The notes under the pieces: generated by a model | The model's input: only the letters and a program-made list of their open reading frames with translations | Told to the model about the DNA's origin: nothing | Database searches by the model: none | Program-made: the position numbers and the translations under genes | Part shown: piece by piece, positions 1 to 64,000 of the stretch | How the letters are laid out: each line of letters opens with the position of its first letter | How positions within the stretch are numbered: the stretch's first letter is position 1 | Source: a virus | Taxonomy: Duplodnaviria; Caudoviricetes | Reading direction: 5' to 3' (one strand) | Length of the DNA: 64,000 nucleotides | Virus record (IMG/VR): IMGVR_UViG_3300037247_001786 | Span: 384,001-448,000 of that record

Positions 1-56
1 CAGAGTGTAAATTTTTGATTATTATAGTAGTGGTTAATAATTAAAGGGAAGAGAAC

Positions 57-638
57 ATGGACCTATTTATACAAAATATGGATAAGATAGAAAAGATAGC
101 TGAAAAGATGGTAAATTATTGGCATGGGAAATTTGAAGTCGAAGAATTGATAGATACTGCTTATATTAAGTATCGTACAGCTATCGAGAATAATCCCTCA
201 TTAGTGGATAGTGTTTTTTCTAATCTAACAACTTTTTTATGGCGTGTAAAAAATGATATGAAGGATTATATAAAAAAACAAACTGGGATAAGAACAAAAG
301 AAAAGAAAAAAATGCTTGCTAACACTATTACTCATTCTTTTCAACGTCCAGATGACGATAACGGCAATCACGGTTGCATATCTTTCTTTGAACCTCAAAG
401 TATTGACAAAGGTCAGGAAAGTGTGGACAATTGTGAACTTCTTAATGAAATTTTTAAAAAAGTAGAATTAACTGATAGAGAGTGGAAAGTTATACAGGGC
501 TATTTTTGGGAAGGAAAAACAACTAAAGAAGTGGGTATAGAACTTGGGTCTGCCGATAAAAATGCTTCTGGAACAACTTGTAATATAAAAAATAAGATAG
601 TAAAAAAACTTCAAAAACAAGCGTTATTATTGGTGTAA
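57..638 (+). CDS. RNA polymerase sigma-70 family factor (group 3/ECF-like)
   Basis: Region-2-like EELIDTAYIKY...FLWRVKNDMKDYIKK; region-4 HTH LTDREWKVIQGYFWEGKTTKEVGIELG. Confidence 0.75.
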   Translation: MDLFIQNMDKIEKIAEKMVNYWHGKFEVEELIDTAYIKYRTAIENNPSLVDSVFSNLTTFLWRVKNDMKDYIKKQTGIRTKEKKKMLANTITHSFQRPDDDNGNHGCISFFEPQSIDKGQESVDNCELLNEIFKKVELTDREWKVIQGYFWEGKTTKEVGIELGSADKNASGTTCNIKNKIVKKLQKQALLLV

Positions 639-640
639 AT

Positions 641-1204
641 ATGGATTTCTTTTTTGAACATTTAAAAGGCATACAACAGATGGCTCGTAAGATTTGCAGG
701 TCTTATCATGGCAAGTACGAGGTAGATGAATTGATAAATGTAGCCTGGATGGATTATCAAGTAATGATAGAAAAGTATCCTTTTTGGACAAGGAGTTACC
801 GTTATCCCGAATTAATTCTTTATAAAAGAGTCAGATATGATATGTTAAATTATATCAGATATGATCTAAAATTAAAGAAAAAAAAGATATTAGAGAAAAA
901 TGGTTCTCACGTTCCACTGTTTATTAGTTATAATGCAGAGGATAAAGATGGGGAAAAGTTATCTTCTTTCACAGGTTCGTATTCTGATAAAGGTTTTGAC
1001 AAAGTCGATAATCTTGAGTTATTAGAATATCTTAGAACTCGCATGGGATTAACTGATAGAGAGTGGAAGATACTTAAATATTATTTTTATAATGGGTACA
1101 CAGACAGATTAATTGCCGAAAAAATAAATATATCAAAATCAAGGGTATCGCAGTTAAGAAATCAAGCTCTCAAAAAATGTAAGGAACACTTAATAGGAGT
1201 ATAA
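641..1204 (+). CDS. RNA polymerase sigma-70 family factor (SigF/FliA-like region 4), paralogue of 57-638
   Basis: DELINVAWMDY...YKRVRYDMLNYIR; LTDREWKILKYYFYNGYTDRLIAEKINISKSRVSQLRNQALKK is a classic sigma-4 HTH. Confidence 0.85.
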   Translation: MDFFFEHLKGIQQMARKICRSYHGKYEVDELINVAWMDYQVMIEKYPFWTRSYRYPELILYKRVRYDMLNYIRYDLKLKKKKILEKNGSHVPLFISYNAEDKDGEKLSSFTGSYSDKGFDKVDNLELLEYLRTRMGLTDREWKILKYYFYNGYTDRLIAEKINISKSRVSQLRNQALKKCKEHLIGV

Positions 1205-1417
1205 GAAATGCAGATGAAGAAAGTAACATTAACTGAAGAATATGTTCAGGGTATTTTGCATCCTTACATACATTCGGATATGGGGGATGGGGACATCTTT
1301 GCTTTTACGAGAAAGATTCAAAATGATGCAATACGTCAGGAGACTAAATTGGAAAATCTGACAGAAATATATTTTATGTTAATAGAATATAGAGATAGTT
1401 TAAAGAAATAAATATAA

Positions 1418-1489
1418 GCTCTCATCGTCTAGTGGTCAGGATTGCTGGTTCTCAGCCAGTTGACGAGGGTTCGATCCCCTCTGAGAGTA
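1418..1489 (+). tRNA. tRNA-Glu (CTC)
   Basis: Acceptor GCTCTCA/TGAGAGT, anticodon arm GCTGG-ttCTCag-CCAGT, T arm GAGGG-TTCGATC-CCCTC; no encoded CCA. Confidence 0.93.
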
Positions 1490-1614
1490 TTTTGTACCAT
1501 TAATATCGATAACTTGTGGTATAAGAGACAACGCTACTTCCGGGTGACGGTAGTGAGACTAGTTACTAAATATAAGGTATCAGGTTGGGGTAAAAGCCCC
1601 AAGACATCCACCAA

Positions 1615-1689
1615 GCATCCGTAGTCTAGTCCGGATAGGCATTCGCCTTCTAAGCGAAATACACGCGGGTTCGAATCCTGCCGGGTGCG
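1615..1689 (+). tRNA. tRNA-Arg (TCT)
   Basis: Acceptor GCATCCG/CGGGTGC, anticodon arm TTCGC-ctTCTaa-GCGAA, T arm GCGGG-TTCGAAT-CCTGC. Confidence 0.93.
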
Positions 1690-1695
1690 TTTAAT

Positions 1696-1775
1696 GTCCC
1701 AGAAGCTTAATCTGGATAAGCACTGGTTTCCTAAACCAGAGTTAGAAAGTGTAGGTTCGAATCCTATCTGGGATA
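1696..1775 (+). tRNA. tRNA-Arg (CCT), extended variable region
   Basis: Acceptor GTCCCAG/CTGGGAT, D arm GCTT...AAGC, anticodon arm CTGGT-ttCCTaa-ACCAG, 11-nt variable region, T arm GTAGG-TTCGAAT-CCTAT. Confidence 0.88.
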
Positions 1776-1795
1776 TAAGGATATACTCATGATCT

Positions 1796-1869
1796 GTCCC
1801 CGTAGTCTAATTGGAGAGGCACTTCGCTACGAACGAAGATATATGCGAGTTCGAGTCTTGCCGGGGATG
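1796..1869 (+). tRNA. tRNA-Arg (ACG)
   Basis: Acceptor GTCCCCG/CGGGGAT, anticodon arm CTTCG-ctACGaa-CGAAG, T arm GCGAG-TTCGAGT-CTTGC. Confidence 0.92.
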
Positions 1870-1872
1870 TTA

Positions 1873-1903
1873 AAGAGAGAGGCACTATGTCTCTCTTTTT
1901 TTT
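1873..1903 (+). terminator. Intrinsic terminator after tRNA cluster
   Basis: Purine arm aagagagaggc, loop actat, arm gtctctctt, then T-run. Confidence 0.75.
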
Positions 1904-1950
1904 CGCGAAAAATAATTGCCAGAGTGTGAAAAAATAGGATTTATGATATT

Positions 1951-2229
1951 ATGAAAAAGATATTAAGTAAAGTAGAATTGAAATTTGGTAGCGACTCTAT
2001 CATAGATGGGAACCATCTATCTATAGATATCAACTTATTCGAAATTACATTAACTGACGATTCTATAGTATATAACGTTGGAATAAATTTTCTTAGTAGT
2101 CAAACTATTAAGAGTTTGTTAAAATTAGAAGATTATAGTTGTACAGATATGAAAGAAGCATTTAAGAGATTCCGACAACTACATACTTCTTTAAAAGTAC
2201 TATTCGAAAATATGGAGATAGAAAGGTAG
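1951..2229 (+). CDS. Hypothetical protein (cassette gene)
   Basis: ATG directly after element copy 1916. Confidence 0.55.
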   Translation: MKKILSKVELKFGSDSIIDGNHLSIDINLFEITLTDDSIVYNVGINFLSSQTIKSLLKLEDYSCTDMKEAFKRFRQLHTSLKVLFENMEIER

Positions 2230-2977
2230 AATAATGTATTTATGTAAAATATCAAAAAGAGAAGTATGTAGGAATGGTAATTGCAAGGACACGGTAGTAC
2301 ATGAGCTTGTGTCTTGTAGTAGCTCTCTTCTTCCAGGAAATGCAAAAAAGTGGGTTAAGAAACATTTCTCATCAGCATATAAGAACCATGTAATGAGTAC
2401 TTTCCATGCGGTTCCTGGATTTAAAGCATTGAATATATCTAACGATGATGGTAGTCCTCATAATACATATAATGGGAGAGCTACTATGTTTGATGAGTAT
2501 GGTCGTCCAGTATATATAATTGCTATTGATGTATATGCAGTTGAAGTAGTCAATTAATTTATAACGGGAAATATTATGAATGAACAAGATGATCTAGTAT
2601 TAGAAGAGATGTTAACATGAAAGTCTTTATTACAAGAGATGAAGATAGCGACGAAATATGGTTGTGGCTTAAGCCCCGCAAGGGTTCATTTAAACCAGTA
2701 ACTCTCGAAGGTTGTGATATGATCAATTTTCAACGAAGAGACAATATGAATGAAATAGATAAGTATTGTGGCTATACTAAATCTGATTTTAAAAAGAAAT
2801 TTGGAGTTCCTCTTATTAATAAGAAAACTTGCAAAAGTATCGACTTGCCAGATGATTTAGTTCTAGACAATAAATTAACATTAAGTCCTCTGATTTTTGA
2901 CTAATTTGCCAGAGTGTGATTTTTTTGATATTATGATATTGTTGAAACGAATATTATTATTATAAAAGGAATTAAGC

Positions 2978-4756
2978 ATGACAAGTCAAACAACGCAAAA
3001 ACGTCAACTCAAAATGGACCCTAACCTATTATTAGATGTTATAGGTCGGCAAGCTGGCACCCTTGATAAAGCTGTATTAGAGGGTGGGATGAACGGTATA
3101 GAGGCTATAAATGCAGTTATACAAGATAAGGGAAGTTGCGAAGATGAGGGTATCTACATTACCTTTAAAAAGGGTAGGAAAGATGTTCTTACTATACAAG
3201 ATTATGGTAAGGGTATAACTACTAAAAAAGAGATAGAAGAATTCTTTGAAACCTTTGGCACCCCTCACGCGGAAAACGAACATAAAATCTATGCTCAATT
3301 TAGAATGGGTAGAGGTCAAATGTTCAATTTCGGTCGTAATGTATGGCGTACAGGCACCTTCAAGTTAATCGTCGATATTATGCGTAATGGCTTGGAATGG
3401 GAATTAGAAGAAAACCTACCCTTTGTATCTGGTTGTCATATCGAGATAGAATTGTATGACAAGTATAAGAATAGCTGGCCCGCAAATACGGTCGATTGCC
3501 TCAAAGATGCAGTCAAGAAACAGATGGAATTTGTTTCCTCTCCTGTATACTTTAATGGGGAACAGATTAGTACCCCACCTAAAGATTTGACATGGGACGA
3601 AGAAGATGATTTCGCTTATTACAGTTTTGGCGTAGGGGATAGTCTAAAGATTTATAATCTTGGAGTCTATGTTAGAGATAACCACAGAACGAGTGGTATC
3701 ATCGTAAGTAAGCAACAGTTGAGAGTTAATTTTCCGCGTAATGACGTTATGGCTGATTGCGTAATATGGTATCATATCGAAAAAGTAGTAAAGAAAAATG
3801 TTGTTAATAGGTCGAAGAAAAAATATATCGCACTAACGAAACATGAACGTAGGGCGATACTGAAAGATATTAGAAATGGAATACAGGAGTATCAAGATGT
3901 AAAAACTTCTCGTATTTTGCAAACTGCCCAAAACAAATATATCAGTTTTAGTATGTTCTTAAAGAATAATCAGCCTTGGACTTTCGCTCATATAGGTAGT
4001 AGACAAGCCGATACCCTAATAGAGCAAGGTAGTCATGTTGTCTTTGCTAAAGAAATGATAGAGGCACTGAATTATTCTGGCGAAGAAAAAGATTTCTTTA
4101 GTTGGTTAATAAAGACCTTATTAGATGGCAATGAGAAATATGGAGAACAAAGCTGGCAACAGTATAATGATTATCCTCTCCAGTATGACTACAAAAAGAT
4201 ATTGGCAAAAGAAAAATTCTATGATAACTTCTGTCATGCTGTATCAAATATGTCAAGTAGTTGTATTACTCTCGCTCAAAACAAGCTAACAAAAGTAGAG
4301 AAAAGGGTTATACAGTCATTGACATACTATAGTTGTTGGGATGCAAGGGTTTTGCGTATGGGAGTATCTGACTCCGCTTCTGCTTGGACAGATGGACACT
4401 CTCATATAACTCTTGATAGAAAGTTTCTAAAGAGACTAAATCTAACGGTAGATAGCGATATTGTTCAACTGTTTACCGTATTAGTCCATGAATTAGCCCA
4501 CAACGACGATACCTCTAATACAGATATTCATGGAGAGGATTTCTATGAATCTTTTCACGCAATTTGTCTTAAAAACTGTTGGGGAAACCCTCTCAATAAT
4601 ATCTTGAAATTCAAGAAGTCTATGGATAGTTTGATGTCAGCAGAACGTAGAGATAAAAGGAAGAAACAAGAGGAAGATAATCTACAAAAGCAAGCTGAAA
4701 AGTTGGGCTTAACAAAAAAGACCAACATACACGATAAAGTCGCAGCCGTAGTATAA
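2978..4756 (+). CDS. GHKL (HSP90/MutL-like) ATPase with C-terminal HExxH zincin motif
   Basis: LEGGMNGIEA (Bergerat N-box-like), TIQDYGKGI (G1 box), QFRMGRGQ (G2-like); C-terminal VLVHELAH...HGEDFY. Confidence 0.75.
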   Translation: MTSQTTQKRQLKMDPNLLLDVIGRQAGTLDKAVLEGGMNGIEAINAVIQDKGSCEDEGIYITFKKGRKDVLTIQDYGKGITTKKEIEEFFETFGTPHAENEHKIYAQFRMGRGQMFNFGRNVWRTGTFKLIVDIMRNGLEWELEENLPFVSGCHIEIELYDKYKNSWPANTVDCLKDAVKKQMEFVSSPVYFNGEQISTPPKDLTWDEEDDFAYYSFGVGDSLKIYNLGVYVRDNHRTSGIIVSKQQLRVNFPRNDVMADCVIWYHIEKVVKKNVVNRSKKKYIALTKHERRAILKDIRNGIQEYQDVKTSRILQTAQNKYISFSMFLKNNQPWTFAHIGSRQADTLIEQGSHVVFAKEMIEALNYSGEEKDFFSWLIKTLLDGNEKYGEQSWQQYNDYPLQYDYKKILAKEKFYDNFCHAVSNMSSSCITLAQNKLTKVEKRVIQSLTYYSCWDARVLRMGVSDSASAWTDGHSHITLDRKFLKRLNLTVDSDIVQLFTVLVHELAHNDDTSNTDIHGEDFYESFHAICLKNCWGNPLNNILKFKKSMDSLMSAERRDKRKKQEEDNLQKQAEKLGLTKKTNIHDKVAAVV

Positions 4757-4767
4757 AAATTTTATAC

Positions 4768-4795
4768 TTGCAAGTGATTTATTATCTGTTATAAT
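4768..4795 (+). promoter_or_regulatory. Sigma70-like promoter (class II)
   Basis: TTGCAA-N16-TATAAT, with GTGATTT following the -35; sits directly upstream of element copy 4796. Confidence 0.55.
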
Positions 4796-4862
4796 TTGCC
4801 AGAGTGTAGAAAATCTAAATTTATAGTATTGTAAAATAAAGTTTAATTAAAAGGATATAGCC

Positions 4863-5165
4863 ATGTTTTCAATTTTAGCGTTTGTGCCATTTGTGCCAAC
4901 TCCATTAAGTTTTATATCGTTTCTCGTATTTGTTGCGGTAGTCATATTTTTTGTCTACCCGAAAATCAAAAACAGTAGAAAGTTAGATGACCTTACTAAA
5001 GATATTTCGTCAGATGGGTCACAAGACAAGAGTACTACTGATAGTATCATAACTGGTATCAGTAATGGAGTTGATAAGCTGAAACAGAGACAAAAGGATG
5101 TCGCCGAAACAATTAAAGACGCAAAGAAAGAGGGCGACAAGATTAAAGATGTCCTTAAAAAATAA
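4863..5165 (+). CDS. Small membrane-anchored protein
   Basis: Hydrophobic N-terminus (LSFISFLVFVAVVIFFVY), charged tail. Confidence 0.6.
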   Translation: MFSILAFVPFVPTPLSFISFLVFVAVVIFFVYPKIKNSRKLDDLTKDISSDGSQDKSTTDSIITGISNGVDKLKQRQKDVAETIKDAKKEGDKIKDVLKK

Positions 5166-5297
5166 TAACTATAACCGTAACTATAAATAAAAGGAGTAAT
5201 TGCCTATGAAGTAAAAAGTGGATTTATATTTTGTAGTATTGAAGTAAAATGTATGTAGTTTAAACAAATAAAAATTTTAAAGTAAAAGGAAAAAGTC

Positions 5298-6680
5298 ATG
5301 AACACTAAATTAACACTAACACTTATTGCAGTAGTTGTTATTATCGGTATTTTAGCATCGTTTTCAAGCGGTCTTGTCGGTAAGAACGAAGCTACCAACT
5401 GGCAGATCAAGCAGTCTATTGGCGGTAAAGTAACAATTCAGGATAAACCTGGGTATTATGTCAAGGCATTCGCTACTGTAACCACTTATCCTCGTTATGT
5501 CTCACAGCGTTGGAATGATGTGGTTGGCGATGGCGTCAATAATATCGAATCTATTCGCACCACTTTTAATGATGGCGGCACTGCTCAGATTTCGACTGAT
5601 ATTAGGTTCGCAACACCGAGTAACGAAGAAACTCGTAAAGTTTTCCATCAACAGTTTGGCGGAAATATCGAGAATGCTGTTATCGCTGTTAAGTCTCACT
5701 TGACAAACTGTATCAAAGCAAGTGGACCACTTATGTCGGCATCAGAGAATCAAGCGGCTCGTAAGGCTGAATTTACTCAGCTTGTTGAAAACCAGACAGC
5801 AGAAGGCTTGTATGGTATGGAACGTATCGAAAAGTATATCGAACTTCCTCAATCAGCCGATCAGATCGAAGCTGGCATACCACCTCGCACCGAAGCAGTT
5901 ACAGCAACAAGATTGATTTTTGACAACAACGGAATGCCAGTAGTTGCTAAAGTTTCTCCTTTGAAGACTTATGGTATCACAATTCTCCAGTTCTCAATTA
6001 CAAGTACCGTCTATGACGACGAGACTTTGGAACAGTTTGCTGCTAAGAAAGAATCTTTCCTCGCTGCCGAGAAGTCAAAGGCTGATAAGATTAAGTTTGC
6101 TCAAGCCGAAATGTCAACTGTTGCCGAGTATGCTCAAAAGATTGCCGTCGAAAAAGGTTTGGCTGATATGGAAAAGATGAAGCAGACTACTGACGCCGCG
6201 AGAGACAAAGAACTTGCCGAGATCGACGCTGCTAAAAAAGTAGCTGTTGCAGAATTTGCAAAGACCGAAGCCGAGACAGTTGCTAATATGGCATTGGCTG
6301 TTGCGGCTATCAAAAAAGAAGAGGCTTTAACTGTCGCTAATATGGGTCTTGAAGTAGCCACTATCGACGCTGACGCTGCGGAACAGAAAAAGATTGCTGT
6401 TATCGCCGAAGCCGAAGGTAAGGAAAAGGCTATTGAACTTTCTGGAGCAATTACCGAGAGAGAAGAAGTATTGGCAAGAATCCTCGCCGATAAGGATGTT
6501 CAAGTCGCATTGGCTTTGAAAGACATCAAGGCTCCATCTTTCGTTGTAACTGGCGGAAGCGGTAACGGCGGAGGTTTGCAAGGCACGATGGTTGGCATTG
6601 CTATTATGAAGGCTGCAGGAGTACTTCCAGCAAACTTTAGCATTGACAATCCGATGACATCTGTTCCAGTAGTAAAGTAA
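5298..6680 (+). CDS. SPFH / band-7 / flotillin-like membrane protein
   Basis: N-terminal TM helix, SPFH-like core (TFNDGGTAQIS...FSITSTVYD), long Ala/Glu/Lys coiled-coil flotillin-like tail. Confidence 0.8.
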   Translation: MNTKLTLTLIAVVVIIGILASFSSGLVGKNEATNWQIKQSIGGKVTIQDKPGYYVKAFATVTTYPRYVSQRWNDVVGDGVNNIESIRTTFNDGGTAQISTDIRFATPSNEETRKVFHQQFGGNIENAVIAVKSHLTNCIKASGPLMSASENQAARKAEFTQLVENQTAEGLYGMERIEKYIELPQSADQIEAGIPPRTEAVTATRLIFDNNGMPVVAKVSPLKTYGITILQFSITSTVYDDETLEQFAAKKESFLAAEKSKADKIKFAQAEMSTVAEYAQKIAVEKGLADMEKMKQTTDAARDKELAEIDAAKKVAVAEFAKTEAETVANMALAVAAIKKEEALTVANMGLEVATIDADAAEQKKIAVIAEAEGKEKAIELSGAITEREEVLARILADKDVQVALALKDIKAPSFVVTGGSGNGGGLQGTMVGIAIMKAAGVLPANFSIDNPMTSVPVVK

Positions 6681-6702
6681 TAATTATTACTTCATAGAAA
6701 AA

Positions 6703-6744
6703 GACCCCAATAGGTTATCCACTTTTCCTATTGGGGTTTTTCTT
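6703..6744 (+). terminator. Intrinsic terminator after SPFH gene
   Basis: GACCCCAATAGG...CCTATTGGGGTT stem followed by T-rich run. Confidence 0.8.
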
Positions 6745-6829
6745 TGTCTACAGGATTTGCCAGAGTGGTAAAAAATATAATTTATGGTATTATAAACGAT
6801 AACAAAATTATTTTTTGAGGATAGTTATT

Positions 6830-7654
6830 ATGAAAAAGCCACTTGGAATCATACTCTATAAGGGTAAATCTGTTATAGATGGTAAACTTATTGTAGTTGT
6901 TGCTACAGGTTTTGCCGGTAAATCAAGCAATGAGAAAACTGGAGATATGATTCAAACATGGATTTTAAGACCCGATGTACCTCCTATTATGGCAATCAAA
7001 ACAGGACATGATTTCTCTGTTTGTGGGGATTGTAAACACAAACATATCGGCTCTTGTTATGTCAACGTCGCTCACGGACCCCACAATGTTTTCTATGCCT
7101 ATCAAAACGATAGGTATGTACGGTTCGATATAGACAAGCATTCTAAACTGTTTGAAGGTCGATCAATTAGATTAGGCTCATACGGTGACCCCGCAGCAGT
7201 ACCCACTCATATATGGGAAACGGTTTGCGGTCTTACAATCGCACACACGGGTTACACGCACCAATGGAATACAAGGTTTGTAAAACCCGAATTAAAGAAT
7301 TTCTGTATGGCAAGTTGCGACAATGAAAAAGAGCAAGTAAAAGCCAAAAGTTTAGGTTGGCGTACTTTTAGAGTTAGAACAGATGTAGACCAGCCTTTAC
7401 TTGAAAACGAATTTGTATGTCCTGCAAGTATGGAATATGGACAGAAAACCTCTTGTATCAAATGCAAGGCTTGTATGGGTTTAGGAGCTAACACCAAAAA
7501 AGACCCTGTTATAGTTGTTCACGGATTAGATCATAAGATAAAGAAGTTCAACAAAGGCATGAAACTTATAGCATGGAAAGAAAAATATAGAAAAGAGTTT
7601 GATTATCCGCTTAAAAAGAAAAAAAAGCGGAAAAGAGTAATTGCCAGAGTGTAA
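6830..7654 (+). CDS. Cys-rich phage-type protein of unknown function
   Basis: SNEKTGDMIQTWIL, CGDC, IRLGSYGDPAAVP, HTGYTHQW, CPAS...C..C..C motifs; C-terminus (IARV*) is encoded by element copy 7641. Start set at the ATG after the leader. Confidence 0.65.
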   Translation: MKKPLGIILYKGKSVIDGKLIVVVATGFAGKSSNEKTGDMIQTWILRPDVPPIMAIKTGHDFSVCGDCKHKHIGSCYVNVAHGPHNVFYAYQNDRYVRFDIDKHSKLFEGRSIRLGSYGDPAAVPTHIWETVCGLTIAHTGYTHQWNTRFVKPELKNFCMASCDNEKEQVKAKSLGWRTFRVRTDVDQPLLENEFVCPASMEYGQKTSCIKCKACMGLGANTKKDPVIVVHGLDHKIKKFNKGMKLIAWKEKYRKEFDYPLKKKKKRKRVIARV

Positions 7655-7704
7655 AAAATATAAATTTATATAGTTGTTAATGATAATTTATAAGGAAAGA
7701 TATT

Positions 7705-8196
7705 ATGCATAGCTTTATTGGTATTATTACCTATGGACAGAACATAGGAGAAGCAAGAGACAAGGCAAAGAAACTATCAGACGCTATGATAGGTGAAGTA
7801 GCATACCCTTTTGACTATGGTGGGACTAGTGGCGAAACAATGTTGTTCTCTTCTCAAAAAGGAGTTAAACTTGTCGGTCAAGCTATGGAAGCGACAAAGA
7901 AACATTTCCTATATGCTATAAATATGGTGAGAGAACATCTTGAAAAATTCACAAATGAAGATATAGCCAAGAGTGAAAATATAGTATATGACGAAAAAGA
8001 TACTACATATAATACTGGTATGGCTAGACATTGGATGTTTAAAGCTGGACAGTATAAAGGAGGAGAAATCTGCTTATACGATAACGACGGAGAAGGTATT
8101 AGAACTCCAGAACATTTAGACAGAGTCTTGAAGCAATGGGATAAGCCGGTATCTGGAGAAAAGATATATGTCACTCCATTTAATATGCATTTCTAA
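7705..8196 (+). CDS. Hypothetical protein (cassette gene)
   Basis: SD + ATG after element 7641; stop 1 nt before element 8198. Confidence 0.6.
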   Translation: MHSFIGIITYGQNIGEARDKAKKLSDAMIGEVAYPFDYGGTSGETMLFSSQKGVKLVGQAMEATKKHFLYAINMVREHLEKFTNEDIAKSENIVYDEKDTTYNTGMARHWMFKAGQYKGGEICLYDNDGEGIRTPEHLDRVLKQWDKPVSGEKIYVTPFNMHF

Positions 8197-8612
8197 TTTG
8201 CCAGAGTGACAAAAATATAAACTTATAGAAGTGTTAATACTAACACTGAATAGGAGTTGTAAAATGCCATTGGGTAAAGTAATATATTTTCAGAAAAATC
8301 TTGATACGGAAGTAAAAGTCGCTATCATTATTAAAGAGGAATATGATCATGAGGGGGTATGGGGTCATATCGCTTGCGAACTTGATCATAGTCCAGATGA
8401 GGAAGAGATTAGAGTAGCAAGTGTTGACAGGAATGTTATTATTCCTTTTCCGAAAAATGAGGAAATAGATAAAAATCTAAAATACTATAAAGAAGCTAAA
8501 CATTTTCTTGATAGATTGGTGGATTTTGACACTATGTCAAAGGACGAGATAATAGCTGTATGCGATATGACAGCGATAATTGCAAGACAAGAACTTTAAT
8601 GGAGATAGAATT

Positions 8613-9002
8613 ATGAGTTATGAAACGAGTGCTAGTTACGCTGACACGGTAGAAATCGATTTTGTTAAGGCTCAATGTCCTGAAGAGTGGGAAAAATTTA
8701 ATCTTGCTTTGTTAGCTGGGGAAATTGATTTTGATGCTTTTTGTCAATGCACTTCTATTGAGGATGAATTAGATGCAGATGAGCCAGAAGCCAAAGCGAT
8801 TGATGAAGCATATGAAGCTCTTCAAGATGCTTTTAGGATAAAAGTGGCTCTTACTCTTAATATAGTCTATAACGAAAAAGACGACAGAGGTGATGAATTA
8901 GAGGGAGGCTCCTTTGCCGTCGATGGGGTTTGGGTTCTTTCCGAGGGTGGAAGAAATCATAAAGATAGTATTGAAAGACTATTTTGGACTAATGGCGGAT
9001 AA
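8613..9002 (+). CDS. Acidic hypothetical protein
   Basis: GGAG SD then ATG 8613; D/E-rich (IEDELDADEPEAKAIDEAYE). Confidence 0.6.
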   Translation: MSYETSASYADTVEIDFVKAQCPEEWEKFNLALLAGEIDFDAFCQCTSIEDELDADEPEAKAIDEAYEALQDAFRIKVALTLNIVYNEKDDRGDELEGGSFAVDGVWVLSEGGRNHKDSIERLFWTNGG

Positions 9003-9853
9003 TATGATATATCATATAAAACAATATGGTAGGATAACTGTTACTCATATAGATAGGGAGATGATCTCAGAAGAAGATATAAAAGAGATTACTCTTAAAC
9101 TAGTAAAAAAAGCTAAAGAAGCTATTAAAAAGAGTAAAATGGTTAGTGGTGCTTTTGATGTAGAAGTATGTCAAACTAACGGAGAAGTAGTTGATAGTTT
9201 TTTAAGCGGAACTTACTAATTTGCCAGAGTGGTAAAAAAAGAAAGTTATAGTAATATGAAAGCATACGATAAAAAAGAAAAGTTTCCCGAACATTGGAAG
9301 AGCGTAAGAATATTAGGAGAGATGTGTGTTGATATTGCTACTCATAGTATTTTAGGGGTAGAGTATAAATCCGATAAGAGGGCTGGTAGATATGGTTTAA
9401 GACTATCAGATAAAGATATTTTCGAGTTCTATAATCCTCATAATGACGGAGTTATGAGTCATGGGGGTACAAAGTTGGATGCTGTAATAGGAGCCGAATG
9501 TGTCTATCTAAACCACTTCATCTTTGAAAATGAAAACGAATTGTGGGCATGGGTAGCAGAGTGGGGGGGACTTACTCATTTGCAAGATATACTTGAATTA
9601 GAGGAAAAGAAAACCAAAAACAAAGAGATTCTATTCCATAATATATCCTATACTCTTAAAGATACAGATTTAGATATAGACTTTATGGAAGTAGAACAGA
9701 TTGAATATATGATAGGGCAAGGTTTCAGCGAGGGAGAACTGTCTATGACAGACCCAGATAATCCAGAAGAGACTTTTATGGGTTATTGGAAAATAGATAA
9801 CATTTGCCAGAGTTGTAAAAAAAGTATTTTATAGTAGTACAGGAGATTTTATT

Positions 9854-11164
9854 ATGGCTAATGTATTAGAACACAAGAAATTTATTTGCGTATGTTTTGG
9901 CGATACGAATAATAACAAGGTATGGCAATATACTTTATACGATGATGGTACCGCTCTAACAGAATGGGGGAGAGTCGGGAAAAAACTACAAAGTAAGATG
10001 ACAACCGAATCTAAAGCCCTTGCCAAAATGAGGGAAAAGACAAGAGTAAATAACAAACCAGATAAACTCTATACAGAAGTTATGGTAGCTGAGGGAGTAT
10101 CTTCGTCAAGCACTGCTGTTGTAGCGTCCTCTAATTTAAAATCTATTGCTAACAAGCAAATAGATATTAAAGACCCTACTTTGAAAGAGTTAGTAGAATT
10201 TCTTGTAAAAGAGAATATCCATAATATTATGGAAACGTCCAAAGGCTCTATCCAGTACGATACTGCATCTGCTCAATTCAAGACACCATTAGGCGTTATT
10301 CTACCTGATCAAGTTTCTGACGCGAGAGATTTATTAGACGATATGGCTGACTATGTAGTTACAGGAGATTTCAATAATAGGAAATTCGCCAGATTATTAA
10401 ATGAATATCTGCGTTTAATCCCACATGATATTGGTATGTCTAAAATCAGTCCGAAACTTATACTTCCAGATGATGACGCATTACAGACCGAGAATAACTT
10501 GTTAGATGGGCTTGACGTTTCTTTTAATGATATACAAACTGGAGCTACAAAAACTAAAACTACGAAAAAGAAAAAAGATAATACTCCTAAACTTTTCGAT
10601 GTTACTCTTGATATTGTTCGCGATAGGAAAGAGATTAGTCGTATAAAAAAGTATTTCAATGACACAAAGTTAAATATGCATGTAACGAGTGGGTATCGAG
10701 TTAAAAAGATATATGAAGTAAAGATAGGGGCAATGCACTCATCTTATGAAAAATCGGGTTTACCGATAGGTAATATTATGGAATTATGGCATGGCACTCG
10801 CTGTTCTAATTTACTTTCGATTCTCAAAAAAGGGCTAATAATACCTCCATCGCAGTCAAGCCATGTGACCGGACGGATGTTTGGTGCCGGACTTTATTTT
10901 TCTGACCAATCGACTAAGGCTCTGAATTATGCCACTAATTTTTGGAATTCTTCTGGTTCTTCAAAGCGTATTTTTATGTTCTTGTGTGACGTTGCTATGG
11001 GCAAATATCATGTTCCGTCTGGAGGTTGGGGTAGCGGTTATCCTAAAAGAGGTTTTGACTCTACTTTTGCCAAAGCAAATGTATCTTCGGTTAGGAATAA
11101 CGAAATGATAGTTTATAAGTTACCACAAGCCAATTTAAAATATCTTTTAGAATTTGAAGAATAA
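9854..11164 (+). CDS. PARP-like ADP-ribosyltransferase (WGR + PARP regulatory + catalytic domain)
   Basis: TEWGRVGK (WGR), helical middle domain (LLNEYLRLIPH...ENNLLDGL), catalytic LWHGT, FGAGLYFSDQSTKALNY, NNEMIVY (H-Y-E triad). Confidence 0.92.
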   Translation: MANVLEHKKFICVCFGDTNNNKVWQYTLYDDGTALTEWGRVGKKLQSKMTTESKALAKMREKTRVNNKPDKLYTEVMVAEGVSSSSTAVVASSNLKSIANKQIDIKDPTLKELVEFLVKENIHNIMETSKGSIQYDTASAQFKTPLGVILPDQVSDARDLLDDMADYVVTGDFNNRKFARLLNEYLRLIPHDIGMSKISPKLILPDDDALQTENNLLDGLDVSFNDIQTGATKTKTTKKKKDNTPKLFDVTLDIVRDRKEISRIKKYFNDTKLNMHVTSGYRVKKIYEVKIGAMHSSYEKSGLPIGNIMELWHGTRCSNLLSILKKGLIIPPSQSSHVTGRMFGAGLYFSDQSTKALNYATNFWNSSGSSKRIFMFLCDVAMGKYHVPSGGWGSGYPKRGFDSTFAKANVSSVRNNEMIVYKLPQANLKYLLEFEE

Positions 11165-11234
11165 AAAAGGTCTATTCCCGAAACTCCATAATTATATAAT
11201 ATTAAGTTAATATTAAATTATATGGAGTTTTAAA

Positions 11235-11876
11235 ATGGCAAAGAAGAGAAAAAAATATGGACCAAAAAACGATTTAACAGGGCAAAGATTCGGACATCTT
11301 GAAGTTTTAAGAATGGCTCATAAGCCAGACGATAACAGAAAAGAGTATAAAGCTGTTTGTAAGTGCCACAATTGTGGAAAAACAGAACATTGGGTTTTTC
11401 CTTATCATCTAAGAAAAAAATTGACGACCAGTTGTGGCTGTTTAATGGGCAATAGGAAAAAAGGAAAAGATAGAAGCTGCTACAGCGGTTATGGAGAGAT
11501 TACGGGCTCGGTATGGGGAAAAATAAAACAAGGAGCACGAAGAAGAGAAAAAGAGTTTACAATAACCATTCGAGAAGGATGGGAATTGTTTATCAAACAA
11601 GATAGAAAATGTTCTTTAACACTACTTCCAATCGAAATGGGAACAGGTAGAAACTTGGGAACTGCCTCTTTAGACAGAATAGACAGTTCAAAAGGCTACA
11701 TAATAGATAACATACAATGGGTACATAGGAATGTAAATATTATCAAACATACCTGTTCTCAAGAGTATTTCCTCACTCTTTGTCGTAAAATAGTTAATAA
11801 TGAAGCATTAAAGAATGTGCCTAATTTATCGGACGAAGAGATATTAGCTAATCCTATATTTGCTAGAGGTTTTTGA
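11235..11876 (+). CDS. HNH (His-Me finger) homing endonuclease-like protein
   Basis: DLTGQRFGHLEVL...CKCHNCGK...TSCGC N-terminus; SLDRIDSSKGYIIDNIQWVHRNVNIIK core. Confidence 0.85.
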   Translation: MAKKRKKYGPKNDLTGQRFGHLEVLRMAHKPDDNRKEYKAVCKCHNCGKTEHWVFPYHLRKKLTTSCGCLMGNRKKGKDRSCYSGYGEITGSVWGKIKQGARRREKEFTITIREGWELFIKQDRKCSLTLLPIEMGTGRNLGTASLDRIDSSKGYIIDNIQWVHRNVNIIKHTCSQEYFLTLCRKIVNNEALKNVPNLSDEEILANPIFARGF

Positions 11877-12756
11877 ATTTGCCAGAGTGTGGAAAAACAT
11901 AATTTATATGGGTGTTAATAACTTATTTATATAGGAGTAAAAAATGGAACTTGAAAAATTTGGAAAAGATTTTAGGGAGTTTTTTTTAAAACTGCACCAA
12001 GCTGTCGATATAATTGAAGATGGATTTTTCCCTCATTGCGATAAAAAAGAGTTTGATTTTGATTGTTACAGTAATTCAAATCCTATAATAGAGATTACAT
12101 TCACTACATACTCTCCTGGAGAGGGTTATAGTGACGATGATTATTATCTTTCCGTTCCTGATACTATCATCACAGAAAAAGGTTTAAATGAGTTTCTCGA
12201 TGAGTTAAGACGTAAAAAAGCAGAAAGAATAGAAGAAGAACAGAAGCAGCAAAGACAAATAGAAGAGAAAGAGAAAAAAGTACAAGAGGAAAAAGAACGT
12301 AAAGAGCTTAAAAGATTACAAAATAAATATGAGGTTCTAGGGAGTTAATAACTTAATTTTTGCGGAGTAAAAAATGAAAGATGTATTTACTGTATATAAA
12401 GACGGAACAAAATTAATGACTTCAAGAGTAAGAAATTTTGAAGATGAATACAATATGATTGGGAGATTTTTAAAATGGTTAGGAGATAAATAATGAACTC
12501 ATTAAATATAAATTTAGAAGAGGGTGACAAGGTCGTACTAGAGGGAGATTGTCACGAATCCATAAGAACCGTTACTGTAACTGGAGGCTTTGGCATGAGT
12601 AAGAATACTGCTGGCACTGGTTTATTCGTCGAGTTGCCAAACGGGACTACTGGCAAAGCTAATAGTATGGAGATCGAGCGAAGACTTCCATTATTGCCAG
12701 AGTGTGAAAAAAAGTAATTTATAAGGTTGTTAATAATATTTTGTAAGGGAAAGATT

Positions 12757-13278
12757 ATGGGTCAATACTATAAAGTTGTAAATACCGAACTTATGCAGTG
12801 GTACCATCCAGATTGGCTCAAACTTATGGAGCACTCATGGTTAGGTAACGAATGCGTGGGTAAGATAATGCGGCTCTTGTCGCCTGGCGGAGATTGGTAT
12901 AAGGCTCCTATCGTTTGGTGCGGCGATTATTATAGCGAATATGGCGAAATCCCATATTATGATTTGGTAAAAAGTGCTGATAGAGTCCGCCCCGAAAAGA
13001 CTATGACACGGGACGAACAACTTCAAGCTATTTTAGTTAATCATACTAAATTGGAATATACTACTTACCAGAATCTTCCAAAAAACAAAGATGGTTGGGT
13101 AATCAACCCATTACCTCTTTTAACTGCTTGCGGTAACAATAGGGGCGGCGGAGATTATTACGATAGTCACCCCGATTTTGATAAGGTCGGTATTTGGGCT
13201 AATGATCGACTGTCTGTCGAGACAGAGATACCTTATGGGTATTGGCACTTGAAGGTCAATTTTATAGAAATAAGATAA
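12757..13278 (+). CDS. Hypothetical phage-type protein
   Basis: MGQYYKVVN...LKLMEHSW...IVWCGDY pattern; cassette after element 12694. Confidence 0.6.
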   Translation: MGQYYKVVNTELMQWYHPDWLKLMEHSWLGNECVGKIMRLLSPGGDWYKAPIVWCGDYYSEYGEIPYYDLVKSADRVRPEKTMTRDEQLQAILVNHTKLEYTTYQNLPKNKDGWVINPLPLLTACGNNRGGGDYYDSHPDFDKVGIWANDRLSVETEIPYGYWHLKVNFIEIR

Positions 13279-13358
13279 ATTGCCAGAGTGGTAAAAAATA
13301 GAATTTATGTAGTTGTAAGTAATAACTAAAACATTTTTTATTAAACAGGAGAAAGACA

Positions 13359-14015
13359 ATGGATTCTAACAATCCAAATAGTGTAGCCATCGTTGGTACA
13401 CCGGACATGGGGGTAGCCGTTAAAGTCACGGATACTCTGAAAGATAAGACTATCGACCTTATCATAATTATGACAGGAAAAGAGTCTCTTTTCACTGCTT
13501 ATGACCTAACGCAGCGATTGAGAGTGGAAAATGTCGGTATGAATGTTCCCCATGTAGAGATAAGGGATATGGTTCATCAAGAGTTTAACGATACTTTCTG
13601 CGATGAGTACGAAAGAACTTTGACAGAGTTGCTTACTGGCGATAATTCTTTTGTCTATCACCCCGAGAATATCGCTGCAACCGATTATCATTTGGCAGTA
13701 AAGCCAGCAGTTGACGATACGGTTGACGACGGAGTCGGTTTTGGTCTGACAGACAGTAATAGGCTCAATATCCCACTGTCCATGTTGAACGATATGGAAC
13801 TAAAGAAAAGCGATAAGGTTCATATTGAAACAGAGAATGGGGTAATGTCCCTCACAACCGTCCCAGCGACGCCAGATAATGAGTTACAGGTCAATGCCGA
13901 TGGTCGGCTACGTCTTAACTCTACCACGCTTACAAGGGCATTTGGTAGCCTTAGTAAGAAGTACAACATTGAGGTATCTTCGGATAAAACAGCTATCACT
14001 GTTCGTCCGATATAA
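13359..14015 (+). CDS. Hypothetical protein with C-terminal AbrB/SpoVT-like repeats
   Basis: TDSNRLNIPLSMLNDMELKKSDKV and VNADGRLRLNSTTL resemble swapped-hairpin AbrB motifs. Confidence 0.45.
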   Translation: MDSNNPNSVAIVGTPDMGVAVKVTDTLKDKTIDLIIIMTGKESLFTAYDLTQRLRVENVGMNVPHVEIRDMVHQEFNDTFCDEYERTLTELLTGDNSFVYHPENIAATDYHLAVKPAVDDTVDDGVGFGLTDSNRLNIPLSMLNDMELKKSDKVHIETENGVMSLTTVPATPDNELQVNADGRLRLNSTTLTRAFGSLSKKYNIEVSSDKTAITVRPI

Positions 14016-14042
14016 AGAACTATCAGCACTTCCTCACAATTA

Positions 14043-14078
14043 GAGAGGGGTAACTACGGTTACTCTTCTCTTTTTTTT
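14043..14078 (+). terminator. Intrinsic terminator with UACG loop
   Basis: GAGAGGGGTAAC-TACG-GTTACTCTTCTC + T-run, abutting element 14077. Confidence 0.8.
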
Positions 14079-14794
14079 GCCAGAGTGTATAAAAATCACT
14101 TTTATAGTAGTATGAAAGGAATACTATTATGCGAAAAAAAATAACAATAAATGATTATGAGTTTGAGTTAGTCTATTCAGTAGACGAACCTAACAAAATC
14201 GTTTCCTCTACCTTTAAACTCCGAAATGCTGGACCTCCTACCCAAGAGTTTAGTATGTCTAAAGAAGAATATAGAATAGGGCAAAAAATTCAAGCAGATA
14301 TTTTCGATGGAGATTGGGATTGGCTTATCGCAAAAACGACAAAGACTATATCTTTAGATATATGTGGTATAACTATTGAGTTAGTTGATGTAGAATGGAT
14401 AGGAGATACTCGTCTCCGCTATACCGATGGTAGTATCAGATATGGTGGAGGTTCTATAACTGATAATCTCAAAGACGTATGCGAGGCTTGCGGTGACGTT
14501 CGTTGCGACTTGCTTTGTCCTGACGCTTTGGAGAAAGCAAGCGATAGGGATATAGATATTCAATGTAGTAATAATGAAGAATTAGAGAGTAGTAGAAACC
14601 ACAACTATGCTTGCGATGGGGTACTATCTATGGTTTTGGGTCATGCTGTCGCTGGACTGGATATCGAATCAGCTGCTTATAGAGAGGGGCTTGACGCTGC
14701 AATAGAGGGAATTGCCAATAATATCTAATTTGCCAGAGTGATTATTTTTAAAGGTTATACAAGTGTTAATGTTAATTTTTGCGGAGTAAATACT

Positions 14795-15193
14795 ATGGGT
14801 TATTGTATTGAGTTAAGAGAAGAAAACTTTAAAGTCACCGTTGCTAAAAGTTTAGAGGCTTTTCCTATAGTCATGAAATCTATTATTAACGAGAGAAACA
14901 CAAGTACAATGAGTTTCTCTTGGGTAGATGATGAAGATATTGAAAAAGCTAAATCCTTAACTGACCTTATGACCTCTTTCCGTTGGGAACCTGATATTGA
15001 CTCGGAAGGAAATATTATTAGTATTGATTTTTGTGGGGAGAAATTAGGGGATGATAAGATATTATTCGATATAATTGCTCCTTTTGTAGAAGATGACAGT
15101 TATATAGAAATGAGTGGGGAAGATGGTTCGATATGGAGATGGATTTTTAAAGATGGAGAATGTACTGAAAAAGATGCAACTATTGTCTTTTAA
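14795..15193 (+). CDS. Hypothetical phage-type protein
   Basis: MGYCIEL...FCGEKLGDD...APFVEDDSYIEMSGEDGSIWRW; GGAG SD. Confidence 0.6.
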   Translation: MGYCIELREENFKVTVAKSLEAFPIVMKSIINERNTSTMSFSWVDDEDIEKAKSLTDLMTSFRWEPDIDSEGNIISIDFCGEKLGDDKILFDIIAPFVEDDSYIEMSGEDGSIWRWIFKDGECTEKDATIVF

Positions 15194-15512
15194 TAATTTG
15201 CCAGAGTGATTATTTTTAAAGGTTATATGATTATGGAATTAAAAGAATTAAAAAATGAAACTATATGTTCTGATTGTGGGGCTGTAATAACCTCTGAATC
15301 AAGGAGCAATTTTCACACTAATGGTCACTGGAACGAATATCGAGAGTTTAAGTGCGGTAGAAAAATCCATTTTAGTCCTAACTTTATGAAGATTATCGTT
15401 GAGGTAGAATGTCCTAAAAACCCAACACAGAAACGTAAAATCGCGAAACAAAAAAGACTTGTAAAAGCTATCACTGAAATGGTAAACAAGTCAAGAGTTA
15501 CTAAAGAGTATA

Positions 15513-16206
15513 AAGAAAGACTCTTACGAGATATAAAATGGTGGTAAAATTTTTAATAAAATCAAATGTTTTTTATCAAGGACACGGTTCTAGTTCTTGT
15601 GGAACTTGCGAAGTAGAGTCAGAGCATAATAAAGAGTTATTAACTCTTTTTTTTCAGGCTCTTAAATCTGCTAAAATGATAGAAGACTGGGTGACTATTT
15701 CTCAGATATGGTTATCGCAGGGTAAAGTTAATTTTGTATCTAAAACGAGTTTACAAGAAAATGGAGTTATCGCTTACTATCATATTTGCCAGAGTGATAA
15801 AAATATAAACTTATAGAATTGTTAATTGAAACTTATTGGAGTTTAAGACGATGGGAACAAGAAAAAAAAGAAATAAGGATATTTGGGATACCTCTAATTC
15901 GGATTGTCATGTTCCCTATACTGACGAAGACATAGAATTAATTCTTCATCAATTACCTATTCCTAGTAATTGTGAATTACTGGGAAAAGCTTTAAAAAGG
16001 TCATCAGGAGCCATCCGACAAGTTTTTGAAAAAGCTTATATGCCTCATTCGGAAGCAAAAAATCTTACTGTTGGTAAAAATAGAGTTGAGAGTTCATATA
16101 ATATACAGATACAAAAAATATCTAAAAAGCTGAGGCTTATTAGAGGGTATAACGTTTTTAAATACCAGGGCAAGAAAGACTCTTACGAGATATAAAATGG
16201 TGGTAA
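15513..16206 (+). repeat. 35-bp perfect direct repeat pair (15513-15547, 16172-16206)
   Basis: aagaaagactcttacgagatataaaatggtggtaa occurs twice. Confidence 0.9.
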
Positions 16207-17188
16207 TGAATTAGGTAATATCAATTTTAATTAGGTAAAGGAATTAGGTAATGTCCAATTCAGCTTATATAGAAACATTCAAAAAGACCAGTTTATGCTC
16301 TGGAGAAACTCATTTCATAATTGACGTACAAGACAATCATGGTTCGGTTTCTCTCGTCACTCCAGAAAAAGACATATCAGAAGAAGATATGGAACTTCTT
16401 CAATATGTCAGAAAACAAGTTGAGAATAGAGACGAACACGGTTCAGATTGTGATATTATATTTGATATATTTGAATATATTGATAGCGGCGAAATAGGGA
16501 TTAACATAAACAATACCTATTATGACTGGGACGATATAAAAGAGTTTATGACTGGGGAAGAAGTAGAAATTTCTGAAATAGATAGAATCAATCCTTTCTC
16601 GTTATTTTTTATTGGTGATACCATTTATACCAACGAGAATTATGACCTTAAAAAGGTGGAAAAAGCCGTAGGTATATCTAATGATATAATGCAAATCCTC
16701 AATAAATTGGCAAAAGATATTCTCGAAGTCGCCACATCGGTTCAACACCTATTAGTGTACGCTGCTAAAAAGATAGAAGCATTTGGCAACGAGGGGGTAG
16801 GAGTTGGAGACACCGCCACAGATGAATTGATAGCCGAATACTTGGAGAACAAGTTAAAAGGAAAATTCTCTAAGAAAGATAGGTCGGAGATAGGGCAAGA
16901 CTTCTATTATATGTATCATAGGTAATTTGCCAGAGTGAAGAAAAATAAGGTTTATAGTATTATGAACGCACAATTAGCGAATTTGTTTAGTTATATTAAG
17001 AACCTGACTGTTGTTGTTTTTTGGATAGATTCAACAGTTAAAGGAGATATATATCATCGTTTATCCGAAGTTAGAGGAGAAGATGATGAACTGAAAGCAT
17101 TTTTTGACGATAATACAGATAGGTATGTTGACTTGTATAGTGTTGATTTTAATGATATAAGAGTTTATCAGAAAGTAGATTGGTTAAT

Positions 17189-17680
17189 ATGAAAAAAGGT
17201 ACACTAACAACAGTATTTGGCAATGTAACTAAACCTCAATTTAGCAATATGAGCGAAGTCGCTATTATCCCTCATTGTTGCAACACTCTCGGAGTTATGG
17301 GGGCTGGCGTTGCACTCGCACTCAAAAACAAATGGCCCGAAGTATATGAAACATATAAAAGACATCTTATGGGTCTCGGAAATGCTTCTTTTGTCGTTAC
17401 AGAAGAACTTGACGAAAATGTAAGAGTTATGGTTGCCAATATGATAGGTCAAGATGGCACCGTCTCTGCTGACAATCCTAAACCTGTCAAGTATTGGGCT
17501 TTAGCCTCTGCAATGAAAATAGTCTTGGCAGAGTGTCAAGCATTCCCTAATTCGGTTATACATACTCCTAAATTCGGTTCGGATTTGGCTGGAGGGGACT
17601 GGAATTTCATCTTGGAATTGATAAGAGAAATCTGGCTCGAAAATGGTATTGATGTTATTGTCTATGAATTTAGAGGGTAA
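17189..17680 (+). CDS. Macro domain protein (ADP-ribose processing, Poa1p/TARG1-like)
   Basis: IIPHCCNTLGVMGAGVALALKNKWPEVY...VANMIGQ...PKFGSDLAGGDW. Confidence 0.9.
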   Translation: MKKGTLTTVFGNVTKPQFSNMSEVAIIPHCCNTLGVMGAGVALALKNKWPEVYETYKRHLMGLGNASFVVTEELDENVRVMVANMIGQDGTVSADNPKPVKYWALASAMKIVLAECQAFPNSVIHTPKFGSDLAGGDWNFILELIREIWLENGIDVIVYEFRG

Positions 17681-18933
17681 TTATGGTACCGTTAATCGAA
17701 TTATGTACATGGCAAGGTTGTCAAGGCTGGCAAGGCGTTACTTGTTCTTGCGGAGCTACTCATAATATTATGGTTAATAACCCCTGTTTTCATTGCGAAA
17801 GATGTGGGGGGTTTAATACTCTTTCTTGGTCTCATCACCAATTCTGTCACCGCAAACCAGATTATGGATGGAACAGGTCTGTTATAGGTTGGGCTATGAG
17901 AAATTACTCTTGGTATAGAGACTCTTTTAAAGAGACATCTATAATGTTAGAGAAGCTGAATAAGAGACTTGCATCATAATTTGCCAGAGTGACAAAAATT
18001 TAATCTTATGTGAGTGTTGATAATACTTATATTGAGGAACAAAAATGAAAGAATTTCATAAAATTACAATAGGTTTTGTAGTACAAAAGTATACAACACT
18101 TGATAATGATACAATGATATGCACCGAACAAACTTTTGTAGCTGGCGATCAAGTTACCTATGAGGATTTAGAGGGTAAAGTTATTGAAGTTGACCCCAAT
18201 AAAGAGGTTTGTTGTCCTTTCGGAATGCGAACACCGAGACCTATACCTAACACCGAGTTTGAACGATGGTATGCCTCTATGAAAAGAGATAGTGGACTTC
18301 ATCTACATTTTAGGGATGTTCTTGATATGAATCCCGACTATGAACTGACTTTCAGAGAATGGGCTAAAAAGTATTATAAAGAGGCAGTTGATATTTAATT
18401 ATCGCGGAAAAATATAATGGCTAAAAAGAAGATAAATAAATGTAGACACTTTAATGATGATGGTAAAGAGATTACTACTCCCTGCGAACATAAAGACGAT
18501 GATGGTTGCTGCGGCTTGCCTAGTTCAGAGGGATGGATGGTTAAATGTCCTGGCAATGAAAATTATACGAGATAACTATGAAAGTAGATATAGAAATTAC
18601 AAAAGATTGCTATCTCATTCTCTGTTTAGGTATGGGTAATGTAGATATACTTCCTGATTTAAATAAAAAGGGTAAAATCTATAAAGATGTTGAGTATGAT
18701 GAGAGTATTAAAAAAATAACATCTTTAGACCTTAAAAAAGAATTAGAGAAACATGGAGTAGGAATAGCTTTTATGGCTGATACCAATTATGAATATGAGA
18801 GTATAATTTTACAATGCCCTCAAAGTGCATTAGTTCCTGTTGGATGTTTCAAGATAATATAATTTGCCAGAGTGTTAAAAAATAACTCTTATATAGGTAG
18901 TTAGTTAATAATTACTTATATAGGAGTTTTCTT

Positions 18934-19698
18934 ATGGGCTGGATGTTCACATTTGATCATACAAGTCGATCACGTTGTATCGACGATAGGATTAAGGATT
19001 GGGATACAAGACCTTTTCTAAAAGAAGAAGATAAGGTATATCATCTATCTACCTGTTTAAAGCAATGTTATAGGGGCAATGCCTATTCTGGTGTACTTTG
19101 GAGTGTTCGAGAGACAAAGGAATATGACAGGTATACCGACCAGTTGGTACGTTCTGAATTGTGGATAGCTTGTGACCTGTTAAGATATGATAATAAGGAC
19201 AAATGTTGGGGATATAAGGATATGTCGGAGAGTGTTGGTCCGAATAGTTATTCTTGTCCTCTTTCTTATCTTGACATGGTACCTATCCCCAAAAGCGAAT
19301 ATGCCGCTGGATGGAGAGAAGAAGTAAAAAAGTACCACGCAAGTAGAATACCCTCTTTTAAGGTTAAAAAAGATAGTTTTGTACTTTTAAAAGAAAACTA
19401 TGGGATTAGAATTTTTAAAATAACCTCATTAAGACCTTTAAAGGGGATAGTTGGTAGTAAAAGAGAATATAGTATCCCTAGAAAGTCTCTTCTTCGCGAA
19501 ATAACAAAAGAGGAAATAGATCAAGCGAAGAAAGAATATCAAGAACACCAAGACGGTGGAGAGTGGGGCGAGTGTGCGGAACAAGGAAGTAGAAGTAAGA
19601 ATAAAGAGGATGCAATTCTTTATTATAATGATTTCTTATTTGCCAGAGTGAAGAAAAATATAACTTATACGAGTGTTGATAATACTGATAATTCATAA
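18934..19698 (+). CDS. Hypothetical protein of a phage/plasmid family (DUF6927-like)
   Basis: MGWMF...WGYKDMSESVGP...CPLSYLD...AAGWREEV pattern, recalled from memory; reads through element 19640. Confidence 0.55.
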   Translation: MGWMFTFDHTSRSRCIDDRIKDWDTRPFLKEEDKVYHLSTCLKQCYRGNAYSGVLWSVRETKEYDRYTDQLVRSELWIACDLLRYDNKDKCWGYKDMSESVGPNSYSCPLSYLDMVPIPKSEYAAGWREEVKKYHASRIPSFKVKKDSFVLLKENYGIRIFKITSLRPLKGIVGSKREYSIPRKSLLREITKEEIDQAKKEYQEHQDGGEWGECAEQGSRSKNKEDAILYYNDFLFARVKKNITYTSVDNTDNS

Positions 19699-21011
19699 AG
19701 GATAAAATTATGGGTGCAAATTTTGATTATCAAGTACTAAAAGACCAGAAACTCGAATTGACAGATGAAGAAATCGAGAAACATGCAGAAGAACTGTTTG
19801 AGCATTCTGCTTATCTTTATGGGCACGCTGGATATTCTGGTACGTTAGCTGAAAAGACTGGTGAAGGGGTTACTATCCATAGAGATAAGACTTTTGAAAC
19901 GGATGAGGAAGCGAGTAAATATGTTCTTGATACTCTTGATAACGACAAATGGGGTCCAGCGGATGTAGTCCCTATTGAGGGTAGAGGTTGGTTTATTGGT
20001 GGATGGTGTTCATCTTAATTCTTATTGGAGATATATTATGATGGCTATGGCTTTTATAAAATTTATGTTTGTAGTATTCTTGTTAGTAGGTTTCCTATCA
20101 CTGATACTCTCTATATTGGAGTATTTTGGAGAACATATTACTCCTTTCCATAAGAAATATACTTTTGGAGCATGTGCGGTATCATGGCTTATGGTTATTT
20201 CTCTTGCATTGGCATCAGGGGCATAACTTGCCAGAGTGGTAAAAAAACAGTCTTATAGAAGTGTTAATAATAACACTGAATAGGAGTATAAAATGGGAAA
20301 AGTAAAACCTACAAAAGAAGTAAAATGTCGTTGCGGTAAAAACTCTATTGTCGAGTTAATTCCAGCAGAAGGATATGTAAGGGTCACTCCTTTCATGTGC
20401 GATTGCGGTAGAACATTCCTTATCAGCGATTACGTTAATGCCATGACTACATATGGAGAGGTAGAACATAAACAATATGATGAATTTCTTGAAATGCAAA
20501 AAAAAGATGCGACAAGGAAAAAAGTAAGAGATACATCGGATGAAGGACGTAGAAAATATCAATTAGTAGACAAGTGGTTAAATAGCCTATCAATAGATGC
20601 TATAAGTAGAATTGAGGCTCAAAGAGTCTTTACCCAAACTATTGATAAAGAGTTTGTTATCGAAACTATTCTTGAACATTGTCGATATGAAGATGATTTA
20701 TTGGAGAGATTATATGGACAATATCTGGCATGTAATGCTATCTCTATGATGACTACGGATAAAAGAGAGTGGTTTATACTAAAAATGGTAGGTTGCGTAG
20801 AACCAGTATTAGTAGGTCCAATTTCTACAGAAATAGAAATGAAAGAGCGTTTGGAGAAGTATGCAGATGACCCTAAAGAGAGTCAGAACTCTCATACTTA
20901 TTTTTCCGCAAAAAAAGATGCAGATATAAGATTTTAGTATTTGCCAGAGTGGTAAAAAAATAGTCTTATAGAGTTGTAAAGTTAATGTTATAAATTCGAT
21001 TGGAGAAACAA

Positions 21012-21812
21012 ATGGACGGTTTAATGATTGACACAAAAGACAGCGGTATCGTAACAATAGAAAGAGCATTTTCTATTCCTGTTCCCGAAGAAACAAAGAC
21101 GTACAAGCCTGTCGGTAATGAGGCTCTTTGGAAAATGCTCCAGAGAACTGCCAATGTAAGAGGGCTGGAGTTAGGTACTCCTGAAATGGGACTCGCTCAA
21201 AAGGGACAGCGACTTTTTGGTCAAGTCGAGATTGTCAATCAAGACCATCTTGATAACGAAGTTCGTTTGATGCTTGGTTTCCGTAACAGCTATAACCGAT
21301 CGATGTCAGTCGGAATCTGTTTCGGAAGTAAAGTTTTTGTATGTTCTAATATGTGTTTTACGGGATATACTTCTGAAGATGAGGATGCGGTAGGTCAAGT
21401 TCATCATCGTCATCAAGCAAATGTATGGGAAGGGCTGCAAGAACGACTTAATGAGGCTTTGGATAAGTTCGAGGTATTCAAGAGCTATCAGAACGACTTT
21501 TACAGTAAGCTGAAAGAAAACGAGTTAACGGATGCGGAAGCCCATGATTTGATTATCAATTCAGTTCGGCATGAAGCAATTACGGCTAAAGATTGTTTCA
21601 CAGTTGCCGAAGAATGGGCGTTCCAGAATAGAGGCCCGCAAGATGATAGCGAAGAAGATAGATGGCATAAAGAATTCCTGCCCAGAAACGCTTGGAGCCT
21701 CTTCAATGCTTATACCGAGATACATAAGGGATTTCAGATAAAGAACCCCCTTGAAGCGAATTTGAGGTCTATCAAGATGAATAAGTTCTTTCATAACCAG
21801 TTTATGAGTTAA
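21012..21812 (+). CDS. DUF932-like phage/plasmid protein
   Basis: TKTYKPV...LMLGFRNSYNRSMSVGICFGSKVFVCSNMCF...NAWSLFNAYTE. Confidence 0.7.
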   Translation: MDGLMIDTKDSGIVTIERAFSIPVPEETKTYKPVGNEALWKMLQRTANVRGLELGTPEMGLAQKGQRLFGQVEIVNQDHLDNEVRLMLGFRNSYNRSMSVGICFGSKVFVCSNMCFTGYTSEDEDAVGQVHHRHQANVWEGLQERLNEALDKFEVFKSYQNDFYSKLKENELTDAEAHDLIINSVRHEAITAKDCFTVAEEWAFQNRGPQDDSEEDRWHKEFLPRNAWSLFNAYTEIHKGFQIKNPLEANLRSIKMNKFFHNQFMS

Positions 21813-21819
21813 GACAAAG

Positions 21820-21853
21820 AAGGGGAAGGACATCGAAAGTTCTTCCCCTTTTT
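21820..21853 (+). terminator. Intrinsic terminator
   Basis: AAGGGGAAGGA...TTCTTCCCCTT + T-run, abutting element 21852. Confidence 0.75.
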
Positions 21854-21891
21854 GCCAGAGTGGTAAAAATTTAATCTTATAGTAGTATGAT

Positions 21892-22007
21892 GAGGCAGTC
21901 GGCGGAAAGAGAGTTGCCGTCAGAGCAAAGTTGCGGTCGAACCTACTCAAATATCGTAAAGTGCCTTGCAAGGAAACATGATATTCTTTGCCTGCCTCGT
22001 TTTTTTT
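21892..22007 (+). ncRNA. Candidate structured ncRNA cassette
   Basis: Directly after element 21852; closing stem GAGGCAG/CTGCCTC then T-run; internal stems CGGC/GCCG, GCAAAG/CTTTGC, AATATCGT/ATGATATT, CCTTGCAAGG; no ORF. Confidence 0.65.
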
Positions 22008-22052
22008 GTAATAGTATTTTGCCAGAGTGGTAAAAATTTAATCTTATAGTAT

Positions 22053-22281
22053 TGTAGGATGTTCGAGAATTAACGCATTCGTGGTGAAAGCCCATTTGAA
22101 TATCCTGCATATTTTTGAAGTAATGAGGTAGTGGCGGTAAATGGTCAAGCTAGCCAATGTCCGATTGCATACGATTTACGCATTATGCCTCCTCATTTTT
22201 TTTGAAGTAATGAAGTAGTGGCGGTAAGCGACGAACTGCTATCCGATTGCATACGACTCTATGCCTACTTCATTATTTTTT
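22053..22281 (+). ncRNA. Candidate ncRNA cassette: one hairpin RNA plus two tandem homologous structured RNAs
   Basis: 22053-22109 12-bp closing stem; 22117-22197 and 22204-22275 share GAAGTAATGARGTAGTGGCGGTAA and TCCGATTGCATACGA...TATGCCT with covarying closing stems. Confidence 0.7.
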
Positions 22282-22360
22282 ACACTGAAAAAAGATATTG
22301 TATAACCAGTATGTAATTTATTATCGGACGTTAAAATAGCATAAGCTGTTTTCGTATATA

Positions 22361-22681
22361 TTGTTAAGTTGGAGTAGTATTATGTGTAAGTTAGAATTTT
22401 TGGACAAGCATTTAGTATCACTGATAACGATTGTTATCTTGGCAGCAGTACTATTTGCGACAAGTGGTTGTGGGGTAGTCGATGGGGCTTTGCAAGATAT
22501 AGCTGGGACAGCTACTGCTTTAAGAGAAATCTCTAAGCCATTAGAAGAGAGAGCAAGAGCTAAAGATGCAGAAAGAAATGCAAAGTGGCTTACTATCTGG
22601 ACTATGCAACAGGAAGATTATAAAGAGATAGGGCATGAACCTAAAAAATTGCCTAAATTTCTTAAATTTGGTAAGAAATAG
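22361..22681 (+). CDS. Putative lipoprotein
   Basis: Hydrophobic stretch ending in lipobox-like ATSGC. Confidence 0.45.
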   Translation: MLSWSSIMCKLEFLDKHLVSLITIVILAAVLFATSGCGVVDGALQDIAGTATALREISKPLEERARAKDAERNAKWLTIWTMQQEDYKEIGHEPKKLPKFLKFGKK

Positions 22682-23405
22682 ACATTAACAAAAGAGGGTA
22701 GTCATATTCTTTTGAGTATTACTATCCTCTTTGTTTTTAATATTAAATTAATTTTAGGAGATTTATAATGTTTAGTTCCATAGATGGTGGTTTTCAAATA
22801 GTTTTAGAAGGTTTATTTACAATGGATTTCTCTTGGTTTTTTATGTTCTGCTTAATAGCGGTACTTAATGTAATTAAAGTCCCAATAATGATAATAAAGA
22901 AGTTGAAAAAATAAGGGGTATACGATGGAGATTTACTTTTATTTTCCCTTAACAGTTTTATTTTTTATGAATGTCGTGAAGAAAATTTTCTAATTGCCAG
23001 AGTGGTAAAAAAATAGGTTTATAGTAATATGAAAATGATTAAAAAATGGCTTATACCTATTATTATAACATTGTTAATCGCTCTGTTTGCAGTTTGTTGT
23101 GCAAAAAAACAAGTGGAAAAAACAGTGCAACAAGATAGAATCTTAATGGAGAAATAAAATGATTTGCCCATATTGTATAAAAGAAATTAGTATGTTCGCG
23201 ACAAAATGTCCTTATTGTCACAGTGCAGTTCAGTATGATGCTGGCTCCGAGCTTAAAGATTGTTTTAAGGCACTTGTTATTATGGTAATAGTAGGTATAA
23301 TTTTATGGGCGATATTGTCGGCGGTATAAGTTGCCAGAGTGGTAAAAAAATAGTCTTATAGTATTATAAAGTTAATATCTTGAATTTTGATTAGGAGCTG
23401 AAAAA

Positions 23406-24140
23406 ATGAGAAAAATAATGAGCGATGATAACACTGTTTGGGATGAACGGAAAACAGATTTTACTGAACCATTGAGGAAAAAATCGGATGGTAAGCGATC
23501 AGCAGTTGCGGGGATTATTGTCCTATTAGGGATTATCTTGATATTTGGTATATGCTTTGTAGTGTCACGGATTACGACGGTTCAAGATGATCAATGGGCT
23601 GTTCGGCAACATATGAATGGGGATATAGAGGTTATAGAAGGTCCAGGAGTTTATCTTCCCTTGTTTAGCAAAATATGGATATATCCTCTTAAAATAACAG
23701 TTGAATATAAAACAACCGCTTATTTTAACGATACTGAGGCAAGAGAGGTGAAAACGCTCTGCCGAGTAGAATTACCCGAAGATAATACTGATAGAGTATC
23801 TCTTCATAAAGGACTTTCAGGAGACATATTTAATGTATATCCAATAGTTAGGGCTGCTGTTGGCAATTCGATTAAATCAATTGCCCCTATTATGAGTACA
23901 AATGAGATTGTCTATCACCGCAGAGCGGAATTTTGCGAATTAGTATATCGTCAATTAAAAGAAGGTCTTTTTCTCCAACATAGTTCTAGTAAAATCATTG
24001 ACGGTAAAAACGTCCTTATGTCTACAATCCAAAAGGATGAAAACGGAGACTATATCCCTATGAGCGACGCTATATTAGAGAGAATGGGATTGAATGTATC
24101 GCTTTTTAGCATCACCTCAATAGGCGATTTGCCAGAGTGA
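23406..24140 (+). CDS. Truncated SPFH/band-7 paralogue
   Basis: TM helix + SPFH-like core similar to 5298-6680 (AWRQ/NWQI start, R.AEF, FSITS); lacks the coiled-coil tail and ends DLPE* inside element 24129. Confidence 0.7.
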   Translation: MRKIMSDDNTVWDERKTDFTEPLRKKSDGKRSAVAGIIVLLGIILIFGICFVVSRITTVQDDQWAVRQHMNGDIEVIEGPGVYLPLFSKIWIYPLKITVEYKTTAYFNDTEAREVKTLCRVELPEDNTDRVSLHKGLSGDIFNVYPIVRAAVGNSIKSIAPIMSTNEIVYHRRAEFCELVYRQLKEGLFLQHSSSKIIDGKNVLMSTIQKDENGDYIPMSDAILERMGLNVSLFSITSIGDLPE

Positions 24141-26284
24141 CAAAAAAATAGTCTTATAGTATTATGAAGCCGAAAAAAGAAAAACATATTACTTCGAGAG
24201 TTAGGAAAGAGAACAAGACAGATAGAGGCGATCTACATACAAAGGTCATACCTGATAAAAAGAAAAAAGTGAATAAAGAAAAATGTCGAGGAAAGATAGA
24301 AGAAAATGAATGAAAAACTTTTCCCATTCCAGGTGAGCGAACCCCGCAAAATGACTATATTAGAACAAGTTTTTTGTATGGTTTATCTTGCGACCAGTAA
24401 AACTCTAAAAGAATTGAGACGATACCAGTCTTTAGTTGAAAAACAATTTATTTTAGCTACTCAAAATAATTGTGGGGAAAAATCATTCAAAAATTTAGAG
24501 GCGATGCAACACTGTTATGATGCTGCCGTAGCTTATCAACAATTCGATGATGATTTCTGGTTAGCTTTTATAGATACATCTGATAGAACCTAAAATGGTT
24601 TGGATTATTTGCCAGAGTAGTAAAAATTTAATTTTATAGAAGTGTTAATAATACTTTTAAGGAAAAGAAAATGATTGAAGTTACTACTAATGAACCGATG
24701 GTTATAGAAGTAAGACATATAATGCACAAACATTTCGAGATTGAAGTTAAAATTGACAATCAGCCTCATGATCTCAGCATTTCGATTATATCGGAAGAAG
24801 ATGAAGAAGGGGAAGATACGGAGTTGGTTCGTATCAGAGTTGACGATAGGACTTTCACCGTTGGAGAAAAAGAAGATGTTGCAGAGAAACTTAACGGACA
24901 TCTTGGAGTCTGGTTCGATAGTAAATATCCTTTGTATCAGGTAGAAAAAACTAAAGAAACTCTTGACGATGTTTTTGATACTATTTGGGAATATCTCGAA
25001 GAAAAAGACCTATGCTAATTTGCCAGAGTGAAGAAAAACTAAGGTTATATCATTATGAAACATGCAAACATAGACAATAGACTAATGAGTAATGGGGCGG
25101 TAGCGTTCAAAGAGGGATTAGGTTGGTTCGGACTGCACCACATAGGAGACCCTACTCCGTCAATATTGGGGGCACAGGTATGGAGACATCTACAAGAAGA
25201 TATACATTATCTGAAAAGTATCAGAAAGAGGTTACTCGCTTATAAATCTTGGGATGAATATATTAACGATGGACTTTGTCCCTATTGCGGTAAATATGAT
25301 AAGGGGATGCCGGTCGCAATTCATCCCGAATTATATAGCAAGACAAACCAGATAGGGCTATATCTACCTGACCCAGAAGCAACAGACTCAAAGACAACGC
25401 TCGCTACTGACCCAGAAGCGAAACAGCATAAACATATTAAACACAGGAATCTTATATCTGCTGATAATGCTAAAGAAGATGGAGTTTTCATAGAATGGGT
25501 ATATGTTATAGACCCTTTAAGTTATGAATTAAATATACTGAAATCTGTTAGAGGAGAAGGCACCCACGTTCAATCTGTATTCGGAGGAATGAAACTATAT
25601 AACTATCAATATATTTCAGTAAGAAAATGTGAACTTCTTCGGAAAGAACAATCTTGGGAGCCTGATTGGGAAGAAATAGAAGAAAAAGGTAAAAAATTGG
25701 CGACAGGATTTTACCATAAATATACGAGGCAGGCAAAATGAAAGGCAAAACATATAATAGTATAATATTGGGTATTGGAATAACAACTGTGATTTTCGCT
25801 CTTCTAACTATCCTTAATCATTTTTTTCTTATACCTGCTGTTGTAGGACTATTATGTATGTTGGGTTTCGGTTTTACGTTTCAATATGATATAGATGATG
25901 AAGACTATCTTTAAGGAGAATTAAAATAATGTTTATTGAGATAATAAGAGAAGCAAAAGATAGGCTATATAGTAATTATTGGAGATTTATGATATCCACA
26001 GATACTCCAAAAATAAAAGTAACTTTATGGGAATTTCGTAAAAGAAGTAGAAGAACTACTAGATGCCAGTGGGTATCAGAACATACTTACACTTCGTTAG
26101 ATAGGAGACATAATAACCTCAAAAAGGGAGATTTTATAATTCCAGAAGATGTGGATAAAGAATTGAAAGAGAAGTTAAATAAGATGGTATCAGAGATTGA
26201 AGTAGAAATAAGATAATTTGCCAGAGTGGGTAAAAATCTAATTTATAGTATTGTAAAGAATAATATAATACTGGAGTTAAAACG

Positions 26285-26980
26285 ATGTATAGAGAAGGCC
26301 AGAAAATAATTACTAAAAGTAACGAACACGATGAAAACTATCGAGTTGGTATTTTCGTTGCATATAATGACGCACTGAAAAGTCCTGATAATATTCCTAT
26401 GATAGAAATAGAGGGTATCACTTATACTTGTTTCGGTATAACTATGCCTTTCACAACCAGTCTTACTGCAAGACTCGATAAACTTACTCCAAAACATCAA
26501 TGGGAATTTCTTTGTGCTATTAAGAGTTGGGATAGCGGCAATCAGTTTATCATTATGAGAGGGTTGCCGGGAAGTGGAAAATCCACTCTTGCCAGAAAGT
26601 TAGCTGGTCTAACTGGTCAAGTTTTTAGTACAGATGATTTCTTTTCTATGACGGGAGAGTATATCTTTAATCCTACACGACTTGGCAAGGCTCATAAATG
26701 GAATCAGAATAGGTCAAAGGCTGCTTTCTCTGCTAATATACCTATTATTGTAATTGATAACACTAACACTACGATTAGCGAAATGAGAAATTATCTGCCT
26801 CATATCGAATTGGCTCGACTTTATGGTTATCAAGTTTTTATTGCAGAACCAGATACAGATTGGCGTTTTAACGTCGATGAATTGGTACTTAAAAATTCTC
26901 ATGGCGTACCTAAAGAAGCAATACAAAGGATGGCTGATAGGTATGCTCACGATGTTAGGTTGGAAGATATTTTGTTTTAA
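26285..26980 (+). CDS. P-loop kinase (AAA_33 / N4BP2-like polynucleotide kinase) with N-terminal extension
   Basis: IIMRGLPGSGKSTLARKL, STDDFF, VIDNTN, KNSHGVPKEAIQRM. Confidence 0.85.
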   Translation: MYREGQKIITKSNEHDENYRVGIFVAYNDALKSPDNIPMIEIEGITYTCFGITMPFTTSLTARLDKLTPKHQWEFLCAIKSWDSGNQFIIMRGLPGSGKSTLARKLAGLTGQVFSTDDFFSMTGEYIFNPTRLGKAHKWNQNRSKAAFSANIPIIVIDNTNTTISEMRNYLPHIELARLYGYQVFIAEPDTDWRFNVDELVLKNSHGVPKEAIQRMADRYAHDVRLEDILF

Positions 26981-27005
26981 GGTTTTCATTTTTAACTCCT
27001 CTAGG

Positions 27006-27040
27006 AAAGCTCTTGCGGACTCAACGCAAGGGCTTTTTAT
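27006..27040 (+). terminator. Intrinsic terminator
   Basis: AAAGCTCTTGCG-gactcaa-CGCAAGGGCTTT + T-run, abutting element 27041. Confidence 0.75.
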
Positions 27041-30000
27041 TTGCCAGAGTAGTAAAAAATTAGTATTATAGAAGTGTTAATACTAACACTGAATAGGAGT
27101 ATATAATGCCAGAAAGAGCCGAAAACGAAAGATGTAAAGAGTGTATCTGGTGGGAAAGAGATCATAAAAACAAAACAGTGAGAGTTGCTCGCGAGGTTTG
27201 CAATTCAGGATATCAAACTAGCCTTGTCCCACAGAAGACGGGAGAATGTCGTCATGATTTGCCACAATTAGCAATCGAATCTAAAGATGTATCAGCAGAT
27301 TTTGAAAGATTCTCTACGGTTGTAAAGACCACTAAAACGGTATGGCCTGCCACAAGAGAAAATGAATGGTGCGGACAGTTTTGCCAGAGTGAAGAAAAAA
27401 CTACTTTATAGAAGTGTTAATAATAACACCGAGTTGGAGTTTATAATGCTTTATTTTGAACAGTGGAGACAATCTCGAAGGCTACCCGAAAAAGGGGATG
27501 TTATATATGTTATCCCTATTCGATATTGGGAACCAGATGAATATACTCCTGAAAAGTTCACGGTAGAAAAAGCGTATATACAAGAAACAGGTGGTAGATT
27601 AACCCTTTATGGACAATATGAGAAAGAAAAGCCCGATACTCCTATGTATGCGGCTAAAGATTGTGATGCTCAATGGTATTGGGATTATGAGAGTGCCAGA
27701 AAAGTACAGCTTTTATTACATCAAATATATGAGGTAGTTTCACATGACGACGCTGCCCATATAGTAGAAAAGATATTGAGAGAAGAATTGCCAGAGTGAA
27801 GAAAAAACTAATTTACAGAAGTGTTAATAATAATTTAATTGGAGATAGTAAAATGAGTGTAACAAAGATAATTACAGTAATGTTTTGTATTCTATCGTTG
27901 ATCGTAGGATTCGTACTCGGCGGACTTGTTGATAATTTCCGTTATGAAACAGTTGTTGCGGAAAAAGACGCACTAAGAAAAGACCTATTGTATAACATAG
28001 GATTGCTTACCGTAACACAAGATGCTCTTATAAGTAGGGGGCGTGCTTTAGAAGAGGTTATATATGATAATATGAAATATTTCACGATAATAGAGGCGTA
28101 TAAAAAGCGAGATAATTTCGACCCTAACGATTTGCCAGAGTAGCGTTTTTTCTATCTTATAGAAGTGTTAATAATAACACTGAATAGGAGTAATAATGAA
28201 TTATAAATATGAATGTTCTTGGAGTCCTCACGACGGTTGGCATTTTTCTTTAGGGAAAAAAAGATTATGGGAAGCCAGTACAGGATATATAGTTGCGGAG
28301 ATTCACACTTGGAGAGAATACTCGGAAGATAAACTTAAACCTGGACAAAAACATGAGGGGTATAGAAACCACGAACATTTTACAGAGTTGGAAGATGCTC
28401 TTAACTTTATGAGAACAGGAGAAATCCCTACTTATTATATCGTAAATAGTCGTTTTCAGCCTTTAAGCTATTTTGCCTCTAATGATTTCGTTACGAAAAA
28501 ACAGCTTAGATTTAGAAAAAGAGATTGTATCTCTTATAGAAACAAAAAAGAGGCACTAGAATATTTGGCTATCATTCAAAGTGAATGTAGACAAAAAGGA
28601 CAAGCACAATCATTAAAAGTAAGTACTTTATGTAAATGGTAAAAATTTGCCAGAGTAGTAATTTTTCTATCTTATGGTATTATGAAAAGAAAACAAGATA
28701 AACGAAGAAGAAAACAACGGGCAAAGATTGTCCTTAACTTAACCCAAAAGGTTTTGGATAGTCTTGCTCGGTTAGCAGTAGGAAAGACACCACCAGAGAT
28801 CGTCAAGGCTCACGTCGCTTACTATGATACTTGCAACACCGCAGAGCAATTAACCCTTATGGGTATATTCAAAAAAGAAGAAGATAAAATAATGACAGAT
28901 ATAGCTGAATTTTTTGCGGAGAAATAAAATGGGATTACCTATAAATGGTGTCGTAAATGCTGCTGGCGAAGTATGTATCAATACAAAAGATTTGTTGCTA
29001 TATCTAAATGAGCCTAAAAATAAAGACTTAACAAGAGAAAAAATATGCCTAGTGATAGAAGCGTTTACTAAGGGGATGCTAAAGAAAAAGTCATAATTGC
29101 CAGAGTGAAGAAAAAACTAATTTATAGAAGTGTTAATACTAACACCGAATAGGAGTATATAAAATGAAGATAGATTATTGGGGACTTATTAAGTTTCTTA
29201 TCGTAGTAGCTATAATATCGTCGTTTATTTGGGCTGTATTTATCTGCGAAACAGGGTGGCATAAAACCACTATGAGAACTGCCGACGCGAGAAATAAAGC
29301 GTATGCGATCAAGAATGACATCTACGAGGCGAGATTTCCCAAAACAGGAGATACGATAATTCTAAATGGGAAAAAGATAGTTATATTGAAAAGTTATATC
29401 TGGAGTAGAGAAAGAAGATATGAAGTAAGACAAGAAGATGGAACCATAACCGATGTTATGGGTTCCGAAATCATAGATATAAAACCAATAAAACAGGAGT
29501 AATAAAATGGAACATCATAAAATCGTAGCGGCAATGATACGAAAACAAGTAGAAGGCGAAGCCGTAAATAGTCACAAATTTGGATATATGAGACAATTGG
29601 CTGTCGATTTTGCCGATTGGTATGACAAACAAAAGGAACTTTTTTGTCGAGAAGTATTCTTTAGTGGTTGCGGTATTAAAGAACACCCGTATGGAAAAAC
29701 GCCAGAGTGATAAAATTTTAATATTATAGTAGTGTTAATAATAACACTAAATTGGAGTAATAAAATGAAAAAAATAGTAAAAGTATCTTGTATGACAGTA
29801 GCGATAACCTTATTTGCGATGTCAATTATCTTCTTTATGGCTGGCAATCATAGATGTAACAGAGCCATGAAACTATATGAACAAGTTACAGAAAGTAATC
29901 TAAAAACCGATAAGAGACTCGATGAAACTGCATCGGTAATAAAACAGATAGAAGATAGAGAAAAAATACGACCTCACACCGTAGTCTTATTAAAACCTAA

Positions 30001-30145
30001 TGAATTTGGGCTATGGGATGTAGAAGATATAAAACAATTTGAACAAGGGCAACAGAAAGAATTTATAGACTTTCTTAGAGGTAAACAAAATTTGCCAGAG
30101 TGACAAAAAATATATCTTAACACTGTATAACGAATAGTAATTTAT

Positions 30146-30349
30146 GCCGGGAGTCGTAGAAGTAGAAACAGAGTAGCGGAATGCCGAACCCCCTTAAGCA
30201 AGGGCTTGACCGCGGGCGAAAGGTTTTTACCGAAGCTATTAGGGTAGATAGACGTACCCCTAATAGAAGCATAGAGAAAACTAACTAATAGTTGAGCTTG
30301 AACTGGGTTGACTTTCTCTTAAACTCTTAACGGGGTTCTCCTGGCACCA
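30146..30349 (+). ncRNA. Candidate ~200-nt structured ncRNA with acceptor-like stem and 3' ACCA
   Basis: After element 30092; GCCGGGAG...CTCCTGGC-A-CCA then T-run; internal hairpins CCCTT/AAGGG, CTATTAGGG/CCCTAATAG, AGAGAAA/TTTCTCT; no ORF. Confidence 0.65.
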
Positions 30350-30880
30350 TTTTTTGAGAAAGAAAGTAATGAGAAACAGAAAAACACATGTAGATTTGCC
30401 CATAAAGATACCCCAAAATATACTTGATATATTGATAGAGTATCAAAACTGGAGAAAAGACCAGAGTAAATACCCTAAAGGGTATAAACTTGGAATGCTT
30501 AAAAAGCTAGATAAAGCATGTCTTAAATGGCATTTATACGCTGGTTGGGAAAGTATGGGTGGTTCTTTCTTTTTCCATACTAAAGTGGGTATTATGATTT
30601 ATACTCATGTCAGTGGAAGTAAGCCTTTGAAAATTCAGCAATGTACTGATAAAGATAGTAATCCTTGGAATGGGGAATATCCTCGAACAGAAGAAATAGA
30701 TAACTTTGTTTATCATTGGGATAAATACGAGCCTTTAATACTGTAATTCTTCGATTTCTTTATTCTAGGGGAAGTGTAACAACTTCCTCTTTTTTACGCG
30801 AAAATAAATTGCCAGAGTGATAAAAAAACTCTCTTATAGTATTGTAAACAATAACAATATTATTTTTAGGGAGTAAAGAA

Positions 30881-31264
30881 ATGAAAACGAAACAAGAAAT
30901 CGAAAATGGAATGGCTCAATGTATTGGTACCGAAGGGTATCACTTCAATGGAATGTTTGGTAAAAACTTTGTCTACACCGATGGTATCAAGTTTTTACTC
31001 GAATCGGCTAATGCCTATTGGCTATTGACTGCTATTTTCTCTTATAAGAGAACAGAAGATTTTCAAGTATGGACTTTGAAGGTCTCGAATGGCAAGGCAG
31101 TATTAACAATGAAAGAGGATACAAATACTCCCGTTATCGTCAAACAAGAAATACCTTATACAGATTTCCCACTTGACGAAATCGAAGTTTGGGCTATTAA
31201 CGACCACAATTGTAACGGAGAGTATGGCGATCACGTCGTACTAATCTTGAAATCTGAATACTAA
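30881..31264 (+). CDS. DUF6876-like phage/plasmid protein
   Basis: YTDGIKFLLESANAYWLL...FQVWTLKV...QEIPYTDFP...VLILKSEY pattern, recalled from memory. Confidence 0.65.
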   Translation: MKTKQEIENGMAQCIGTEGYHFNGMFGKNFVYTDGIKFLLESANAYWLLTAIFSYKRTEDFQVWTLKVSNGKAVLTMKEDTNTPVIVKQEIPYTDFPLDEIEVWAINDHNCNGEYGDHVVLILKSEY

Positions 31265-32279
31265 AACTCCTTAAATGAGCGATAGGGTGGCTTGCCAGCG
31301 TAGGTAAGCCGCCTTATTCGTTATTGCCAGAGTGGTGTTTTTTCTATCTTATAATGATATAAAGAACAATAATTTTTGCGGAGAAATAAAATGATAGATA
31401 AAACTGATGTCAAAAAGATAGTAACGACCAAACAAGATAACAAAAGGCTATTTATTCTTACAAGCGGATATTATAGTAAAACTTTGGACTATTTTCTTTT
31501 TTTAATAGATATAGCAAAAGAAAGTTTTCCTGAATTAGAACCAAAAGATATAAAAATAAACCATTATACAGGTAGATTCCATAAGGGGCAATGTGGAATA
31601 GAATTTAGTGTAGTATGTAAAAATGTACCTGATGGTTATGAAGAGTATGGCGATAGAATGGTTTGTACACATTATCCTACATAATAACCTTTATGGAGTA
31701 AGAAAATGAGTAAAGAATACTGGATAGAAAGTCTCGGACGTATCGAGCTGCAAATGACAATGGAACAAGCCGAAATGGTGCCACTGTCTGGAGATGTGGA
31801 ACACGGAGTTTGTCTCTTATCAAAAGAAAAAGAGATAATTGATCAATTGGATAAATATACTCCGAAACTGATAGCAGAATGTTTATCAGAATATGGATGT
31901 TGGAATGAGGAGCAATTAAAAGACCATAAAGAGAATATATTACGTCTTTTATGGATGGCTGCATCTGATATTCAAGAAAAAGAATTGCCAGAGTGACAAA
32001 AAATAGGTCTTATAGTATTGTAAAGAAAACAATAATAATAACTTTCTTGGAGTAAAGAAAATGAAAACCGCAACACCGACAAAAGAAAAAGCACAAGTAT
32101 CAGCCAGAGAAATGAATGAAGCCGCTGCACTGATAAAAGAATATGGTCTCAATGAATTGGCTAAAGATTGTCGAAAAAAGTCAGTCGAAGCCGCTATGAA
32201 AACTAAAGGGATACTTTTTGTCGAAAAAGATGGTCCCGTTATGAGAGTTATTCAAGATATAAGAGATGCCCGTAGTTAA

Positions 32280-32498
32280 TACGGGACTTACGAGAGGGAC
32301 GATCCGCGACCGGGTGGTTATCGTCCCCACTACCGGAAGGGCAAACCCGCAGTCATTTAAGCTGCGGAAAGCCCAAATGTGGGAGTTATTGACAGATAGA
32401 GTATATCGCGATGGCGATAATGCTCACGGATAACTCCAAATACCTTGAGGAAACCGCGAGTCGGCAACAAGACGGCAATGATGCGGTTTCCTCTTTTT
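32280..32498 (+). ncRNA. GC-rich multi-hairpin non-coding region ending in a terminator
   Basis: GGGACGAT/ATCGTCCC, GGGC..CCGCAG/CTGCGG..GCCC, GGAGTTAT/ATAACTCC, GAGGAAACCGC/GCGGTTTCCTC + T7. Confidence 0.55.
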
Positions 32499-33628
32499 TT
32501 GCCAGAGTAGTAATTTTTCTATCTTATGATATTGTAAAGAACAATATTTTAAGGAAAATATAATGCCAGAAACAATTGACATATCAAAAGAATATCCCAC
32601 TGCACTAAAAGCAGAAAAAAGACGCATAAATATCTTAATATTAAGAAATATTAACCCTATAAAACGTCTTGATGGGAAAATGGCCTGTTACTCATTAGAG
32701 TATTGTTGGCTTAGGGATTCCGAGGATATTACTTCAGTACAAGGTAGCGATTTCTCCTATTGGACTAAAGCAGAGCTTAAATGGGATGAATGTTTATTCG
32801 ATCAAGTTAATCTATTTTAATAATTTGCCAGAGTAGGAAAAAATAAGGTTTATAATATTATGAGACGATTAAACAAAAAACAAAAGAGACGAATTGATAG
32901 CTGGTTCAATAAAAACTGGAAAGGTGCTGGTAGCATCGGGGGAATAGATGATCTTCCCTATGATGTATATCAAGAATTAGAAGATATGAATGACTTTGAA
33001 ACAATATGGCAACATACAAACAATTATATCATGGAAAAGGCTCTAAATGCTTAAAATCAAAATAACTTGGAACGGCGTTATATATGACGCTAAAGTCATT
33101 AGTGATTATAAGGTCGAGATATTAGATACAGATATAAACCAAACTATTGAACTCGATCAATGCAAACATTGTGGAGTCTGGTTATCCGAAGAAGAGGGCT
33201 GTTATGGAGACGGTTATTGCGATGGATGTGCTGCAATGTGTATTCACTGCGAACTCTATCATAACGCTGCTGATATGATACCTCCAGAAAAAGATGGAGA
33301 AGAGTATGTATGTAAAGAATGTGATAGTAAATTGCCAGAGTGATCATTTTCTGGTCTTATAGTATTATAAAGACGACGCATTTGGTACTGCGGTTTTTTT
33401 GCTCATTGAATAGATGATACCTAATAGTCTTACTGTAACAAAGTAAAATCGAGCTTAGGAAATCGAGCTTTTAGGAGACAATGTCGCTATTCATACATTT
33501 TTGAATCCTTCTTAAGATTAGGCGGTAGTTAATTCTACCGTCTTTTTTTCGCGAAAATAAATTGCCAGAGTAGTAAATTTTCTATCTTATTAAGGTATAA
33601 ACAACGATAACCTTTTGGAGATAGAACA

Positions 33629-34105
33629 ATGAAAACAGAATGTTTAGTAATCGTCGATATGCAGCCAGATTTTAAGTCTGCCAATGATAGAAAAACAATA
33701 GATAATGTTCTCATACAAATCGAAAAAGCAAGGGAACAAGATATTCCTATCTTTATTTTAGAATTTATAAATCATGGACAAACATCAGAAGAGATACAAG
33801 AGGCATTGGAGGGATATTATCAAGTATGGTTTATCGCGAAAGGCGATGACGATGGGTCAAGGGAGTTAATAACTTGTATTCAAGATAATGCGTATATTGT
33901 TAACGATTTTATCGTTTGCGGAGTTAATATATGTGCCTGTGTTTATTGGACTATTAAAGGGTTATTAAAAGATTATAAAACCAGAATAACCGTTATTAAA
34001 GATGCTTGTAATGGTAAGTGGTCACACCATATCGACAATGACCAAACTTATAATGATTATGACTTACAAGATGTTTATACAAGCGATAGAGTATCTCTTG
34101 TATAA
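33629..34105 (+). CDS. Isochorismatase / nicotinamidase-like cysteine hydrolase
   Basis: LVIVDMQPDF (catalytic D), FIAKG (K), GVNICACV (C), VIKDAC. Confidence 0.8.
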   Translation: MKTECLVIVDMQPDFKSANDRKTIDNVLIQIEKAREQDIPIFILEFINHGQTSEEIQEALEGYYQVWFIAKGDDDGSRELITCIQDNAYIVNDFIVCGVNICACVYWTIKGLLKDYKTRITVIKDACNGKWSHHIDNDQTYNDYDLQDVYTSDRVSLV

Positions 34106-34169
34106 ATTGCCAGAGTAGTAAAAAATTGCTCTTATAGTATTGTAAAACAATAATATTTGGAGTAGAAAA

Positions 34170-34976
34170 ATGAGCCTAACAATAGAAGACCTAACAATAG
34201 AAGTAACTCGTAAATGTAATATGCAATGCGAACACTGTCTAAGAGGGCCAGCACAAAGAAAAACAATATCAGACCAGCATATCTATAAGATACTTCAATT
34301 GATAGACGACGTAGGGACACTAACTATCACTGGAGGAGAGCCGACACTTGCAATGGATTCCTTAACCCAAATACAACACTGTGTTCAGTATAATCGAGCC
34401 GACGTTGGCAGTTTCTATATGGTCACAAATGGCAAGTCGATCAATGTTGATGCACTGGCAGAGTGGGCAAATTATATGAGATTTGCCTGCCATGATAACG
34501 AACTTTCTGGAGTGGCTTTCTCGTTTGACCAATTTCATCTAAACACTTTTAATAACCCACAACTGGACAAACAAAAACGTAATTATTATAGATTAAAAGA
34601 TATAATAGAGAATGAATATGGGATTCTCGATGAACAAGGCTTTGCGGGGTTTATACGCAAACATTCCGATGATTCTTGGGGTTACGATTCATTACTGGCG
34701 GAGGGTAGAGCCGAAGATTTTGGAGTAAGAACTAACGACCCTAAAATATTCATAGAGGACATTTGGAAAGACAATATCAACTTTTCAGATAATATACTAT
34801 ATCTATCTGCTAATGGTTATATTGTTTCTGACTGCAACTGGAGTTACAAGAGTATAGATAGCGATAAACAGATAAGGATTGCTCATATTGATGACATACA
34901 AAGTCAAGATGATTTGATTGAAGCTATAAGGACATATAATAAGAGAATGACACCACTAGTCGAAGCATTAGTATAA
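34170..34976 (+). CDS. Radical SAM protein
   Basis: EVTRKCNMQCEHCLRG (CxxxCxxC), TITGGEPTL, MVTNG. Confidence 0.9.
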   Translation: MSLTIEDLTIEVTRKCNMQCEHCLRGPAQRKTISDQHIYKILQLIDDVGTLTITGGEPTLAMDSLTQIQHCVQYNRADVGSFYMVTNGKSINVDALAEWANYMRFACHDNELSGVAFSFDQFHLNTFNNPQLDKQKRNYYRLKDIIENEYGILDEQGFAGFIRKHSDDSWGYDSLLAEGRAEDFGVRTNDPKIFIEDIWKDNINFSDNILYLSANGYIVSDCNWSYKSIDSDKQIRIAHIDDIQSQDDLIEAIRTYNKRMTPLVEALV

Positions 34977-35654
34977 TTTGCCAGAGTAGTAAAAAATAGG
35001 ATTTATAGTATTATGAAAGAACAACAAAAACAAAAAGTATTGAGACTTCTAAATGAAGCAAATGATATTCTCACTGACGAAATCGCTGACGACGAAGAAA
35101 TCGAAACACAAGACATATTTTGTCCTCTTGGAGAGGTTATAAGTAATGTCTATGATATTGATACAGAATAACTTTTTGGAGATAATAAAATGGCATGTAT
35201 ATATAAAAGTGAAACAGGCACTTGTTACCGTAGTACAAGTAAACATCATTGTAAATTAGTCAATAACACAGATTGCGAAAATTGCGATTTATGTCAAACA
35301 ACAAAAATAGTTAGCGATAAAACGAGAATCCAAAGAATCATAAAAGAAAGTATAGCCTTATTGAAAGAAAAGGATATAGAAGAGGCAATGCGTATTCTGA
35401 ATAAGGCTATGGAAATATAAACTTTAATTGGAGATAATAAAATGGCTATGGTTTTTACAGATAGGCAAACAGCGTTTATAGAACAAGGAATGTCTACAAT
35501 AGAAGCATCTCTTGAAAAAGATTGCGATAAAATAGATATAGTGATGCAAGAAGGTACTGAACAAAAAAGTACTATATCTCTTGATTGGGAACATGCCGAC
35601 CAACTCGGAAATTGGCTTATCGCCAGAGCAAAAGAAATGAGACTAGCCCAATAA

Positions 35655-35728
35655 TTGCCAGAGTGACAATTTTTCTATCTTATAGTATTGTAAACAATAA
35701 CAATAACTTTTTTGGAGAAAAGAAAATG
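35655..35728 (+). promoter_or_regulatory. Representative full-length cassette head (element + leader + SD + ATG)
   Basis: ttgccagagtgacaatttttctatcttatagtattgtaaacaataacaataacttttttggagaaaagaaaatg; 67/74 identical to the next copy at 35969-36042. Confidence 0.85.
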
Positions 35729-38700
35729 AGTGAAAAAACAGATGAACAAATAGTCGAAGCATTGAAATCTTTGGGTTATATACCCGTTAAAGATAAGGGA
35801 TATTTTACCGAAGGGGTTGACGCCCAACAAGTATTGTTTTATAATCCAAAGACTAAATTGGGGTTACAGGTATGGATTGCCTCACCCGGTGATCAAGATG
35901 TTTTTGATGAATATTATATGCAAGAGGTTGACGGTCAATTTGGTACGAATGTCATAGAATCCCAATAATTGCCAGAGTAGTAATTTTTCTATCTTATAGT
36001 ATTGTAAACAATAACAATAACTTTTTTGGAGACTGAAAAATGACAACGAAAACAAATGTAGAAGTTTCAAGCGATGCTCTTCACAGAGCCACAAAAATGG
36101 CACAACAAATGAAGCAAAATGTAGTCGTCTTTAAGTCAAAACTCGGTAAAAAAGATACTGAATTTTGTACTGCACAAAAAGTATGGGACGATTCAGAAGA
36201 GAAACAAGATGTAGAATTCCTCGCAATTATCGACGCAAATGGCAATTACGTCGATTAACGATATAGATTCGTCCCAATAGGCCAATGCAGGTATCAAATG
36301 TCTGGAAGCCTGGCGGGGCGTCTTATTTTTTGCCAGAGTAGTAAAAAACAACTCTTATAGTATTAACAAGGGTAAAACCCATTATATAAAATAATTTTAA
36401 CTGTTAGCCCGAAAGGATGGTGTACTCTGTTTTAATGTAAAAAAATAGATTCTTAATTAAATTGATTGTTTGTCGGTATTGCATAACCGTCATATAGGGC
36501 AAATCTGGCGGGGTTCAGGTTTGCTCTTTTTTCGCGAAAATAAATTGCCAGAGTGACAAAAAAACTGTCTTATAAAGGTATAAACAACAATAATACTTTT
36601 TGGAGATAAGAAAATGACTGAACGACATAAACTATCAGCGTATATGCAAGACAGAGGTTTTGAACTCGATACAATGACATCAATGACAGCAGGCACAACC
36701 TCTATGATAGGACACCACCGAGTAACAGAGTATGGTGAACATAACATCATAAGTGGTATCCGTTTTGTCAACTTCTCTGGCGTCGATACAAAAGAAGGCG
36801 ATCTGGGGTGCGTTACTCTGTATTATACAGGGACAACAAGAAAAAAATACCACAGGCAATCCCATGACTCCGAAATACTAAAGAAAGCGTTTTGTCCTAA
36901 AGACGCAGAAGAGGCAATAAAGATATATGATATATGGAAAGTCGAAACATATAATACAATACAATCATGGAAAGTTATTATATAATTGCCAGAGTAGTAA
37001 AAAATGGCTCTTATAGTATTGTAAAGGAAACGATAACTTTTTGGAGTAAAGAAAATGACATACGGACAAATAAAACAAGATTTATCTTCTATCAATCTTG
37101 AGGGTAAAACCAAACATCAAAAAGGCAATCACGAGATTTTAGTTAATTGGACTAAACCGTTCGCAGATGAAGCAGTTGTAGATCCACAAAATCTCAGAGA
37201 AATCCGTAAGCGGATAAAAAACATCAAGAAAAACATCGTAAAAATGAGCGAAATCACAAAGAGCAAAATCAACGCTCTCAATGACGGTATTTGCGATACT
37301 CTTTGTAGCCTTTACTCTCGTTGGCAAGAAGAAAAAGAATATGAGGATTGGGATGATTATATATCGGTAATGAAGAAAAAGTTCGAGACATTGATTGTCG
37401 ATAATAACATGACAAACGCTGTCTATTATTCTTGCGGTAAAAGACCTTTTGGCTTGACTTTCGACTTTGAGGGTCATAGAGTAACTGTATATGCTAACTC
37501 CAGTAGTTACGGTTGGAAATCGAAACCTTTATAATTGCCAGAGTAGTAAAAAAACAACCTTATAGGGTTGTAAAGAACAATAACAACCTTTTTGGAGATA
37601 ACGAAATGGTAAGACAATTAACTAAAAATCTATACGACGCTTTAATGTTTGATACTGGCCCCGGAGCGGCTGCGATAACTGACTTCGGATTAGGACATTC
37701 AGGCAGCGAACAACATACAGTACTTCAAAGAGCTGTAAGAGCAGGAGCGACAGCAGAGGAACTCGACAAAGCCCTCGGAAATGGCGAGAGAATAGCTAAA
37801 CTCGTCAAAGATTATACAGAAATCGAAACTGAATTTCATACTGCTTGGGATGACATAAGAGAGGAAACTCTAAAACAAATCAAAGAACTTGAAATAAAAA
37901 GAGTAATAACAGATGACGAAAGACTACAATTAGATGAACTATATGAAGCTATTAAAACTCTCTAACTCCAAATGAGAGGTTATTGTTGGAACTACATTCT
38001 GGTATTGCGTAAATGCCAGAGTGTAGTTTTTTATATCTTATTAAGGTATAATCAACAATAACTTTAATCGGAGATAAAATATGTTTTGCATGTTTATCAA
38101 AGTAAATACAAAATGGTACACCAGAAATATCACAAACGTCCCAACTGCCGCCGTACACGCACACGTCGCTAACGGCGAAATGGTTATTTTTATGGATGAT
38201 ATAGTGGACTTCTGCTATACCATGAAAGTAAAAATGGAAGATATTACACTGATAACAAAAATGGAAGATATTCCAAGGGAATAATTGCCAGAGTAGTAAA
38301 AAAGTGAGTTTATAGTAATGTAAACAATAACTTTTGCGGAGTAAAAATATGCGAATTATAATCGAAAATGTAAATCTATTAAAGAAGAGAATCAAAACCT
38401 TTATTAGAGCGTCCGAATACCTGTTGAAAAACAGAAAAGAGATGTATTGGTCAAGATGGGAAATGAAGAGAGGAAAAATCCAAAATGTCTCTTTAACCAA
38501 ATCAAAAAGACGGTATAAAGAACTATGGATAAATAGATATAATGAAGTATTTTATTGTCTCGAATCCAATGACTTTAGCAAAATAGATTGGATAGAGGTC
38601 AGAGATGTCCTGTATTGGTGCGGTTTCCAAATCGAAATGAAAAACGAAAAAAGCTATAAAGCATTAAGAGAGTCCAGAAAAGATATAGTAATTGCCGTCG

Positions 38701-39603
38701 CTAAAAGTCCAGAACAATTTGAAGAGAATGTGAGAATACATAGCCAGTTTATCTAAAGGTTCATGGTTATCCTTAAAACCATCGGCATCTGTTAGGGGTA
38801 AGTAGGGAGTTTATTCGACCCGAAAACCCCTCTTTTTTCGCGAAAATAATCTGCCAGAGTAGTAATTTTTCTATCTTATTAAGGTATAATCAACAATAAC
38901 TTTTTTTGGAGATAAGAAAATGATAGGCGACGGAATATTTGACAATGATGCGGATATAGAACAACATCAATTAGAACAAGCTGGAAACCGCATAGCAAGC
39001 CTAAAAAGAAAAGGAATTTGCCTTCATGGACATATAAATACTACAACTCATGAATGTTATGAATGTAAAAAGACATGGACAAGCGAAAAAGAAATGTTCG
39101 AAGAAATAGACGAGTTAGCTCTTGAATATGGGATATAGTAATCTGCCAGAGTGACAATTTTTCTATCTTATAGTATTGTAAAGAAAACAATAACTTTTTT
39201 GGAGATAAGATAATGGAATTTACAGTAACCGACAAAGGGCTTAAAATCGTAATCGTTAGCGACGGAGCCAAAGCTGTATTGCAAGAGTACCACGACGATG
39301 AAACCATAGATACAGACTCTTCAATGTACGAAATGTTCGATGATATTCTGGGAAATACAGAATTCGAGTGGATAAGTCCAGAAGAAATTGGAGCTTTAAC
39401 ATCGGCACCTATTATCGGTATTAAAGATGAAAATGATGTTGTTATCGAAGCGTATGGTTTTATGGATTACGCTATTGAATCCCTGTTAGGTCAACTATTC
39501 AAATATGGCGAAGCCTTACTGATAAAAGGATAATCGCCAGAGTGACAATTTTTCTATCTTATAGTATTGTAAAGAAAACAATAACTTTTTTGGAGACTGA
39601 AAA

Positions 39604-40014
39604 ATGGCAACTTACAAAATACCAACAACCGTAAAAATAACTACACAACGCATTAAAGATATGCTCATAACTGCTCTTGAGGGAGGGAGTGACTACTGGT
39701 TGAGGGTTAGAGTAAAAGACCTTAACAGATTATCTGAACAATTCAATAACGATCGCAATATGGAAAATCTTATATTGGCTGGGGCCAGCGTACCTATTTA
39801 CGATGCTGAAGGTCAAGATGGTCTTCTTGGACACTTGAGTATGTTAAATATCATAATGGCATTGTCGGCAATGGCTCAAGGCGAGAATATCAAAGAAGAG
39901 AAAAACGATAGGCTTAAAGAACATTTCGATAACTTCATCAATGAAAATGACGACGCGGAAACCGCCGATGTTATAGTACAGATTGCAGTTATGGAAAGTG
40001 TAGTATATGGATAA
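39604..40014 (+). CDS. Hypothetical phage-type protein
   Basis: ALEGGSDYW...DAETADVIVQIAVMESVVYG C-terminal pattern; cassette after element 39534. Confidence 0.6.
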   Translation: MATYKIPTTVKITTQRIKDMLITALEGGSDYWLRVRVKDLNRLSEQFNNDRNMENLILAGASVPIYDAEGQDGLLGHLSMLNIIMALSAMAQGENIKEEKNDRLKEHFDNFINENDDAETADVIVQIAVMESVVYG

Positions 40015-41417
40015 TCTGCCAGAGTAGTAATTTTTCTATCTTATTAAGGTATAAACAACAATAATACTTTTCGGAGATAAGAAAATGAATACTGAAAAAG
40101 TGCATATAAGCCTGATAACGTCAGGAGATACAATCTTCCACAACAACAAAGAAATGACAGTTTGCAACAAAGATATAAAACGAGGGTTTAACGGAATAAC
40201 AATTTTTGGAGATAGTTACAGATTGGGAAAAGTCCCCGTTTTACGGGTTATAATGGCAAAGATAAAAAAATGTTGTTGTGGCGAAGAAGAGTTTTTACAA
40301 GTCTTGCCAGTATTCAACAAGTATAAAGTGCATTGTGTAAACTGCGGCAATAGAAGTCAAGCCATGTCAACACCTGAAAAAACAATTGAATCATGGAATA
40401 CCTCAAACAGATTTAATAAGGATAACTGCCAGAGTGACAAAAAATCTATCTTATAGTATTGTAAAGAAAACAATAACTTTTTTGGAGATAAGAAAATGAA
40501 TAGGATTAAAATATATTTATCAAATGGAGATTCTATTGATTTGGTGTTAATAGATGATAATAATATTGATTTTACTGACCTTGATTCAATAGCCGAATAT
40601 TTTGAATATGATGGCGATAGTAGTGAAATAATAAAAGTCGAAATGTATCTTGATTAGACTAAATTTCGCGGAGATAATAAAATGCCACAAAAAACAATAA
40701 AACTAAAAGAAGCTCTTGATTTCGCTAAAAATAATAGTTATCTCTTTGCAGTATATGAGAAACAAGATGATAATTATGTACTATTCAATGAAGCGTATAT
40801 GTCAGATATTGCAGAAGATACTGATATAATAGTAAAGACAATTGGGGCAGCAACAGATTTTAACGAGTTTATAACAGCAGATAAACAATACTGTTTCAGA
40901 CTCCACAATAACTTTAATGTACCAAAAATCATACCAATAATTTCGCGAGGATAAAAATGAATGAAAAAATACGAAAAAGAGTTATTATAGTTCTAATAGG
41001 TCTTATTATCTTTATATCCGGTATGAAGACCGGCATCAGTTGGAGAGATAAAGGATGGGAAAGAGCTATAAATAGTATAAAGGTAGAGAAATGATACTTT
41101 GTACCTATAAAAGATTCTATTCAAGAGACGGAAACTCTTTTCAAGAATGCGGAACAGATAAGTTCAAAACAGATAATAAAGGGGAAGCAGACCTTGTTAT
41201 AAGTAATTGGAATAGAGTGGGAGGAAGAAAAAACCAATTAAATACATTTTATAGATATGAAATAGAGACAACTGAAGATATAGATTGGAATGTATGGGAC
41301 AATGAAGATATACCATATCGAAATGGGGGTATTTGGTAAACTGCCAGAGTGACAAAAAATTGCTCTTATAGTATTGTAAAGAACAATAATAAAAACAATA
41401 TTTTAAGGAGCAGTAAA

Positions 41418-42503
41418 ATGGACAAGGCAGCCAACTATCACAGCAAAGCAAAAGATTTCGTAAGGACCATCGCAACCGAAAAAATAGGGAATCCAGCCAA
41501 ATTTTCTATCGTTTTCGCATCCGTCGATGCCCTATCCACAAAACAGAACTTCAAAACGGGAAACTTCATAAACAAGAGCAAGTTAATCCCGGTTGAGCAA
41601 GAACCGTTAATTCGCCCATTAGTAGATAAAGTAATGGGACAATTAACAAAGAATACTGTACCTGCTTTAGCTTGTTCAGCCCATTCAATTCCTTTGGAAA
41701 AACATCTTGATATTAAAAAGGGCGAAAAACTCGACTATACCTTTTATGATATTTGCGGTAACGAAACTGTTAGAATCGCAAGATGGTTCTATCTCTATCA
41801 AGAATATCTTGAAAATGGGATGCGTCTGCCGATGACAATTCAGGTCGGAAGTAAAAGAGGTTTTGGATATAGTTATGATGCTGTCAATAATGCGACAAAT
41901 GGTAACTTTAACTCTTTTGTCCACAATCTTTTAAGAAAACAAGGTACCGAAATAACTCTTTTGAGTAGCTCAATTTCACCTGCAGCTTGGGAAAGCCTAT
42001 ATGCTCAAATCTATCTGATTTATTGCTCAATGCCAAGCAAGGAAATCGAGTTTAAGAGTATCCATATCTATAACAACGCCGATATTGTAGATAGGGAAGA
42101 GGGGCAAATTGGGAAACTTGCTGAGGATATGGCTATGATAGATATGGTTATTCACGACAGAGAAGAGCTTGATACCGTTATCTTGAGCAAGTTAAAAAAG
42201 ATAGTCAACTGCTACAATGAACTAATCAGCGATAATACTGAGATAATAGAGCTGAAACATCGGGTTCGTAAAAGCAAGGCTAAAAAAATGAGGGAAAAGA
42301 AGCCAATGAAAATCTACAATCCACCTCGCTTTGTAAATGCCCACGAAATCGCCCGACATTTGGGGATATATGGCAACTATAAATCAATGGATGACGTTCC
42401 ACAAGGAAAGCAGTCATGGATTAAGATTCACGCAAAACAAAACAGTCTCGACCCGATCGTTTGCTTCAATAAGATAAAACAAAGATTGTCGAGACGGAAA
42501 TAA
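41418..42503 (+). CDS. Hypothetical protein (cassette gene)
   Basis: AAGGAG SD + ATG 41418 after element 41341. Confidence 0.65.
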   Translation: MDKAANYHSKAKDFVRTIATEKIGNPAKFSIVFASVDALSTKQNFKTGNFINKSKLIPVEQEPLIRPLVDKVMGQLTKNTVPALACSAHSIPLEKHLDIKKGEKLDYTFYDICGNETVRIARWFYLYQEYLENGMRLPMTIQVGSKRGFGYSYDAVNNATNGNFNSFVHNLLRKQGTEITLLSSSISPAAWESLYAQIYLIYCSMPSKEIEFKSIHIYNNADIVDREEGQIGKLAEDMAMIDMVIHDREELDTVILSKLKKIVNCYNELISDNTEIIELKHRVRKSKAKKMREKKPMKIYNPPRFVNAHEIARHLGIYGNYKSMDDVPQGKQSWIKIHAKQNSLDPIVCFNKIKQRLSRRK

Positions 42504-43031
42504 CACAATAAAAAAGAGAGAGAGCCTCCAGAAATGGGGGCTTTTTTTTCGCGAAAAATTGAGTGCCAGAGTGCCAATTTTTCTATCTTATTAAGGTATA
42601 AACAACAATAACTTTTGGAGATAAAAAAATGAAAATCAAAACAAAAGAAGTCGGCAAAATAATGGCAATTGAAGACAGAGATTGTACTATTATTAAATGG
42701 ACAAAAGATGTCGTCTTGGACGTTATAAAATTCGATAAAACAGGAGAAGACCACGACCCCGCCGATGATAAAGTATTCAAACAAGGGGAACACACTCTTG
42801 TTAAAAACCTTGAGGAATTTGATAAGGAATCAGTCGAACTAGACTTTATGGATGGGACAAGTTGCCTTTATATATCTAAAGATTCTTTCAGCGTCCCGCT
42901 AATGATTCGATTAAATCAAGAGGAAACCGATATTACCCTCAATAATGTACCTGAATGGGTATCGTAATCCGCCAGAGTGCCCTTTTTTCTATCTTATAGT
43001 ATTATAAAGAATAACTTTTGGAGATAAAAAA

Positions 43032-43496
43032 ATGAGTTACGACCAAATAAAAGAAATCAATTATAATACGTCAAACAATATCCTACAAATCCCGAATCTA
43101 AAGTTCAGTCAAGAAACAAAGAAACTCTACCATAAATATAGAGAACTAAAAACTATAACAGAAAAACATCTCCAGAATCTCGCCAATAGCATCTTCAAGG
43201 ATTTAGGACTTAAAACAGTACCAATAACTTTTAATGGAGTACGTCCACATCAGAGTAACGGAAAACGAATTGTTAAGGAAACCCACGGAGTACATCAAAG
43301 AGGACTCGATGGATCCAAAATAACTGTTTATCAATTTACTGCCGCAAGAAAAAAACATATAGCGGCTAAAACAGCTATATCAACTCTTCTTCATGAGATA
43401 AACCATAATATAGATTATAATATCTTGAATCTGAAGTCAATACATACAAGAGGCTTCTACTCCAGATTGAAACATCTAACTGCACAAATGGGATAA
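43032..43496 (+). CDS. SprT-like HExxH zinc-binding protein
   Basis: STLLHEINH...HTRGFY. Confidence 0.6.
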   Translation: MSYDQIKEINYNTSNNILQIPNLKFSQETKKLYHKYRELKTITEKHLQNLANSIFKDLGLKTVPITFNGVRPHQSNGKRIVKETHGVHQRGLDGSKITVYQFTAARKKHIAAKTAISTLLHEINHNIDYNILNLKSIHTRGFYSRLKHLTAQMG

Positions 43497-43576
43497 AGTA
43501 TGTCTTTTGCCAGAGTGTCAGTTTTTCTACTTTATAGTATTGTAAAGAAAACAATAACTTATTTTTGGAGAAAAAA

Positions 43577-54523: not shown

Positions 54524-54692
54524 TGCCGCAAAAAAGTGATTTATTTGATTTTTTATTATATCCAAAAAAATTTTCCGTGACTAGTGGAGGATATTAGGGC
54601 AAGATGGTTTATCTTTTCCTTTTCGGCAAAAAAAAGTAGGATTTGGCAATTTATTGTCGAAGTATATTTATTGAATTATATAAGGACATATT

Positions 54693-56747
54693 ATGAATAT
54701 AAAAAAGTTTTTGCATAAGATAGCTCAAATGGCAGATTTTCAAACTCCTGTGGAGCCAGTAGTAGAGCAACCTCAACCAATTCCTCAAGAAGAACCTGTA
54801 CTTCAAGGTGTTCCTCAACTTGGACCTCAAGCCCCCGAGATGGCTCCAGTAATGATCCAGACAGATGTTGCGGAATGGAAACCTAGTAGAGGTCGTAACA
54901 AAGGCACTGCCTACTATTATCTCCAGTTAATGAATGTTCCTTCAGGTCCTATAAGTGAACATTTTAAAGTTTTAGGGTATAAATTCAACAACAAATTTAA
55001 TGTATGGTCGAAACAGGTTAAACATGATAATGTTTTAGGCGTTGAAGCCGAACTGAATGAAGTATCACAACAATTTAATACTCCTATTTCTATGGATGCT
55101 ATCGCAAAATTACAAGATATATTTGGTTTTTCTGGTGACACTTCTACAGAGATAGGTGGCGATGACGCTGCATCTGATATTCAAAAAATTAAATTCATGG
55201 ACGTTGAAGATAAAGAGAAATTTGCCATAGCTAAAGATGTAGTTAGGCAGAAATTAGTGGAGATAGTAGATAATATAGCTACTCCTGAGACTCAAGCTTT
55301 TTTAGATCAACTTACAAGTCTTAATAATAAATTTTATAAATATAGCCGTTTAAATAGCATGTTAATTGCTTGGCAAAATGCTGGCATTGATCCTACTTCT
55401 GGAAAAGCTGTTCCTCGTTCAGGAACTGTTTCTTCTCTTGGGGCTTGGGATAAAAAATTTGGTAGAAAGATTAAAGATGAAGAAGTAGGTAAAGGAATGG
55501 ATATCTTTGTTCCAACAGGTGGAGGTACTAAACCAGTACAGCCAGCTACTATGGCTACTCTTTTAAATGGGATTAGTAGATTTATGGGAATGAATGGTGG
55601 AGATGCTCCATTAGAGGGTGAAAACATTGCTAAGTTTTTAGGTTTTATGAAGAGCCTTATTGCAAACAGTAAAAAAGATTTTGGTAAGGGTAAGATATGG
55701 AAAACTAATTACGATTATATGCTATCTGTTATAAATAAGAATAGGGACAGTATTAAAACTGTTAATCAATTAGCTGGTTATTTAAAAGGTAAGTTAGATA
55801 GTGGTGAAAAGGATGAATATTCTGCTCCTTTACGATTTAAAATAGGTCCAGTATATGATATGGAACAAACGGAAGTTATTCCTGGTCAAGAAGATAAAGA
55901 TCCTAAAGCAGAGATGGATAGAGTTGAGGGGATGTGGTTAGGTCAGAATAATAGTCCTGACGAGAGAACTATCTCTATTAGGGATTTAGCTATGAAAGCA
56001 GCAGGAAATGGTAAAATATGGAAAGGAAAAAATATCACAGTTGGTCTTGATGAAAATACAGGTAGAGCTGGAGGCCGGTCAACAGGAGAAGAAATTCAAA
56101 TTAGCGACAAAAGTGTTGGAGAGAGAGAACTCTACACCCTTATGCACGAATTAGCTCATTCAGTTCTTCATTTTGGGGACAAAAGGGCTATGAGTACTTC
56201 AGAAGAAAGAGAAACTGATGCGGAAGGGGCAGCTTATGTAGTAATGGGTCATTATGGATTTACTAACAGTAATGAAAGAACATATAACTATCTTGCGAAT
56301 TGGACTCAAAAAAATAAAAATGCAAAAGATTTTATTATGACAAGATTTGAGCCTATTTTGGAAGCGGCGAATGCGATTATTGCTGGTATAGAACAACAAA
56401 AAATGGAAGATTACGGTAGCAGAACTGCTTCTAATTGGTATAGTAGAATAGTCCTATCAAAGATATCAGATACAGGAGAAGGTATTTATATTAAATATGC
56501 TCATTATTCTGAGCCAGAACAAAAGGGCGAAGGCAGAGGTGGACCTGGTCAATTTGGAGAAAGACGTTTAGACGATTGGTCAAGTGATCATAGAGAAGAG
56601 ATAGCTATAATGACAGCAATTGTAAAAAGACAAGACTGGACAGCTTTTGAACAATATAGACAAAAGCTGTTAAACCACTATGAATCTCCTTATAACCAGC
56701 AAATAGTTAATAGCATTGTTTCTGCTGCCACGCAAGGAAAAATATAG
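54693..56747 (+). CDS. Polyvalent-type protein: ArdC-like N-terminal domain + zincin (MPTase/ImmA-like) domain
   Basis: FYKYSRLNSMLIAWQ, VFDxxQT-like VYDMEQT (ArdC-like); LMHELAHSVLH...ERETDAEGAAYVVMGHYG...YNYLANW. Confidence 0.75.
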   Translation: MNIKKFLHKIAQMADFQTPVEPVVEQPQPIPQEEPVLQGVPQLGPQAPEMAPVMIQTDVAEWKPSRGRNKGTAYYYLQLMNVPSGPISEHFKVLGYKFNNKFNVWSKQVKHDNVLGVEAELNEVSQQFNTPISMDAIAKLQDIFGFSGDTSTEIGGDDAASDIQKIKFMDVEDKEKFAIAKDVVRQKLVEIVDNIATPETQAFLDQLTSLNNKFYKYSRLNSMLIAWQNAGIDPTSGKAVPRSGTVSSLGAWDKKFGRKIKDEEVGKGMDIFVPTGGGTKPVQPATMATLLNGISRFMGMNGGDAPLEGENIAKFLGFMKSLIANSKKDFGKGKIWKTNYDYMLSVINKNRDSIKTVNQLAGYLKGKLDSGEKDEYSAPLRFKIGPVYDMEQTEVIPGQEDKDPKAEMDRVEGMWLGQNNSPDERTISIRDLAMKAAGNGKIWKGKNITVGLDENTGRAGGRSTGEEIQISDKSVGERELYTLMHELAHSVLHFGDKRAMSTSEERETDAEGAAYVVMGHYGFTNSNERTYNYLANWTQKNKNAKDFIMTRFEPILEAANAIIAGIEQQKMEDYGSRTASNWYSRIVLSKISDTGEGIYIKYAHYSEPEQKGEGRGGPGQFGERRLDDWSSDHREEIAIMTAIVKRQDWTAFEQYRQKLLNHYESPYNQQIVNSIVSAATQGKI

Positions 56748-57288
56748 AGGATTTTTAACCTCGATATTTGAATATATTATATATGAAGATTGAATATATT
56801 AAAACAATTTTTTATATAGTATTAGGAATTATAGCTCTTGGAACATCTGTTCTTACTATTGATAAATATTTTGCAAAAGATAGAGAAGTAAAATTAGTTG
56901 CGAAGAGATTAGAGATTTCCATACACGATAGTGAAGTCTTCCGACAAGAGCAGCACATACAACAACTGCACAATTTCCGAGTTTTTGAACAAAAGAAAAA
57001 AGGCACTGAACTTACGGATATAGAAAAAGACACTTTTGATAAAGCTGATAAAAGGTTAGAAAAATTAGAAAAAGAAAAAGATATAAAAGTTAAACAATAT
57101 GAAGAGATAAAAAACTCCTTTTAATAGGTCGTTTTTATCTAATCTTTTATGTTCCCTAATGGGGTGAACACTCTGGTAATTTAATTATCAGAGTGTTTTT
57201 TATGATCTAAATAAAAATAATCCTTGAAAGTGATTTTATATATAGTAGAATAAGGGAACAAAAGAAATACAAATTTTAAGGAAATAAA

Positions 57289-58218
57289 ATGAGTGGATAT
57301 ACAGCAGGAATTGATATAGGCGATACAGTCTTTTTTGATGGTGAAGAAAAAATAGTAAAAGCTTACTTTTTTACATCTAACGGAGGTTGTCATAATAGTG
57401 ATATCATTTGTATAGAATTTGAAGATGGCACTGATAACGGAGATACTGGTTTATCAAAAATCAGTAAGTTTAAAATGAACGATGATCCTAAATGGAAAGA
57501 TCCTAAATGGATGGAAGAGCTTATGGACGCAGAAGATAAAGCATTCGCTGGTGGCGTACTGGATGACGGTACAGTTATTCCTGCTGGCGTTGGAGCAATA
57601 AGCCCTAAACTACTCGAACTTATTAATAGAGGTCTGGATGTCGGAGTAAGCGACTTCGTAAAGAAGAGACATTTAGAAGAACTTCAATTCACTCATTTCG
57701 ATGGTAGTTGGGACGACCTTGTTATAAGAACTAAAGAGCAAATGAAGTTGGGCAATTGGTCTGAAGGCTACAGGGATGGCGTTCGTCTTATCCATATGAG
57801 CAAAGAAAACAGTAAAGATTTCTACGGTTACGATGGTTTCAAAAAATTCGAAGGCATGAAGATGGAAGCTGTCGTTGAAAAAGTTCCTGGTCGAGAGCAT
57901 GAACCGGCAAAACTTCAGATAAAGATACTTGAGAATAAGATTCGTATGCGTTATGTTGATATAATTCTTTACCGCAAGGACGTTCTCGAAGAAGATGGCG
58001 ATCCAGTAACGGGTGCTGATTGGGAAGTCATATCTATTAATGGTAGACTTCGTAAAGACCCTAATCCGATGAATCCACTAACAATGGTTCGTAACTATAG
58101 ACATCTTCCAGGTGGTTCATCTATGCCTGATAAAGATCCTGTAGAATTTCTTGATGAACTTATGGATGCAGTATTGCATGATAAAGGTATGAAACATTTA
58201 ATTAAAAGGAAAAAATAA
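57289..58218 (+). CDS. Hypothetical phage-type protein
   Basis: THFDGSWDDLV, SEGYRDGV, PMNPLTMVRN motifs; follows class II promoter at 57224. Confidence 0.6.
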   Translation: MSGYTAGIDIGDTVFFDGEEKIVKAYFFTSNGGCHNSDIICIEFEDGTDNGDTGLSKISKFKMNDDPKWKDPKWMEELMDAEDKAFAGGVLDDGTVIPAGVGAISPKLLELINRGLDVGVSDFVKKRHLEELQFTHFDGSWDDLVIRTKEQMKLGNWSEGYRDGVRLIHMSKENSKDFYGYDGFKKFEGMKMEAVVEKVPGREHEPAKLQIKILENKIRMRYVDIILYRKDVLEEDGDPVTGADWEVISINGRLRKDPNPMNPLTMVRNYRHLPGGSSMPDKDPVEFLDELMDAVLHDKGMKHLIKRKK

Positions 58219-58664
58219 TGGGAACAGATTGGCACAGTTACGCAGTAATAGGATTTGAAATTAATGTTGAGAAACTTTATACTGTGAGAGATATAAGAAG
58301 TTGTCGTTGTGTTGTTGAATTCGATGAGAATAAACCTCCTAATTTTTGCTCTCTTTGCGGCGAAGACTTTATGGAGGAAGAAAGATGTCCTATCGACGAC
58401 TATGATGAATATGATAAGATAAAAGATTTGGCTATTGCTTTTGGTACAGACCAGAGTACAGCCTTTATCGGTACTATTTCGAGAACAACTTCTAATGCAT
58501 GTTTCGATACAAGAAATAGAGACAAAAGAGCTTTTTTAAAAATAGATACTGATGTAGAAATAACGAAGCAAGCGATTAAGAACTCCCTTGGCGATGAACT
58601 ATTTAATACTCTCGTAAAGCCAGATACATTCGGGCTTCATTCTGTTCTCTACTGTTCTTACTAG
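58218..58664 (+). CDS. Zn-ribbon hypothetical protein, paralogue of 47480-47947
   Basis: Shared PPNFCS.CG motif and C-terminal FGL. Confidence 0.6.
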   Translation: MGTDWHSYAVIGFEINVEKLYTVRDIRSCRCVVEFDENKPPNFCSLCGEDFMEEERCPIDDYDEYDKIKDLAIAFGTDQSTAFIGTISRTTSNACFDTRNRDKRAFLKIDTDVEITKQAIKNSLGDELFNTLVKPDTFGLHSVLYCSY

Positions 58665-59005
58665 GAAAATAATGGAACTTTATGCAACACATAATGGTAT
58701 AGATGTTTATTTCTCTAAATTCGAAGATGATAAGGGAACTGAGTTCTGTAAAGCAAGAAAAAGGATAAGAGGCAAATATGACATATGCCCGTTTTGTCAA
58801 AAAGATGTGAAAGAAGGAACGATTTATCTTCTATTTAATAATTGGAAATTATTTCCGAATATTATTATTCACTTTCCTTGTTGTAATGGATTTCCGTCAG
58901 GACAAGCTGCTGTGAAATATTTGCATGAAGATTATCAAAAAGCATTAAAACATAAACATTGGTTTAATAAAGAATAGGTAATTTAATAAAGTAAAGGAAA
59001 AAGAC

Positions 59006-59671
59006 ATGAAGAAGATTTTAACATTAGTATTAGTAACAGCTTGTTTAGTGTTGGTCGGATGTGACGATTCTAAACCTACGCAATGGGACGTTATTAAAGA
59101 TGCCGACTGGGAAATTTGGGCAGAAGGGAAACTAACCGGCATTACTAAAGCTCCCGATCCTAGATGCGGAGATGACGATAACGAGTGCAGTAACCATCCC
59201 TTTATAGATCATTATGTTTTTAATAATGAGAAAACTGTCTGTATTCGCTTGATGAGAAATCCTGGGTTAATGTCTATTGGTCAAACTGGAACTTTATATA
59301 AGTACACTTACTACAGCAACAGTAAGGATGTCCATGCATGGTTTCAGTGGATTCAAGATAGGAGTGTTCCTGTCTCAAAACCAGATAACAAAACTAATAT
59401 TTCCGCGAAAAAAATATCTATTCCTACAAATAAAGATAATTATCTTCGAATTCAAATTGATAAAGAAGATAGCGAATGGAATCTTACTTCGAGCGGAAAC
59501 CCAGAGAGATATACTCCCGTTTTGATTAAATTTAAGAATGATACTTTATCTCTTGGTTATATCAACAGTATTAATGAGTGGAAATTGAGTATTAATCAGC
59601 GAGAAGATGAAGGCGGAGAAACGATAACTAAGAGCCAAATTATTTTTTGGAAAAGTGTTGACATTCGTTAA
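59006..59671 (+). CDS. Putative lipoprotein
   Basis: MKK + hydrophobic stretch + lipobox LVGC. Confidence 0.7.
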   Translation: MKKILTLVLVTACLVLVGCDDSKPTQWDVIKDADWEIWAEGKLTGITKAPDPRCGDDDNECSNHPFIDHYVFNNEKTVCIRLMRNPGLMSIGQTGTLYKYTYYSNSKDVHAWFQWIQDRSVPVSKPDNKTNISAKKISIPTNKDNYLRIQIDKEDSEWNLTSSGNPERYTPVLIKFKNDTLSLGYINSINEWKLSINQREDEGGETITKSQIIFWKSVDIR

Positions 59672-59681
59672 GGATTGTGAT

Positions 59682-60311
59682 ATGATGACTATAGATGAAT
59701 TAAACGACCAATTAGCTGATTGCAAAAAAGGGGATCATGACTTAAAGGTCATTGTTCAAGAATCTTGCCTCAATGCCGCTGGCTACGTTGTAAGATGGTG
59801 TAAGATATGCGGTTCTGTTGTTGTGGATGCAGAATGCGATAATAGAGTTTATCCTGGACGAGTTATGAAAATGATTGGACCAGGACTTTATCAGGAATTT
59901 AGAAAAAAGACAAAAAAGTACAAAAAAGTTTTAGTTATCGACCATGACAAATTTAGTTCTGGAGATATGAAGTTCTTTATAGAAGATGAGGGGCATTCTT
60001 GTACTGTTTGCTCTGATACTAATAACTTTATGGAATTATGGGATAGTATCGAAGAATTCGATTTAATATTTATTGAACTTATGATGCTCAGAGGTAAGAA
60101 CTTCTTTACTCTCAAAAATAATGAAAAAGATTTAGATACAGGCGAAATTATTTTCAAGAGAATTAGAAAAAAATATCGCAAAAAAGAAATCGTAATTGTT
60201 ACGGCTAAAAATAAAGAAGATATTTCTATAAACACAAAAAAAGTATCGATAATACATAAACCATTAAATGATGAAAAATGGGAAAAATTCATAGAATATT
60301 TAAAAGGATAG
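59682..60311 (+). CDS. Cys-rich N-terminal domain fused to an atypical response-regulator receiver domain
   Basis: KVLVIDHD...FDLIFIELMM...IVIVTAK...IIHKPL; phosphoacceptor position is Glu. Confidence 0.65.
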   Translation: MMTIDELNDQLADCKKGDHDLKVIVQESCLNAAGYVVRWCKICGSVVVDAECDNRVYPGRVMKMIGPGLYQEFRKKTKKYKKVLVIDHDKFSSGDMKFFIEDEGHSCTVCSDTNNFMELWDSIEEFDLIFIELMMLRGKNFFTLKNNEKDLDTGEIIFKRIRKKYRKKEIVIVTAKNKEDISINTKKVSIIHKPLNDEKWEKFIEYLKG

Positions 60312-60315
60312 AATT

Positions 60316-60993
60316 ATGGCACTTAGAAAACAAAAAGGTAATATGTACGAATTTATAACTCATGTTTGGAGTCCTCTCAGGGGTAAATGTAAGCATGACT
60401 GTTCATATTGCTATATGAAGAAATTCGAGTTGGATAATATGAAGTTAGACGAGAAAGACCTCATGACGAAACTTGGCGAAGATAAGATTATCTTTGTCGG
60501 ACATACGGTTGACTTGTTTGCTGATGATGTCCCTACTGAATGGATTGAAAAGATTTTAACACAGTTAAGAGCTTATCCTAAAAATAGGTATCTTTTGCAG
60601 AGTAAAAATCCTGCAAGGATAATAGATTTCGCAGAACAGCTTCCTCCTGATGTTTTTCTTGGAACAACAATTGAAACGAATCGTACTGAGTACTACGAGT
60701 CTAAGGCTCCTTCATATATTGAAAGGGCAGAAGCTTTAGGCGAGTTAAGCAAGATGGGTTTCGAGACGATGGTAACTATTGAGCCTATTTTTGATTTTGA
60801 TTTAGATGAGTTAATAGATCTTGTAATTACTGCTAATCCAGCATGGATTAATGTTGGGGCAGACAGTAAAGGTCACGATTTACCTGAACCCTCTAAAGAG
60901 AAAGTAACTGCTCTTATTGAGACATTACAGACAAAGACTGATGTTGAGTTAAAAAGAAATCTTAGTAGGATATTAGAGGATATGCCATCATGA
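60316..60993 (+). CDS. Radical-SAM-like DUF5131 (Gp37/Gp68) family protein
   Basis: WSPLRGKCKHDCSYCY, IFVGHTVDLF, LLQSKNP, LGTTIET, IEPI, WINVGA. Confidence 0.8.
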   Translation: MALRKQKGNMYEFITHVWSPLRGKCKHDCSYCYMKKFELDNMKLDEKDLMTKLGEDKIIFVGHTVDLFADDVPTEWIEKILTQLRAYPKNRYLLQSKNPARIIDFAEQLPPDVFLGTTIETNRTEYYESKAPSYIERAEALGELSKMGFETMVTIEPIFDFDLDELIDLVITANPAWINVGADSKGHDLPEPSKEKVTALIETLQTKTDVELKRNLSRILEDMPS

Positions 60994-62273
60994 CGGAAGA
61001 CCTTTTAGAGAGAATAGCTAGTTCTCTTTTAGGGACTTGTAATTCTATAGAAATGCTTTTAGAAAGTATGGATATAGAAGATTATGATGTCGAAGAAATT
61101 GAAGATGCTATTTTAGATTTTCAAGTAGAGCGATGTAGTGGTTGCGGATGGTGGTTTGAATGCCATGAATTAGAATCGGAAAAAGAAAACGGAAAATGTA
61201 AGGATTGCAGATGATTAATAGAGCGTCAATGATAAAAGATTTTTTAACATATGTGAAAGGGCGTAGTTTTTTATATCTTCGTTCAGTTTCTACTAATAAA
61301 AAGATTACTACTTGTGATGAAGAAAGAGAGAGGGAACTGATAGGAGATTTTGTATCAGATGTTTCTATAAATAATAGAGATAATTTTCCTAAATTATTTG
61401 AAGCTTTTTTAATGGATATAGAAGGAGATAAAGCTCATTATATGATCGTAGATGAGCTTGGTTTCGCTGGGTATCAAACCTCTCCTGTCAATAACCTATT
61501 GAAAAGAAATATAAAATGTAAAGCTGGAACTATCTTTTTTGTTTCTATGTCGAATTATAAACAAGGAGCAAAAGCAGAATTTATGCCTTGGGTATCACAA
61601 GCGGCAAGTAAGAATCTTGTAGATCTAATAACTCAACATAATGAAGAAGAGTTAGATAACATATACGGTTGGATGTCAGATAGACTTATAGAATATGGTA
61701 AATTTAAAGATGGAGATAAAATCATTGAACGTATCGGAGAAACTTTAAGCGATTACTATAAAAGAAAAGGAGATGTCTAATGACTAAAAAAAGCATGTTC
61801 AATAGTCCAGAATTTGGGAAAGTAGTTCTATCGGGATTAGACTGGATAGATGCTAATGCCGCTGAATGTAATCGTCTCAAAACGGAGACTATGGACGGGC
61901 ATACGTTAGTTGAAGGATCAGAAGTCTTTTCTGCTCATGACCCTTTTTATCCAGTTGTAATTGAGAAACTTCTACCTGACTCTAAAATGTGTCGTATTAA
62001 ATGTCGTAATAGAGAAGATAGACGTAAAAAATATACTATAGAAGCTCATAATAAAGAACTCTTTCTTGACGCGAAAAGAGCGTTTGAGTTAGCTATTAAG
62101 AAACTTGATGAAAAAAAGAAAAAGCTTACTTGCAATATTAACGACGCTGAAAAAATAATTGAACAACTGGTAAAAGAGCGTAATGAGTTACTTAATGGCT
62201 GGGCTAGGGTACTTAATAAAGAGAACCCTCAAAATATTCCCTGGCCAATGGAATATGGAAAGTAAAAAATAAG

Positions 62274-62744
62274 ATGAAAAAAGTAACTTTATATTCTGAT
62301 GGTGCTTGTTCTGTAAACCCTGGACCTGGTGGTTGGGGAACCATTCTAGAATATAATGGCACAAAAAAGGAATTTTCTAATGGTTATAGAAGAACAACAA
62401 ATAACCGTATGGAACTTATGGGCATAATAGAACCTCTGCGTCTCCTTAAAGAACCATGTCAAGTTGAGATTTATACAGATTCTCAATACATTGTTCATGC
62501 TGTAACGAAAGATTGGCTAAGTGGGTGGGTCAAAAGAGACTGGAAACGTAGTGATAGGATGCCAGTTGCGAATGTCGATCTCTGGAAGTTGCTTTTAGAG
62601 CAGCTGGACGTTCACCAGTTGTCTTTTTATTGGATTAGGGGTCATAACGAGCATGCGGAGAACGAACGCTGTGACGAGATAGCTGTGTTCACTAGACAAC
62701 AGAGCAATTTAGGGATAGATACGGAGTATGAAAATAATAAATGA
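62274..62744 (+). CDS. rnhA: Ribonuclease HI
   Basis: YSDGACSVNPGPGGWG, TTNNRMEL, YTDSQY, NVDLW, WIRGH..HAENERCDE: full D-E-D-D set. Confidence 0.97.
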   Translation: MKKVTLYSDGACSVNPGPGGWGTILEYNGTKKEFSNGYRRTTNNRMELMGIIEPLRLLKEPCQVEIYTDSQYIVHAVTKDWLSGWVKRDWKRSDRMPVANVDLWKLLLEQLDVHQLSFYWIRGHNEHAENERCDEIAVFTRQQSNLGIDTEYENNK

Positions 62745-62962
62745 CAGCTTTAGATTTAGATAAAGATGATGAAGGTATCATCATAAGAATAAGTGGGCGT
62801 GGTAAAATAAAACATAGACTTGTAACTTTAGGATTTTTTAAAGGCAACTCTATATGCATGTTACATAAATCTCTGGGGAATGCTTTATTGCAAGTAGGAA
62901 CTTCAAGAATAGCCGTCTCGACGAAGTTATTAAATAGAATTGAATTGGAGAGAATAGGATGA
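62741..62962 (+). CDS. feoA: FeoA domain (SH3-like) protein
   Basis: LDLDKDDEGIIIRISG...HRLVTLGFFKG...LLQVGTSRIAV. Confidence 0.7.
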   Translation: MTALDLDKDDEGIIIRISGRGKIKHRLVTLGFFKGNSICMLHKSLGNALLQVGTSRIAVSTKLLNRIELERIG

Positions 62963-63264
62963 CGAATAAATTACCTATTATTTATATCTTTTTTGATAGA
63001 GCAAGAAGTACAGAAGATGGTGGATCTGGAGTTGCGATAACGGAAGATGGGAAAAAGATAGCTGGGCATCACTGCTCTTCTCCTTGTTTCGTTAAATGTG
63101 ATTTAGGTCGTTCAGAACTTCATAAAGAGTGTTATTCTGTTCTCTATCCAGATGGATATGATTTAAAGCATATTTATAACTCTGTATCATCTGGTGACCC
63201 TTCTTTTTTAAAGGCTTTAAAGATTTACAACTTACATATTACTTAATAATTGAGAGATCAAACT

Positions 63265-63543
63265 ATGACTGAACAAAACAACGATGAACAACAGGTGGAT
63301 ACTATATCCAGCCAAGATTCATGCCCTATATGTGGGGAACTAGCATTAGATTATAATGAGCATATCTGTTTAAAAAAGATATTAGAAGAGATAGACGAAG
63401 AAAATGAAAATGAGATACTTGAGGACGAAGAGTCGGTCGAGTACGAAGACAAAACTTATGGCGAAAAGTTAGATGATGCCGAGTTTATAGATAATTACTA
63501 TGAAGAATATGGGGTTGACGACGAAGACGATGATATTTTTTAA
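63265..63543 (+). CDS. Zn-ribbon + highly acidic tail protein
   Basis: CPICGE...HIC followed by EEIDEENENEILEDEESVEYED...VDDEDDDIF. Confidence 0.6.
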   Translation: MTEQNNDEQQVDTISSQDSCPICGELALDYNEHICLKKILEEIDEENENEILEDEESVEYEDKTYGEKLDDAEFIDNYYEEYGVDDEDDDIF

Positions 63544-63704
63544 AAGGAGTAATGTTCTATTACCAGAATATATAAGTTAGAATATTTAAACTCCGAATTA
63601 AAGTATTCTAGCAAAATATATACTATATAATATAAAGAGTAATTTCTTTTCCTTTATCGGAGTTTAGGACTAGATTTTACTCTTTTTTTATGCGGAGGAC
63701 GGGA

Positions 63705-64000
63705 ATGAGTAAAAAATATACAATAGAGTTTGTTAGAAACTATTTCAAGGAGCAAGGATGCAAGTTATTAGAAAAGGAGTATGTAAATAGTAAAGTCAAG
63801 ATGAGATACAAATGTGTTTGTGGGAATATAAGTAAAATATGTTTTAATCATTTTAGTCGAGGACATAGATGCCGAAAATGCGGAGGATGTCAAAAATATA
63901 CTTTCGAAGATATTAAAAATTATTTTTTAGATAATAATTGCGAATTATTAGAAAATGAATACAAAAACAATAGATATCTTTTAAAATATAAATGTGAATG
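63705..64000 (+). CDS. Partial homing-endonuclease-type protein (repeated Zn-finger N-terminus), cut by window end
   Basis: MSKKYTIEFVRNYFKEQGCKLLEKEYVNSKVKMRYKCVCGN...GHRCRKCGG-QKYTFEDIKNYF..NNCELLENEY tandem repeat; not in the ORF track. Confidence 0.65.
   Translation, partial: MSKKYTIEFVRNYFKEQGCKLLEKEYVNSKVKMRYKCVCGNISKICFNHFSRGHRCRKCGGCQKYTFEDIKNYFLDNNCELLENEYKNNRYLLKYKCE

What the first reader, a model, noticed from the sequence alone, without database searches (positions are those of the whole stretch)
2904..42978. The element supplies the stop codon of the upstream gene in several frames
Seen: at least 23 ORFs stop 0-2 nt before the element (e.g. 2904/2906, 8196/8198, 29096/29097, 35654/35655, 39533/39534), so TAA looks like part of the consensus TAAT-TTGCC. 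Another 14 ORFs read into the element and end on it. Six end LPE* (24140, 27799, 28143, 30103, 31996, 33343) and one TPE* (29710); others end IARV* (7654), CQS... (9834, 15816, 27411, 40456), LPECEKK* (12717) or FARVKK... (19698). Inference: unrelated genes were joined at the element's 5' edge, which provides a built-in terminator of translation, as expected of a cassette junction. A promoter evolving independently in intergenic space would not force this.
Basis: partly seen in the sequence, partly recalled or inferred. Interest (0 to 1): 0.8.

Follow-up and report, generated by a model that had tools for sequence, protein, structure and literature searches.

The report
Gene stops packed against phage promoters
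In a 461-kb uncultured marine phage, about 78 copies of one phage-specific promoter each head a small gene, and the preceding gene ends exactly at, or a few codons inside, the promoter; this is a denser, non-standard variant of the "PeSL" promoter cassettes already known from T4-like phages, not a new kind of system.

Summary
The window holds 63 same-strand copies of wAw-TTGCCAGAGTr-N14-TTATAG (77 on the + strand of the genome, plus one isolated copy on the other strand). In 29 of the 63 the upstream ORF stops 0-4 nt before the element, 17 of them as TAAT|TTGCC. The phasing is far beyond chance (p about 1e-18) and is absent from the genome's second, sigma70-like promoter class.

Abutting stops are the genes' own. 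Orthologues in three related phages keep the same C-termini and abut their lineage-specific boxes (CCAGAGG, CCAGTCG, CCAGAC). Only A(-2) and W(-1) belong to this phage's element. Stops inside the element are no more frequent than its AT-rich composition predicts (55% against 66±5% in shuffles).

The cassette view is supported. Relatives share a collinear backbone, but single-gene units have been moved, gained or lost, and the elements are mosaics.

Best reading: a promoter plus leader, possibly read through the phage's FliA-like sigma, with a hard 5' edge, at least 15 apparently leaderless genes, and PeSL-like recombinational shuffling. This scan has reported PeSL-like arrays before on other DNA.

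The parts
1916..43580 (+). In-window part of the array: 63 copies of the element wAw-TTGCCAGAGT[G/A]-N14(A- or T-tract)-TTATAG..T-R-T, each followed by 1-3 small genes. The array starts 44 kb upstream of the window.
2902..2916 (+). Abutting junction of type -1: TAA (2902-2904), T, then TTGCCAGAGTG (2906-2916). This is the commonest class (17 in the window).
29094..29107 (+). Abutting junction of type 0: TAA directly followed by TTGCCAGAGTG (6 in the window).
34103..34117 (+). Stop of gene 33629-34105 (...VSLV*) abutting the element at 34107. The orthologue in REL1 ends ...VSLV* TAG|CTCCAGAGG.
34170..34988 (+). Radical-SAM gene whose native TAA (34974-34976) abuts the element at 34978. Its orthologues abut the lineage-specific box in L168 and L174 and a degenerate box copy in REL1. 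Protein length is typical of the family.
39604..40026 (+). Cassette that sits elsewhere in relative REL1. The junction GGATAA-TCT-[G/C]CCAGAG is conserved in both phages.
24129..24140 (+). Read-in, frame 0: TTG CCA GAG TGA gives ...LPE* (244-aa protein with no homologue outside this phage and one longer paralogue at 5298-6680).
31985..31996 (+). Read-in LPE* of gene 31706-31996. Its orthologue in REL1 also reads into its own box (ACT CCA GAG TAA gives TPE*).
40426..40456 (+). Read-in, frame 1: C-Q-S-D-K-K-S-I-L*, stopped by the TAG of TTATAG. The protein fuses two domains that are separate genes in L168, and its tail does not match the homologue's tail.
7641..7654 (+). Read-in, frame 2: ...V-I-A-R-V*. 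Homologues from phages without the element end 12-21 aa after the VHG motif; this protein carries a 41-aa K-rich tail.
19640..19698 (+). Longest read-in (+59): gene 18934-19698 runs through the whole promoter.
32825..32862 (+). Leaderless-type unit with ATG at element position 35 (32860). The same start codon (MRRLN / MRVLN) sits behind a 40-nt leader with an SD in L168.
34978..35015 (+). Another leaderless-type unit (ATG at 35013). There are at least 15 such units in the genome, all at offset 35.
4768..4806 (+). Class A (sigma70-like) promoter TTGCAAGTGATT-N10-TATAAT whose -10 box supplies the TAAT in front of the class B element at 4796.
33520..33572 (+). Terminator hairpin, then the palindrome TTTTTTCGCGAAAATAAA, then the element. 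This module recurs before elements 1916, 30809, 33562, 36545, 38851 and 42563 and carries a TAA (TGA at 42563) that no ORF of at least 25 aa was found to use.
37988..38030 (+). 19-bp hairpin whose 3' arm is the box of element 38013, followed by the T-tract of the spacer: an overlapping terminator and promoter.
30092..30135 (+). Degenerate element with an intact box and A-tract but no standard TTATAG, apparently through an internal deletion (my reading). Contigs from related strains continue with a standard -10/leader instead.
31292..31334 (+). Half-box TTGCCAGCGTA 32 nt upstream of the full element at 31324.

Best explanation
The element is a phage-specific promoter fused to a 5' leader, repeated about 78 times to drive an 88-kb array of one- to three-gene units of small accessory genes.

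Anatomy. A box (core CCAGAGT, here TTGCCAGAGTr) lies a fixed 14 nt (an A- or T-tract spacer) upstream of TTATAG. Transcription most likely starts at element position 33-35. Either a conserved leader with a hairpin and GGAG follows, or the ATG sits at position 35 (leaderless).

Who reads it. The box changes in concert between related phages, so a phage-encoded specificity factor most likely reads it. The candidate is the phage's 281-aa FliA-like sigma factor, whose own gene sits behind a host-type promoter.

The stop geometry. The promoter needs no upstream spacer and has a hard 5' edge whose last two positions are A and T/A. Upstream genes are therefore packed against it with their own TAA overlapping that fringe (TAAT|TTGCC or TAA|TTGCC). 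A gene without a stop of its own runs 4-19 codons into the promoter and ends on incidental stops (TGA/TAG after GAG; the TAG of TTATAG).

Shuffling. Gene plus stop plus box is inherited as a unit. Units are shuffled, gained and lost by homologous recombination between the 45-90-nt elements, as described for PeSL cassettes.

Shown: the geometry, the statistics, conservation in relatives, rearranged order, mosaic elements. Inferred: promoter function, the TSS, the sigma assignment and the recombination mechanism.
For: Promoter reading:
- All but one of the copies lie on one strand, each at a fixed distance from an SD and ATG.
- The spacer carries A5-6 or T5-6 interchangeably, which is symmetric for DNA but not for RNA.
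- At least 15 ORFs of 42-228 aa start with an ATG at exactly position 35. One of these start codons is conserved in a relative where it follows a leader with an SD.
- The same offset holds leaderless ATGs in REL1; in L168 and L174 the offset is one nt shorter.
- The element is not sigma70-like: the consensus scan finds no enrichment (87 against 79 +/- 9) and does not pick the elements. TTG is not conserved in relatives.
- The phage encodes a sigma factor with regions 2-4, part of a large FliA-annotated family that includes members on large contigs. Its gene follows a class-A-like promoter.

Hard edge and native stops:
- 19 of 68 stops fall at offset -1 (p = 2.5e-18).
- Class A promoters of the same genome show a broad -13..+5 spread (Fisher p = 0.0012-0.0026).
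- A(-2) occurs in 64 of 77 copies and W(-1) in 75 of 77, including copies with no abutting gene.
- The abutting stop is TAA in 29 of 32 cases, against 69% genome-wide (p = 0.0085).
- Orthologues keep their C-termini and abut the CCAGAGG, CCAGTCG or CCAGAC boxes.

Shuffling:
- REL1 shares 17 genes with window 21-43.5 kb, in a collinear backbone with at least 6 displaced cassettes and many unshared ones. The element-free flank at 49-57 kb is strictly collinear.
- All combinations of box variant, tract type and leader type occur.
- Element pairs share 68-94 nt at 87-96% identity.
- 85-88% of related-strain contigs that touch the array run on into unlike sequence.
- An independent JGI contig is 100% identical over 12.5 kb, which argues against an assembly artefact.
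Against: - No transcript data exist, so neither the TSS nor promoter activity is shown.
- With a TSS at 33-35 the TTATAG lies at -10..-5, an unusual geometry for any known sigma. The sigma assignment is a guess, and a divergent phage RNA polymerase cannot be excluded. Pfam searches for beta-subunit and T7-type polymerases were negative, but the T7-family search rang in no control genome either.
- Recombination at the elements is inferred from mosaicism and rearranged order at 33-75% protein identity. No breakpoint was mapped to the nucleotide.
- Concerted change of the box could come from selection by a co-evolving factor alone.
- In relative L174, TAAT precedes the box in about 24 of 27 copies even where it is not used as a stop. 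In that lineage, at least, a TAA does look built into the element.
- The one-nucleotide sharpness of the -1 peak is not obviously explained by selection for compactness.
Confidence: 0.7

Rival explanations
1. Pure compaction. The element is only a promoter. Deletion bias has removed every spare base between each stop and the first constrained promoter base, and recombination at the element plays no part in the pattern.
For: The genome is compact elsewhere too: class A promoters also sit within about 10 nt of upstream stops. Stops are native to the genes. In-element stops are at composition level.
Against: This does not explain the mosaic elements. It does not explain the high cassette turnover confined to the element-bearing region while the flank stays collinear. 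It does not explain why a moved cassette keeps its junction sequence (39604-40014), or the one-nucleotide sharpness of the -1 peak.
Confidence: 0.2
2. Integron-like cassette system. The box is a recombination site (attC-like) recognised by a site-specific recombinase, and its 5' edge, with a built-in stop, is the cassette boundary. This is essentially the first reader's strong version.
For: A uniform orientation with a single-gene periodicity. A hard 5' edge. TAAT is nearly invariant before the box in L174. Upstream ORFs show a frame bias of 32:18:9 (p = 0.001). There are empty units of 92 nt with inverted box copies at genome 368.26-368.45 kb.
Against: No tyrosine recombinase is found in the genome, while all 14 controls ring. 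The element does not fold into an attC-like hairpin (z = -0.5 to -1.3). Every unit carries its own promoter and leader, unlike integron cassettes. Orthologous C-termini are conserved across lineages, so the stops are not supplied by the site.
Confidence: 0.05
3. RNA-level signal. The array is transcribed as long polycistronic RNAs, and the box is an intercistronic processing or ribosome-release signal, not a promoter part.
For: Few terminators lie within the array, about 3 to 6 clear ones on the + strand in 20 kb, so read-through RNAs containing the box are likely. Inverted copies of the box exist at two loci.
Against: The A-tract/T-tract interchange in the spacer makes sense for DNA, not for RNA. 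A leaderless ATG at a fixed offset requires initiation within the element. The box has no conserved pairing partner within the element. There is no Rfam hit.
Confidence: 0.05

Closest known systems
PeSL (promoter-early stem-loop) regulatory cassettes of T4-like phages RB49/phi1, PST/T4 and nt-1/KVP40 (Arbiol et al. 2010, PMC2839356; Comeau et al. 2014, PMC4122927)
   Same: A repeated composite module (AT-rich edge, promoter, SD, ATG) stands in front of small, mostly unknown genes in a hyperplastic region. Neighbouring copies are alike enough to recombine. Related phages differ by insertion, deletion, replacement and displacement of single ORFs next to the modules. Degraded half copies occur near such places.
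   Different: The promoter here is not sigma70-like, and its box is lineage-specific (CCAGAGT, CCAGAGG, CCAGTCG, CCAGAC). Only about 7 of the 63 in-window copies have a stem-loop or terminator in front. The copy number is much higher (about 78 in one block). About a fifth of the units are leaderless. Upstream stops are phased to the nucleotide against the element. No mini-circles or mapped crossovers are available here.
Integron / superintegron cassette arrays (IntI, attI, attC)
   Same: Long same-strand arrays of single-gene units separated by one repeated element that begins at or overlaps the stop codon of the preceding ORF.
   Different: No integrase was found. The repeat has no attC-like palindromic fold. 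Each unit has its own promoter and leader. The repeat sits functionally in front of the next gene, not behind the previous one.
T4 middle promoters (MotA box plus -10) and other phage-specified promoter classes (e.g. SPO1 gp28, T4 gp55)
   Same: A phage-specific upstream box replaces the host -35 and defines a temporal class read by modified host RNA polymerase. Comeau et al. also describe PmSLs built on Mot-box promoters.
   Different: The box sequence, its distance to the -10-like element and the apparent TSS position are different. The factor is unidentified, and no MotA/AsiA homologues were looked for.

Membership tests
PeSL cassettes | Repeated composite regulatory module (AT-rich edge, promoter, SD, start codon) before small ORFs in a variable genome region | tested here: met
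   77 + strand copies in 88 kb, each 48-79 nt before an SD-led ATG or 35 nt before a leaderless ATG
PeSL cassettes | Sigma70-like promoter (-35 and -10 hexamers, N17) | tested here: not met
   The TTGCCA to TATAGT spacing is 20. TTG is not conserved in relatives. The sigma70 scan shows no enrichment.
PeSL cassettes | Stem-loop or terminator immediately upstream of the promoter | tested here: not met
   Only about 7 of 63 window copies (1916, 30809, 33562, 36545, 38013, 38851, 42563) have one
PeSL cassettes | Indels, replacements and displacements between related phages lie at the modules | tested here: met
   REL1, L168 and L174 against the window: a collinear backbone with displaced or unshared single-gene units, and an element-free flank that stays collinear. 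Resolution is only at gene level.
PeSL cassettes | Recombination between copies (mini-circles, mapped crossovers) | tested here: inconclusive
   Indirect evidence only: mosaic elements with all four combinations of variant states and 68-94-nt identity tracts. The joints in related-strain contigs have short sides and are ambiguous.
Integron cassette array | Integron integrase (tyrosine recombinase) in the genome | tested here: not met
   PF00589 gives no hit in the 461-kb genome, while all 14 controls ring
Integron cassette array | attC-type imperfect palindrome that folds as a single strand | tested here: not met
   DNA folds of four elements give z = -0.5 to -1.3; only a small leader hairpin forms
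Integron cassette array | Promoterless cassettes expressed from a common Pc | tested here: not met
   Each unit carries the promoter-like element and its own leader
Leaderless mRNAs | Start codon at the transcript 5' end, with no SD | tested here: inconclusive
   ATG at fixed offset 35 in at least 15 units, with ORFs of 42-228 aa and no SD. The N-terminus is conserved in relatives. The TSS has not been measured.

The most novel reading that the evidence does not exclude
The CCAG-box element may be more than a promoter. It may be a dedicated cassette-capture and exchange site with a defined 5' boundary carrying a built-in TAA (nearly invariant TAAT in lineage L174). It would be read by a lineage-specific phage factor that couples expression with mobilisation of single genes across a widespread clade of huge marine phages. 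The inverted box pairs and empty 92-nt units at genome 368.3 kb could be its control or donor site.
Probability: 0.1. Interest if true: 0.75.

Novelty: new variant of a known kind. Interest (0 to 1): 0.38.

Why it matters
The result shows how a huge phage organises about 90 kb of accessory genes. One private promoter class is stamped in front of nearly every gene, with no spare base between one gene's stop and the next gene's promoter.

The box changes in concert between related phages while gene-to-box junctions stay put. This is a clean natural example of concerted evolution of a regulatory element with its presumed reader. It also extends PeSL-type modular shuffling from host-type promoters of T4-like phages to a phage-specific promoter class in uncultured jumbo phages.

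For annotation, C-terminal tails such as LPE*, CQS…* and ARV* are promoter-encoded. ATGs at offset 35 are genuine starts without an SD.

The stop-codon detail is mostly a consequence of packing, not a designed translation terminator.

Tried and rejected
- Megablast of 6 kb of the array against named phages: no match.
- The DnaE-like polymerase is only about 31% identical to named phages.
- The search for related loci with the 384-aa array protein found no relative.
- The nearest IMG/VR relative by polymerase (45% identity, 68-kb fragment) has two box-like strings that are not elements.
- The 244-aa LPE* protein has no homologue outside this phage, so its C-terminus could not be tested. Its 460-aa paralogue aligns to within 6 residues of the element-encoded end, which fits either truncation at the element or domain gain.
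- Pfam gave nothing for nine of ten read-in or array proteins.
- No RNA holder was listed among the sequencing runs.
- The read laying joints between elements in runs X2-X5 have sides of 20-83 nt (most 20-43) at 80% likeness. They mostly reflect repeat cross-matching, so I did not use them as crossovers.
- Rfam finds only four tRNAs.
- The two promoter-to-terminator units without an ORF (33332-33562 and 36330-36545) fold no better than shuffles (z = -1.7 and -1.4).
- The 226-aa ORF behind the inverted box pairs has no Pfam hit.
- The sigma-r4 protein beside the array in L174 has no homologue in this genome.
- I considered and rejected reading TTGCCA as a -35 hexamer, because the spacing to TATAGT is 20 and TTG is not conserved in relatives.
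- I considered and rejected sigma54, because there is no TGGCAC upstream.
- I considered and rejected a T7-like promoter, because the conserved blocks are 15 nt apart and the Pfam search for a T7-type polymerase found nothing. That search rang in no control genome either, so it is weak evidence.


Full report
WHAT IS THERE

The window is bases 384,001-448,000 of a 460,978-bp virus record with direct terminal repeats and 34% GC. The DNA was found in a marine-sediment metagenome. The core TTGCCAGAGTG gives 77 hits in the window at up to 2 mismatches, against 9.8 +/- 3 in shuffles.

After filtering there are 63 true + strand copies in the window and 77 in the genome, confined to genome 339,990-427,507. 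One more copy lies on the other strand at 42,788.

The alignment of all copies gives this anatomy:
- Positions -4..-1 read t-w-A-W (A at -2 in 64 of 77; A or T at -1 in 75 of 77).
- Positions 0-10 read TTGCCAGAGT[G/A], with GCCAGAGT invariant.
- A 14-nt spacer follows, carrying either A5-6 or T5-6.
- Positions 25-30 read TTATAG, followed by conserved A32, T34, R35 and T36.
- After that comes either a leader with a small hairpin, GGAG and an ATG 48-79 nt from the element start (a few units lie further out), or an ATG at exactly position 35.

An independent JGI contig is 100% identical over window 27,629-40,105, so the arrangement is not an assembly accident.

CHECKING THE OBSERVATION

I took the longest ORF of at least 40 codons ending near each element. 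In the window, 29 of 63 stop 0-4 nt before the element: 17 at offset -1 (TAAT|TTGCC), 6 at offset 0 (TAA|TTGCC), 4 at -4, and one each at -2 and -3. Another 15 read in: six LPE* at +12, plus the TPE* at 29710 that the longest-ORF rule hides, then IARV*-type ends at +14/15, one at +24, four at +31 that stop on the TAG of TTATAG, and one at +59. The remaining stops lie 10-196 nt upstream, usually with a terminator or a non-coding stretch between.

Genome-wide, 19 of 68 stops fall at the single offset -1 (binomial p = 2.5e-18).

The genome has a second, sigma70-like promoter class (TTGAAAGTGATT-N10-TATAAT; about 36 good copies on both strands). Upstream stops there spread over -13..+5 and none is at -1. 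The difference from class B is significant (Fisher p = 0.0012 for the -1 peak and 0.0026 for the -4..0 range).

IS THE STOP PART OF THE ELEMENT?

I split the copies into abutting (32), read-in (16) and far (29).
- A(-2) and W(-1) persist in the non-abutting copies: A at -2 in 32 of 45, with one G or C, and no G or C at -1. These two positions belong to the element.
- T(-4)A(-3) does not persist among read-in copies.
- A stop triplet lies at -4..-1 in 15 of 45 non-abutting copies. Six of these belong to one repeated terminator module (…TTTTTTCGCGAAAATAA[A/T]). Without them the count is 9 of 39, against about 0.19 expected from base frequencies. That expectation is my own estimate (p = 0.54).

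So in this phage the TAA is the gene's stop laid over the element's A/T fringe. This explains why 29 of 32 abutting stops are TAA, against 69% genome-wide (p = 0.0085).

The claim that the element carries stops in several frames fails a direct test. All three frames are closed within 62 nt in 55% of copies, against 66 +/- 5% of composition-shuffled copies. The TGA or TAG after GAG is present in 41 of 77 copies, and the TAG of TTATAG is the first frame-1 stop in 42 of 77. Both are ordinary by-products of an AT-rich promoter.

Upstream ORFs do favour the frame that ends at the fringe (32:18:9, p = 0.001). That is what selection against promoter-encoded tails would produce.

RELATIVES

Exact-pattern scans found nothing, because the box differs between relatives. 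Homologues of the radical-SAM gene (34170-34976) led to three related arrays:
- REL1: L171 plus L170, from a 254,630-bp ENA scaffold.
- L168: from a 47-kb JGI contig.
- L174: from an 87-kb NCBI contig.

Each is a same-strand row of small genes with the same geometry but its own box: nCT-CCAGAG[T/G] in REL1, TT-TCCAGTCG…TTTGGTAGA in L168, and TAAT-CCAGAC in L174. The leader hairpin (GTGTTAATrATAACAC) and leaderless ATGs recur in the relatives. The ATG offset equals this phage's in REL1 and is one nt shorter in L168 and L174.

In all three relatives the upstream stops pile up 1-5 nt before CCAG, and a few ORFs read in.

Orthologous proteins end at the same residue and abut the box in each lineage:
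- …QVNLF* (32563-32820 and REL1).
- …VSLV* (33629-34105 and REL1, TAA against TAG).
- …V[YF]G* with a conserved GGATAA-TCT-[G/C]CCAGAG junction (39604-40014 and REL1).
- The radical-SAM gene abuts the box in this phage, L168 and L174, and a degenerate box copy in REL1. The gene at 41091-41339 abuts it in this phage and L168, and ends 5 nt before CCAG in L174.

The radical-SAM protein has normal length (268 aa; family median 270). Abutting stops are therefore native to the genes.

For the read-in class:
- The orthologue of 31706-31996 (LPE*) in REL1 also reads into its own box (TPE*). The overlap is old and stable.
- The tail of 40085-40456 (CQSDKKSIL*) replaces an unrelated tail seen in its L168 homologue. 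That protein is a fusion of two genes that are separate in L168.
- Distant homologues of 6815-7654 from phages without the element lack its 41-aa basic tail.

In L174, TAAT precedes the box in about 24 of 27 copies even where no gene uses it as a stop.

CASSETTE BEHAVIOUR

REL1 shares 17 genes with window 21-43.5 kb. Most are collinear. The homologues of 39604, 38334, 36040 and 48080, and of genes from 9-28 kb upstream of the window, sit elsewhere. Most genes of either array have no partner in the other. By contrast, the element-free flank (window 49.6-56.7 kb) is gene-for-gene collinear.

Within this genome the elements are mosaics. All four combinations occur for position 10 (G/A) against tract type (A/T), and for tract type against three of the four leader types; the 'a' leader needs both positions to show it. 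An A-tract to T-tract switch cannot arise by recurrent point mutation.

Element pairs share 68-94 nt at 87-96% identity, which should be enough for homologous recombination (the sufficiency is my judgement).

Contigs from related strains in four marine metagenomes of one study match pieces of the array at 85-99% identity. In 85-88% of them the match then runs into unlike sequence. I treat the individual joints in that output as ambiguous.

No tyrosine recombinase is encoded and the element does not fold like an attC site. An integron-type mechanism is therefore unlikely.

HOW IT MOST LIKELY WORKS

The element is a promoter plus leader. Several features argue for this, and against an RNA signal: the strand and distance rules, the DNA-symmetric A/T-tract, and the fixed-offset ATGs, one of which is the conserved start of a protein that has a normal leader in a relative.

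It is not a sigma70 promoter.

The only candidate I found is a 281-aa sigma with regions 2-4. It belongs to a large family often annotated FliA that includes members on large contigs, and its gene sits behind a class-A-like promoter. This assignment is inference.

The stop phasing follows from a promoter that tolerates coding sequence right up to its first constrained base, and whose fringe (A, then T or A) can overlap a TAA. Genes without their own stop borrow incidental ones.

The units are shuffled by recombination between elements. This has been shown experimentally for PeSLs of T4-like phages, including crossovers between the -10 box and the ATG (PMC2839356; PMC4122927). Here it is inferred.

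COMPARISON AND VERDICT

The closest known system is the PeSL cassette. Two defining features are met: a repeated promoter/SD module in a hyperplastic region, and rearrangements at the modules. Two are not: a sigma70-type promoter and an upstream stem-loop. Recombination itself is untested here.

I file this as a new variant of a known kind. This scan has already reported PeSL-like arrays on other phages, including one in a huge uncultured phage. That lowers the surprise.

The features particular to this case are:
- The private, lineage-specific promoter.
- The scale (about 78 units).
- The interchange between leaderless and leadered versions of the same gene.
- The nucleotide-sharp, clade-conserved packing of stops against the element.

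The stop-codon finding is real but mostly a packing consequence.

Noticed in passing
window 9854-11164 (+): A 436-aa phage protein with WGR, PARP-regulatory and PARP-catalytic domains (PF00644, E = 2e-29): a full eukaryote-style poly(ADP-ribose) polymerase architecture inside the array.
   Followed up: no
genome 368,258-368,560 (window -15,742 to -15,440; L172): Three elements 92 nt apart with no gene between them. Two of them are preceded by an inverted copy of the box (CACTCTGGCA-N19/20-TGCCAGAGTG). They are followed by a class A promoter and a 226-aa ORF with no Pfam hit. This could be an operator-like control region or a set of empty cassettes.
   Followed up: partly
whole genome, e.g. window 57,224-57,255 and 4768-4795: A second promoter class, TTGAAAGTGATT-N10-TATAAT (sigma70-like, with an A-rich upstream region). 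About 36 good copies lie on both strands across the genome, including in front of the phage sigma gene.
   Followed up: partly
window 1898-1915, 30791-30808, 33544-33561, 36527-36544, 38833-38850, 42545-42562; also L170 about 11,440 and genome 104,060: Terminator hairpins are followed by the perfect palindrome TTTTCGCGAAAA. The motif is conserved in relative REL1 as well. Its function is unknown; it could be part of the terminator or a protein site.
   Followed up: no
window 33332-33562 and 36330-36545: Two promoter-to-terminator units of about 200 nt with no ORF of at least 25 aa. They may be small RNAs. Predicted folding is not better than shuffles (z = -1.7 and -1.4), and there is no Rfam hit.
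   Followed up: partly
window 1418-1870 (+): A cluster of four tRNA genes (Glu-CTC, Arg-TCT, Arg-CCT, Arg-ACG), followed by a terminator and an element.
   Followed up: no
window 40085-40456 against L168 11130-11336 and 11903-12118: The 123-aa protein (weak Lar restriction-alleviation match) is a fusion of two domains that are separate genes, in the opposite order, in relative L168.
   Followed up: partly
window 54693-56747 against REL1 28381-29028 and 29085-30512: The 684-aa protein (weak IrrE/M78 peptidase match) corresponds to two adjacent ORFs (215 and 475 aa) in the relative: a split or a fusion.
   Followed up: no
L171 5325-6470: An IS605-type OrfB/TnpB (Cas12f-like) gene sits inside the related phage's array.
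   Followed up: no
window 5298-6680 and 23406-24140: Paralogues of 460 and 244 aa (27% identity over about 200 aa). The short one ends on the element-encoded LPE*, six residues after the homology stops.
   Followed up: partly
genome 42,788 (minus strand): A single isolated class B element on the other strand, 300 kb from the array, in front of a minus-strand gene.
   Followed up: no

Follow-up and report, generated by a model that had tools for sequence, protein, structure and literature searches.

Poly(ADP-ribose) polymerases (PARPs) built from a WGR domain, a helical regulatory domain (HD, or PARP_reg), and an ADP-ribosyltransferase (ART) catalytic domain have been described in humans, bacteria, and phages. 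In PARP1–3, the WGR domain acts allosterically on the HD (bioRxiv 10.64898/2026.10.17.759577). Two bacterial enzymes of this type have been studied biochemically: HaPARP from Herpetosiphon aurantiacus (A9B244) requires DNA and makes PAR, and CdPARP from Clostridioides difficile CD160 (T3DQ72) also makes PAR (PMC5966428, PMC8120803). Reviews list as “unknown” both what bacterial PARPs do and what they act on (PMC8120803). Three-domain phage PARPs have been discussed in print as viral PARPs (Perina 2014; Iyer 2021; PMC7824862, PMC4245714), and full-length examples are annotated in XacN1 (BBA65562.1, from a Xanthomonas phage), Xoo-sp13, vB_KpM_FBKp34 (gp111, Klebsiella), CM1/RAS14 (Stenotrophomonas), and PHROG 23333. 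We found no activity, expression, or target data for any phage PARP in the literature. Phage T4 encodes NAD+-dependent ARTs of another kind, Alt, ModA, and ModB, which act on host proteins. These enzymes belong to the R-S-E (cholera-toxin-like) clade, have neither WGR nor HD, and form no polymer.

Here we analyze a PARP gene in a 64,000-nucleotide stretch (the window) of a huge-phage genome. Since equivalent genes are already annotated and in print, three-domain phage PARPs are not new, and the PARP by itself is an ordinary sequence find. What is new is a large PARP family of huge phages and bacteria, often accompanied by a small gene for a predicted DNA-binding partner.

Domain Composition and Catalytic Residues of the Phage PARP

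The PARP gene (P0001, 9854..11164, + strand) encodes 436 aa from an ATG start, with a Shine-Dalgarno sequence AGGAG (9841..9845, + strand) read directly 8 nt 5′ of the ATG. Its product is a compact WGR–HD–ART PARP with all three domains intact, as the first-pass annotation had proposed. On the + strand, the WGR domain occupies 9863..10081 (aa about 4–76, with NNNK at aa 19–22 and WGR at aa 38–40), the HD 10133..10522 (aa about 94–223), and the ART catalytic domain 10601..11158 (aa about 250–435); characteristic motifs are EWGRVG (aa 37–42), WHGT (312–315), GLYF (346–349), and NEMIVY (416–421). A Pfam search of the whole protein detected the PARP catalytic domain (PF00644, E = 2e-29, 103 bits against a cut-off of 26.7) and PARP_reg (PF02877, E = 1.4e-9, 38.6 bits against a cut-off of 26.8), and the Pfam WGR match was slightly below its cut-off (E = 7e-4, 20.1 bits against 22). 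Apart from these three, no Pfam family scored above threshold, the ART-PolyVal match being weak and sub-threshold, and the protein matched no PADLOC or NCBIfam model. Searched as a single sequence, the WGR region had no match in the PDB. A family profile built from the N-terminal 100 aa of 40 sequences, in contrast, matched the WGR structures of PARP3 (2.4e-11), PARP2 (1e-7), and PARP1 (0.02), and aligned the motifs NNNK(F/Y)(W/Y) and (W/Y)GRVG with solved PARP WGR domains.

The catalytic triad, also claimed to be intact, comprises H313 (codon at nt 10790–10792), Y348 (10895–10897), and E417 (11102–11104), all on the + strand, which align with H862, Y896, and E988 of PARP1 (phmmer versus PDB; PARP1 CAT 4.5e-27). 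Together with G314, K355 (equivalent to K903), and Y359 (equivalent to Y907), these residues do not vary across 94 relatives from phages and bacteria, and the same holds for G39, R40, K22, K62, and Y73 of the WGR domain and for D218 of the HD, which phmmer aligns with PARP1 D766. A homolog that is vestigial or has lost catalysis, persisting solely to bind DNA or ADP-ribose, would be compatible with the replacement of PARP1 S904 by Ala and with a literature that records no experimental activity for phage members. Invariance of the catalytic and NAD-contact residues of active PARPs across 94 sequences speaks against it, and the S904-equivalent position alternates freely between Ser and Ala within the family; we regard a dead enzyme as very improbable.

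Compared with human PARP1–3, the phage protein shares the fold of PARP2, PARP3, and the C-terminal WGR-HD-ART module of PARP1, along with the triad and the K903, Y907, and D766 equivalents, at about 22–24% identity, but it has no zinc fingers, BRCT domain, or N-terminal tail. The description “PARP1-like” goes too far: of the features of PARP1 proper, the N-terminal zinc fingers, the BRCT domain, and the long loop before E988 are all missing, and, as read from the sequence, the layout is that of PARP2/3 without N-terminal tails, as in bacterial PARPs. To judge from their published descriptions, HaPARP and CdPARP have the same WGR-PARP_reg-PARP layout within about 400–450 aa, the same H-Y-E triad, and, as in the phage family, a first “WGR” residue that is often Y or F. 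The full-length phage PARPs already annotated as “poly(ADP-ribose) polymerase” carry the same three domains at 32–35% identity, whereas the window PARP falls in a different sub-lineage. It showed no sequence match to T4 Alt, ModA, or ModB and belongs to the H-Y-E PARP clade, in agreement with the earlier statement that it is distinct from the T4 enzymes. Its ART fold, triad, HD, and WGR domain place it in ARTD clade 1, the DNA-dependent PARPs that include PARP1–3 and the bacterial enzymes.

The loop preceding the catalytic Glu (384–408 segment) measures about 23–24 aa throughout the family, compared with about 51 in PARP1, and is thus about 27 aa shorter; further substitutions relative to PARP1 are Y986 to Asn, S904 to Ala, and Y889 to Arg. 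The short loop and the changes at Y986 and S904 imply that chain elongation or branching may differ, and a mono-transferase like PARP3 is possible. PARP3 illustrates that an H-Y-E triad by itself is no guarantee of polymer synthesis. Loop length is not decisive for mono- versus poly-ADP-ribosylation, however, as the tankyrase and PARP4 sequences align contiguously with the phage PARP (phmmer).

Predicted Structure and DNA-Dependent Activation

The ART fold, whose absence had been named beforehand as grounds for rejecting the first-pass annotation, is present in the AF2 model of the PARP (pLDDT 76.6). The model matches PARP1 WGR-HD-ART chains (TM 0.63–0.66; Foldseek E = 3e-25) and also superposes on DNA-break-bound structures of PARP1 and PARP2; against AlphaFold models, residues 2–435 superpose on PARP1 543–1006 (TM 0.68), PARP2 116–576, and PARP3 60–531. 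The WGR region is modeled as a β-sheet plus helix, the HD as helices 108–128, 151–170, 176–188, and 207–223, and the segment between HD and ART (aa 226–243) as a Lys-rich disordered linker.

From the conserved WGR and HD, and from the behavior of HaPARP, we infer that the window PARP would be activated by DNA. By homology, the WGR domain would bind DNA nicks or breaks, and DNA binding would loosen the HD, which otherwise blocks the NAD+ site; the ART domain could then use NAD+ to attach ADP-ribose, in short or long chains, to itself and to proteins in the vicinity. The best explanation overall, and one we consider rather probable, is an active DNA-damage-type ADP-ribosyltransferase in minimal form, expressed from its own box and most likely working with a partner. 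Candidate purposes would be to control DNA transactions during infection or to modify host proteins of the nucleoid or of transcription.

Distribution of the PARP Family

The PARP family comprises 378 clusters at 50% identity (E<1e-30) and is long-lived, diverse, and constant in length. The expectation that such enzymes are rare in phages held for cultured phages, where 16 of 50,697 records have a PARP match (7 of them full length), but not for metagenomic huge phages, which contribute more than 120 clusters at 52–78% identity and 40 IMG/VR loci. In an unrooted tree of phage and bacterial PARPs, huge phages are interleaved with Armatimonadota, Acidobacteriota, and Cyanobacteria, with at least 5 host switches between phages and bacteria. 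The window PARP clades with members from metagenomic huge phages, L006 (351 kb) and L009 (298 kb). Its nearest bacterial relatives, at about 40% identity, include Pleurocapsales, a group placed in clade 2.4 by the CdPARP paper.

A Phage-Specific Promoter-Like Box Precedes the PARP Gene

The source record is an IMG/VR virus of 461 kb, complete and linear; it has direct terminal repeats, a tRNA array, and small, co-directional genes whose products match PHROGs in the neighborhood of the PARP. The Pfam models Terminase_6N, Terminase_6C, and HK97 Phage_capsid had no match in the genome, and a megablast of window positions 5000–16000 against phage records returned none; the assignment to a phage, made at the outset, is upheld by the IMG/VR terminal repeats and completeness, the PHROG matches, and the tRNAs.

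A promoter-like box, GCCAGAGT-N15-TTAT, lies before the PARP gene (9806..9832, + strand), overlapping the stop codon of the preceding ORF and ending 22 nt 5′ of the ATG. Chance would give 0.27 copies in the window; we counted 64, of which 63 are on the + strand. Genome-wide, 68 of the 69 +-strand copies fall inside a single block of ~65 kb, at the edge of which sigma-70 region-4 proteins are located. Generic sigma-70 and terminator scans gave results at chance level. Transcription of the PARP gene from its own copy of this phage-specific element, which heads about 65 small units, is thus predicted, in keeping with the separate cassette suggested earlier. The compact PARP appears as a stable, widespread huge-phage gene, exchanged with bacteria and set in a phage-specific regulon.

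No further copy of the box occurs between 9832 and 11881, the position of the next one downstream. The HNH endonuclease ORF in this interval (11235..11876, + strand, 213 aa; PHROG 3322/374/1035, E = 4.6e-24 to 7.5e-17) has no box of its own and lies inside the PARP transcription unit. It is missing in a close relative (L116), where the partner gene described below follows PARP after a gap of ~450 nt; the ORF is probably a homing-endonuclease insertion that displaced the partner from PARP.

A Predicted DNA-Binding Partner Encoded Downstream of PARP

The partner gene (13359..14015, + strand, 218 aa) has its own box at 13282–13308, so that in the window it and PARP form separate box-headed units, 2.2 kb apart. 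Its product is predicted to combine two DNA-binding folds, an N-terminal winged helix and a C-terminal tandem AbrB/SpoVT/MraZ-like domain. The AF2 model (pLDDT 84.6) retrieved PadR and Fur winged helices and MraZ structures from the PDB with Foldseek probability of about 1.0 but E-values of only 0.03–0.1, and MarR/PadR and SpoVT-AbrB entries from the AFDB clusters at 7e-5 to 2e-3. Pfam AbrB-like and MazE matched at up to 3e-4, in one partner-family member each; the window's own copy matched no family in Pfam, PHROG, NCBIfam, or PADLOC.

Members of the partner family lie 3′ of PARP on the same strand in 23 of 40 phage and 8 of 50 bacterial loci (31/90), never 5′ or antisense, and the association spans PARPs down to 28% identity. 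Independent contexts include the arrangements PARP-97aa-partner-Macro and PARP-partner. The partner is absent from the remaining 59 of the 90 loci, in bacteria it mostly comes without the AbrB domain, and one related huge phage retains partner and macrodomain with no PARP within 6 kb. No partner-family member was found beside the PARPs of XacN1 and FBKp34, and the genes downstream of the annotated phage PARPs do not belong to the family. A locus search with the partner profile led to 7 loci. All are on contigs that carry PARP, a circular result given that the pattern was built from those sequences. Prediction of a PARP–partner complex scored 0.00 in two runs and has no bearing on binding either way.

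Several candidates were discarded. Other conserved PARP neighbors, in L023-type phages and in cyanobacteria, were considered as divergent partners and rejected at an hhalign probability below 1%. An apparent neighbor cluster spanning 39 loci consisted of antisense shadow ORFs within the PARP gene, and the first version of the partner cluster was contaminated by high-GC alternate-frame ORFs.

The PARP most likely acts with this winged-helix/AbrB-like protein, which may direct it to its targets, serve as its substrate, or regulate it. We tentatively propose, as a possibility well short of even, that the two form an undescribed two-component DNA-directed ADP-ribosylation system of huge phages and several bacterial phyla, in which the partner would direct PARP to particular DNA or act as its dedicated substrate or co-factor; the products might include DNA ends capped with ADP-ribose in the course of infection. 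Functionally, a role as substrate or co-factor would resemble that of histones or HPF1 for PARP1/2. If true, this proposal would offer a first handle on the targets of prokaryotic and viral PARPs. The pairing could reveal a role of PARPs outside eukaryotes, and it would bear on the proposed origin of eukaryotic PARPs from prokaryotic/viral conflict systems.

The same gene pair might instead be a toxin-antitoxin-like or exclusion module, used in conflicts of phages and bacteria such as superinfection exclusion or abortive infection, with the PARP as a growth-arresting toxin that consumes NAD+ or ADP-ribosylates and the partner as neutralizer and autoregulator. The genes do form a tight same-strand pair in phages and bacteria and have moved between them, the C-terminal domain of the partner is predicted to adopt an AbrB/MazE/SpoVT fold, as is typical of antitoxins, and pairs of an ART toxin with a macrodomain or DNA-binding antitoxin are known (DarTG, ParST; PMC8120803). 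We nonetheless judge this improbable: neither protein matches a PADLOC defense model, the WGR and HD already hold the enzyme off without an antitoxin, and the separate box-headed units in the window, the many loci without a partner, and the bacterial partners without an AbrB domain all count against it.

Enzymes of ADP-Ribose and NAD+ Metabolism in the Phage Genome

The genome carries two macrodomains. That in the window (17180..17680, + strand, 166 aa; nearest box 16929–16955) belongs to the TARG1/ALC1/SCO6735/DarG branch, with PDB matches to 5e3b (SCO6735, 1.2e-18) and to 2afc and 2fg1 (about 5e-17), and a Pfam Macro score of 20.8 bits against a cut-off of 22. It is a candidate ADP-ribose eraser or reader. 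It also matches DarG models (4.7e-9, 3.7e-10), at 39.6 bits falling short of the equivalog cut-off of 250, and in view of this resemblance its purpose may differ from PARP reversal. Homologs occur within 8 kb of PARP at four loci (L006, L009, L030, L040). An obligate PARP eraser was considered and rejected, as a macrodomain accompanies PARP at no more than 6 of the 41 phage loci, and those found represent two different subfamilies. PARG (PF05028, PF10021) is absent from the genome, the PF05028 negative being weak since its control matched no genome. Relative to HaPARP and CdPARP, the window PARP thus differs in being phage-encoded, in lacking a PARG (DUF2263) in its genome, and in having a winged-helix/AbrB partner instead.

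This inventory bears on the possibility that the enzyme is a mono-ADP-ribosyltransferase and/or DNA-end modifier like PARP3, break-activated and marking 5′- or 3′-phosphorylated termini rather than forming protein-linked PAR. Candidates for such termini are nicks, the ends of the phage genome, and degraded host DNA, and TARG1-type macrodomains or ARH could erase the marks. PARP1–3 ADP-ribosylate phosphorylated DNA ends in vitro, a reaction reversed by TARG1, MacroD2, or ARH3 (PMC8385414), and the genome encodes a TARG1/DarG-branch macrodomain and an ARH with no PARG. Its linearity and terminal repeats, the family-wide short acceptor-side loop, the Asn in place of Y986, and PARP3 as the best WGR profile match are all consistent with this alternative. 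Tankyrases, on the other hand, still make PAR with a short loop, and both tested bacterial PARPs make PAR; we consider the alternative unlikely.

In the reading that we prefer, an active DNA-damage-type enzyme working with a partner, the remaining toolkit could support the reaction. The genome encodes an ARH (4e-79), a NADAR protein (1.6e-46), a NAPRTase (2e-64), an NMNAT-like protein (3e-27), and LigA (4e-26). A host-shutoff or NAD+-drain device independent of DNA damage and functionally like T4 Alt/ModA/ModB, one that consumes NAD+ constitutively or modifies host proteins broadly, would suit the position of the gene among small takeover-type genes that form a block and share a promoter-like box, and phage PARPs have been proposed to act like those ARTs while adding chains (Iyer et al. 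2021, PMC7824862). This has, in our view, a small probability: the intact, conserved WGR and HD favor regulated, DNA-dependent activity, and a drain is hard to reconcile with a phage that supplies NAD+ (NAPRTase, NMNAT-like) and whose LigA needs it. The macrodomains, ARH, NADAR, and NAD+ salvage genes of the phage could reverse and sustain ADP-ribosylation.

Architecture and Catalytic Residues of the Phage PARP

Phage PARPs as such are already known from sequence, and the PARP encoded in the window (9854..11164, + strand, 436 aa) belongs by its sequence among them. Perina et al. 2014 listed those of Aeromonas phage Aeh1 and Cellulophaga phi4:1 (PMC4245714), and jumbo-phage PARPs were discussed by Iyer et al. 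2021 (PMC7824862). Among bacterial PARPs, only those of Herpetosiphon aurantiacus (HaPARP) and Clostridioides difficile CD160 (CdPARP) have in vitro activity (PMC5966428, PMC8120803), and reviews describe both the function of bacterial PARPs and their targets as unknown (PMC8120803); our literature search turned up no functional work on any phage PARP. The additions made here are the linkage to a partner gene, the size of the huge-phage PARP family, and a regulon defined by a repeated box element.

The ORF is preceded by a Shine-Dalgarno sequence (AGGAG, + strand, 8 nt 5′ of the ATG), and its product contains Pfam PARP catalytic (E = 2e-29, 103 bits) and PARP regulatory (E = 1.4e-9) domains, with a WGR domain scoring slightly below the cut-off (20.1 versus 22 bits). 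Because the WGR score was marginal, we built a profile from the first 100 residues of 40 members of the family and compared it with solved WGR domains; it matched PARP3 (2.4e-11), PARP2 (1e-7), and PARP1 (0.02), aligning the motifs NNNK(F/Y)(W/Y) and (W/Y)GRVG with those of the PARP WGR structures. PHROG 23333 (“polymerase”) spans the full-length protein (5.7e-51). The top phmmer matches in the PDB are human PARP1 catalytic fragments (4.5e-27), and PARP2 WGR-CAT constructs match residues 19–383. The phage motifs WHGT, GLYF, and NEMIVY align with PARP1 WHGS (H862), GIYF (Y896), and NEYIVY (E988), which identifies the triad as H313/Y348/E417.

An AlphaFold2 model built with 40 homologs as input (pLDDT 76.6) is disordered in two linkers (79–93 and 226–243) and a loop (334–340). 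Its closest PDB chains are the WGR, helical regulatory (HD), and catalytic (ART) domains of PARP1 bound to a DNA break (4dqy_C and 8g0h_D, TM 0.63–0.66), with DNA-bound PARP2 also among the best matches; against Swiss-Prot models, residues 2–435 correspond to PARP1 543–1006 (TM 0.68) and also cover PARP2 116–576 and PARP3 60–531. The first-pass annotation had described a WGR-regulatory-catalytic enzyme with an intact H-Y-E triad, and the Pfam domains, the WGR family profile, the motif alignment, and the fit of the model to PARP1/2/3 fully confirm that observation.

Across 94 full-length phage and bacterial PARPs, the catalytic-domain residues H313, G314, N319, G346, Y348, K355 (PARP1 K903), Y359 (Y907), N415, and E417 are invariant, as are K22, G39, R40, K62, and Y73 of the WGR domain. 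The first position of the WGR motif is W, Y, F, or N across these sequences, the same variation as reported for bacterial PARPs (PMC5966428), and D218 of the helical domain aligns with PARP1 D766. The phage protein differs from PARP1 in having Ala at S904 (Ser or Ala in the family), Asn at Y986, and Arg at Y889. A dead enzyme, the last-ranked of the alternatives, is very hard to credit for a protein whose triad is conserved in 94 of 94 sequences.

We consider it reasonably probable that the phage PARP is a DNA-break-activated ADP-ribosyltransferase like PARP2/3 and HaPARP, probably acting with a predicted DNA-binding partner. The analysis establishes domain architecture, residue conservation, transcription-unit structure, and linkage of the two genes, whereas activation by DNA, the type of product, the targets, and any physical contact with the partner are inferred. 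The first-ranked alternative, a PARP3-like mono-ADP-ribosyltransferase or DNA-end modifier, seems unlikely but deserves consideration. Between residues 384 and 408, all family members have a segment of ∼23 aa, compared to ∼51 in PARP1, but the tankyrase and PARP4 alignments cross it unbroken, so that the short loop alone is not diagnostic of mono versus poly activity.

The PARP Gene Heads Its Own Unit in a Box-Rich Block

The source record is a single IMG/VR virus of 460,978 bp with direct terminal repeats, rated 100% complete; the window covers its bases 384001–448000. The window is 34% GC with small, nearly all co-directional ORFs and four tRNAs grouped together at 1418–1870 (Glu(CTC), Arg(TCT), Arg(CCT), and Arg(ACG)), and ORFs neighbouring PARP match PHROG families. 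Standard Pfam models for terminase and HK97-capsid had no match in the genome; the phage assignment is accepted.

A generic sigma-70 promoter and terminator scan around PARP returned chance-level matches only, and the previous ORF ends 19 nt before the gene. The element GCCAGAGT-N15-TTAT, allowing one mismatch, occurs 64 times in the window (positions 1918–43535; 0.27 expected), 63 times on the + strand. Among exact +-strand copies in the whole genome (coordinates C1), 68 of 69 fall within one ∼65 kb block (C1 ∼360–440 kb), where the strand-specific box precedes almost every small gene, typically ending 5–45 nt upstream of the ORF start. The box is probably, in the simplest reading, a phage-specific promoter class. 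One copy (9806–9832, + strand) stops 22 nt short of the PARP start codon and the next lies at 11881; thus PARP heads its own box-type unit, in line with the separate cassette proposed earlier. This unit includes an HNH endonuclease ORF (11235..11876, PHROG 3322/374) that has no box of its own, separates PARP from its usual partner, and is missing from L116, a close relative; a homing endonuclease seems to have inserted into the PARP unit here. Two tandem ORFs with sigma-70 region 4 (57–638 and 641–1204; Pfam 4e-6 and 5e-12) border the box-rich block on its upstream side, and a third sigma-like gene (regions 2–4, C1:47262-48104) adjoins a second macrodomain (C1:48241-48579).

A Cys-rich ORF at 6815–7654 (279 aa) aligns with PHROG 2554, of unknown function, over that family's C-terminal half (2.8e-77), and its homologue is kept closely upstream of PARP in four related loci (L006, L008, L009, and L116).

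A Large PARP Family in Huge Phages and Bacteria

In cultured phages, tblastn matched PARP in 16 of 50,697 records, seven of them full-length at 32–35% identity (Xanthomonas XacN1 and Xoo-sp13; Klebsiella FBKp34, 05F01, and KP13-16; Stenotrophomonas CM1 and RAS14). Several matches already carry a PARP annotation, with all three domains annotated in XacN1 BBA65562.1 and FBKp34 gp111. Metagenomes yielded more than 120 clusters (90% identity level) of ∼435 aa at 52–78% identity, some on contigs of 150–394 kb, and an exhaustive search gave 378 clusters at 50% identity (E<1e-30). At the DNA level we found 40 IMG/VR loci, many on 150–540 kb contigs, and 57 bacterial loci, mainly from Armatimonadota, Acidobacteriota, and Pleurocapsales-type Cyanobacteria, some on Mb-size contigs.

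A maximum-likelihood tree of the 94 full-length proteins groups the window PARP, at an SH-aLRT of 98, with those of L006 (on a 351-kb contig) and L009 (298 kb). The tree is unrooted and interleaves phage with bacterial members, and its supported branches force at least five label changes. An IMG/VR “viral” contig (L038) and a Pyrinomonadaceae MAG (L092) encode identical PARPs, which points to a prophage or integrated element, or else to misclassification of one of the two records.

Erasers and NAD+ Supply

A macrodomain at 17180..17680 is closest to SCO6735 (PDB 5e3b, 1.2e-18) and weakly resembles those of ALC1 and DarG; given its likeness to DarG, it could have an anti-DarT function unconnected with PARP. 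Its homologues lie within 8 kb of PARP in 5 of 41 phage loci, and one further lineage has a different, MacroD-like macrodomain in that range; the link is recurrent but far from obligate. PARG was not found in the genome with profiles PF05028 and PF10021, the former of which matched no control genome either. Other NAD+/ADP-ribose genes are dispersed across the genome: an ARH/DraG-type glycohydrolase (C1:294692-295510, 4e-79) with a DNA methylase and a dCMP-deaminase-like gene as neighbours, NADAR (C1:219817-220254, 1.6e-46), NAPRTase (C1:45138-45815, 2e-64) adjoining a GIY-YIG endonuclease, an NMNAT-like nucleotidyltransferase (C1:8783-9286, 3e-27), and an NAD-dependent DNA ligase (C1:25500-26117, 4e-26). 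Given the NAD+ supply genes, the NAD-dependent ligase, and the conserved WGR and helical domains, DNA-independent host shutoff or NAD drain, third among the alternatives, appears improbable.

A Recurrent Partner Gene Downstream of PARP

When all ORFs around 97 PARP loci were clustered, after removal of antisense and alternate-frame artefacts, the single non-trivial recurrent neighbour was a ∼200–230 aa protein encoded directly downstream of PARP. Iterated HMMs for each half placed its N-terminal domain downstream of PARP, on the same strand, at 23 of the 40 phage loci and at 8 of the 50 bacterial loci that had enough flank, usually less than 1 kb away and never upstream or antisense, with associated PARPs diverging down to 28% identity. 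Most phage copies but few bacterial ones also contain the C-terminal domain. The window copy is the ORF at 13359..14015 (+ strand, 218 aa). In L116 (72% PARP identity) the order is PARP, two tiny ORFs, and partner; neither the HNH gene nor three small ORFs of the window occur at this locus, indicating that the 2.2-kb PARP-partner spacer is an insertion. An independent, widespread phage lineage (protein P0270, 86 collection blocks; L110–L114, contigs of 18–104 kb) has the order DUF3841, PARP, a 97-aa ORF, partner, and MacroD-like macrodomain; an RlaP nucleotidyltransferase lies a few kb further downstream. Downstream of the XacN1 and FBKp34 PARPs the partner family is absent and other genes are found.

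The window partner has no family match in Pfam, PHROG, NCBIfam, or PADLOC. Its predicted model (pLDDT 84.6) comprises a helix-helix-helix-hairpin domain and a duplicated beta-beta-alpha-beta-beta domain, for which Foldseek returned PadR/Fur/MarR winged helices and MraZ/SpoVT-AbrB proteins. Pfam AbrB-like and MazE reach 3e-4 in single partner-family members. A toxin-antitoxin-like module of PARP and partner, second among the alternatives, is improbable. As a further counter-example to the linkage, a related huge phage (L115, ENA, 254,630 bp) has the partner and macrodomain but no PARP within 6 kb. Its locus at 1–12624 keeps, in order, homologues of the window ORFs at 2978, 5298, 12727, 13359, 14129, and 17180, and the window segment 6815–12348, including PARP, is missing within the 12.6 kb read.

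What the first reader, a model, noticed from the sequence alone, without database searches (positions are those of the whole stretch)
22117..22281. Tandem pair of a small structured RNA motif with covariation, inside an element-driven cassette
Seen: two units (22117-22197, 22204-22275), each ending in a T-run. They share GAAGTAATGARGTAGTGGCGGTAA, TCCGATTGCATACGA and TATGCCT. The closing stem covaries: AATGAGG/CCTCATT versus TAATGAAGTAG/CTACTTCATTA. GCATA/TATGC is kept with different loop lengths, and CGG/CCG flanks a variable hairpin. I do not recognise the motif as a known riboswitch or ribozyme. Inference: a functional ncRNA family (sRNA, protein sponge or antitoxin-like RNA).
Basis: partly seen in the sequence, partly recalled or inferred. 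Interest (0 to 1): 0.72.

Follow-up and report, generated by a model that had tools for sequence, protein, structure and literature searches.

The report
New folded small RNA in huge phage
Two neighbouring copies of an undescribed 75-85-nt folded RNA lie among the early genes of a 461-kb uncultivated marine-sediment phage. Related strains keep its three-stem fold through matched base changes, so it is very probably a real RNA gene, but what it does is still unknown.

Summary
Units A (22117-22203) and B (22204-22281) are paralogues, each a three-way junction closed by a 10-11-bp stem and followed by a T-run. No Rfam 15 family or tRNA model matches them.

The window belongs to a 461-kb phage with terminal repeats. 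About 72 copies of one promoter box head short early cassettes there, and the units lie in the cassette of the box at 22019.

Anchoring on the downstream lipoprotein gene recovered two more copies in related strains:
- A' in L223 starts about 35 nt after a promoter box, at the inferred transcription start.
- C in L237 follows an orthologue of the upstream hairpin RNA up2.

Across the four copies, 97.7% of pair cells are standard pairs, against 30-46% in shifted controls. Each of the three helices carries a compensatory double change. The junction strands never vary, although neighbouring third codon positions differ by 15-17%.

Three further relatives keep the lipoprotein gene and its conserved upstream region without any unit, which argues against a riboswitch. 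Copy number is one or two, so the tandem arrangement is not essential.

Best reading: a new, narrowly distributed, early-expressed small RNA gene that ends at its own terminator and probably acts in trans through its invariant junction. Transcription and function are untested.

The parts
22019..22051 (+). Early promoter box (TTGCCAGAGTGGTAAAAA...TTATAGTA) heading the cassette. The transcription start is inferred about 35 nt after the first base of the box.
   Evidence: There are 44 box copies in the window and 72 on the + strand of the genome, against 0.08 expected by chance. A box also heads a tRNA whose 5' end lies 38 nt after the box start.
22054..22116 (+). up2: a promoter-proximal hairpin RNA with a 14-bp closing stem, two small internal hairpins and a weak T5 run. 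It is a different sequence family from the units.
   Evidence: Fold z-score -3.4. It is 94% conserved at L237 1940-2002, directly after a promoter box there.
22117..22203 (+). Unit A. P1: 22122-22131 with 22189-22197. P2: 22135-37 with 22161-63, plus an inner helix 22142-45 with 22153-56. Junction strands: TGG at 22132-34 and ATT at 22164-66. P3: 22167-71 with 22184-88, with a 12-nt loop. T8: 22196-22203.
   Evidence: R1 scores 103.5 bits. RNAalifold recovers the same three helices. Its orthologue A' in L223 differs only by structure-preserving changes.
22204..22281 (+). Unit B. P1: 22208-22218 with 22265-22275. P2: 22222-24 with 22243-45, plus 22227-30 with 22237-40. P3: 22249-53 with 22260-64, with a 6-nt loop. 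T6: 22276-22281.
   Evidence: R1 scores 90.9 bits. The minimum-free-energy fold equals the consensus fold, z -4.6. The closest relative is unit C in L237.
21852..22008 (+). Neighbouring cassette: a promoter box plus up1 (21887-22008), a possible distant paralogue with four helices. Its 5' end (ATGAGGCAGTCGGCGGAAA) and its 3' end with T-run resemble those of the units.
   Evidence: Seen in the sequence. R1 and R2 do not detect it, so membership is unproven. It also reads as a 48-aa ORF starting at the inferred transcription start.
22282..22681 (+). Context, not part of the RNA: a conserved ~100-nt upstream region (22282-22381) and a lipoprotein-like ORF (22382-22681). These served as the anchor for finding relatives.
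   Evidence: Six relatives keep the upstream region and the ORF. Only three of them carry a unit.

Best explanation
A and B are two paralogous genes for a new small non-coding RNA of a huge phage.

Proposed sequence of events:
- An early phage promoter fires. In the window this is the box at 22019, reading through up2. In relative L223 a box lies directly in front of the unit.
- The RNA folds into a three-way junction. P1 is formed by the two ends (10-11 bp). P2 is CGG/CCG, an internal loop and a variable hairpin. P3 is a 5-bp hairpin that abuts the 3' strand of P1 with no linker.
- P1 plus the following U6-U9 run acts as an intrinsic terminator. This releases a 75-85-nt RNA with both ends buried in a helix.

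The stems change only in compensated ways, whereas the junction strands (UGG, AUU), the CGG/CCG helix and the base of P3 never change. I therefore infer that the junction is the surface read by a partner. The RNA would act in trans early in infection, most likely as a protein-binding or decoy RNA in host takeover or counter-defence.

Shown: the paralogy, the conserved fold, the strand, the position behind promoters and the independence from the downstream gene.

Inferred: transcription, termination, action in trans and the kind of partner.
For: 1. Four copies in three strains (window A and B; L223 4745-4826; L237 2003-2072) score 80-103 bits with R1.
2. 97.7% of pair cells are standard pairs, against 30-46% when partners are slid. 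The covariation score is reached by only 2 of 500 shuffles. Each of the three helices has a double compensatory change: 12-78 G-C/A-U, 27-41 U-A/C-G, 53-72 C-G/U-A. RNAalifold predicts the same fold on its own.
3. G-U pairs at 10-80, 26-42 and 28-40 would be C-A mismatches on the other strand, so the + strand is the RNA. Promoters and T-runs point the same way.
4. A versus A': all three changes inside the fold preserve pairing and the unpaired core has no change. Third codon positions of the adjacent gene differ by 15-17% and its upstream region by 16-19%.
5. In L223 the unit begins 2-4 nt after the inferred start of a promoter box. The same box class heads tRNAs.
6. L224, L225 and L226 keep the lipoprotein gene and its upstream region without a unit, so the unit is a separate cassette.
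7. Ordinary terminators in this region are simple hairpins, for example 21817-21853. The junction is therefore not a general terminator design.
Against: - No RNA data are available, so transcription, RNA ends and abundance are unobserved.
- There are only four sequences from very close strains, and the alignment was fitted to the model. The shuffle statistics are therefore weak. Three pairs with double changes were matched by 80 of 500 shuffles.
- A and B have no promoter of their own and lie behind a terminator-like hairpin.
- A' in L223 lacks a U-run.
- For A and A' the consensus fold is 1.1 and 3.5 kcal/mol above the minimum.
- No candidate partner protein or target was found.
- The family was not found in IMG/VR, JGI metagenome contigs or GTDB genomes by pattern scans, so any function is confined to a narrow lineage.
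Confidence: 0.55

Rival explanations
1. Base-pairing regulatory sRNA. The same transcript acts through a short seed in a loop or junction on a host or phage mRNA, with the terminator U-tail serving as a chaperone handle.
For: It has a promoter-to-terminator architecture with a 3' U-run. The P2 loop sequence is conserved within each subtype (CAAGCUA in A and A', ACGAAC in B and C) while the stem below it covaries.
Against: There is no excess of complementarity to the phage genome. Complementary matches of 10-12 nt are fewer than for shuffled units. The invariant parts are mostly inside helices or the junction rather than an exposed single strand. The host is unknown, so host targets could not be tested.
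Confidence: 0.15
2. Elaborate terminator or insulator modules only. The stems and T-runs stop early transcription before the separately controlled lipoprotein gene. The branched interior has no function of its own, and the similarity between copies reflects recent duplication.
For: A, B and C each end in a strong stem plus U6-U9. They always lie at the 3' end of an early cassette, just before the conserved upstream region. In L223 the position of B is taken by a plain long hairpin with the same closing stem (B', z -7.3). L224 has only a simple hairpin there.
Against: A terminator needs only a stem and a U-run. Here the interior junction is invariant in four copies, and the inner helices P2 and P3 show compensatory changes. 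A' has no U-run yet keeps the whole fold. Other terminators nearby are simple hairpins.
Confidence: 0.15
3. Cis-acting attenuator or riboswitch. Ligand-stabilised P1 terminates transcription and so controls read-through into the lipoprotein gene. The tandem copies would sharpen the response.
For: P1 doubles as a terminator stem. The junction is invariant, as in an aptamer core. The units lie upstream of a gene that has no early box of its own.
Against: The gene and its ~100-nt conserved upstream region occur without any unit in L224, L225 and L226. That region has its own promoter-like -10 and start sequence. A' lacks a U-run. No Rfam riboswitch matches even at E<=10.
Confidence: 0.05
4. Mimic of a host RNA used against a defence system. 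Candidates are a pseudo-antitoxin of a type III toxin-antitoxin system, a CRISPR-repeat mimic (Racr), or a tRNA-like or Y-RNA-like decoy.
For: The location is early-expressed and rich in takeover genes; another reader noted PARP and macrodomain genes upstream. The copies are tandem in one strain. Racrs are solitary non-coding repeat mimics encoded in viral genomes (PMC10651486, abstract).
Against: No Rfam family (ToxI, tRNA, Y RNA) matches. The unit is 87 nt, whereas type III antitoxin repeats are 34-45 nt (my own knowledge). Copy number is one in two of the three strains. No ToxN, TROVE, RtcB or reverse transcriptase gene was found in the phage. The host and its CRISPR repeats are unknown, so mimicry cannot be tested.
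Confidence: 0.07
5. Non-functional repeat: a duplicated intergenic remnant, or a mini-ORF (ATG-AGG/AAG-TAG is present in every copy).
For: Distribution is very narrow and the region is mosaic, with frequent cassette exchange. A three-codon ORF is conserved.
Against: Compensatory changes occur in three helices and the core is invariant against 15-17% neutral divergence. The AGG/AAG difference is compensated on the opposite strand of P1, as expected for RNA pairing and not for coding. The ATG lies inside P1 with no proper ribosome-binding spacing.
Confidence: 0.03

Closest known systems
Phage T4 stable RNAs C and D (species 1 and 2), encoded beside the T4 tRNA cluster (my own knowledge, not checked here)
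   Same: Small stable non-coding RNAs of a large virulent phage. They are paralogous to each other, sit beside tRNA and other RNA genes, are expressed early, have their ends paired in a stem, and still have no known function.
   Different: No sequence or model similarity was tested or is expected. The T4 RNAs are about 120-140 nt and are processed from the tRNA precursor. Here each unit has its own stem and U-run, and one copy starts at a promoter.
Adenovirus VA RNA I and II (analogy only, my own knowledge)
   Same: Tandem paralogous viral RNAs ending in a U-run, with a terminal stem made of both ends and a branched central domain. They act as protein-binding decoys of a host defence protein.
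   Different: VA RNAs belong to a eukaryotic virus, are pol III transcripts and are about 160 nt. There is no homology, and a decoy function here is only an inference.
RNA anti-CRISPRs (Racr), PMC10651486
   Same: Small non-coding RNAs encoded in phage genomes outside any ORF that act by mimicking a host RNA.
   Different: Racrs are defined by resemblance to CRISPR repeats. No such resemblance could be tested because the host is unknown, and the unit is a branched 75-85-nt RNA rather than a single repeat hairpin.
Pseudo-ToxI repeats of phage phiTE / type III antitoxin RNAs (my own knowledge)
   Same: Tandem direct RNA repeats in a phage, followed by a terminator, with variable copy number between strains.
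   Different: ToxI-type repeats are 34-45 nt pseudoknots cut by a ToxN nuclease. Here the units are 87 nt, number one or two, form three-way junctions, each have a terminator, and match no Rfam family.
Intrinsic (Rho-independent) terminators
   Same: A stem directly followed by a U-run in A, B and C, positioned at the end of a transcription unit.
   Different: The 'loop' is a conserved two-hairpin junction of about 45-60 nt with its own covariation, and A' keeps the fold without a U-run.

Membership tests
Any Rfam 15 family | Covariance-model score at or above the gathering threshold | tested here: not met
   Only four tRNAs in the window pass. With E<=10 on 21700-22400, nothing overlaps 22117-22281.
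tRNA or tRNA-like | Cloverleaf with D, anticodon and T arms, a 7-bp acceptor stem and a CCA or discriminator end | tested here: not met
   ARAGORN and RF00005 find nothing here. The fold has three helices, a 10-11-bp closing stem and no CCA.
Intrinsic terminator | A stable stem immediately followed by a run of U | tested here: met
   A has T8, B has T6 and C has T9 directly after P1. This is not met in A' of L223. Termination activity itself is not testable with these tools.
Riboswitch or cis-regulatory leader | Conserved linkage of the aptamer to the regulated downstream gene | tested here: not met
   The lipoprotein gene and its conserved upstream region occur without a unit in L224, L225 and L226.
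Type III antitoxin RNA (ToxI-like) or phage pseudo-antitoxin | An array of 34-45-nt direct repeats that partner a ToxN-family endoribonuclease | tested here: not met
   The period is 87 nt and copy number is one or two. No ToxN match was found in the phage, although the control genomes did not respond either. No Rfam match. A host toxin could not be examined.
RNA anti-CRISPR (Racr) | Sequence and structure mimicry of a CRISPR repeat of the host | not testable with these tools
   The host is unknown. The definition is taken from the abstract of PMC10651486.
Y RNA / YrlA | A Ro-binding stem plus an associated Rsr (TROVE) protein, often with RtcB | tested here: not met
   The phage has no TROVE or RtcB gene and there is no Rfam match. 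Host genes could not be examined.
Retron msr/msd | An adjacent reverse transcriptase gene | tested here: not met
   No RVT_1 match anywhere in the 461-kb genome. The downstream ORF is a 99-aa lipoprotein-like protein.
Small self-cleaving ribozymes (hammerhead, twister, pistol, hatchet, HDV-like) | Conserved catalytic core recognised by the family model | tested here: not met
   No Rfam match at E<=10. The junction strands are only UGG, AUU and zero nt, with no CUGANGA or GAAA core. Cleavage itself is not testable here.

The most novel reading that the evidence does not exclude
The unit is one member of a battery of early, ORF-less RNA cassettes (up1, up2, A and B, and the 204-nt RNA with a CCA end at 30146-30349). 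With these the huge phage would deploy structured decoy RNAs against host RNA-binding immune or housekeeping proteins. The invariant three-way junction would be a new protein-recognition motif, and the unit an RNA-based anti-defence factor unrelated to CRISPR-repeat or antitoxin mimics.
Probability: 0.12. Interest if true: 0.8.

Novelty: new member of a known kind. Interest (0 to 1): 0.45.

Why it matters
Huge phages are known almost only from metagenomes, and their non-coding RNAs are essentially uncharted. This is a compact RNA of 75-85 nt that can be synthesised. It has a clear fold, natural compensatory variants, and natural one-copy, two-copy and zero-copy strains.

It lies in an early region where one promoter class drives proteins, tRNAs and several ORF-less RNA cassettes. 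If it binds a host factor, it would add an RNA-based takeover or counter-defence tool. If it is only a terminator, it shows how branched terminators evolve by unequal crossover.

Either way, its very narrow distribution limits how general the result would be.

Tried and rejected
Searches for more copies that found nothing:
- Exact or degenerate pattern scans for the conserved blocks gave only chance hits in coding DNA or none at all. These covered viral contigs, JGI metagenome contigs (all 38 hits inspected) and GTDB genome contigs. R1 and R2 did not match the hits tested.
- A scan of viral contigs for the promoter box returned only single chance matches.
- Synteny through the upstream DUF932 gene: 73 homologues and 10 loci with DNA, none carrying the RNA. 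61 distant IMG/VR DUF932 loci also have none.
- The large terminase subunit found no close relative in IMG/VR. The best phage record is an uncultured 485-kb phage at 25% identity.

Expression:
- No RNA holder was listed for the stretch.

Targets and partners:
- A duplex-energy scan of the genome timed out.
- The k-mer complementarity scan showed no excess over shuffles.
- Two 6-nt complementarities between the unit and the lipoprotein upstream region were considered and dropped, because about 1.7 such matches are expected by chance.
- No TROVE, RtcB, reverse transcriptase or ToxN gene was found in the phage.

Alternative structure:
- A possible pairing between the P3 loop of A (AUUUACGC) and GCGGUAAAU was considered. 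B and C lack it, so it was not adopted.

Full report
**What is there**

The window is bases 384001-448000 of a 460,978-bp virus record with direct terminal repeats. Sequencing runs that hold the stretch come from marine sediment and marine metagenomes.

One promoter-like box (TTGCCAGAGTG..AAAAA..TTATAGTA) occurs 44 times in the window and 72 times on the + strand of the genome, almost all between 367 and 428 kb. Chance expectation is 0.08. Each box heads a short cassette. Many ORFs start exactly 35 nt after the first base of the box, and at genome position 373768 a box heads a tRNA whose 5' end lies 38 nt after the box start. I therefore take about +35 as the transcription start.

**The observation**

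Units A (22117-22203) and B (22204-22281) are as described. They share an identical 24-nt 5' block apart from one R position, an identical 15-nt block, TATGCCT, and T-runs of 8 and 6.

Both fold into the same three-way junction:
- P1 is made of the two ends: 9 pairs plus a bulge in A, and 11 pairs in B.
- P2 is CGG/CCG, an internal loop and a variable hairpin.
- P3 is GCAUA/UAUGC with a loop of 12 or 6 nt, and it abuts the 3' strand of P1 without a linker.

For B this fold is the minimum-free-energy structure (z -4.6). For A it lies 1.1 kcal/mol above the minimum. Rfam 15 has no match at gathering thresholds or at E<=10, and ARAGORN finds no tRNA here. A covariance model of the pair (R1) finds only A and B in the whole genome.

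**Context in the window**

The box at 21852 heads up1 (21887-22008). The box at 22019 heads up2 (22054-22116), a different hairpin RNA with a weak T5 run. A and B follow up2 with no box of their own.

Next come a ~100-nt region and a 99-aa lipoprotein-like ORF (22382-22681), then the next box at 22994. The gene upstream is a DUF932 protein ending in a plain hairpin terminator.

**Relatives**

Exact-pattern scans of IMG/VR, JGI metagenome contigs and GTDB genomes gave only chance matches. The DUF932 gene has many homologues at 60-81% identity on contigs of up to 254 kb. The DNA downstream of it is mosaic, and none of ten such loci carries the RNA.

The lipoprotein gene was the useful anchor:
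- L223 (lipoprotein 90% identical) has a variant promoter box followed, 2-4 nt after the inferred start, by unit A' (4745-4826, 86 bits). A' has no U-run. It is followed by B', a long plain hairpin that has the same closing stem and T-run as unit B, with an A-T to T-A swap, but an unrelated interior.
- L237 has a box, an up2 orthologue (94% identical) and a single unit C (2003-2072, 80 bits) with a T9 run.
- L224 has only a short hairpin at this place, and L225 and L226 have a small ORF. All three keep the conserved upstream region and the lipoprotein gene.

**Is the fold conserved?**

Across the four copies, 97.7% of pair cells are standard pairs, against 30-46% when the 3' partners are slid by 1-3 columns. 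The covariation score and the paired fraction are each reached by only 2 of 500 column shuffles.

Every helix has a double compensatory change:
- P1, pair 12-78: G-C in A, A' and C; A-U in B.
- P2, pair 27-41: U-A versus C-G. Pair 28-40 appears as G-C, A-U and G-U.
- P3, pair 53-72: C-G versus U-A in C.

RNAalifold, run without the model structure, returns the same three helices.

The caveats are real. There are only four sequences from close strains, and the alignment was fitted to the model. The count of pairs with double changes is matched by 80 of 500 shuffles.

Independent support comes from rates. Between the window and L223, third codon positions of the lipoprotein gene differ by 17% and its upstream region by 19%. 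Within the fold, A and A' differ at only three positions, all of which preserve pairing, and the roughly 35 unpaired or junction positions show no change. At 16% neutral divergence, the chance of that is about 0.002 (my calculation).

The G-U pairs would be C-A mismatches on the opposite strand, so the + strand is the RNA.

**How the copies evolved**

C combines the 5' strand of A with the P2 and 3' strand of B. This is what unequal crossover within the identical 24-nt block would give, followed by or starting from a compensated pair 12-78. That explains the strains with one or two copies.

Contigs from another study's marine metagenomes bridge the A-B joint. They show a C>T change in the P3 loop of B (22257) and small indels inside the P2 hairpin of A, that is, in the parts that also vary between the four copies.

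**What it is not**

- *Not a riboswitch for the lipoprotein gene.* The gene and its conserved upstream region occur without the unit in three relatives. That region carries its own -10-like and start-like sequence and a covarying hairpin.
- *Not merely a terminator.* The interior junction is invariant, and the inner helices covary. A' keeps the fold without a U-run. Neighbouring terminators are simple hairpins.
- *Not a known mimic class, on present evidence.* There is no Rfam match. The phage has no reverse transcriptase, TROVE, RtcB or ToxN gene. The period is 87 nt and the tandem arrangement is not conserved.
- *No extended complementarity to the phage genome.* Complementary matches are fewer than for shuffled units.

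**Best explanation**

This is a new, narrowly distributed family of early small RNAs. Each is transcribed from an early promoter box and ends at its own P1/U-run terminator, or at the next hairpin in L223. Both ends are protected in P1. The RNA most likely acts in trans through the invariant junction and the base of P3.

I favour a protein-binding or decoy role in takeover or counter-defence, because:
- the conserved surface is structured rather than single-stranded;
- the setting is the early takeover region;
- several other ORF-less structured RNA cassettes lie nearby.

This last step is inference only.

**Verdict**

It is a new RNA family of a known general kind, the phage-encoded small RNA. 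Its function is open and its distribution very narrow. Interest is moderate.

Noticed in passing
window 22282-22381; L223 4900-5000; L224 3250-3348; L225 4896-5000; L226 578-678; L237 2080-2179: The ~100 nt upstream of the lipoprotein gene are conserved in six relatives. They contain ATTATCGGACGT, a hairpin with compensatory changes (TAGC/GCTG, CAAC/GTTG, TGAC/GTCA) and TCGTATWTATTGTTAAGTTGGAG. This looks like a second promoter or operator class, distinct from the early box.
   Followed up: partly
window 22019; L223 4714; L224 3163; L237 1907; L226 170 and 468: The early promoter box differs between close relatives: TTGCCAGAGTGG.. here, TTTCCAGGCGTT.. with a different -10 in L223 and L224, CTCCAGAGGTG.. 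in L237, and AATCCAGACA.. in L225 and L226. Adjacent genes are 55-90% identical, which hints at a co-evolving phage transcription factor.
   Followed up: no
window 21887-22008: up1 shares its 5' 19 nt and its 3' end with T-run with the units, but has a longer four-helix interior and is not detected by R1 or R2. It can also be read as a 48-aa ORF starting at the inferred transcription start and ending LPEW inside the next box.
   Followed up: partly
window 22054-22116; L237 1940-2002: up2 is a distinct small three-way-junction hairpin RNA, 94% conserved in L237. It shares the heptamer ACGCAUU with the P3 loop region of A, A' and C.
   Followed up: partly
L223 4828-4900: B' has the same closing stem and T-run as unit B, with one A-T to T-A swap, but an unrelated long-hairpin interior (z -7.3). 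The interiors of stem-closed modules appear to be exchanged.
   Followed up: partly
genome positions 373768-374100 (10.2 kb before the start of the window): An early box directly heads a cluster of tRNA genes. The first tRNA 5' end lies 38 nt after the box start.
   Followed up: partly
window 30146-30349: An ORF-less cassette encodes a ~204-nt RNA whose ends pair (GCCGGGAG/CTCCTGGC), followed by ACCA and a T-run. ARAGORN does not call it a tRNA or tmRNA.
   Followed up: no
window 33332-33562 and 36330-36545; genome positions 368258-368442: Further box-headed cassettes have no ORF of 30 aa or more. Two end in hairpin plus T-run followed by CGCGAAAATAAAT. The two 92-nt cassettes at genome position 368258 contain an inverted copy of the box.
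   Followed up: no
L150 8724-8801: A related 254-kb contig carries an IS605 OrfB / Cas12f-like TnpB gene about 4 kb downstream of its DUF932 gene.
   Followed up: no

Follow-up and report, generated by a model that had tools for sequence, protein, structure and literature searches.

A tail-less SPFH-like protein in a huge phage, encoded by a gene that stops inside a promoter-like repeated element

The locus and its two SPFH-like genes

Here we examined a 64,000-nucleotide stretch (bases 384001-448000) of the phage genome IMG/VR IMGVR_UViG_3300037247_001786, referred to below as the window. The record comprises 460,978 bp with direct terminal repeats and 34% G+C, and one sequencing run, a marine-sediment metagenome, contains the phage. 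Two SPFH-like genes, each from a different subfamily, lie 18 kb apart in the same putatively element-driven block (table 1). The shorter one sits between two copies of a repeated element, the second of which overlaps both its stop codon and the start of the next open reading frame (ORF). Upstream lies a DUF932 gene that serves as a synteny anchor. Between this gene and the short SPFH-like gene (window 22361-23329) are four small ORFs of 106, 48, 42 and 56 aa, whose translations have N-termini that look hydrophobic or lipoprotein-like; the last, of 56 aa, gave a weak zinc-ribbon match (E 0.0029, under the Pfam cut-off). In four related phages (L003, L007, L008, and L009) the DUF932-like gene directly adjoins the SPFH gene, with no intervening small ORFs, and the four ORFs of the window could represent an insertion that carries membrane-protein genes.

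Table 1. Features of the short SPFH-like locus and its paralogue (window coordinates)
Feature	Position	Strand	Description and basis
Short SPFH-like gene	23406..24140	+	244 aa; clade A (longer N-terminal segment); ORF list, phrog_11908, AlphaFold2, Foldseek
Long SPFH-like paralogue	5298..6680	+	460 aa; clade B (long-tail subfamily); BLASTP, phrog_11908, tree
Element copy upstream of short SPFH gene	23331..23368	+	Exact match to 37-nt pattern; promoter-like
AGGAG ribosome-binding site	23389..23393	+	12 nt 5' of short SPFH ATG; read from sequence
Transmembrane helix, residues 29-54 of short SPFH protein	23490..23567	+	AlphaFold2 model
SPFH domain, residues 57-240	23574..24125	+	Final beta strand at residues 230-240; model secondary structure
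Element copy at 3' end of short SPFH gene	24129..24166	+	Bases 1-12 are L-P-E-stop; the following ORF starts with an ATG at bases 36-38
Lys-rich 49-aa ORF	24164..24313	+	Starts at element position 36; ORF list
DUF932 gene	21000..21812	+	270 aa; synteny anchor; Pfam DUF932 E 4e-12

With Pfam PF01145 (Band_7), no match above the gathering score was obtained for the short protein; the long paralogue also scores below the cut-off (14.6 versus 23.6 bits), and one orthologue from a related phage, P0002, has a precomputed Band_7 hit. The phrog_11908 HMM recovers both window proteins, the long one over profile positions 5-371 of 430 (E 1.8e-33) and the short one over positions 7-242 only (E 5.2e-10). 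The AlphaFold2 model of the short protein (pLDDT 91.8) has a disordered N-terminus, a hydrophobic transmembrane helix at residues 29-54 that provides the N-terminal membrane anchor, and an alpha/beta domain closed by a last strand; in this model the chain ends four residues past that strand, and the long helix that follows an SPFH domain (coiled-coil CC1) is missing. When the model was compared with the PDB by Foldseek, the best match was HflC (7vhq_G, E 2.6e-9), followed by prohibitin, flotillin, stomatin, and erlin, with E values up to 1e-6 and a probability of 1.00. Similarly, a 61-member family profile retrieved prohibitin, HflC, major vault protein, erlin, and stomatin from the PDB (E 1.6e-4 to 0.07), the prohibitin alignment (E 1.6e-4) extending through the final SPFH strand into the first part of the helix. 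The SPFH assignment of the short protein is supported by predicted structure, not by Pfam. Residues 1-28, ahead of the transmembrane helix, are rich in Lys and Arg, and by the positive-inside rule the N-terminus is probably cytoplasmic.

The two genes exist as an earlier reading of this DNA made without database searches (the sequence-only reading) had described them, with frames of 244 and 460 codons. The pairwise alignment of their products (BLASTP, 26% identity, E 1e-22, residues 38-238 against 7-236) terminates at ..FSITS in both. Past this point the long protein continues for 222-224 residues and the short one for six (..IGDLPE), followed by its stop. The 12 bases TTGCCAGAGTGA (24129-24140) are at once the L-P-E-stop codons and the start of the element copy. 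Of the DLPE that had been attributed to the element, LPE and the stop are indeed encoded there; the D codon (24126-24128) falls just outside the conserved core.

Relatives and the equivalent locus in other phages

A word-index protein search with the short protein returned no match besides itself. Likewise, no match was found for the short protein in viral_contigs and metagenome_contigs, for its DUF932 neighbour in viral_contigs, or for the region 22300-25800 among phage records by megablast. An exhaustive HMMER search collected 132 family proteins, the closest of which, besides the short protein itself, is 34% identical to it. A tree built on the SPFH core resolved two clades. Members of clade A have 48-67 residues before the core, keep a D-x-G-T-I-W motif, and carry tails of 20-109 aa; in clade B the core is preceded by about 25 residues, and the tails are mostly of 150-290 aa, with four shorter members (8, 21, 90, and 126). 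The long protein of the window belongs to clade B (tail of 222), and the short one, whose tail has just 4 residues, is placed inside clade A, where the other 15 of 15 sampled members have tails. Because the pair come from subfamilies that parted long ago, the short protein is no trimmed version of its long paralogue; the 460-aa protein, used as the reference for truncation in the sequence-only reading, has to be replaced by clade A, which is the right comparison. From the tail lengths in clade A it follows that about 30-110 aa are missing from the short protein, not about 220. The earlier description of an SPFH protein without a flotillin-like tail is thus sound in that a helix found in its relatives is lacking, and overstated as to how much has gone. 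Since the short protein is nested in a tailed clade whose sister clade is long-tailed, parsimony favours loss, and the tail-less state is, on the sequences compared, both real and derived. In other respects the protein looks like an ordinary member: its core identity to clade A averages 29% (clade range 25-37%), and the invariant residues are retained, namely G81 in the family alignment (A2) and G81, P124, H134, and Q183 in clade A.

Two short homologues were found outside this comparison. P0119 (234 aa), a distant one, is a complete gene within its contig and ends seven residues past the final strand, without an element there; SPFH-only forms therefore occur elsewhere. P0028 (249 aa) was discarded as a naturally short homologue, its C-terminus diverging ahead of the final strand in a way that looks frameshifted. 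A split gene was considered and rejected for both, the ORFs that follow them being unrelated to SPFH tails. Directly after the P0119 gene lies a tRNA with a CUA anticodon (L010:3215-3289), TAG-reading and of suppressor type, labelled Pyl by ARAGORN.

The equivalent locus can be recognized in related phages. In L003, L007, L008, and L009 the clade A gene is found directly downstream of a 268-269-aa gene in the DUF932 position, and the DUF932 gene of the window matches that of L003 (5082-5891) with 37% identity (tblastn, E 1e-57). The search for a longer orthologue at this place, which the sequence-only reading had proposed, yielded tailed orthologues of 276-359 aa beside the DUF932-like gene. 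Three positional orthologues, P0002 (276 aa), P0009 (301 aa), and P0006 (359 aa), share with the short protein the N-terminal motif, the fold, the DUF932 neighbour, and an element-type motif at both gene ends; they differ from it in sequence (29-36% identity) and in having, each of them, a helical tail of 31-109 residues. Orthologues naturally of about 245 aa that end at the same position without the element, which that reading had named as the observation to set against a truncation, do not occur among the 15 other sampled members of clade A, all of them tailed; the distant P0119 is short with no element. A model of P0009 (pLDDT 87) contains the same secondary-structure elements as the short protein and then a single 55-residue helix (243-297), and P243-E244 of the short protein align with P243-E244 of P0009, within a conserved P-x-E-E motif that opens this helix.

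The tailed genes themselves run into the element. The ends LPEK-stop (L005), IPEK-stop (L006), and QPEK-stop (L007 and L008) each lie inside the gene's own element, and in L003 the TAA directly abuts it. In L009 the 359-aa orthologue has an in-frame TAG 66 nt before the element (L009:6078-6150); past it, the frame stays open for another 22 codons, whose translation agrees with the tail ends of P0007 and P0008, before closing with LPEK-stop in the element. This TAG would be a recent nonsense mutation or one that is read through. Judged by these frames, tails are visibly eroding in at least one relative, L009.

The repeated element and the ends of genes

Element copies were counted by a strict core search and, separately, by a 12-mer search tolerating two mismatches, which gave 67 sites against 2.45 expected. 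The strict core occurs 63 times in the window and 78 times genome-wide, always (100%) on the plus strand, and all but one of the 78 copies form a single block of about 65 kb (about 362-427.5 kb of the 461-kb genome). Within this block the element precedes nearly every gene, in the orientation of the genes. Positions 3-10 are invariant and are followed by an A/T tract and by a TTATAG-like conserved block at 26-31. An ATG occupies positions 36-38 in 15 of the 78 copies, including those that start the ORFs at 24164 (49 aa), 25055 (228 aa), 23029, and 21887; such starts, a few bases past the TTATAG block, suggest leaderless mRNAs. Among the remaining copies, those inspected have a GGAG-type ribosome-binding site 20-35 nt downstream and then an ATG. 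A generic sigma-70 scan did not rise above its shuffled controls (20 sites against 19.4 expected). In related phages (L003, L005, L006, L007, and L009) a diverged homologous element is present at equivalent intergenic places, reading TT[T/A]CCAGA[G/C]AA, an A/T run, and then CTTCTATGG (e.g. L003:5937-5975 and 6832-6870). Given this diverged counterpart at the same places, the element evolves with each phage lineage and is not a mobile repeat of one genome. Overall, it behaves as a class-specific promoter for one gene block, and we regard it as a promoter-like candidate.

Overlap between gene ends and elements is frequent. About 30 of the 63 ORFs upstream of window elements stop 0-4 nt ahead of the element, and another 15 stop inside it. 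Seven of these 15 end ..PE-stop, their TGA or TAG lying at element positions 10-12 (ORF ends at elements 24129, 27788, 28132, 29699, 30092, 31985, and 33332). Genome-wide, 17 of the 78 copies are entered by a frame that has been open for 60 codons or more. Element-internal stops being common in the block, the position of a stop is not by itself a sign of recombination. The sequence-only reading had taken the element-borne stop of the short gene for a direct recombination footprint; with 15 of 63 window ORFs stopping in the same way and tail-bearing orthologues ending ..PEK-stop in the element, this claim was not borne out. The element-borne stop is probably the original gene end in the short protein's subfamily, from a time when the tail was present. 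For this genome, then, a gene end that overlaps an element should be seen as normal packing and not be counted as cassette recombination.

Loss of the helix and comparison with known systems

On balance, and with modest confidence, the explanation that we favour overall is that the helix was lost long ago, in frame, while the element-borne stop was kept, the product probably being still made. The short gene is the positional orthologue of a huge-phage subfamily whose members have an SPFH domain, one long helix (20-109 residues), and usually a ..PEK-stop in the element of the next gene. Its product would be a single-pass membrane protein in which a Lys/Arg-rich N-terminus and one transmembrane helix precede an SPFH domain that is complete. 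The long helix after this domain would have been lost here, leaving the L-P-E-stop from the element. One end of the deletion may lie at the P-x-E-E motif that opens the helix, and the other at the P-E codons of the element (CCAGAG), in the gene's own downstream copy or in one further on; with both P-E pairs in frame, such a deletion would not shift the reading frame. Two origins are conceivable for the terminal P-E: it may be what is left of the helix's opening turn, or it may come from the older ..PEK-stop end. A deletion joining two short similar stretches, CCnGAr where the helix begins and CCAGAG within the element, would produce this ambiguity. In relatives, the DNA similarity between the P-x-E-E motif and the element amounts to at most 5-6 nt, and the agreement of L-P-E with P-x-E-E involves only two residues and could be chance. 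The loss would be old or at least undatable, no relative closer than 36% identity having been found, so that the endpoints are unreadable from an ancestor. In solved SPFH assemblies the helix after the domain forms the cage wall. An SPFH-only membrane protein would form no closed SPFH cage alone, and would act via side-by-side SPFH contacts or via its N-terminal segment.

Several observations bear on the state of the gene and on the age of the event. When the tail of the long paralogue was compared by tblastn with 24100-26300, the lowest E was 0.61; for the tails of 13 relatives the lowest E downstream of the gene was 0.046, both matches being in low-complexity sequence; and against the whole genome both sets matched nothing besides the long paralogue itself. 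The 49-aa ORF at 24164 was rejected as a tail remnant, the sole match to relatives' tails on its strand (24100-25100) having an E of 5.8. One contig spans 23332-24700 without differences, and the other apparent joints are element copies from elsewhere. Alternative junctions across 24,120-24,140, suggested earlier as a trace of recombination, do not appear in this one bridging contig, which probably comes from the source sample and so is not independent; contigs also drop rare variants. The proposal of a pseudogene or a recent event fares poorly: an element copy and an AGGAG site precede the gene, its 244-codon frame, fold, and invariant residues are intact, and no tail remnant is found.

A second possibility, compatible with the favoured loss of the helix and in itself unlikely, though deserving consideration, is that the tail-less protein works as a partner or modulator of the long paralogue, joining or interrupting its ring by SPFH-SPFH contacts, that is, in a dominant-negative or ring-opening manner. 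Both subfamilies occur in the one block, as noted above. Because solved SPFH assemblies often hold two paralogues (e.g. HflK/HflC and prohibitin 1/2), the long (1-300) and short (29-244) proteins were modelled as a pair. The complex scored 0.39, against 0.01 for the best of three controls, its runs sharing at least 76% of contacts and the partner pLDDT being at least 79. Of 80 solved complexes, 58 attain that mark, as do 2 of 110 mismatched pairs; scores of 0.60 or less, on the other hand, include only 7 of the 80 solved complexes together with both passing mismatches, and so weak a pass is, for this tool, more often wrong than right. SPFH heteromers are moreover present in the PDB, so the score may reflect mere likeness to them, and the contigs of relatives are too short to show both subfamilies (that of P0010 has 4.5 kb). 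The dominant-negative form put forward in the sequence-only reading thus gains weak support from modelling.

A rather improbable alternative is that the short gene is a decaying or functionless remnant, which persists for lack of time since the helix was lost. The long helix after the SPFH domain has been described as important for oligomerisation (bioRxiv 10.1101/2024.05.25.595881), and a helix-less copy could therefore be non-functional. In addition, every other clade A member has at least 20 tail residues, and the in-frame TAG of L009, 22 codons before the element-borne end, indicates tail erosion in the group. Against decay, 244 codons have stayed open despite the AT-rich genome, the invariant residues are kept, the fold is predicted very confidently, the expression signals are intact, and the divergence from relatives is typical of clade A.

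One could go further and imagine that the element doubles as a recombination hotspot that trims or reshuffles early-gene cassettes, the tail-less protein having been selected as a ring-opening or capping subunit that tunes a heteromeric SPFH assembly, formed on the host membrane together with the long paralogue; we offer this as a speculation and think it quite unlikely. Very unlikely, too, is the scenario in which recombination or deletion at the element recently truncated a full-length SPFH gene of the 460-aa kind, so that a pseudogene resulted. The partial coverage of the 430 positions of phrog_11908, the origin of the stop codon in the element, and the arrangement of all element copies as same-strand direct repeats, which would be prone to deletion, are in its favour. 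Yet the short and long proteins, 26% identical, come from different old clades and the short protein's own clade is short-tailed; element-internal stops are common, tail-bearing orthologues included; recombination between elements would remove the stretch from one copy to another and not begin within a gene; no tail remnant is found; and the ORF, ribosome-binding site, fold, and invariant residues are intact, with a divergence usual for the clade. Finally, that the short form is ancestral in its lineage and the tails of relatives were gained later is extremely unlikely, for although P0119 is complete with an element-free end, the short protein is nested among 15 of 15 tailed clade A members next to a long-tailed sister clade, and the other candidate, P0028, looks frameshifted.

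Returning to the favoured old loss of the helix, the short protein can be set beside known SPFH systems: HflK/HflC of E. coli (PDB 7vhq and 7wi3), prohibitin 1/2 (8rrh), flotillin 1/2 (9bq2), stomatin (9oh9), and erlin 1/2. It resembles them in its N-terminal membrane anchor and SPFH alpha/beta domain; it differs in sequence (8-16% identity) and in lacking their long helix (CC1/CC2), which there forms cage wall and cap. Among phage proteins, it is similar to phrog_11908 and to hypothetical proteins of the T5-like Vibrio phages pVp-1, Thalassa, and River4 (tblastn, 24-25% identity over residues 66-238), and is set apart from the phrog_11908 profile by matching only its first 242 positions. SPFH proteins are now known as common in huge phages; a survey reports 420 SPFH-domain proteins in 7,187 genomes, some of them beside PspA (bioRxiv 10.64898/2026.10.24.761521). 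Like these, the short one is an SPFH protein of a phage of >200 kb, lying among membrane-directed genes; tail-less forms, the two subfamilies seen here, and gene ends that overlap a promoter-like motif are not described in the passages of the survey that were consulted. Against the background of SPFH proteins already reported from huge phages, the tail-less copy is a structural variant. A natural, apparently intact, helix-less SPFH copy in the same genome as a full-length paralogue offers a ready test of the SPFH domain acting alone.
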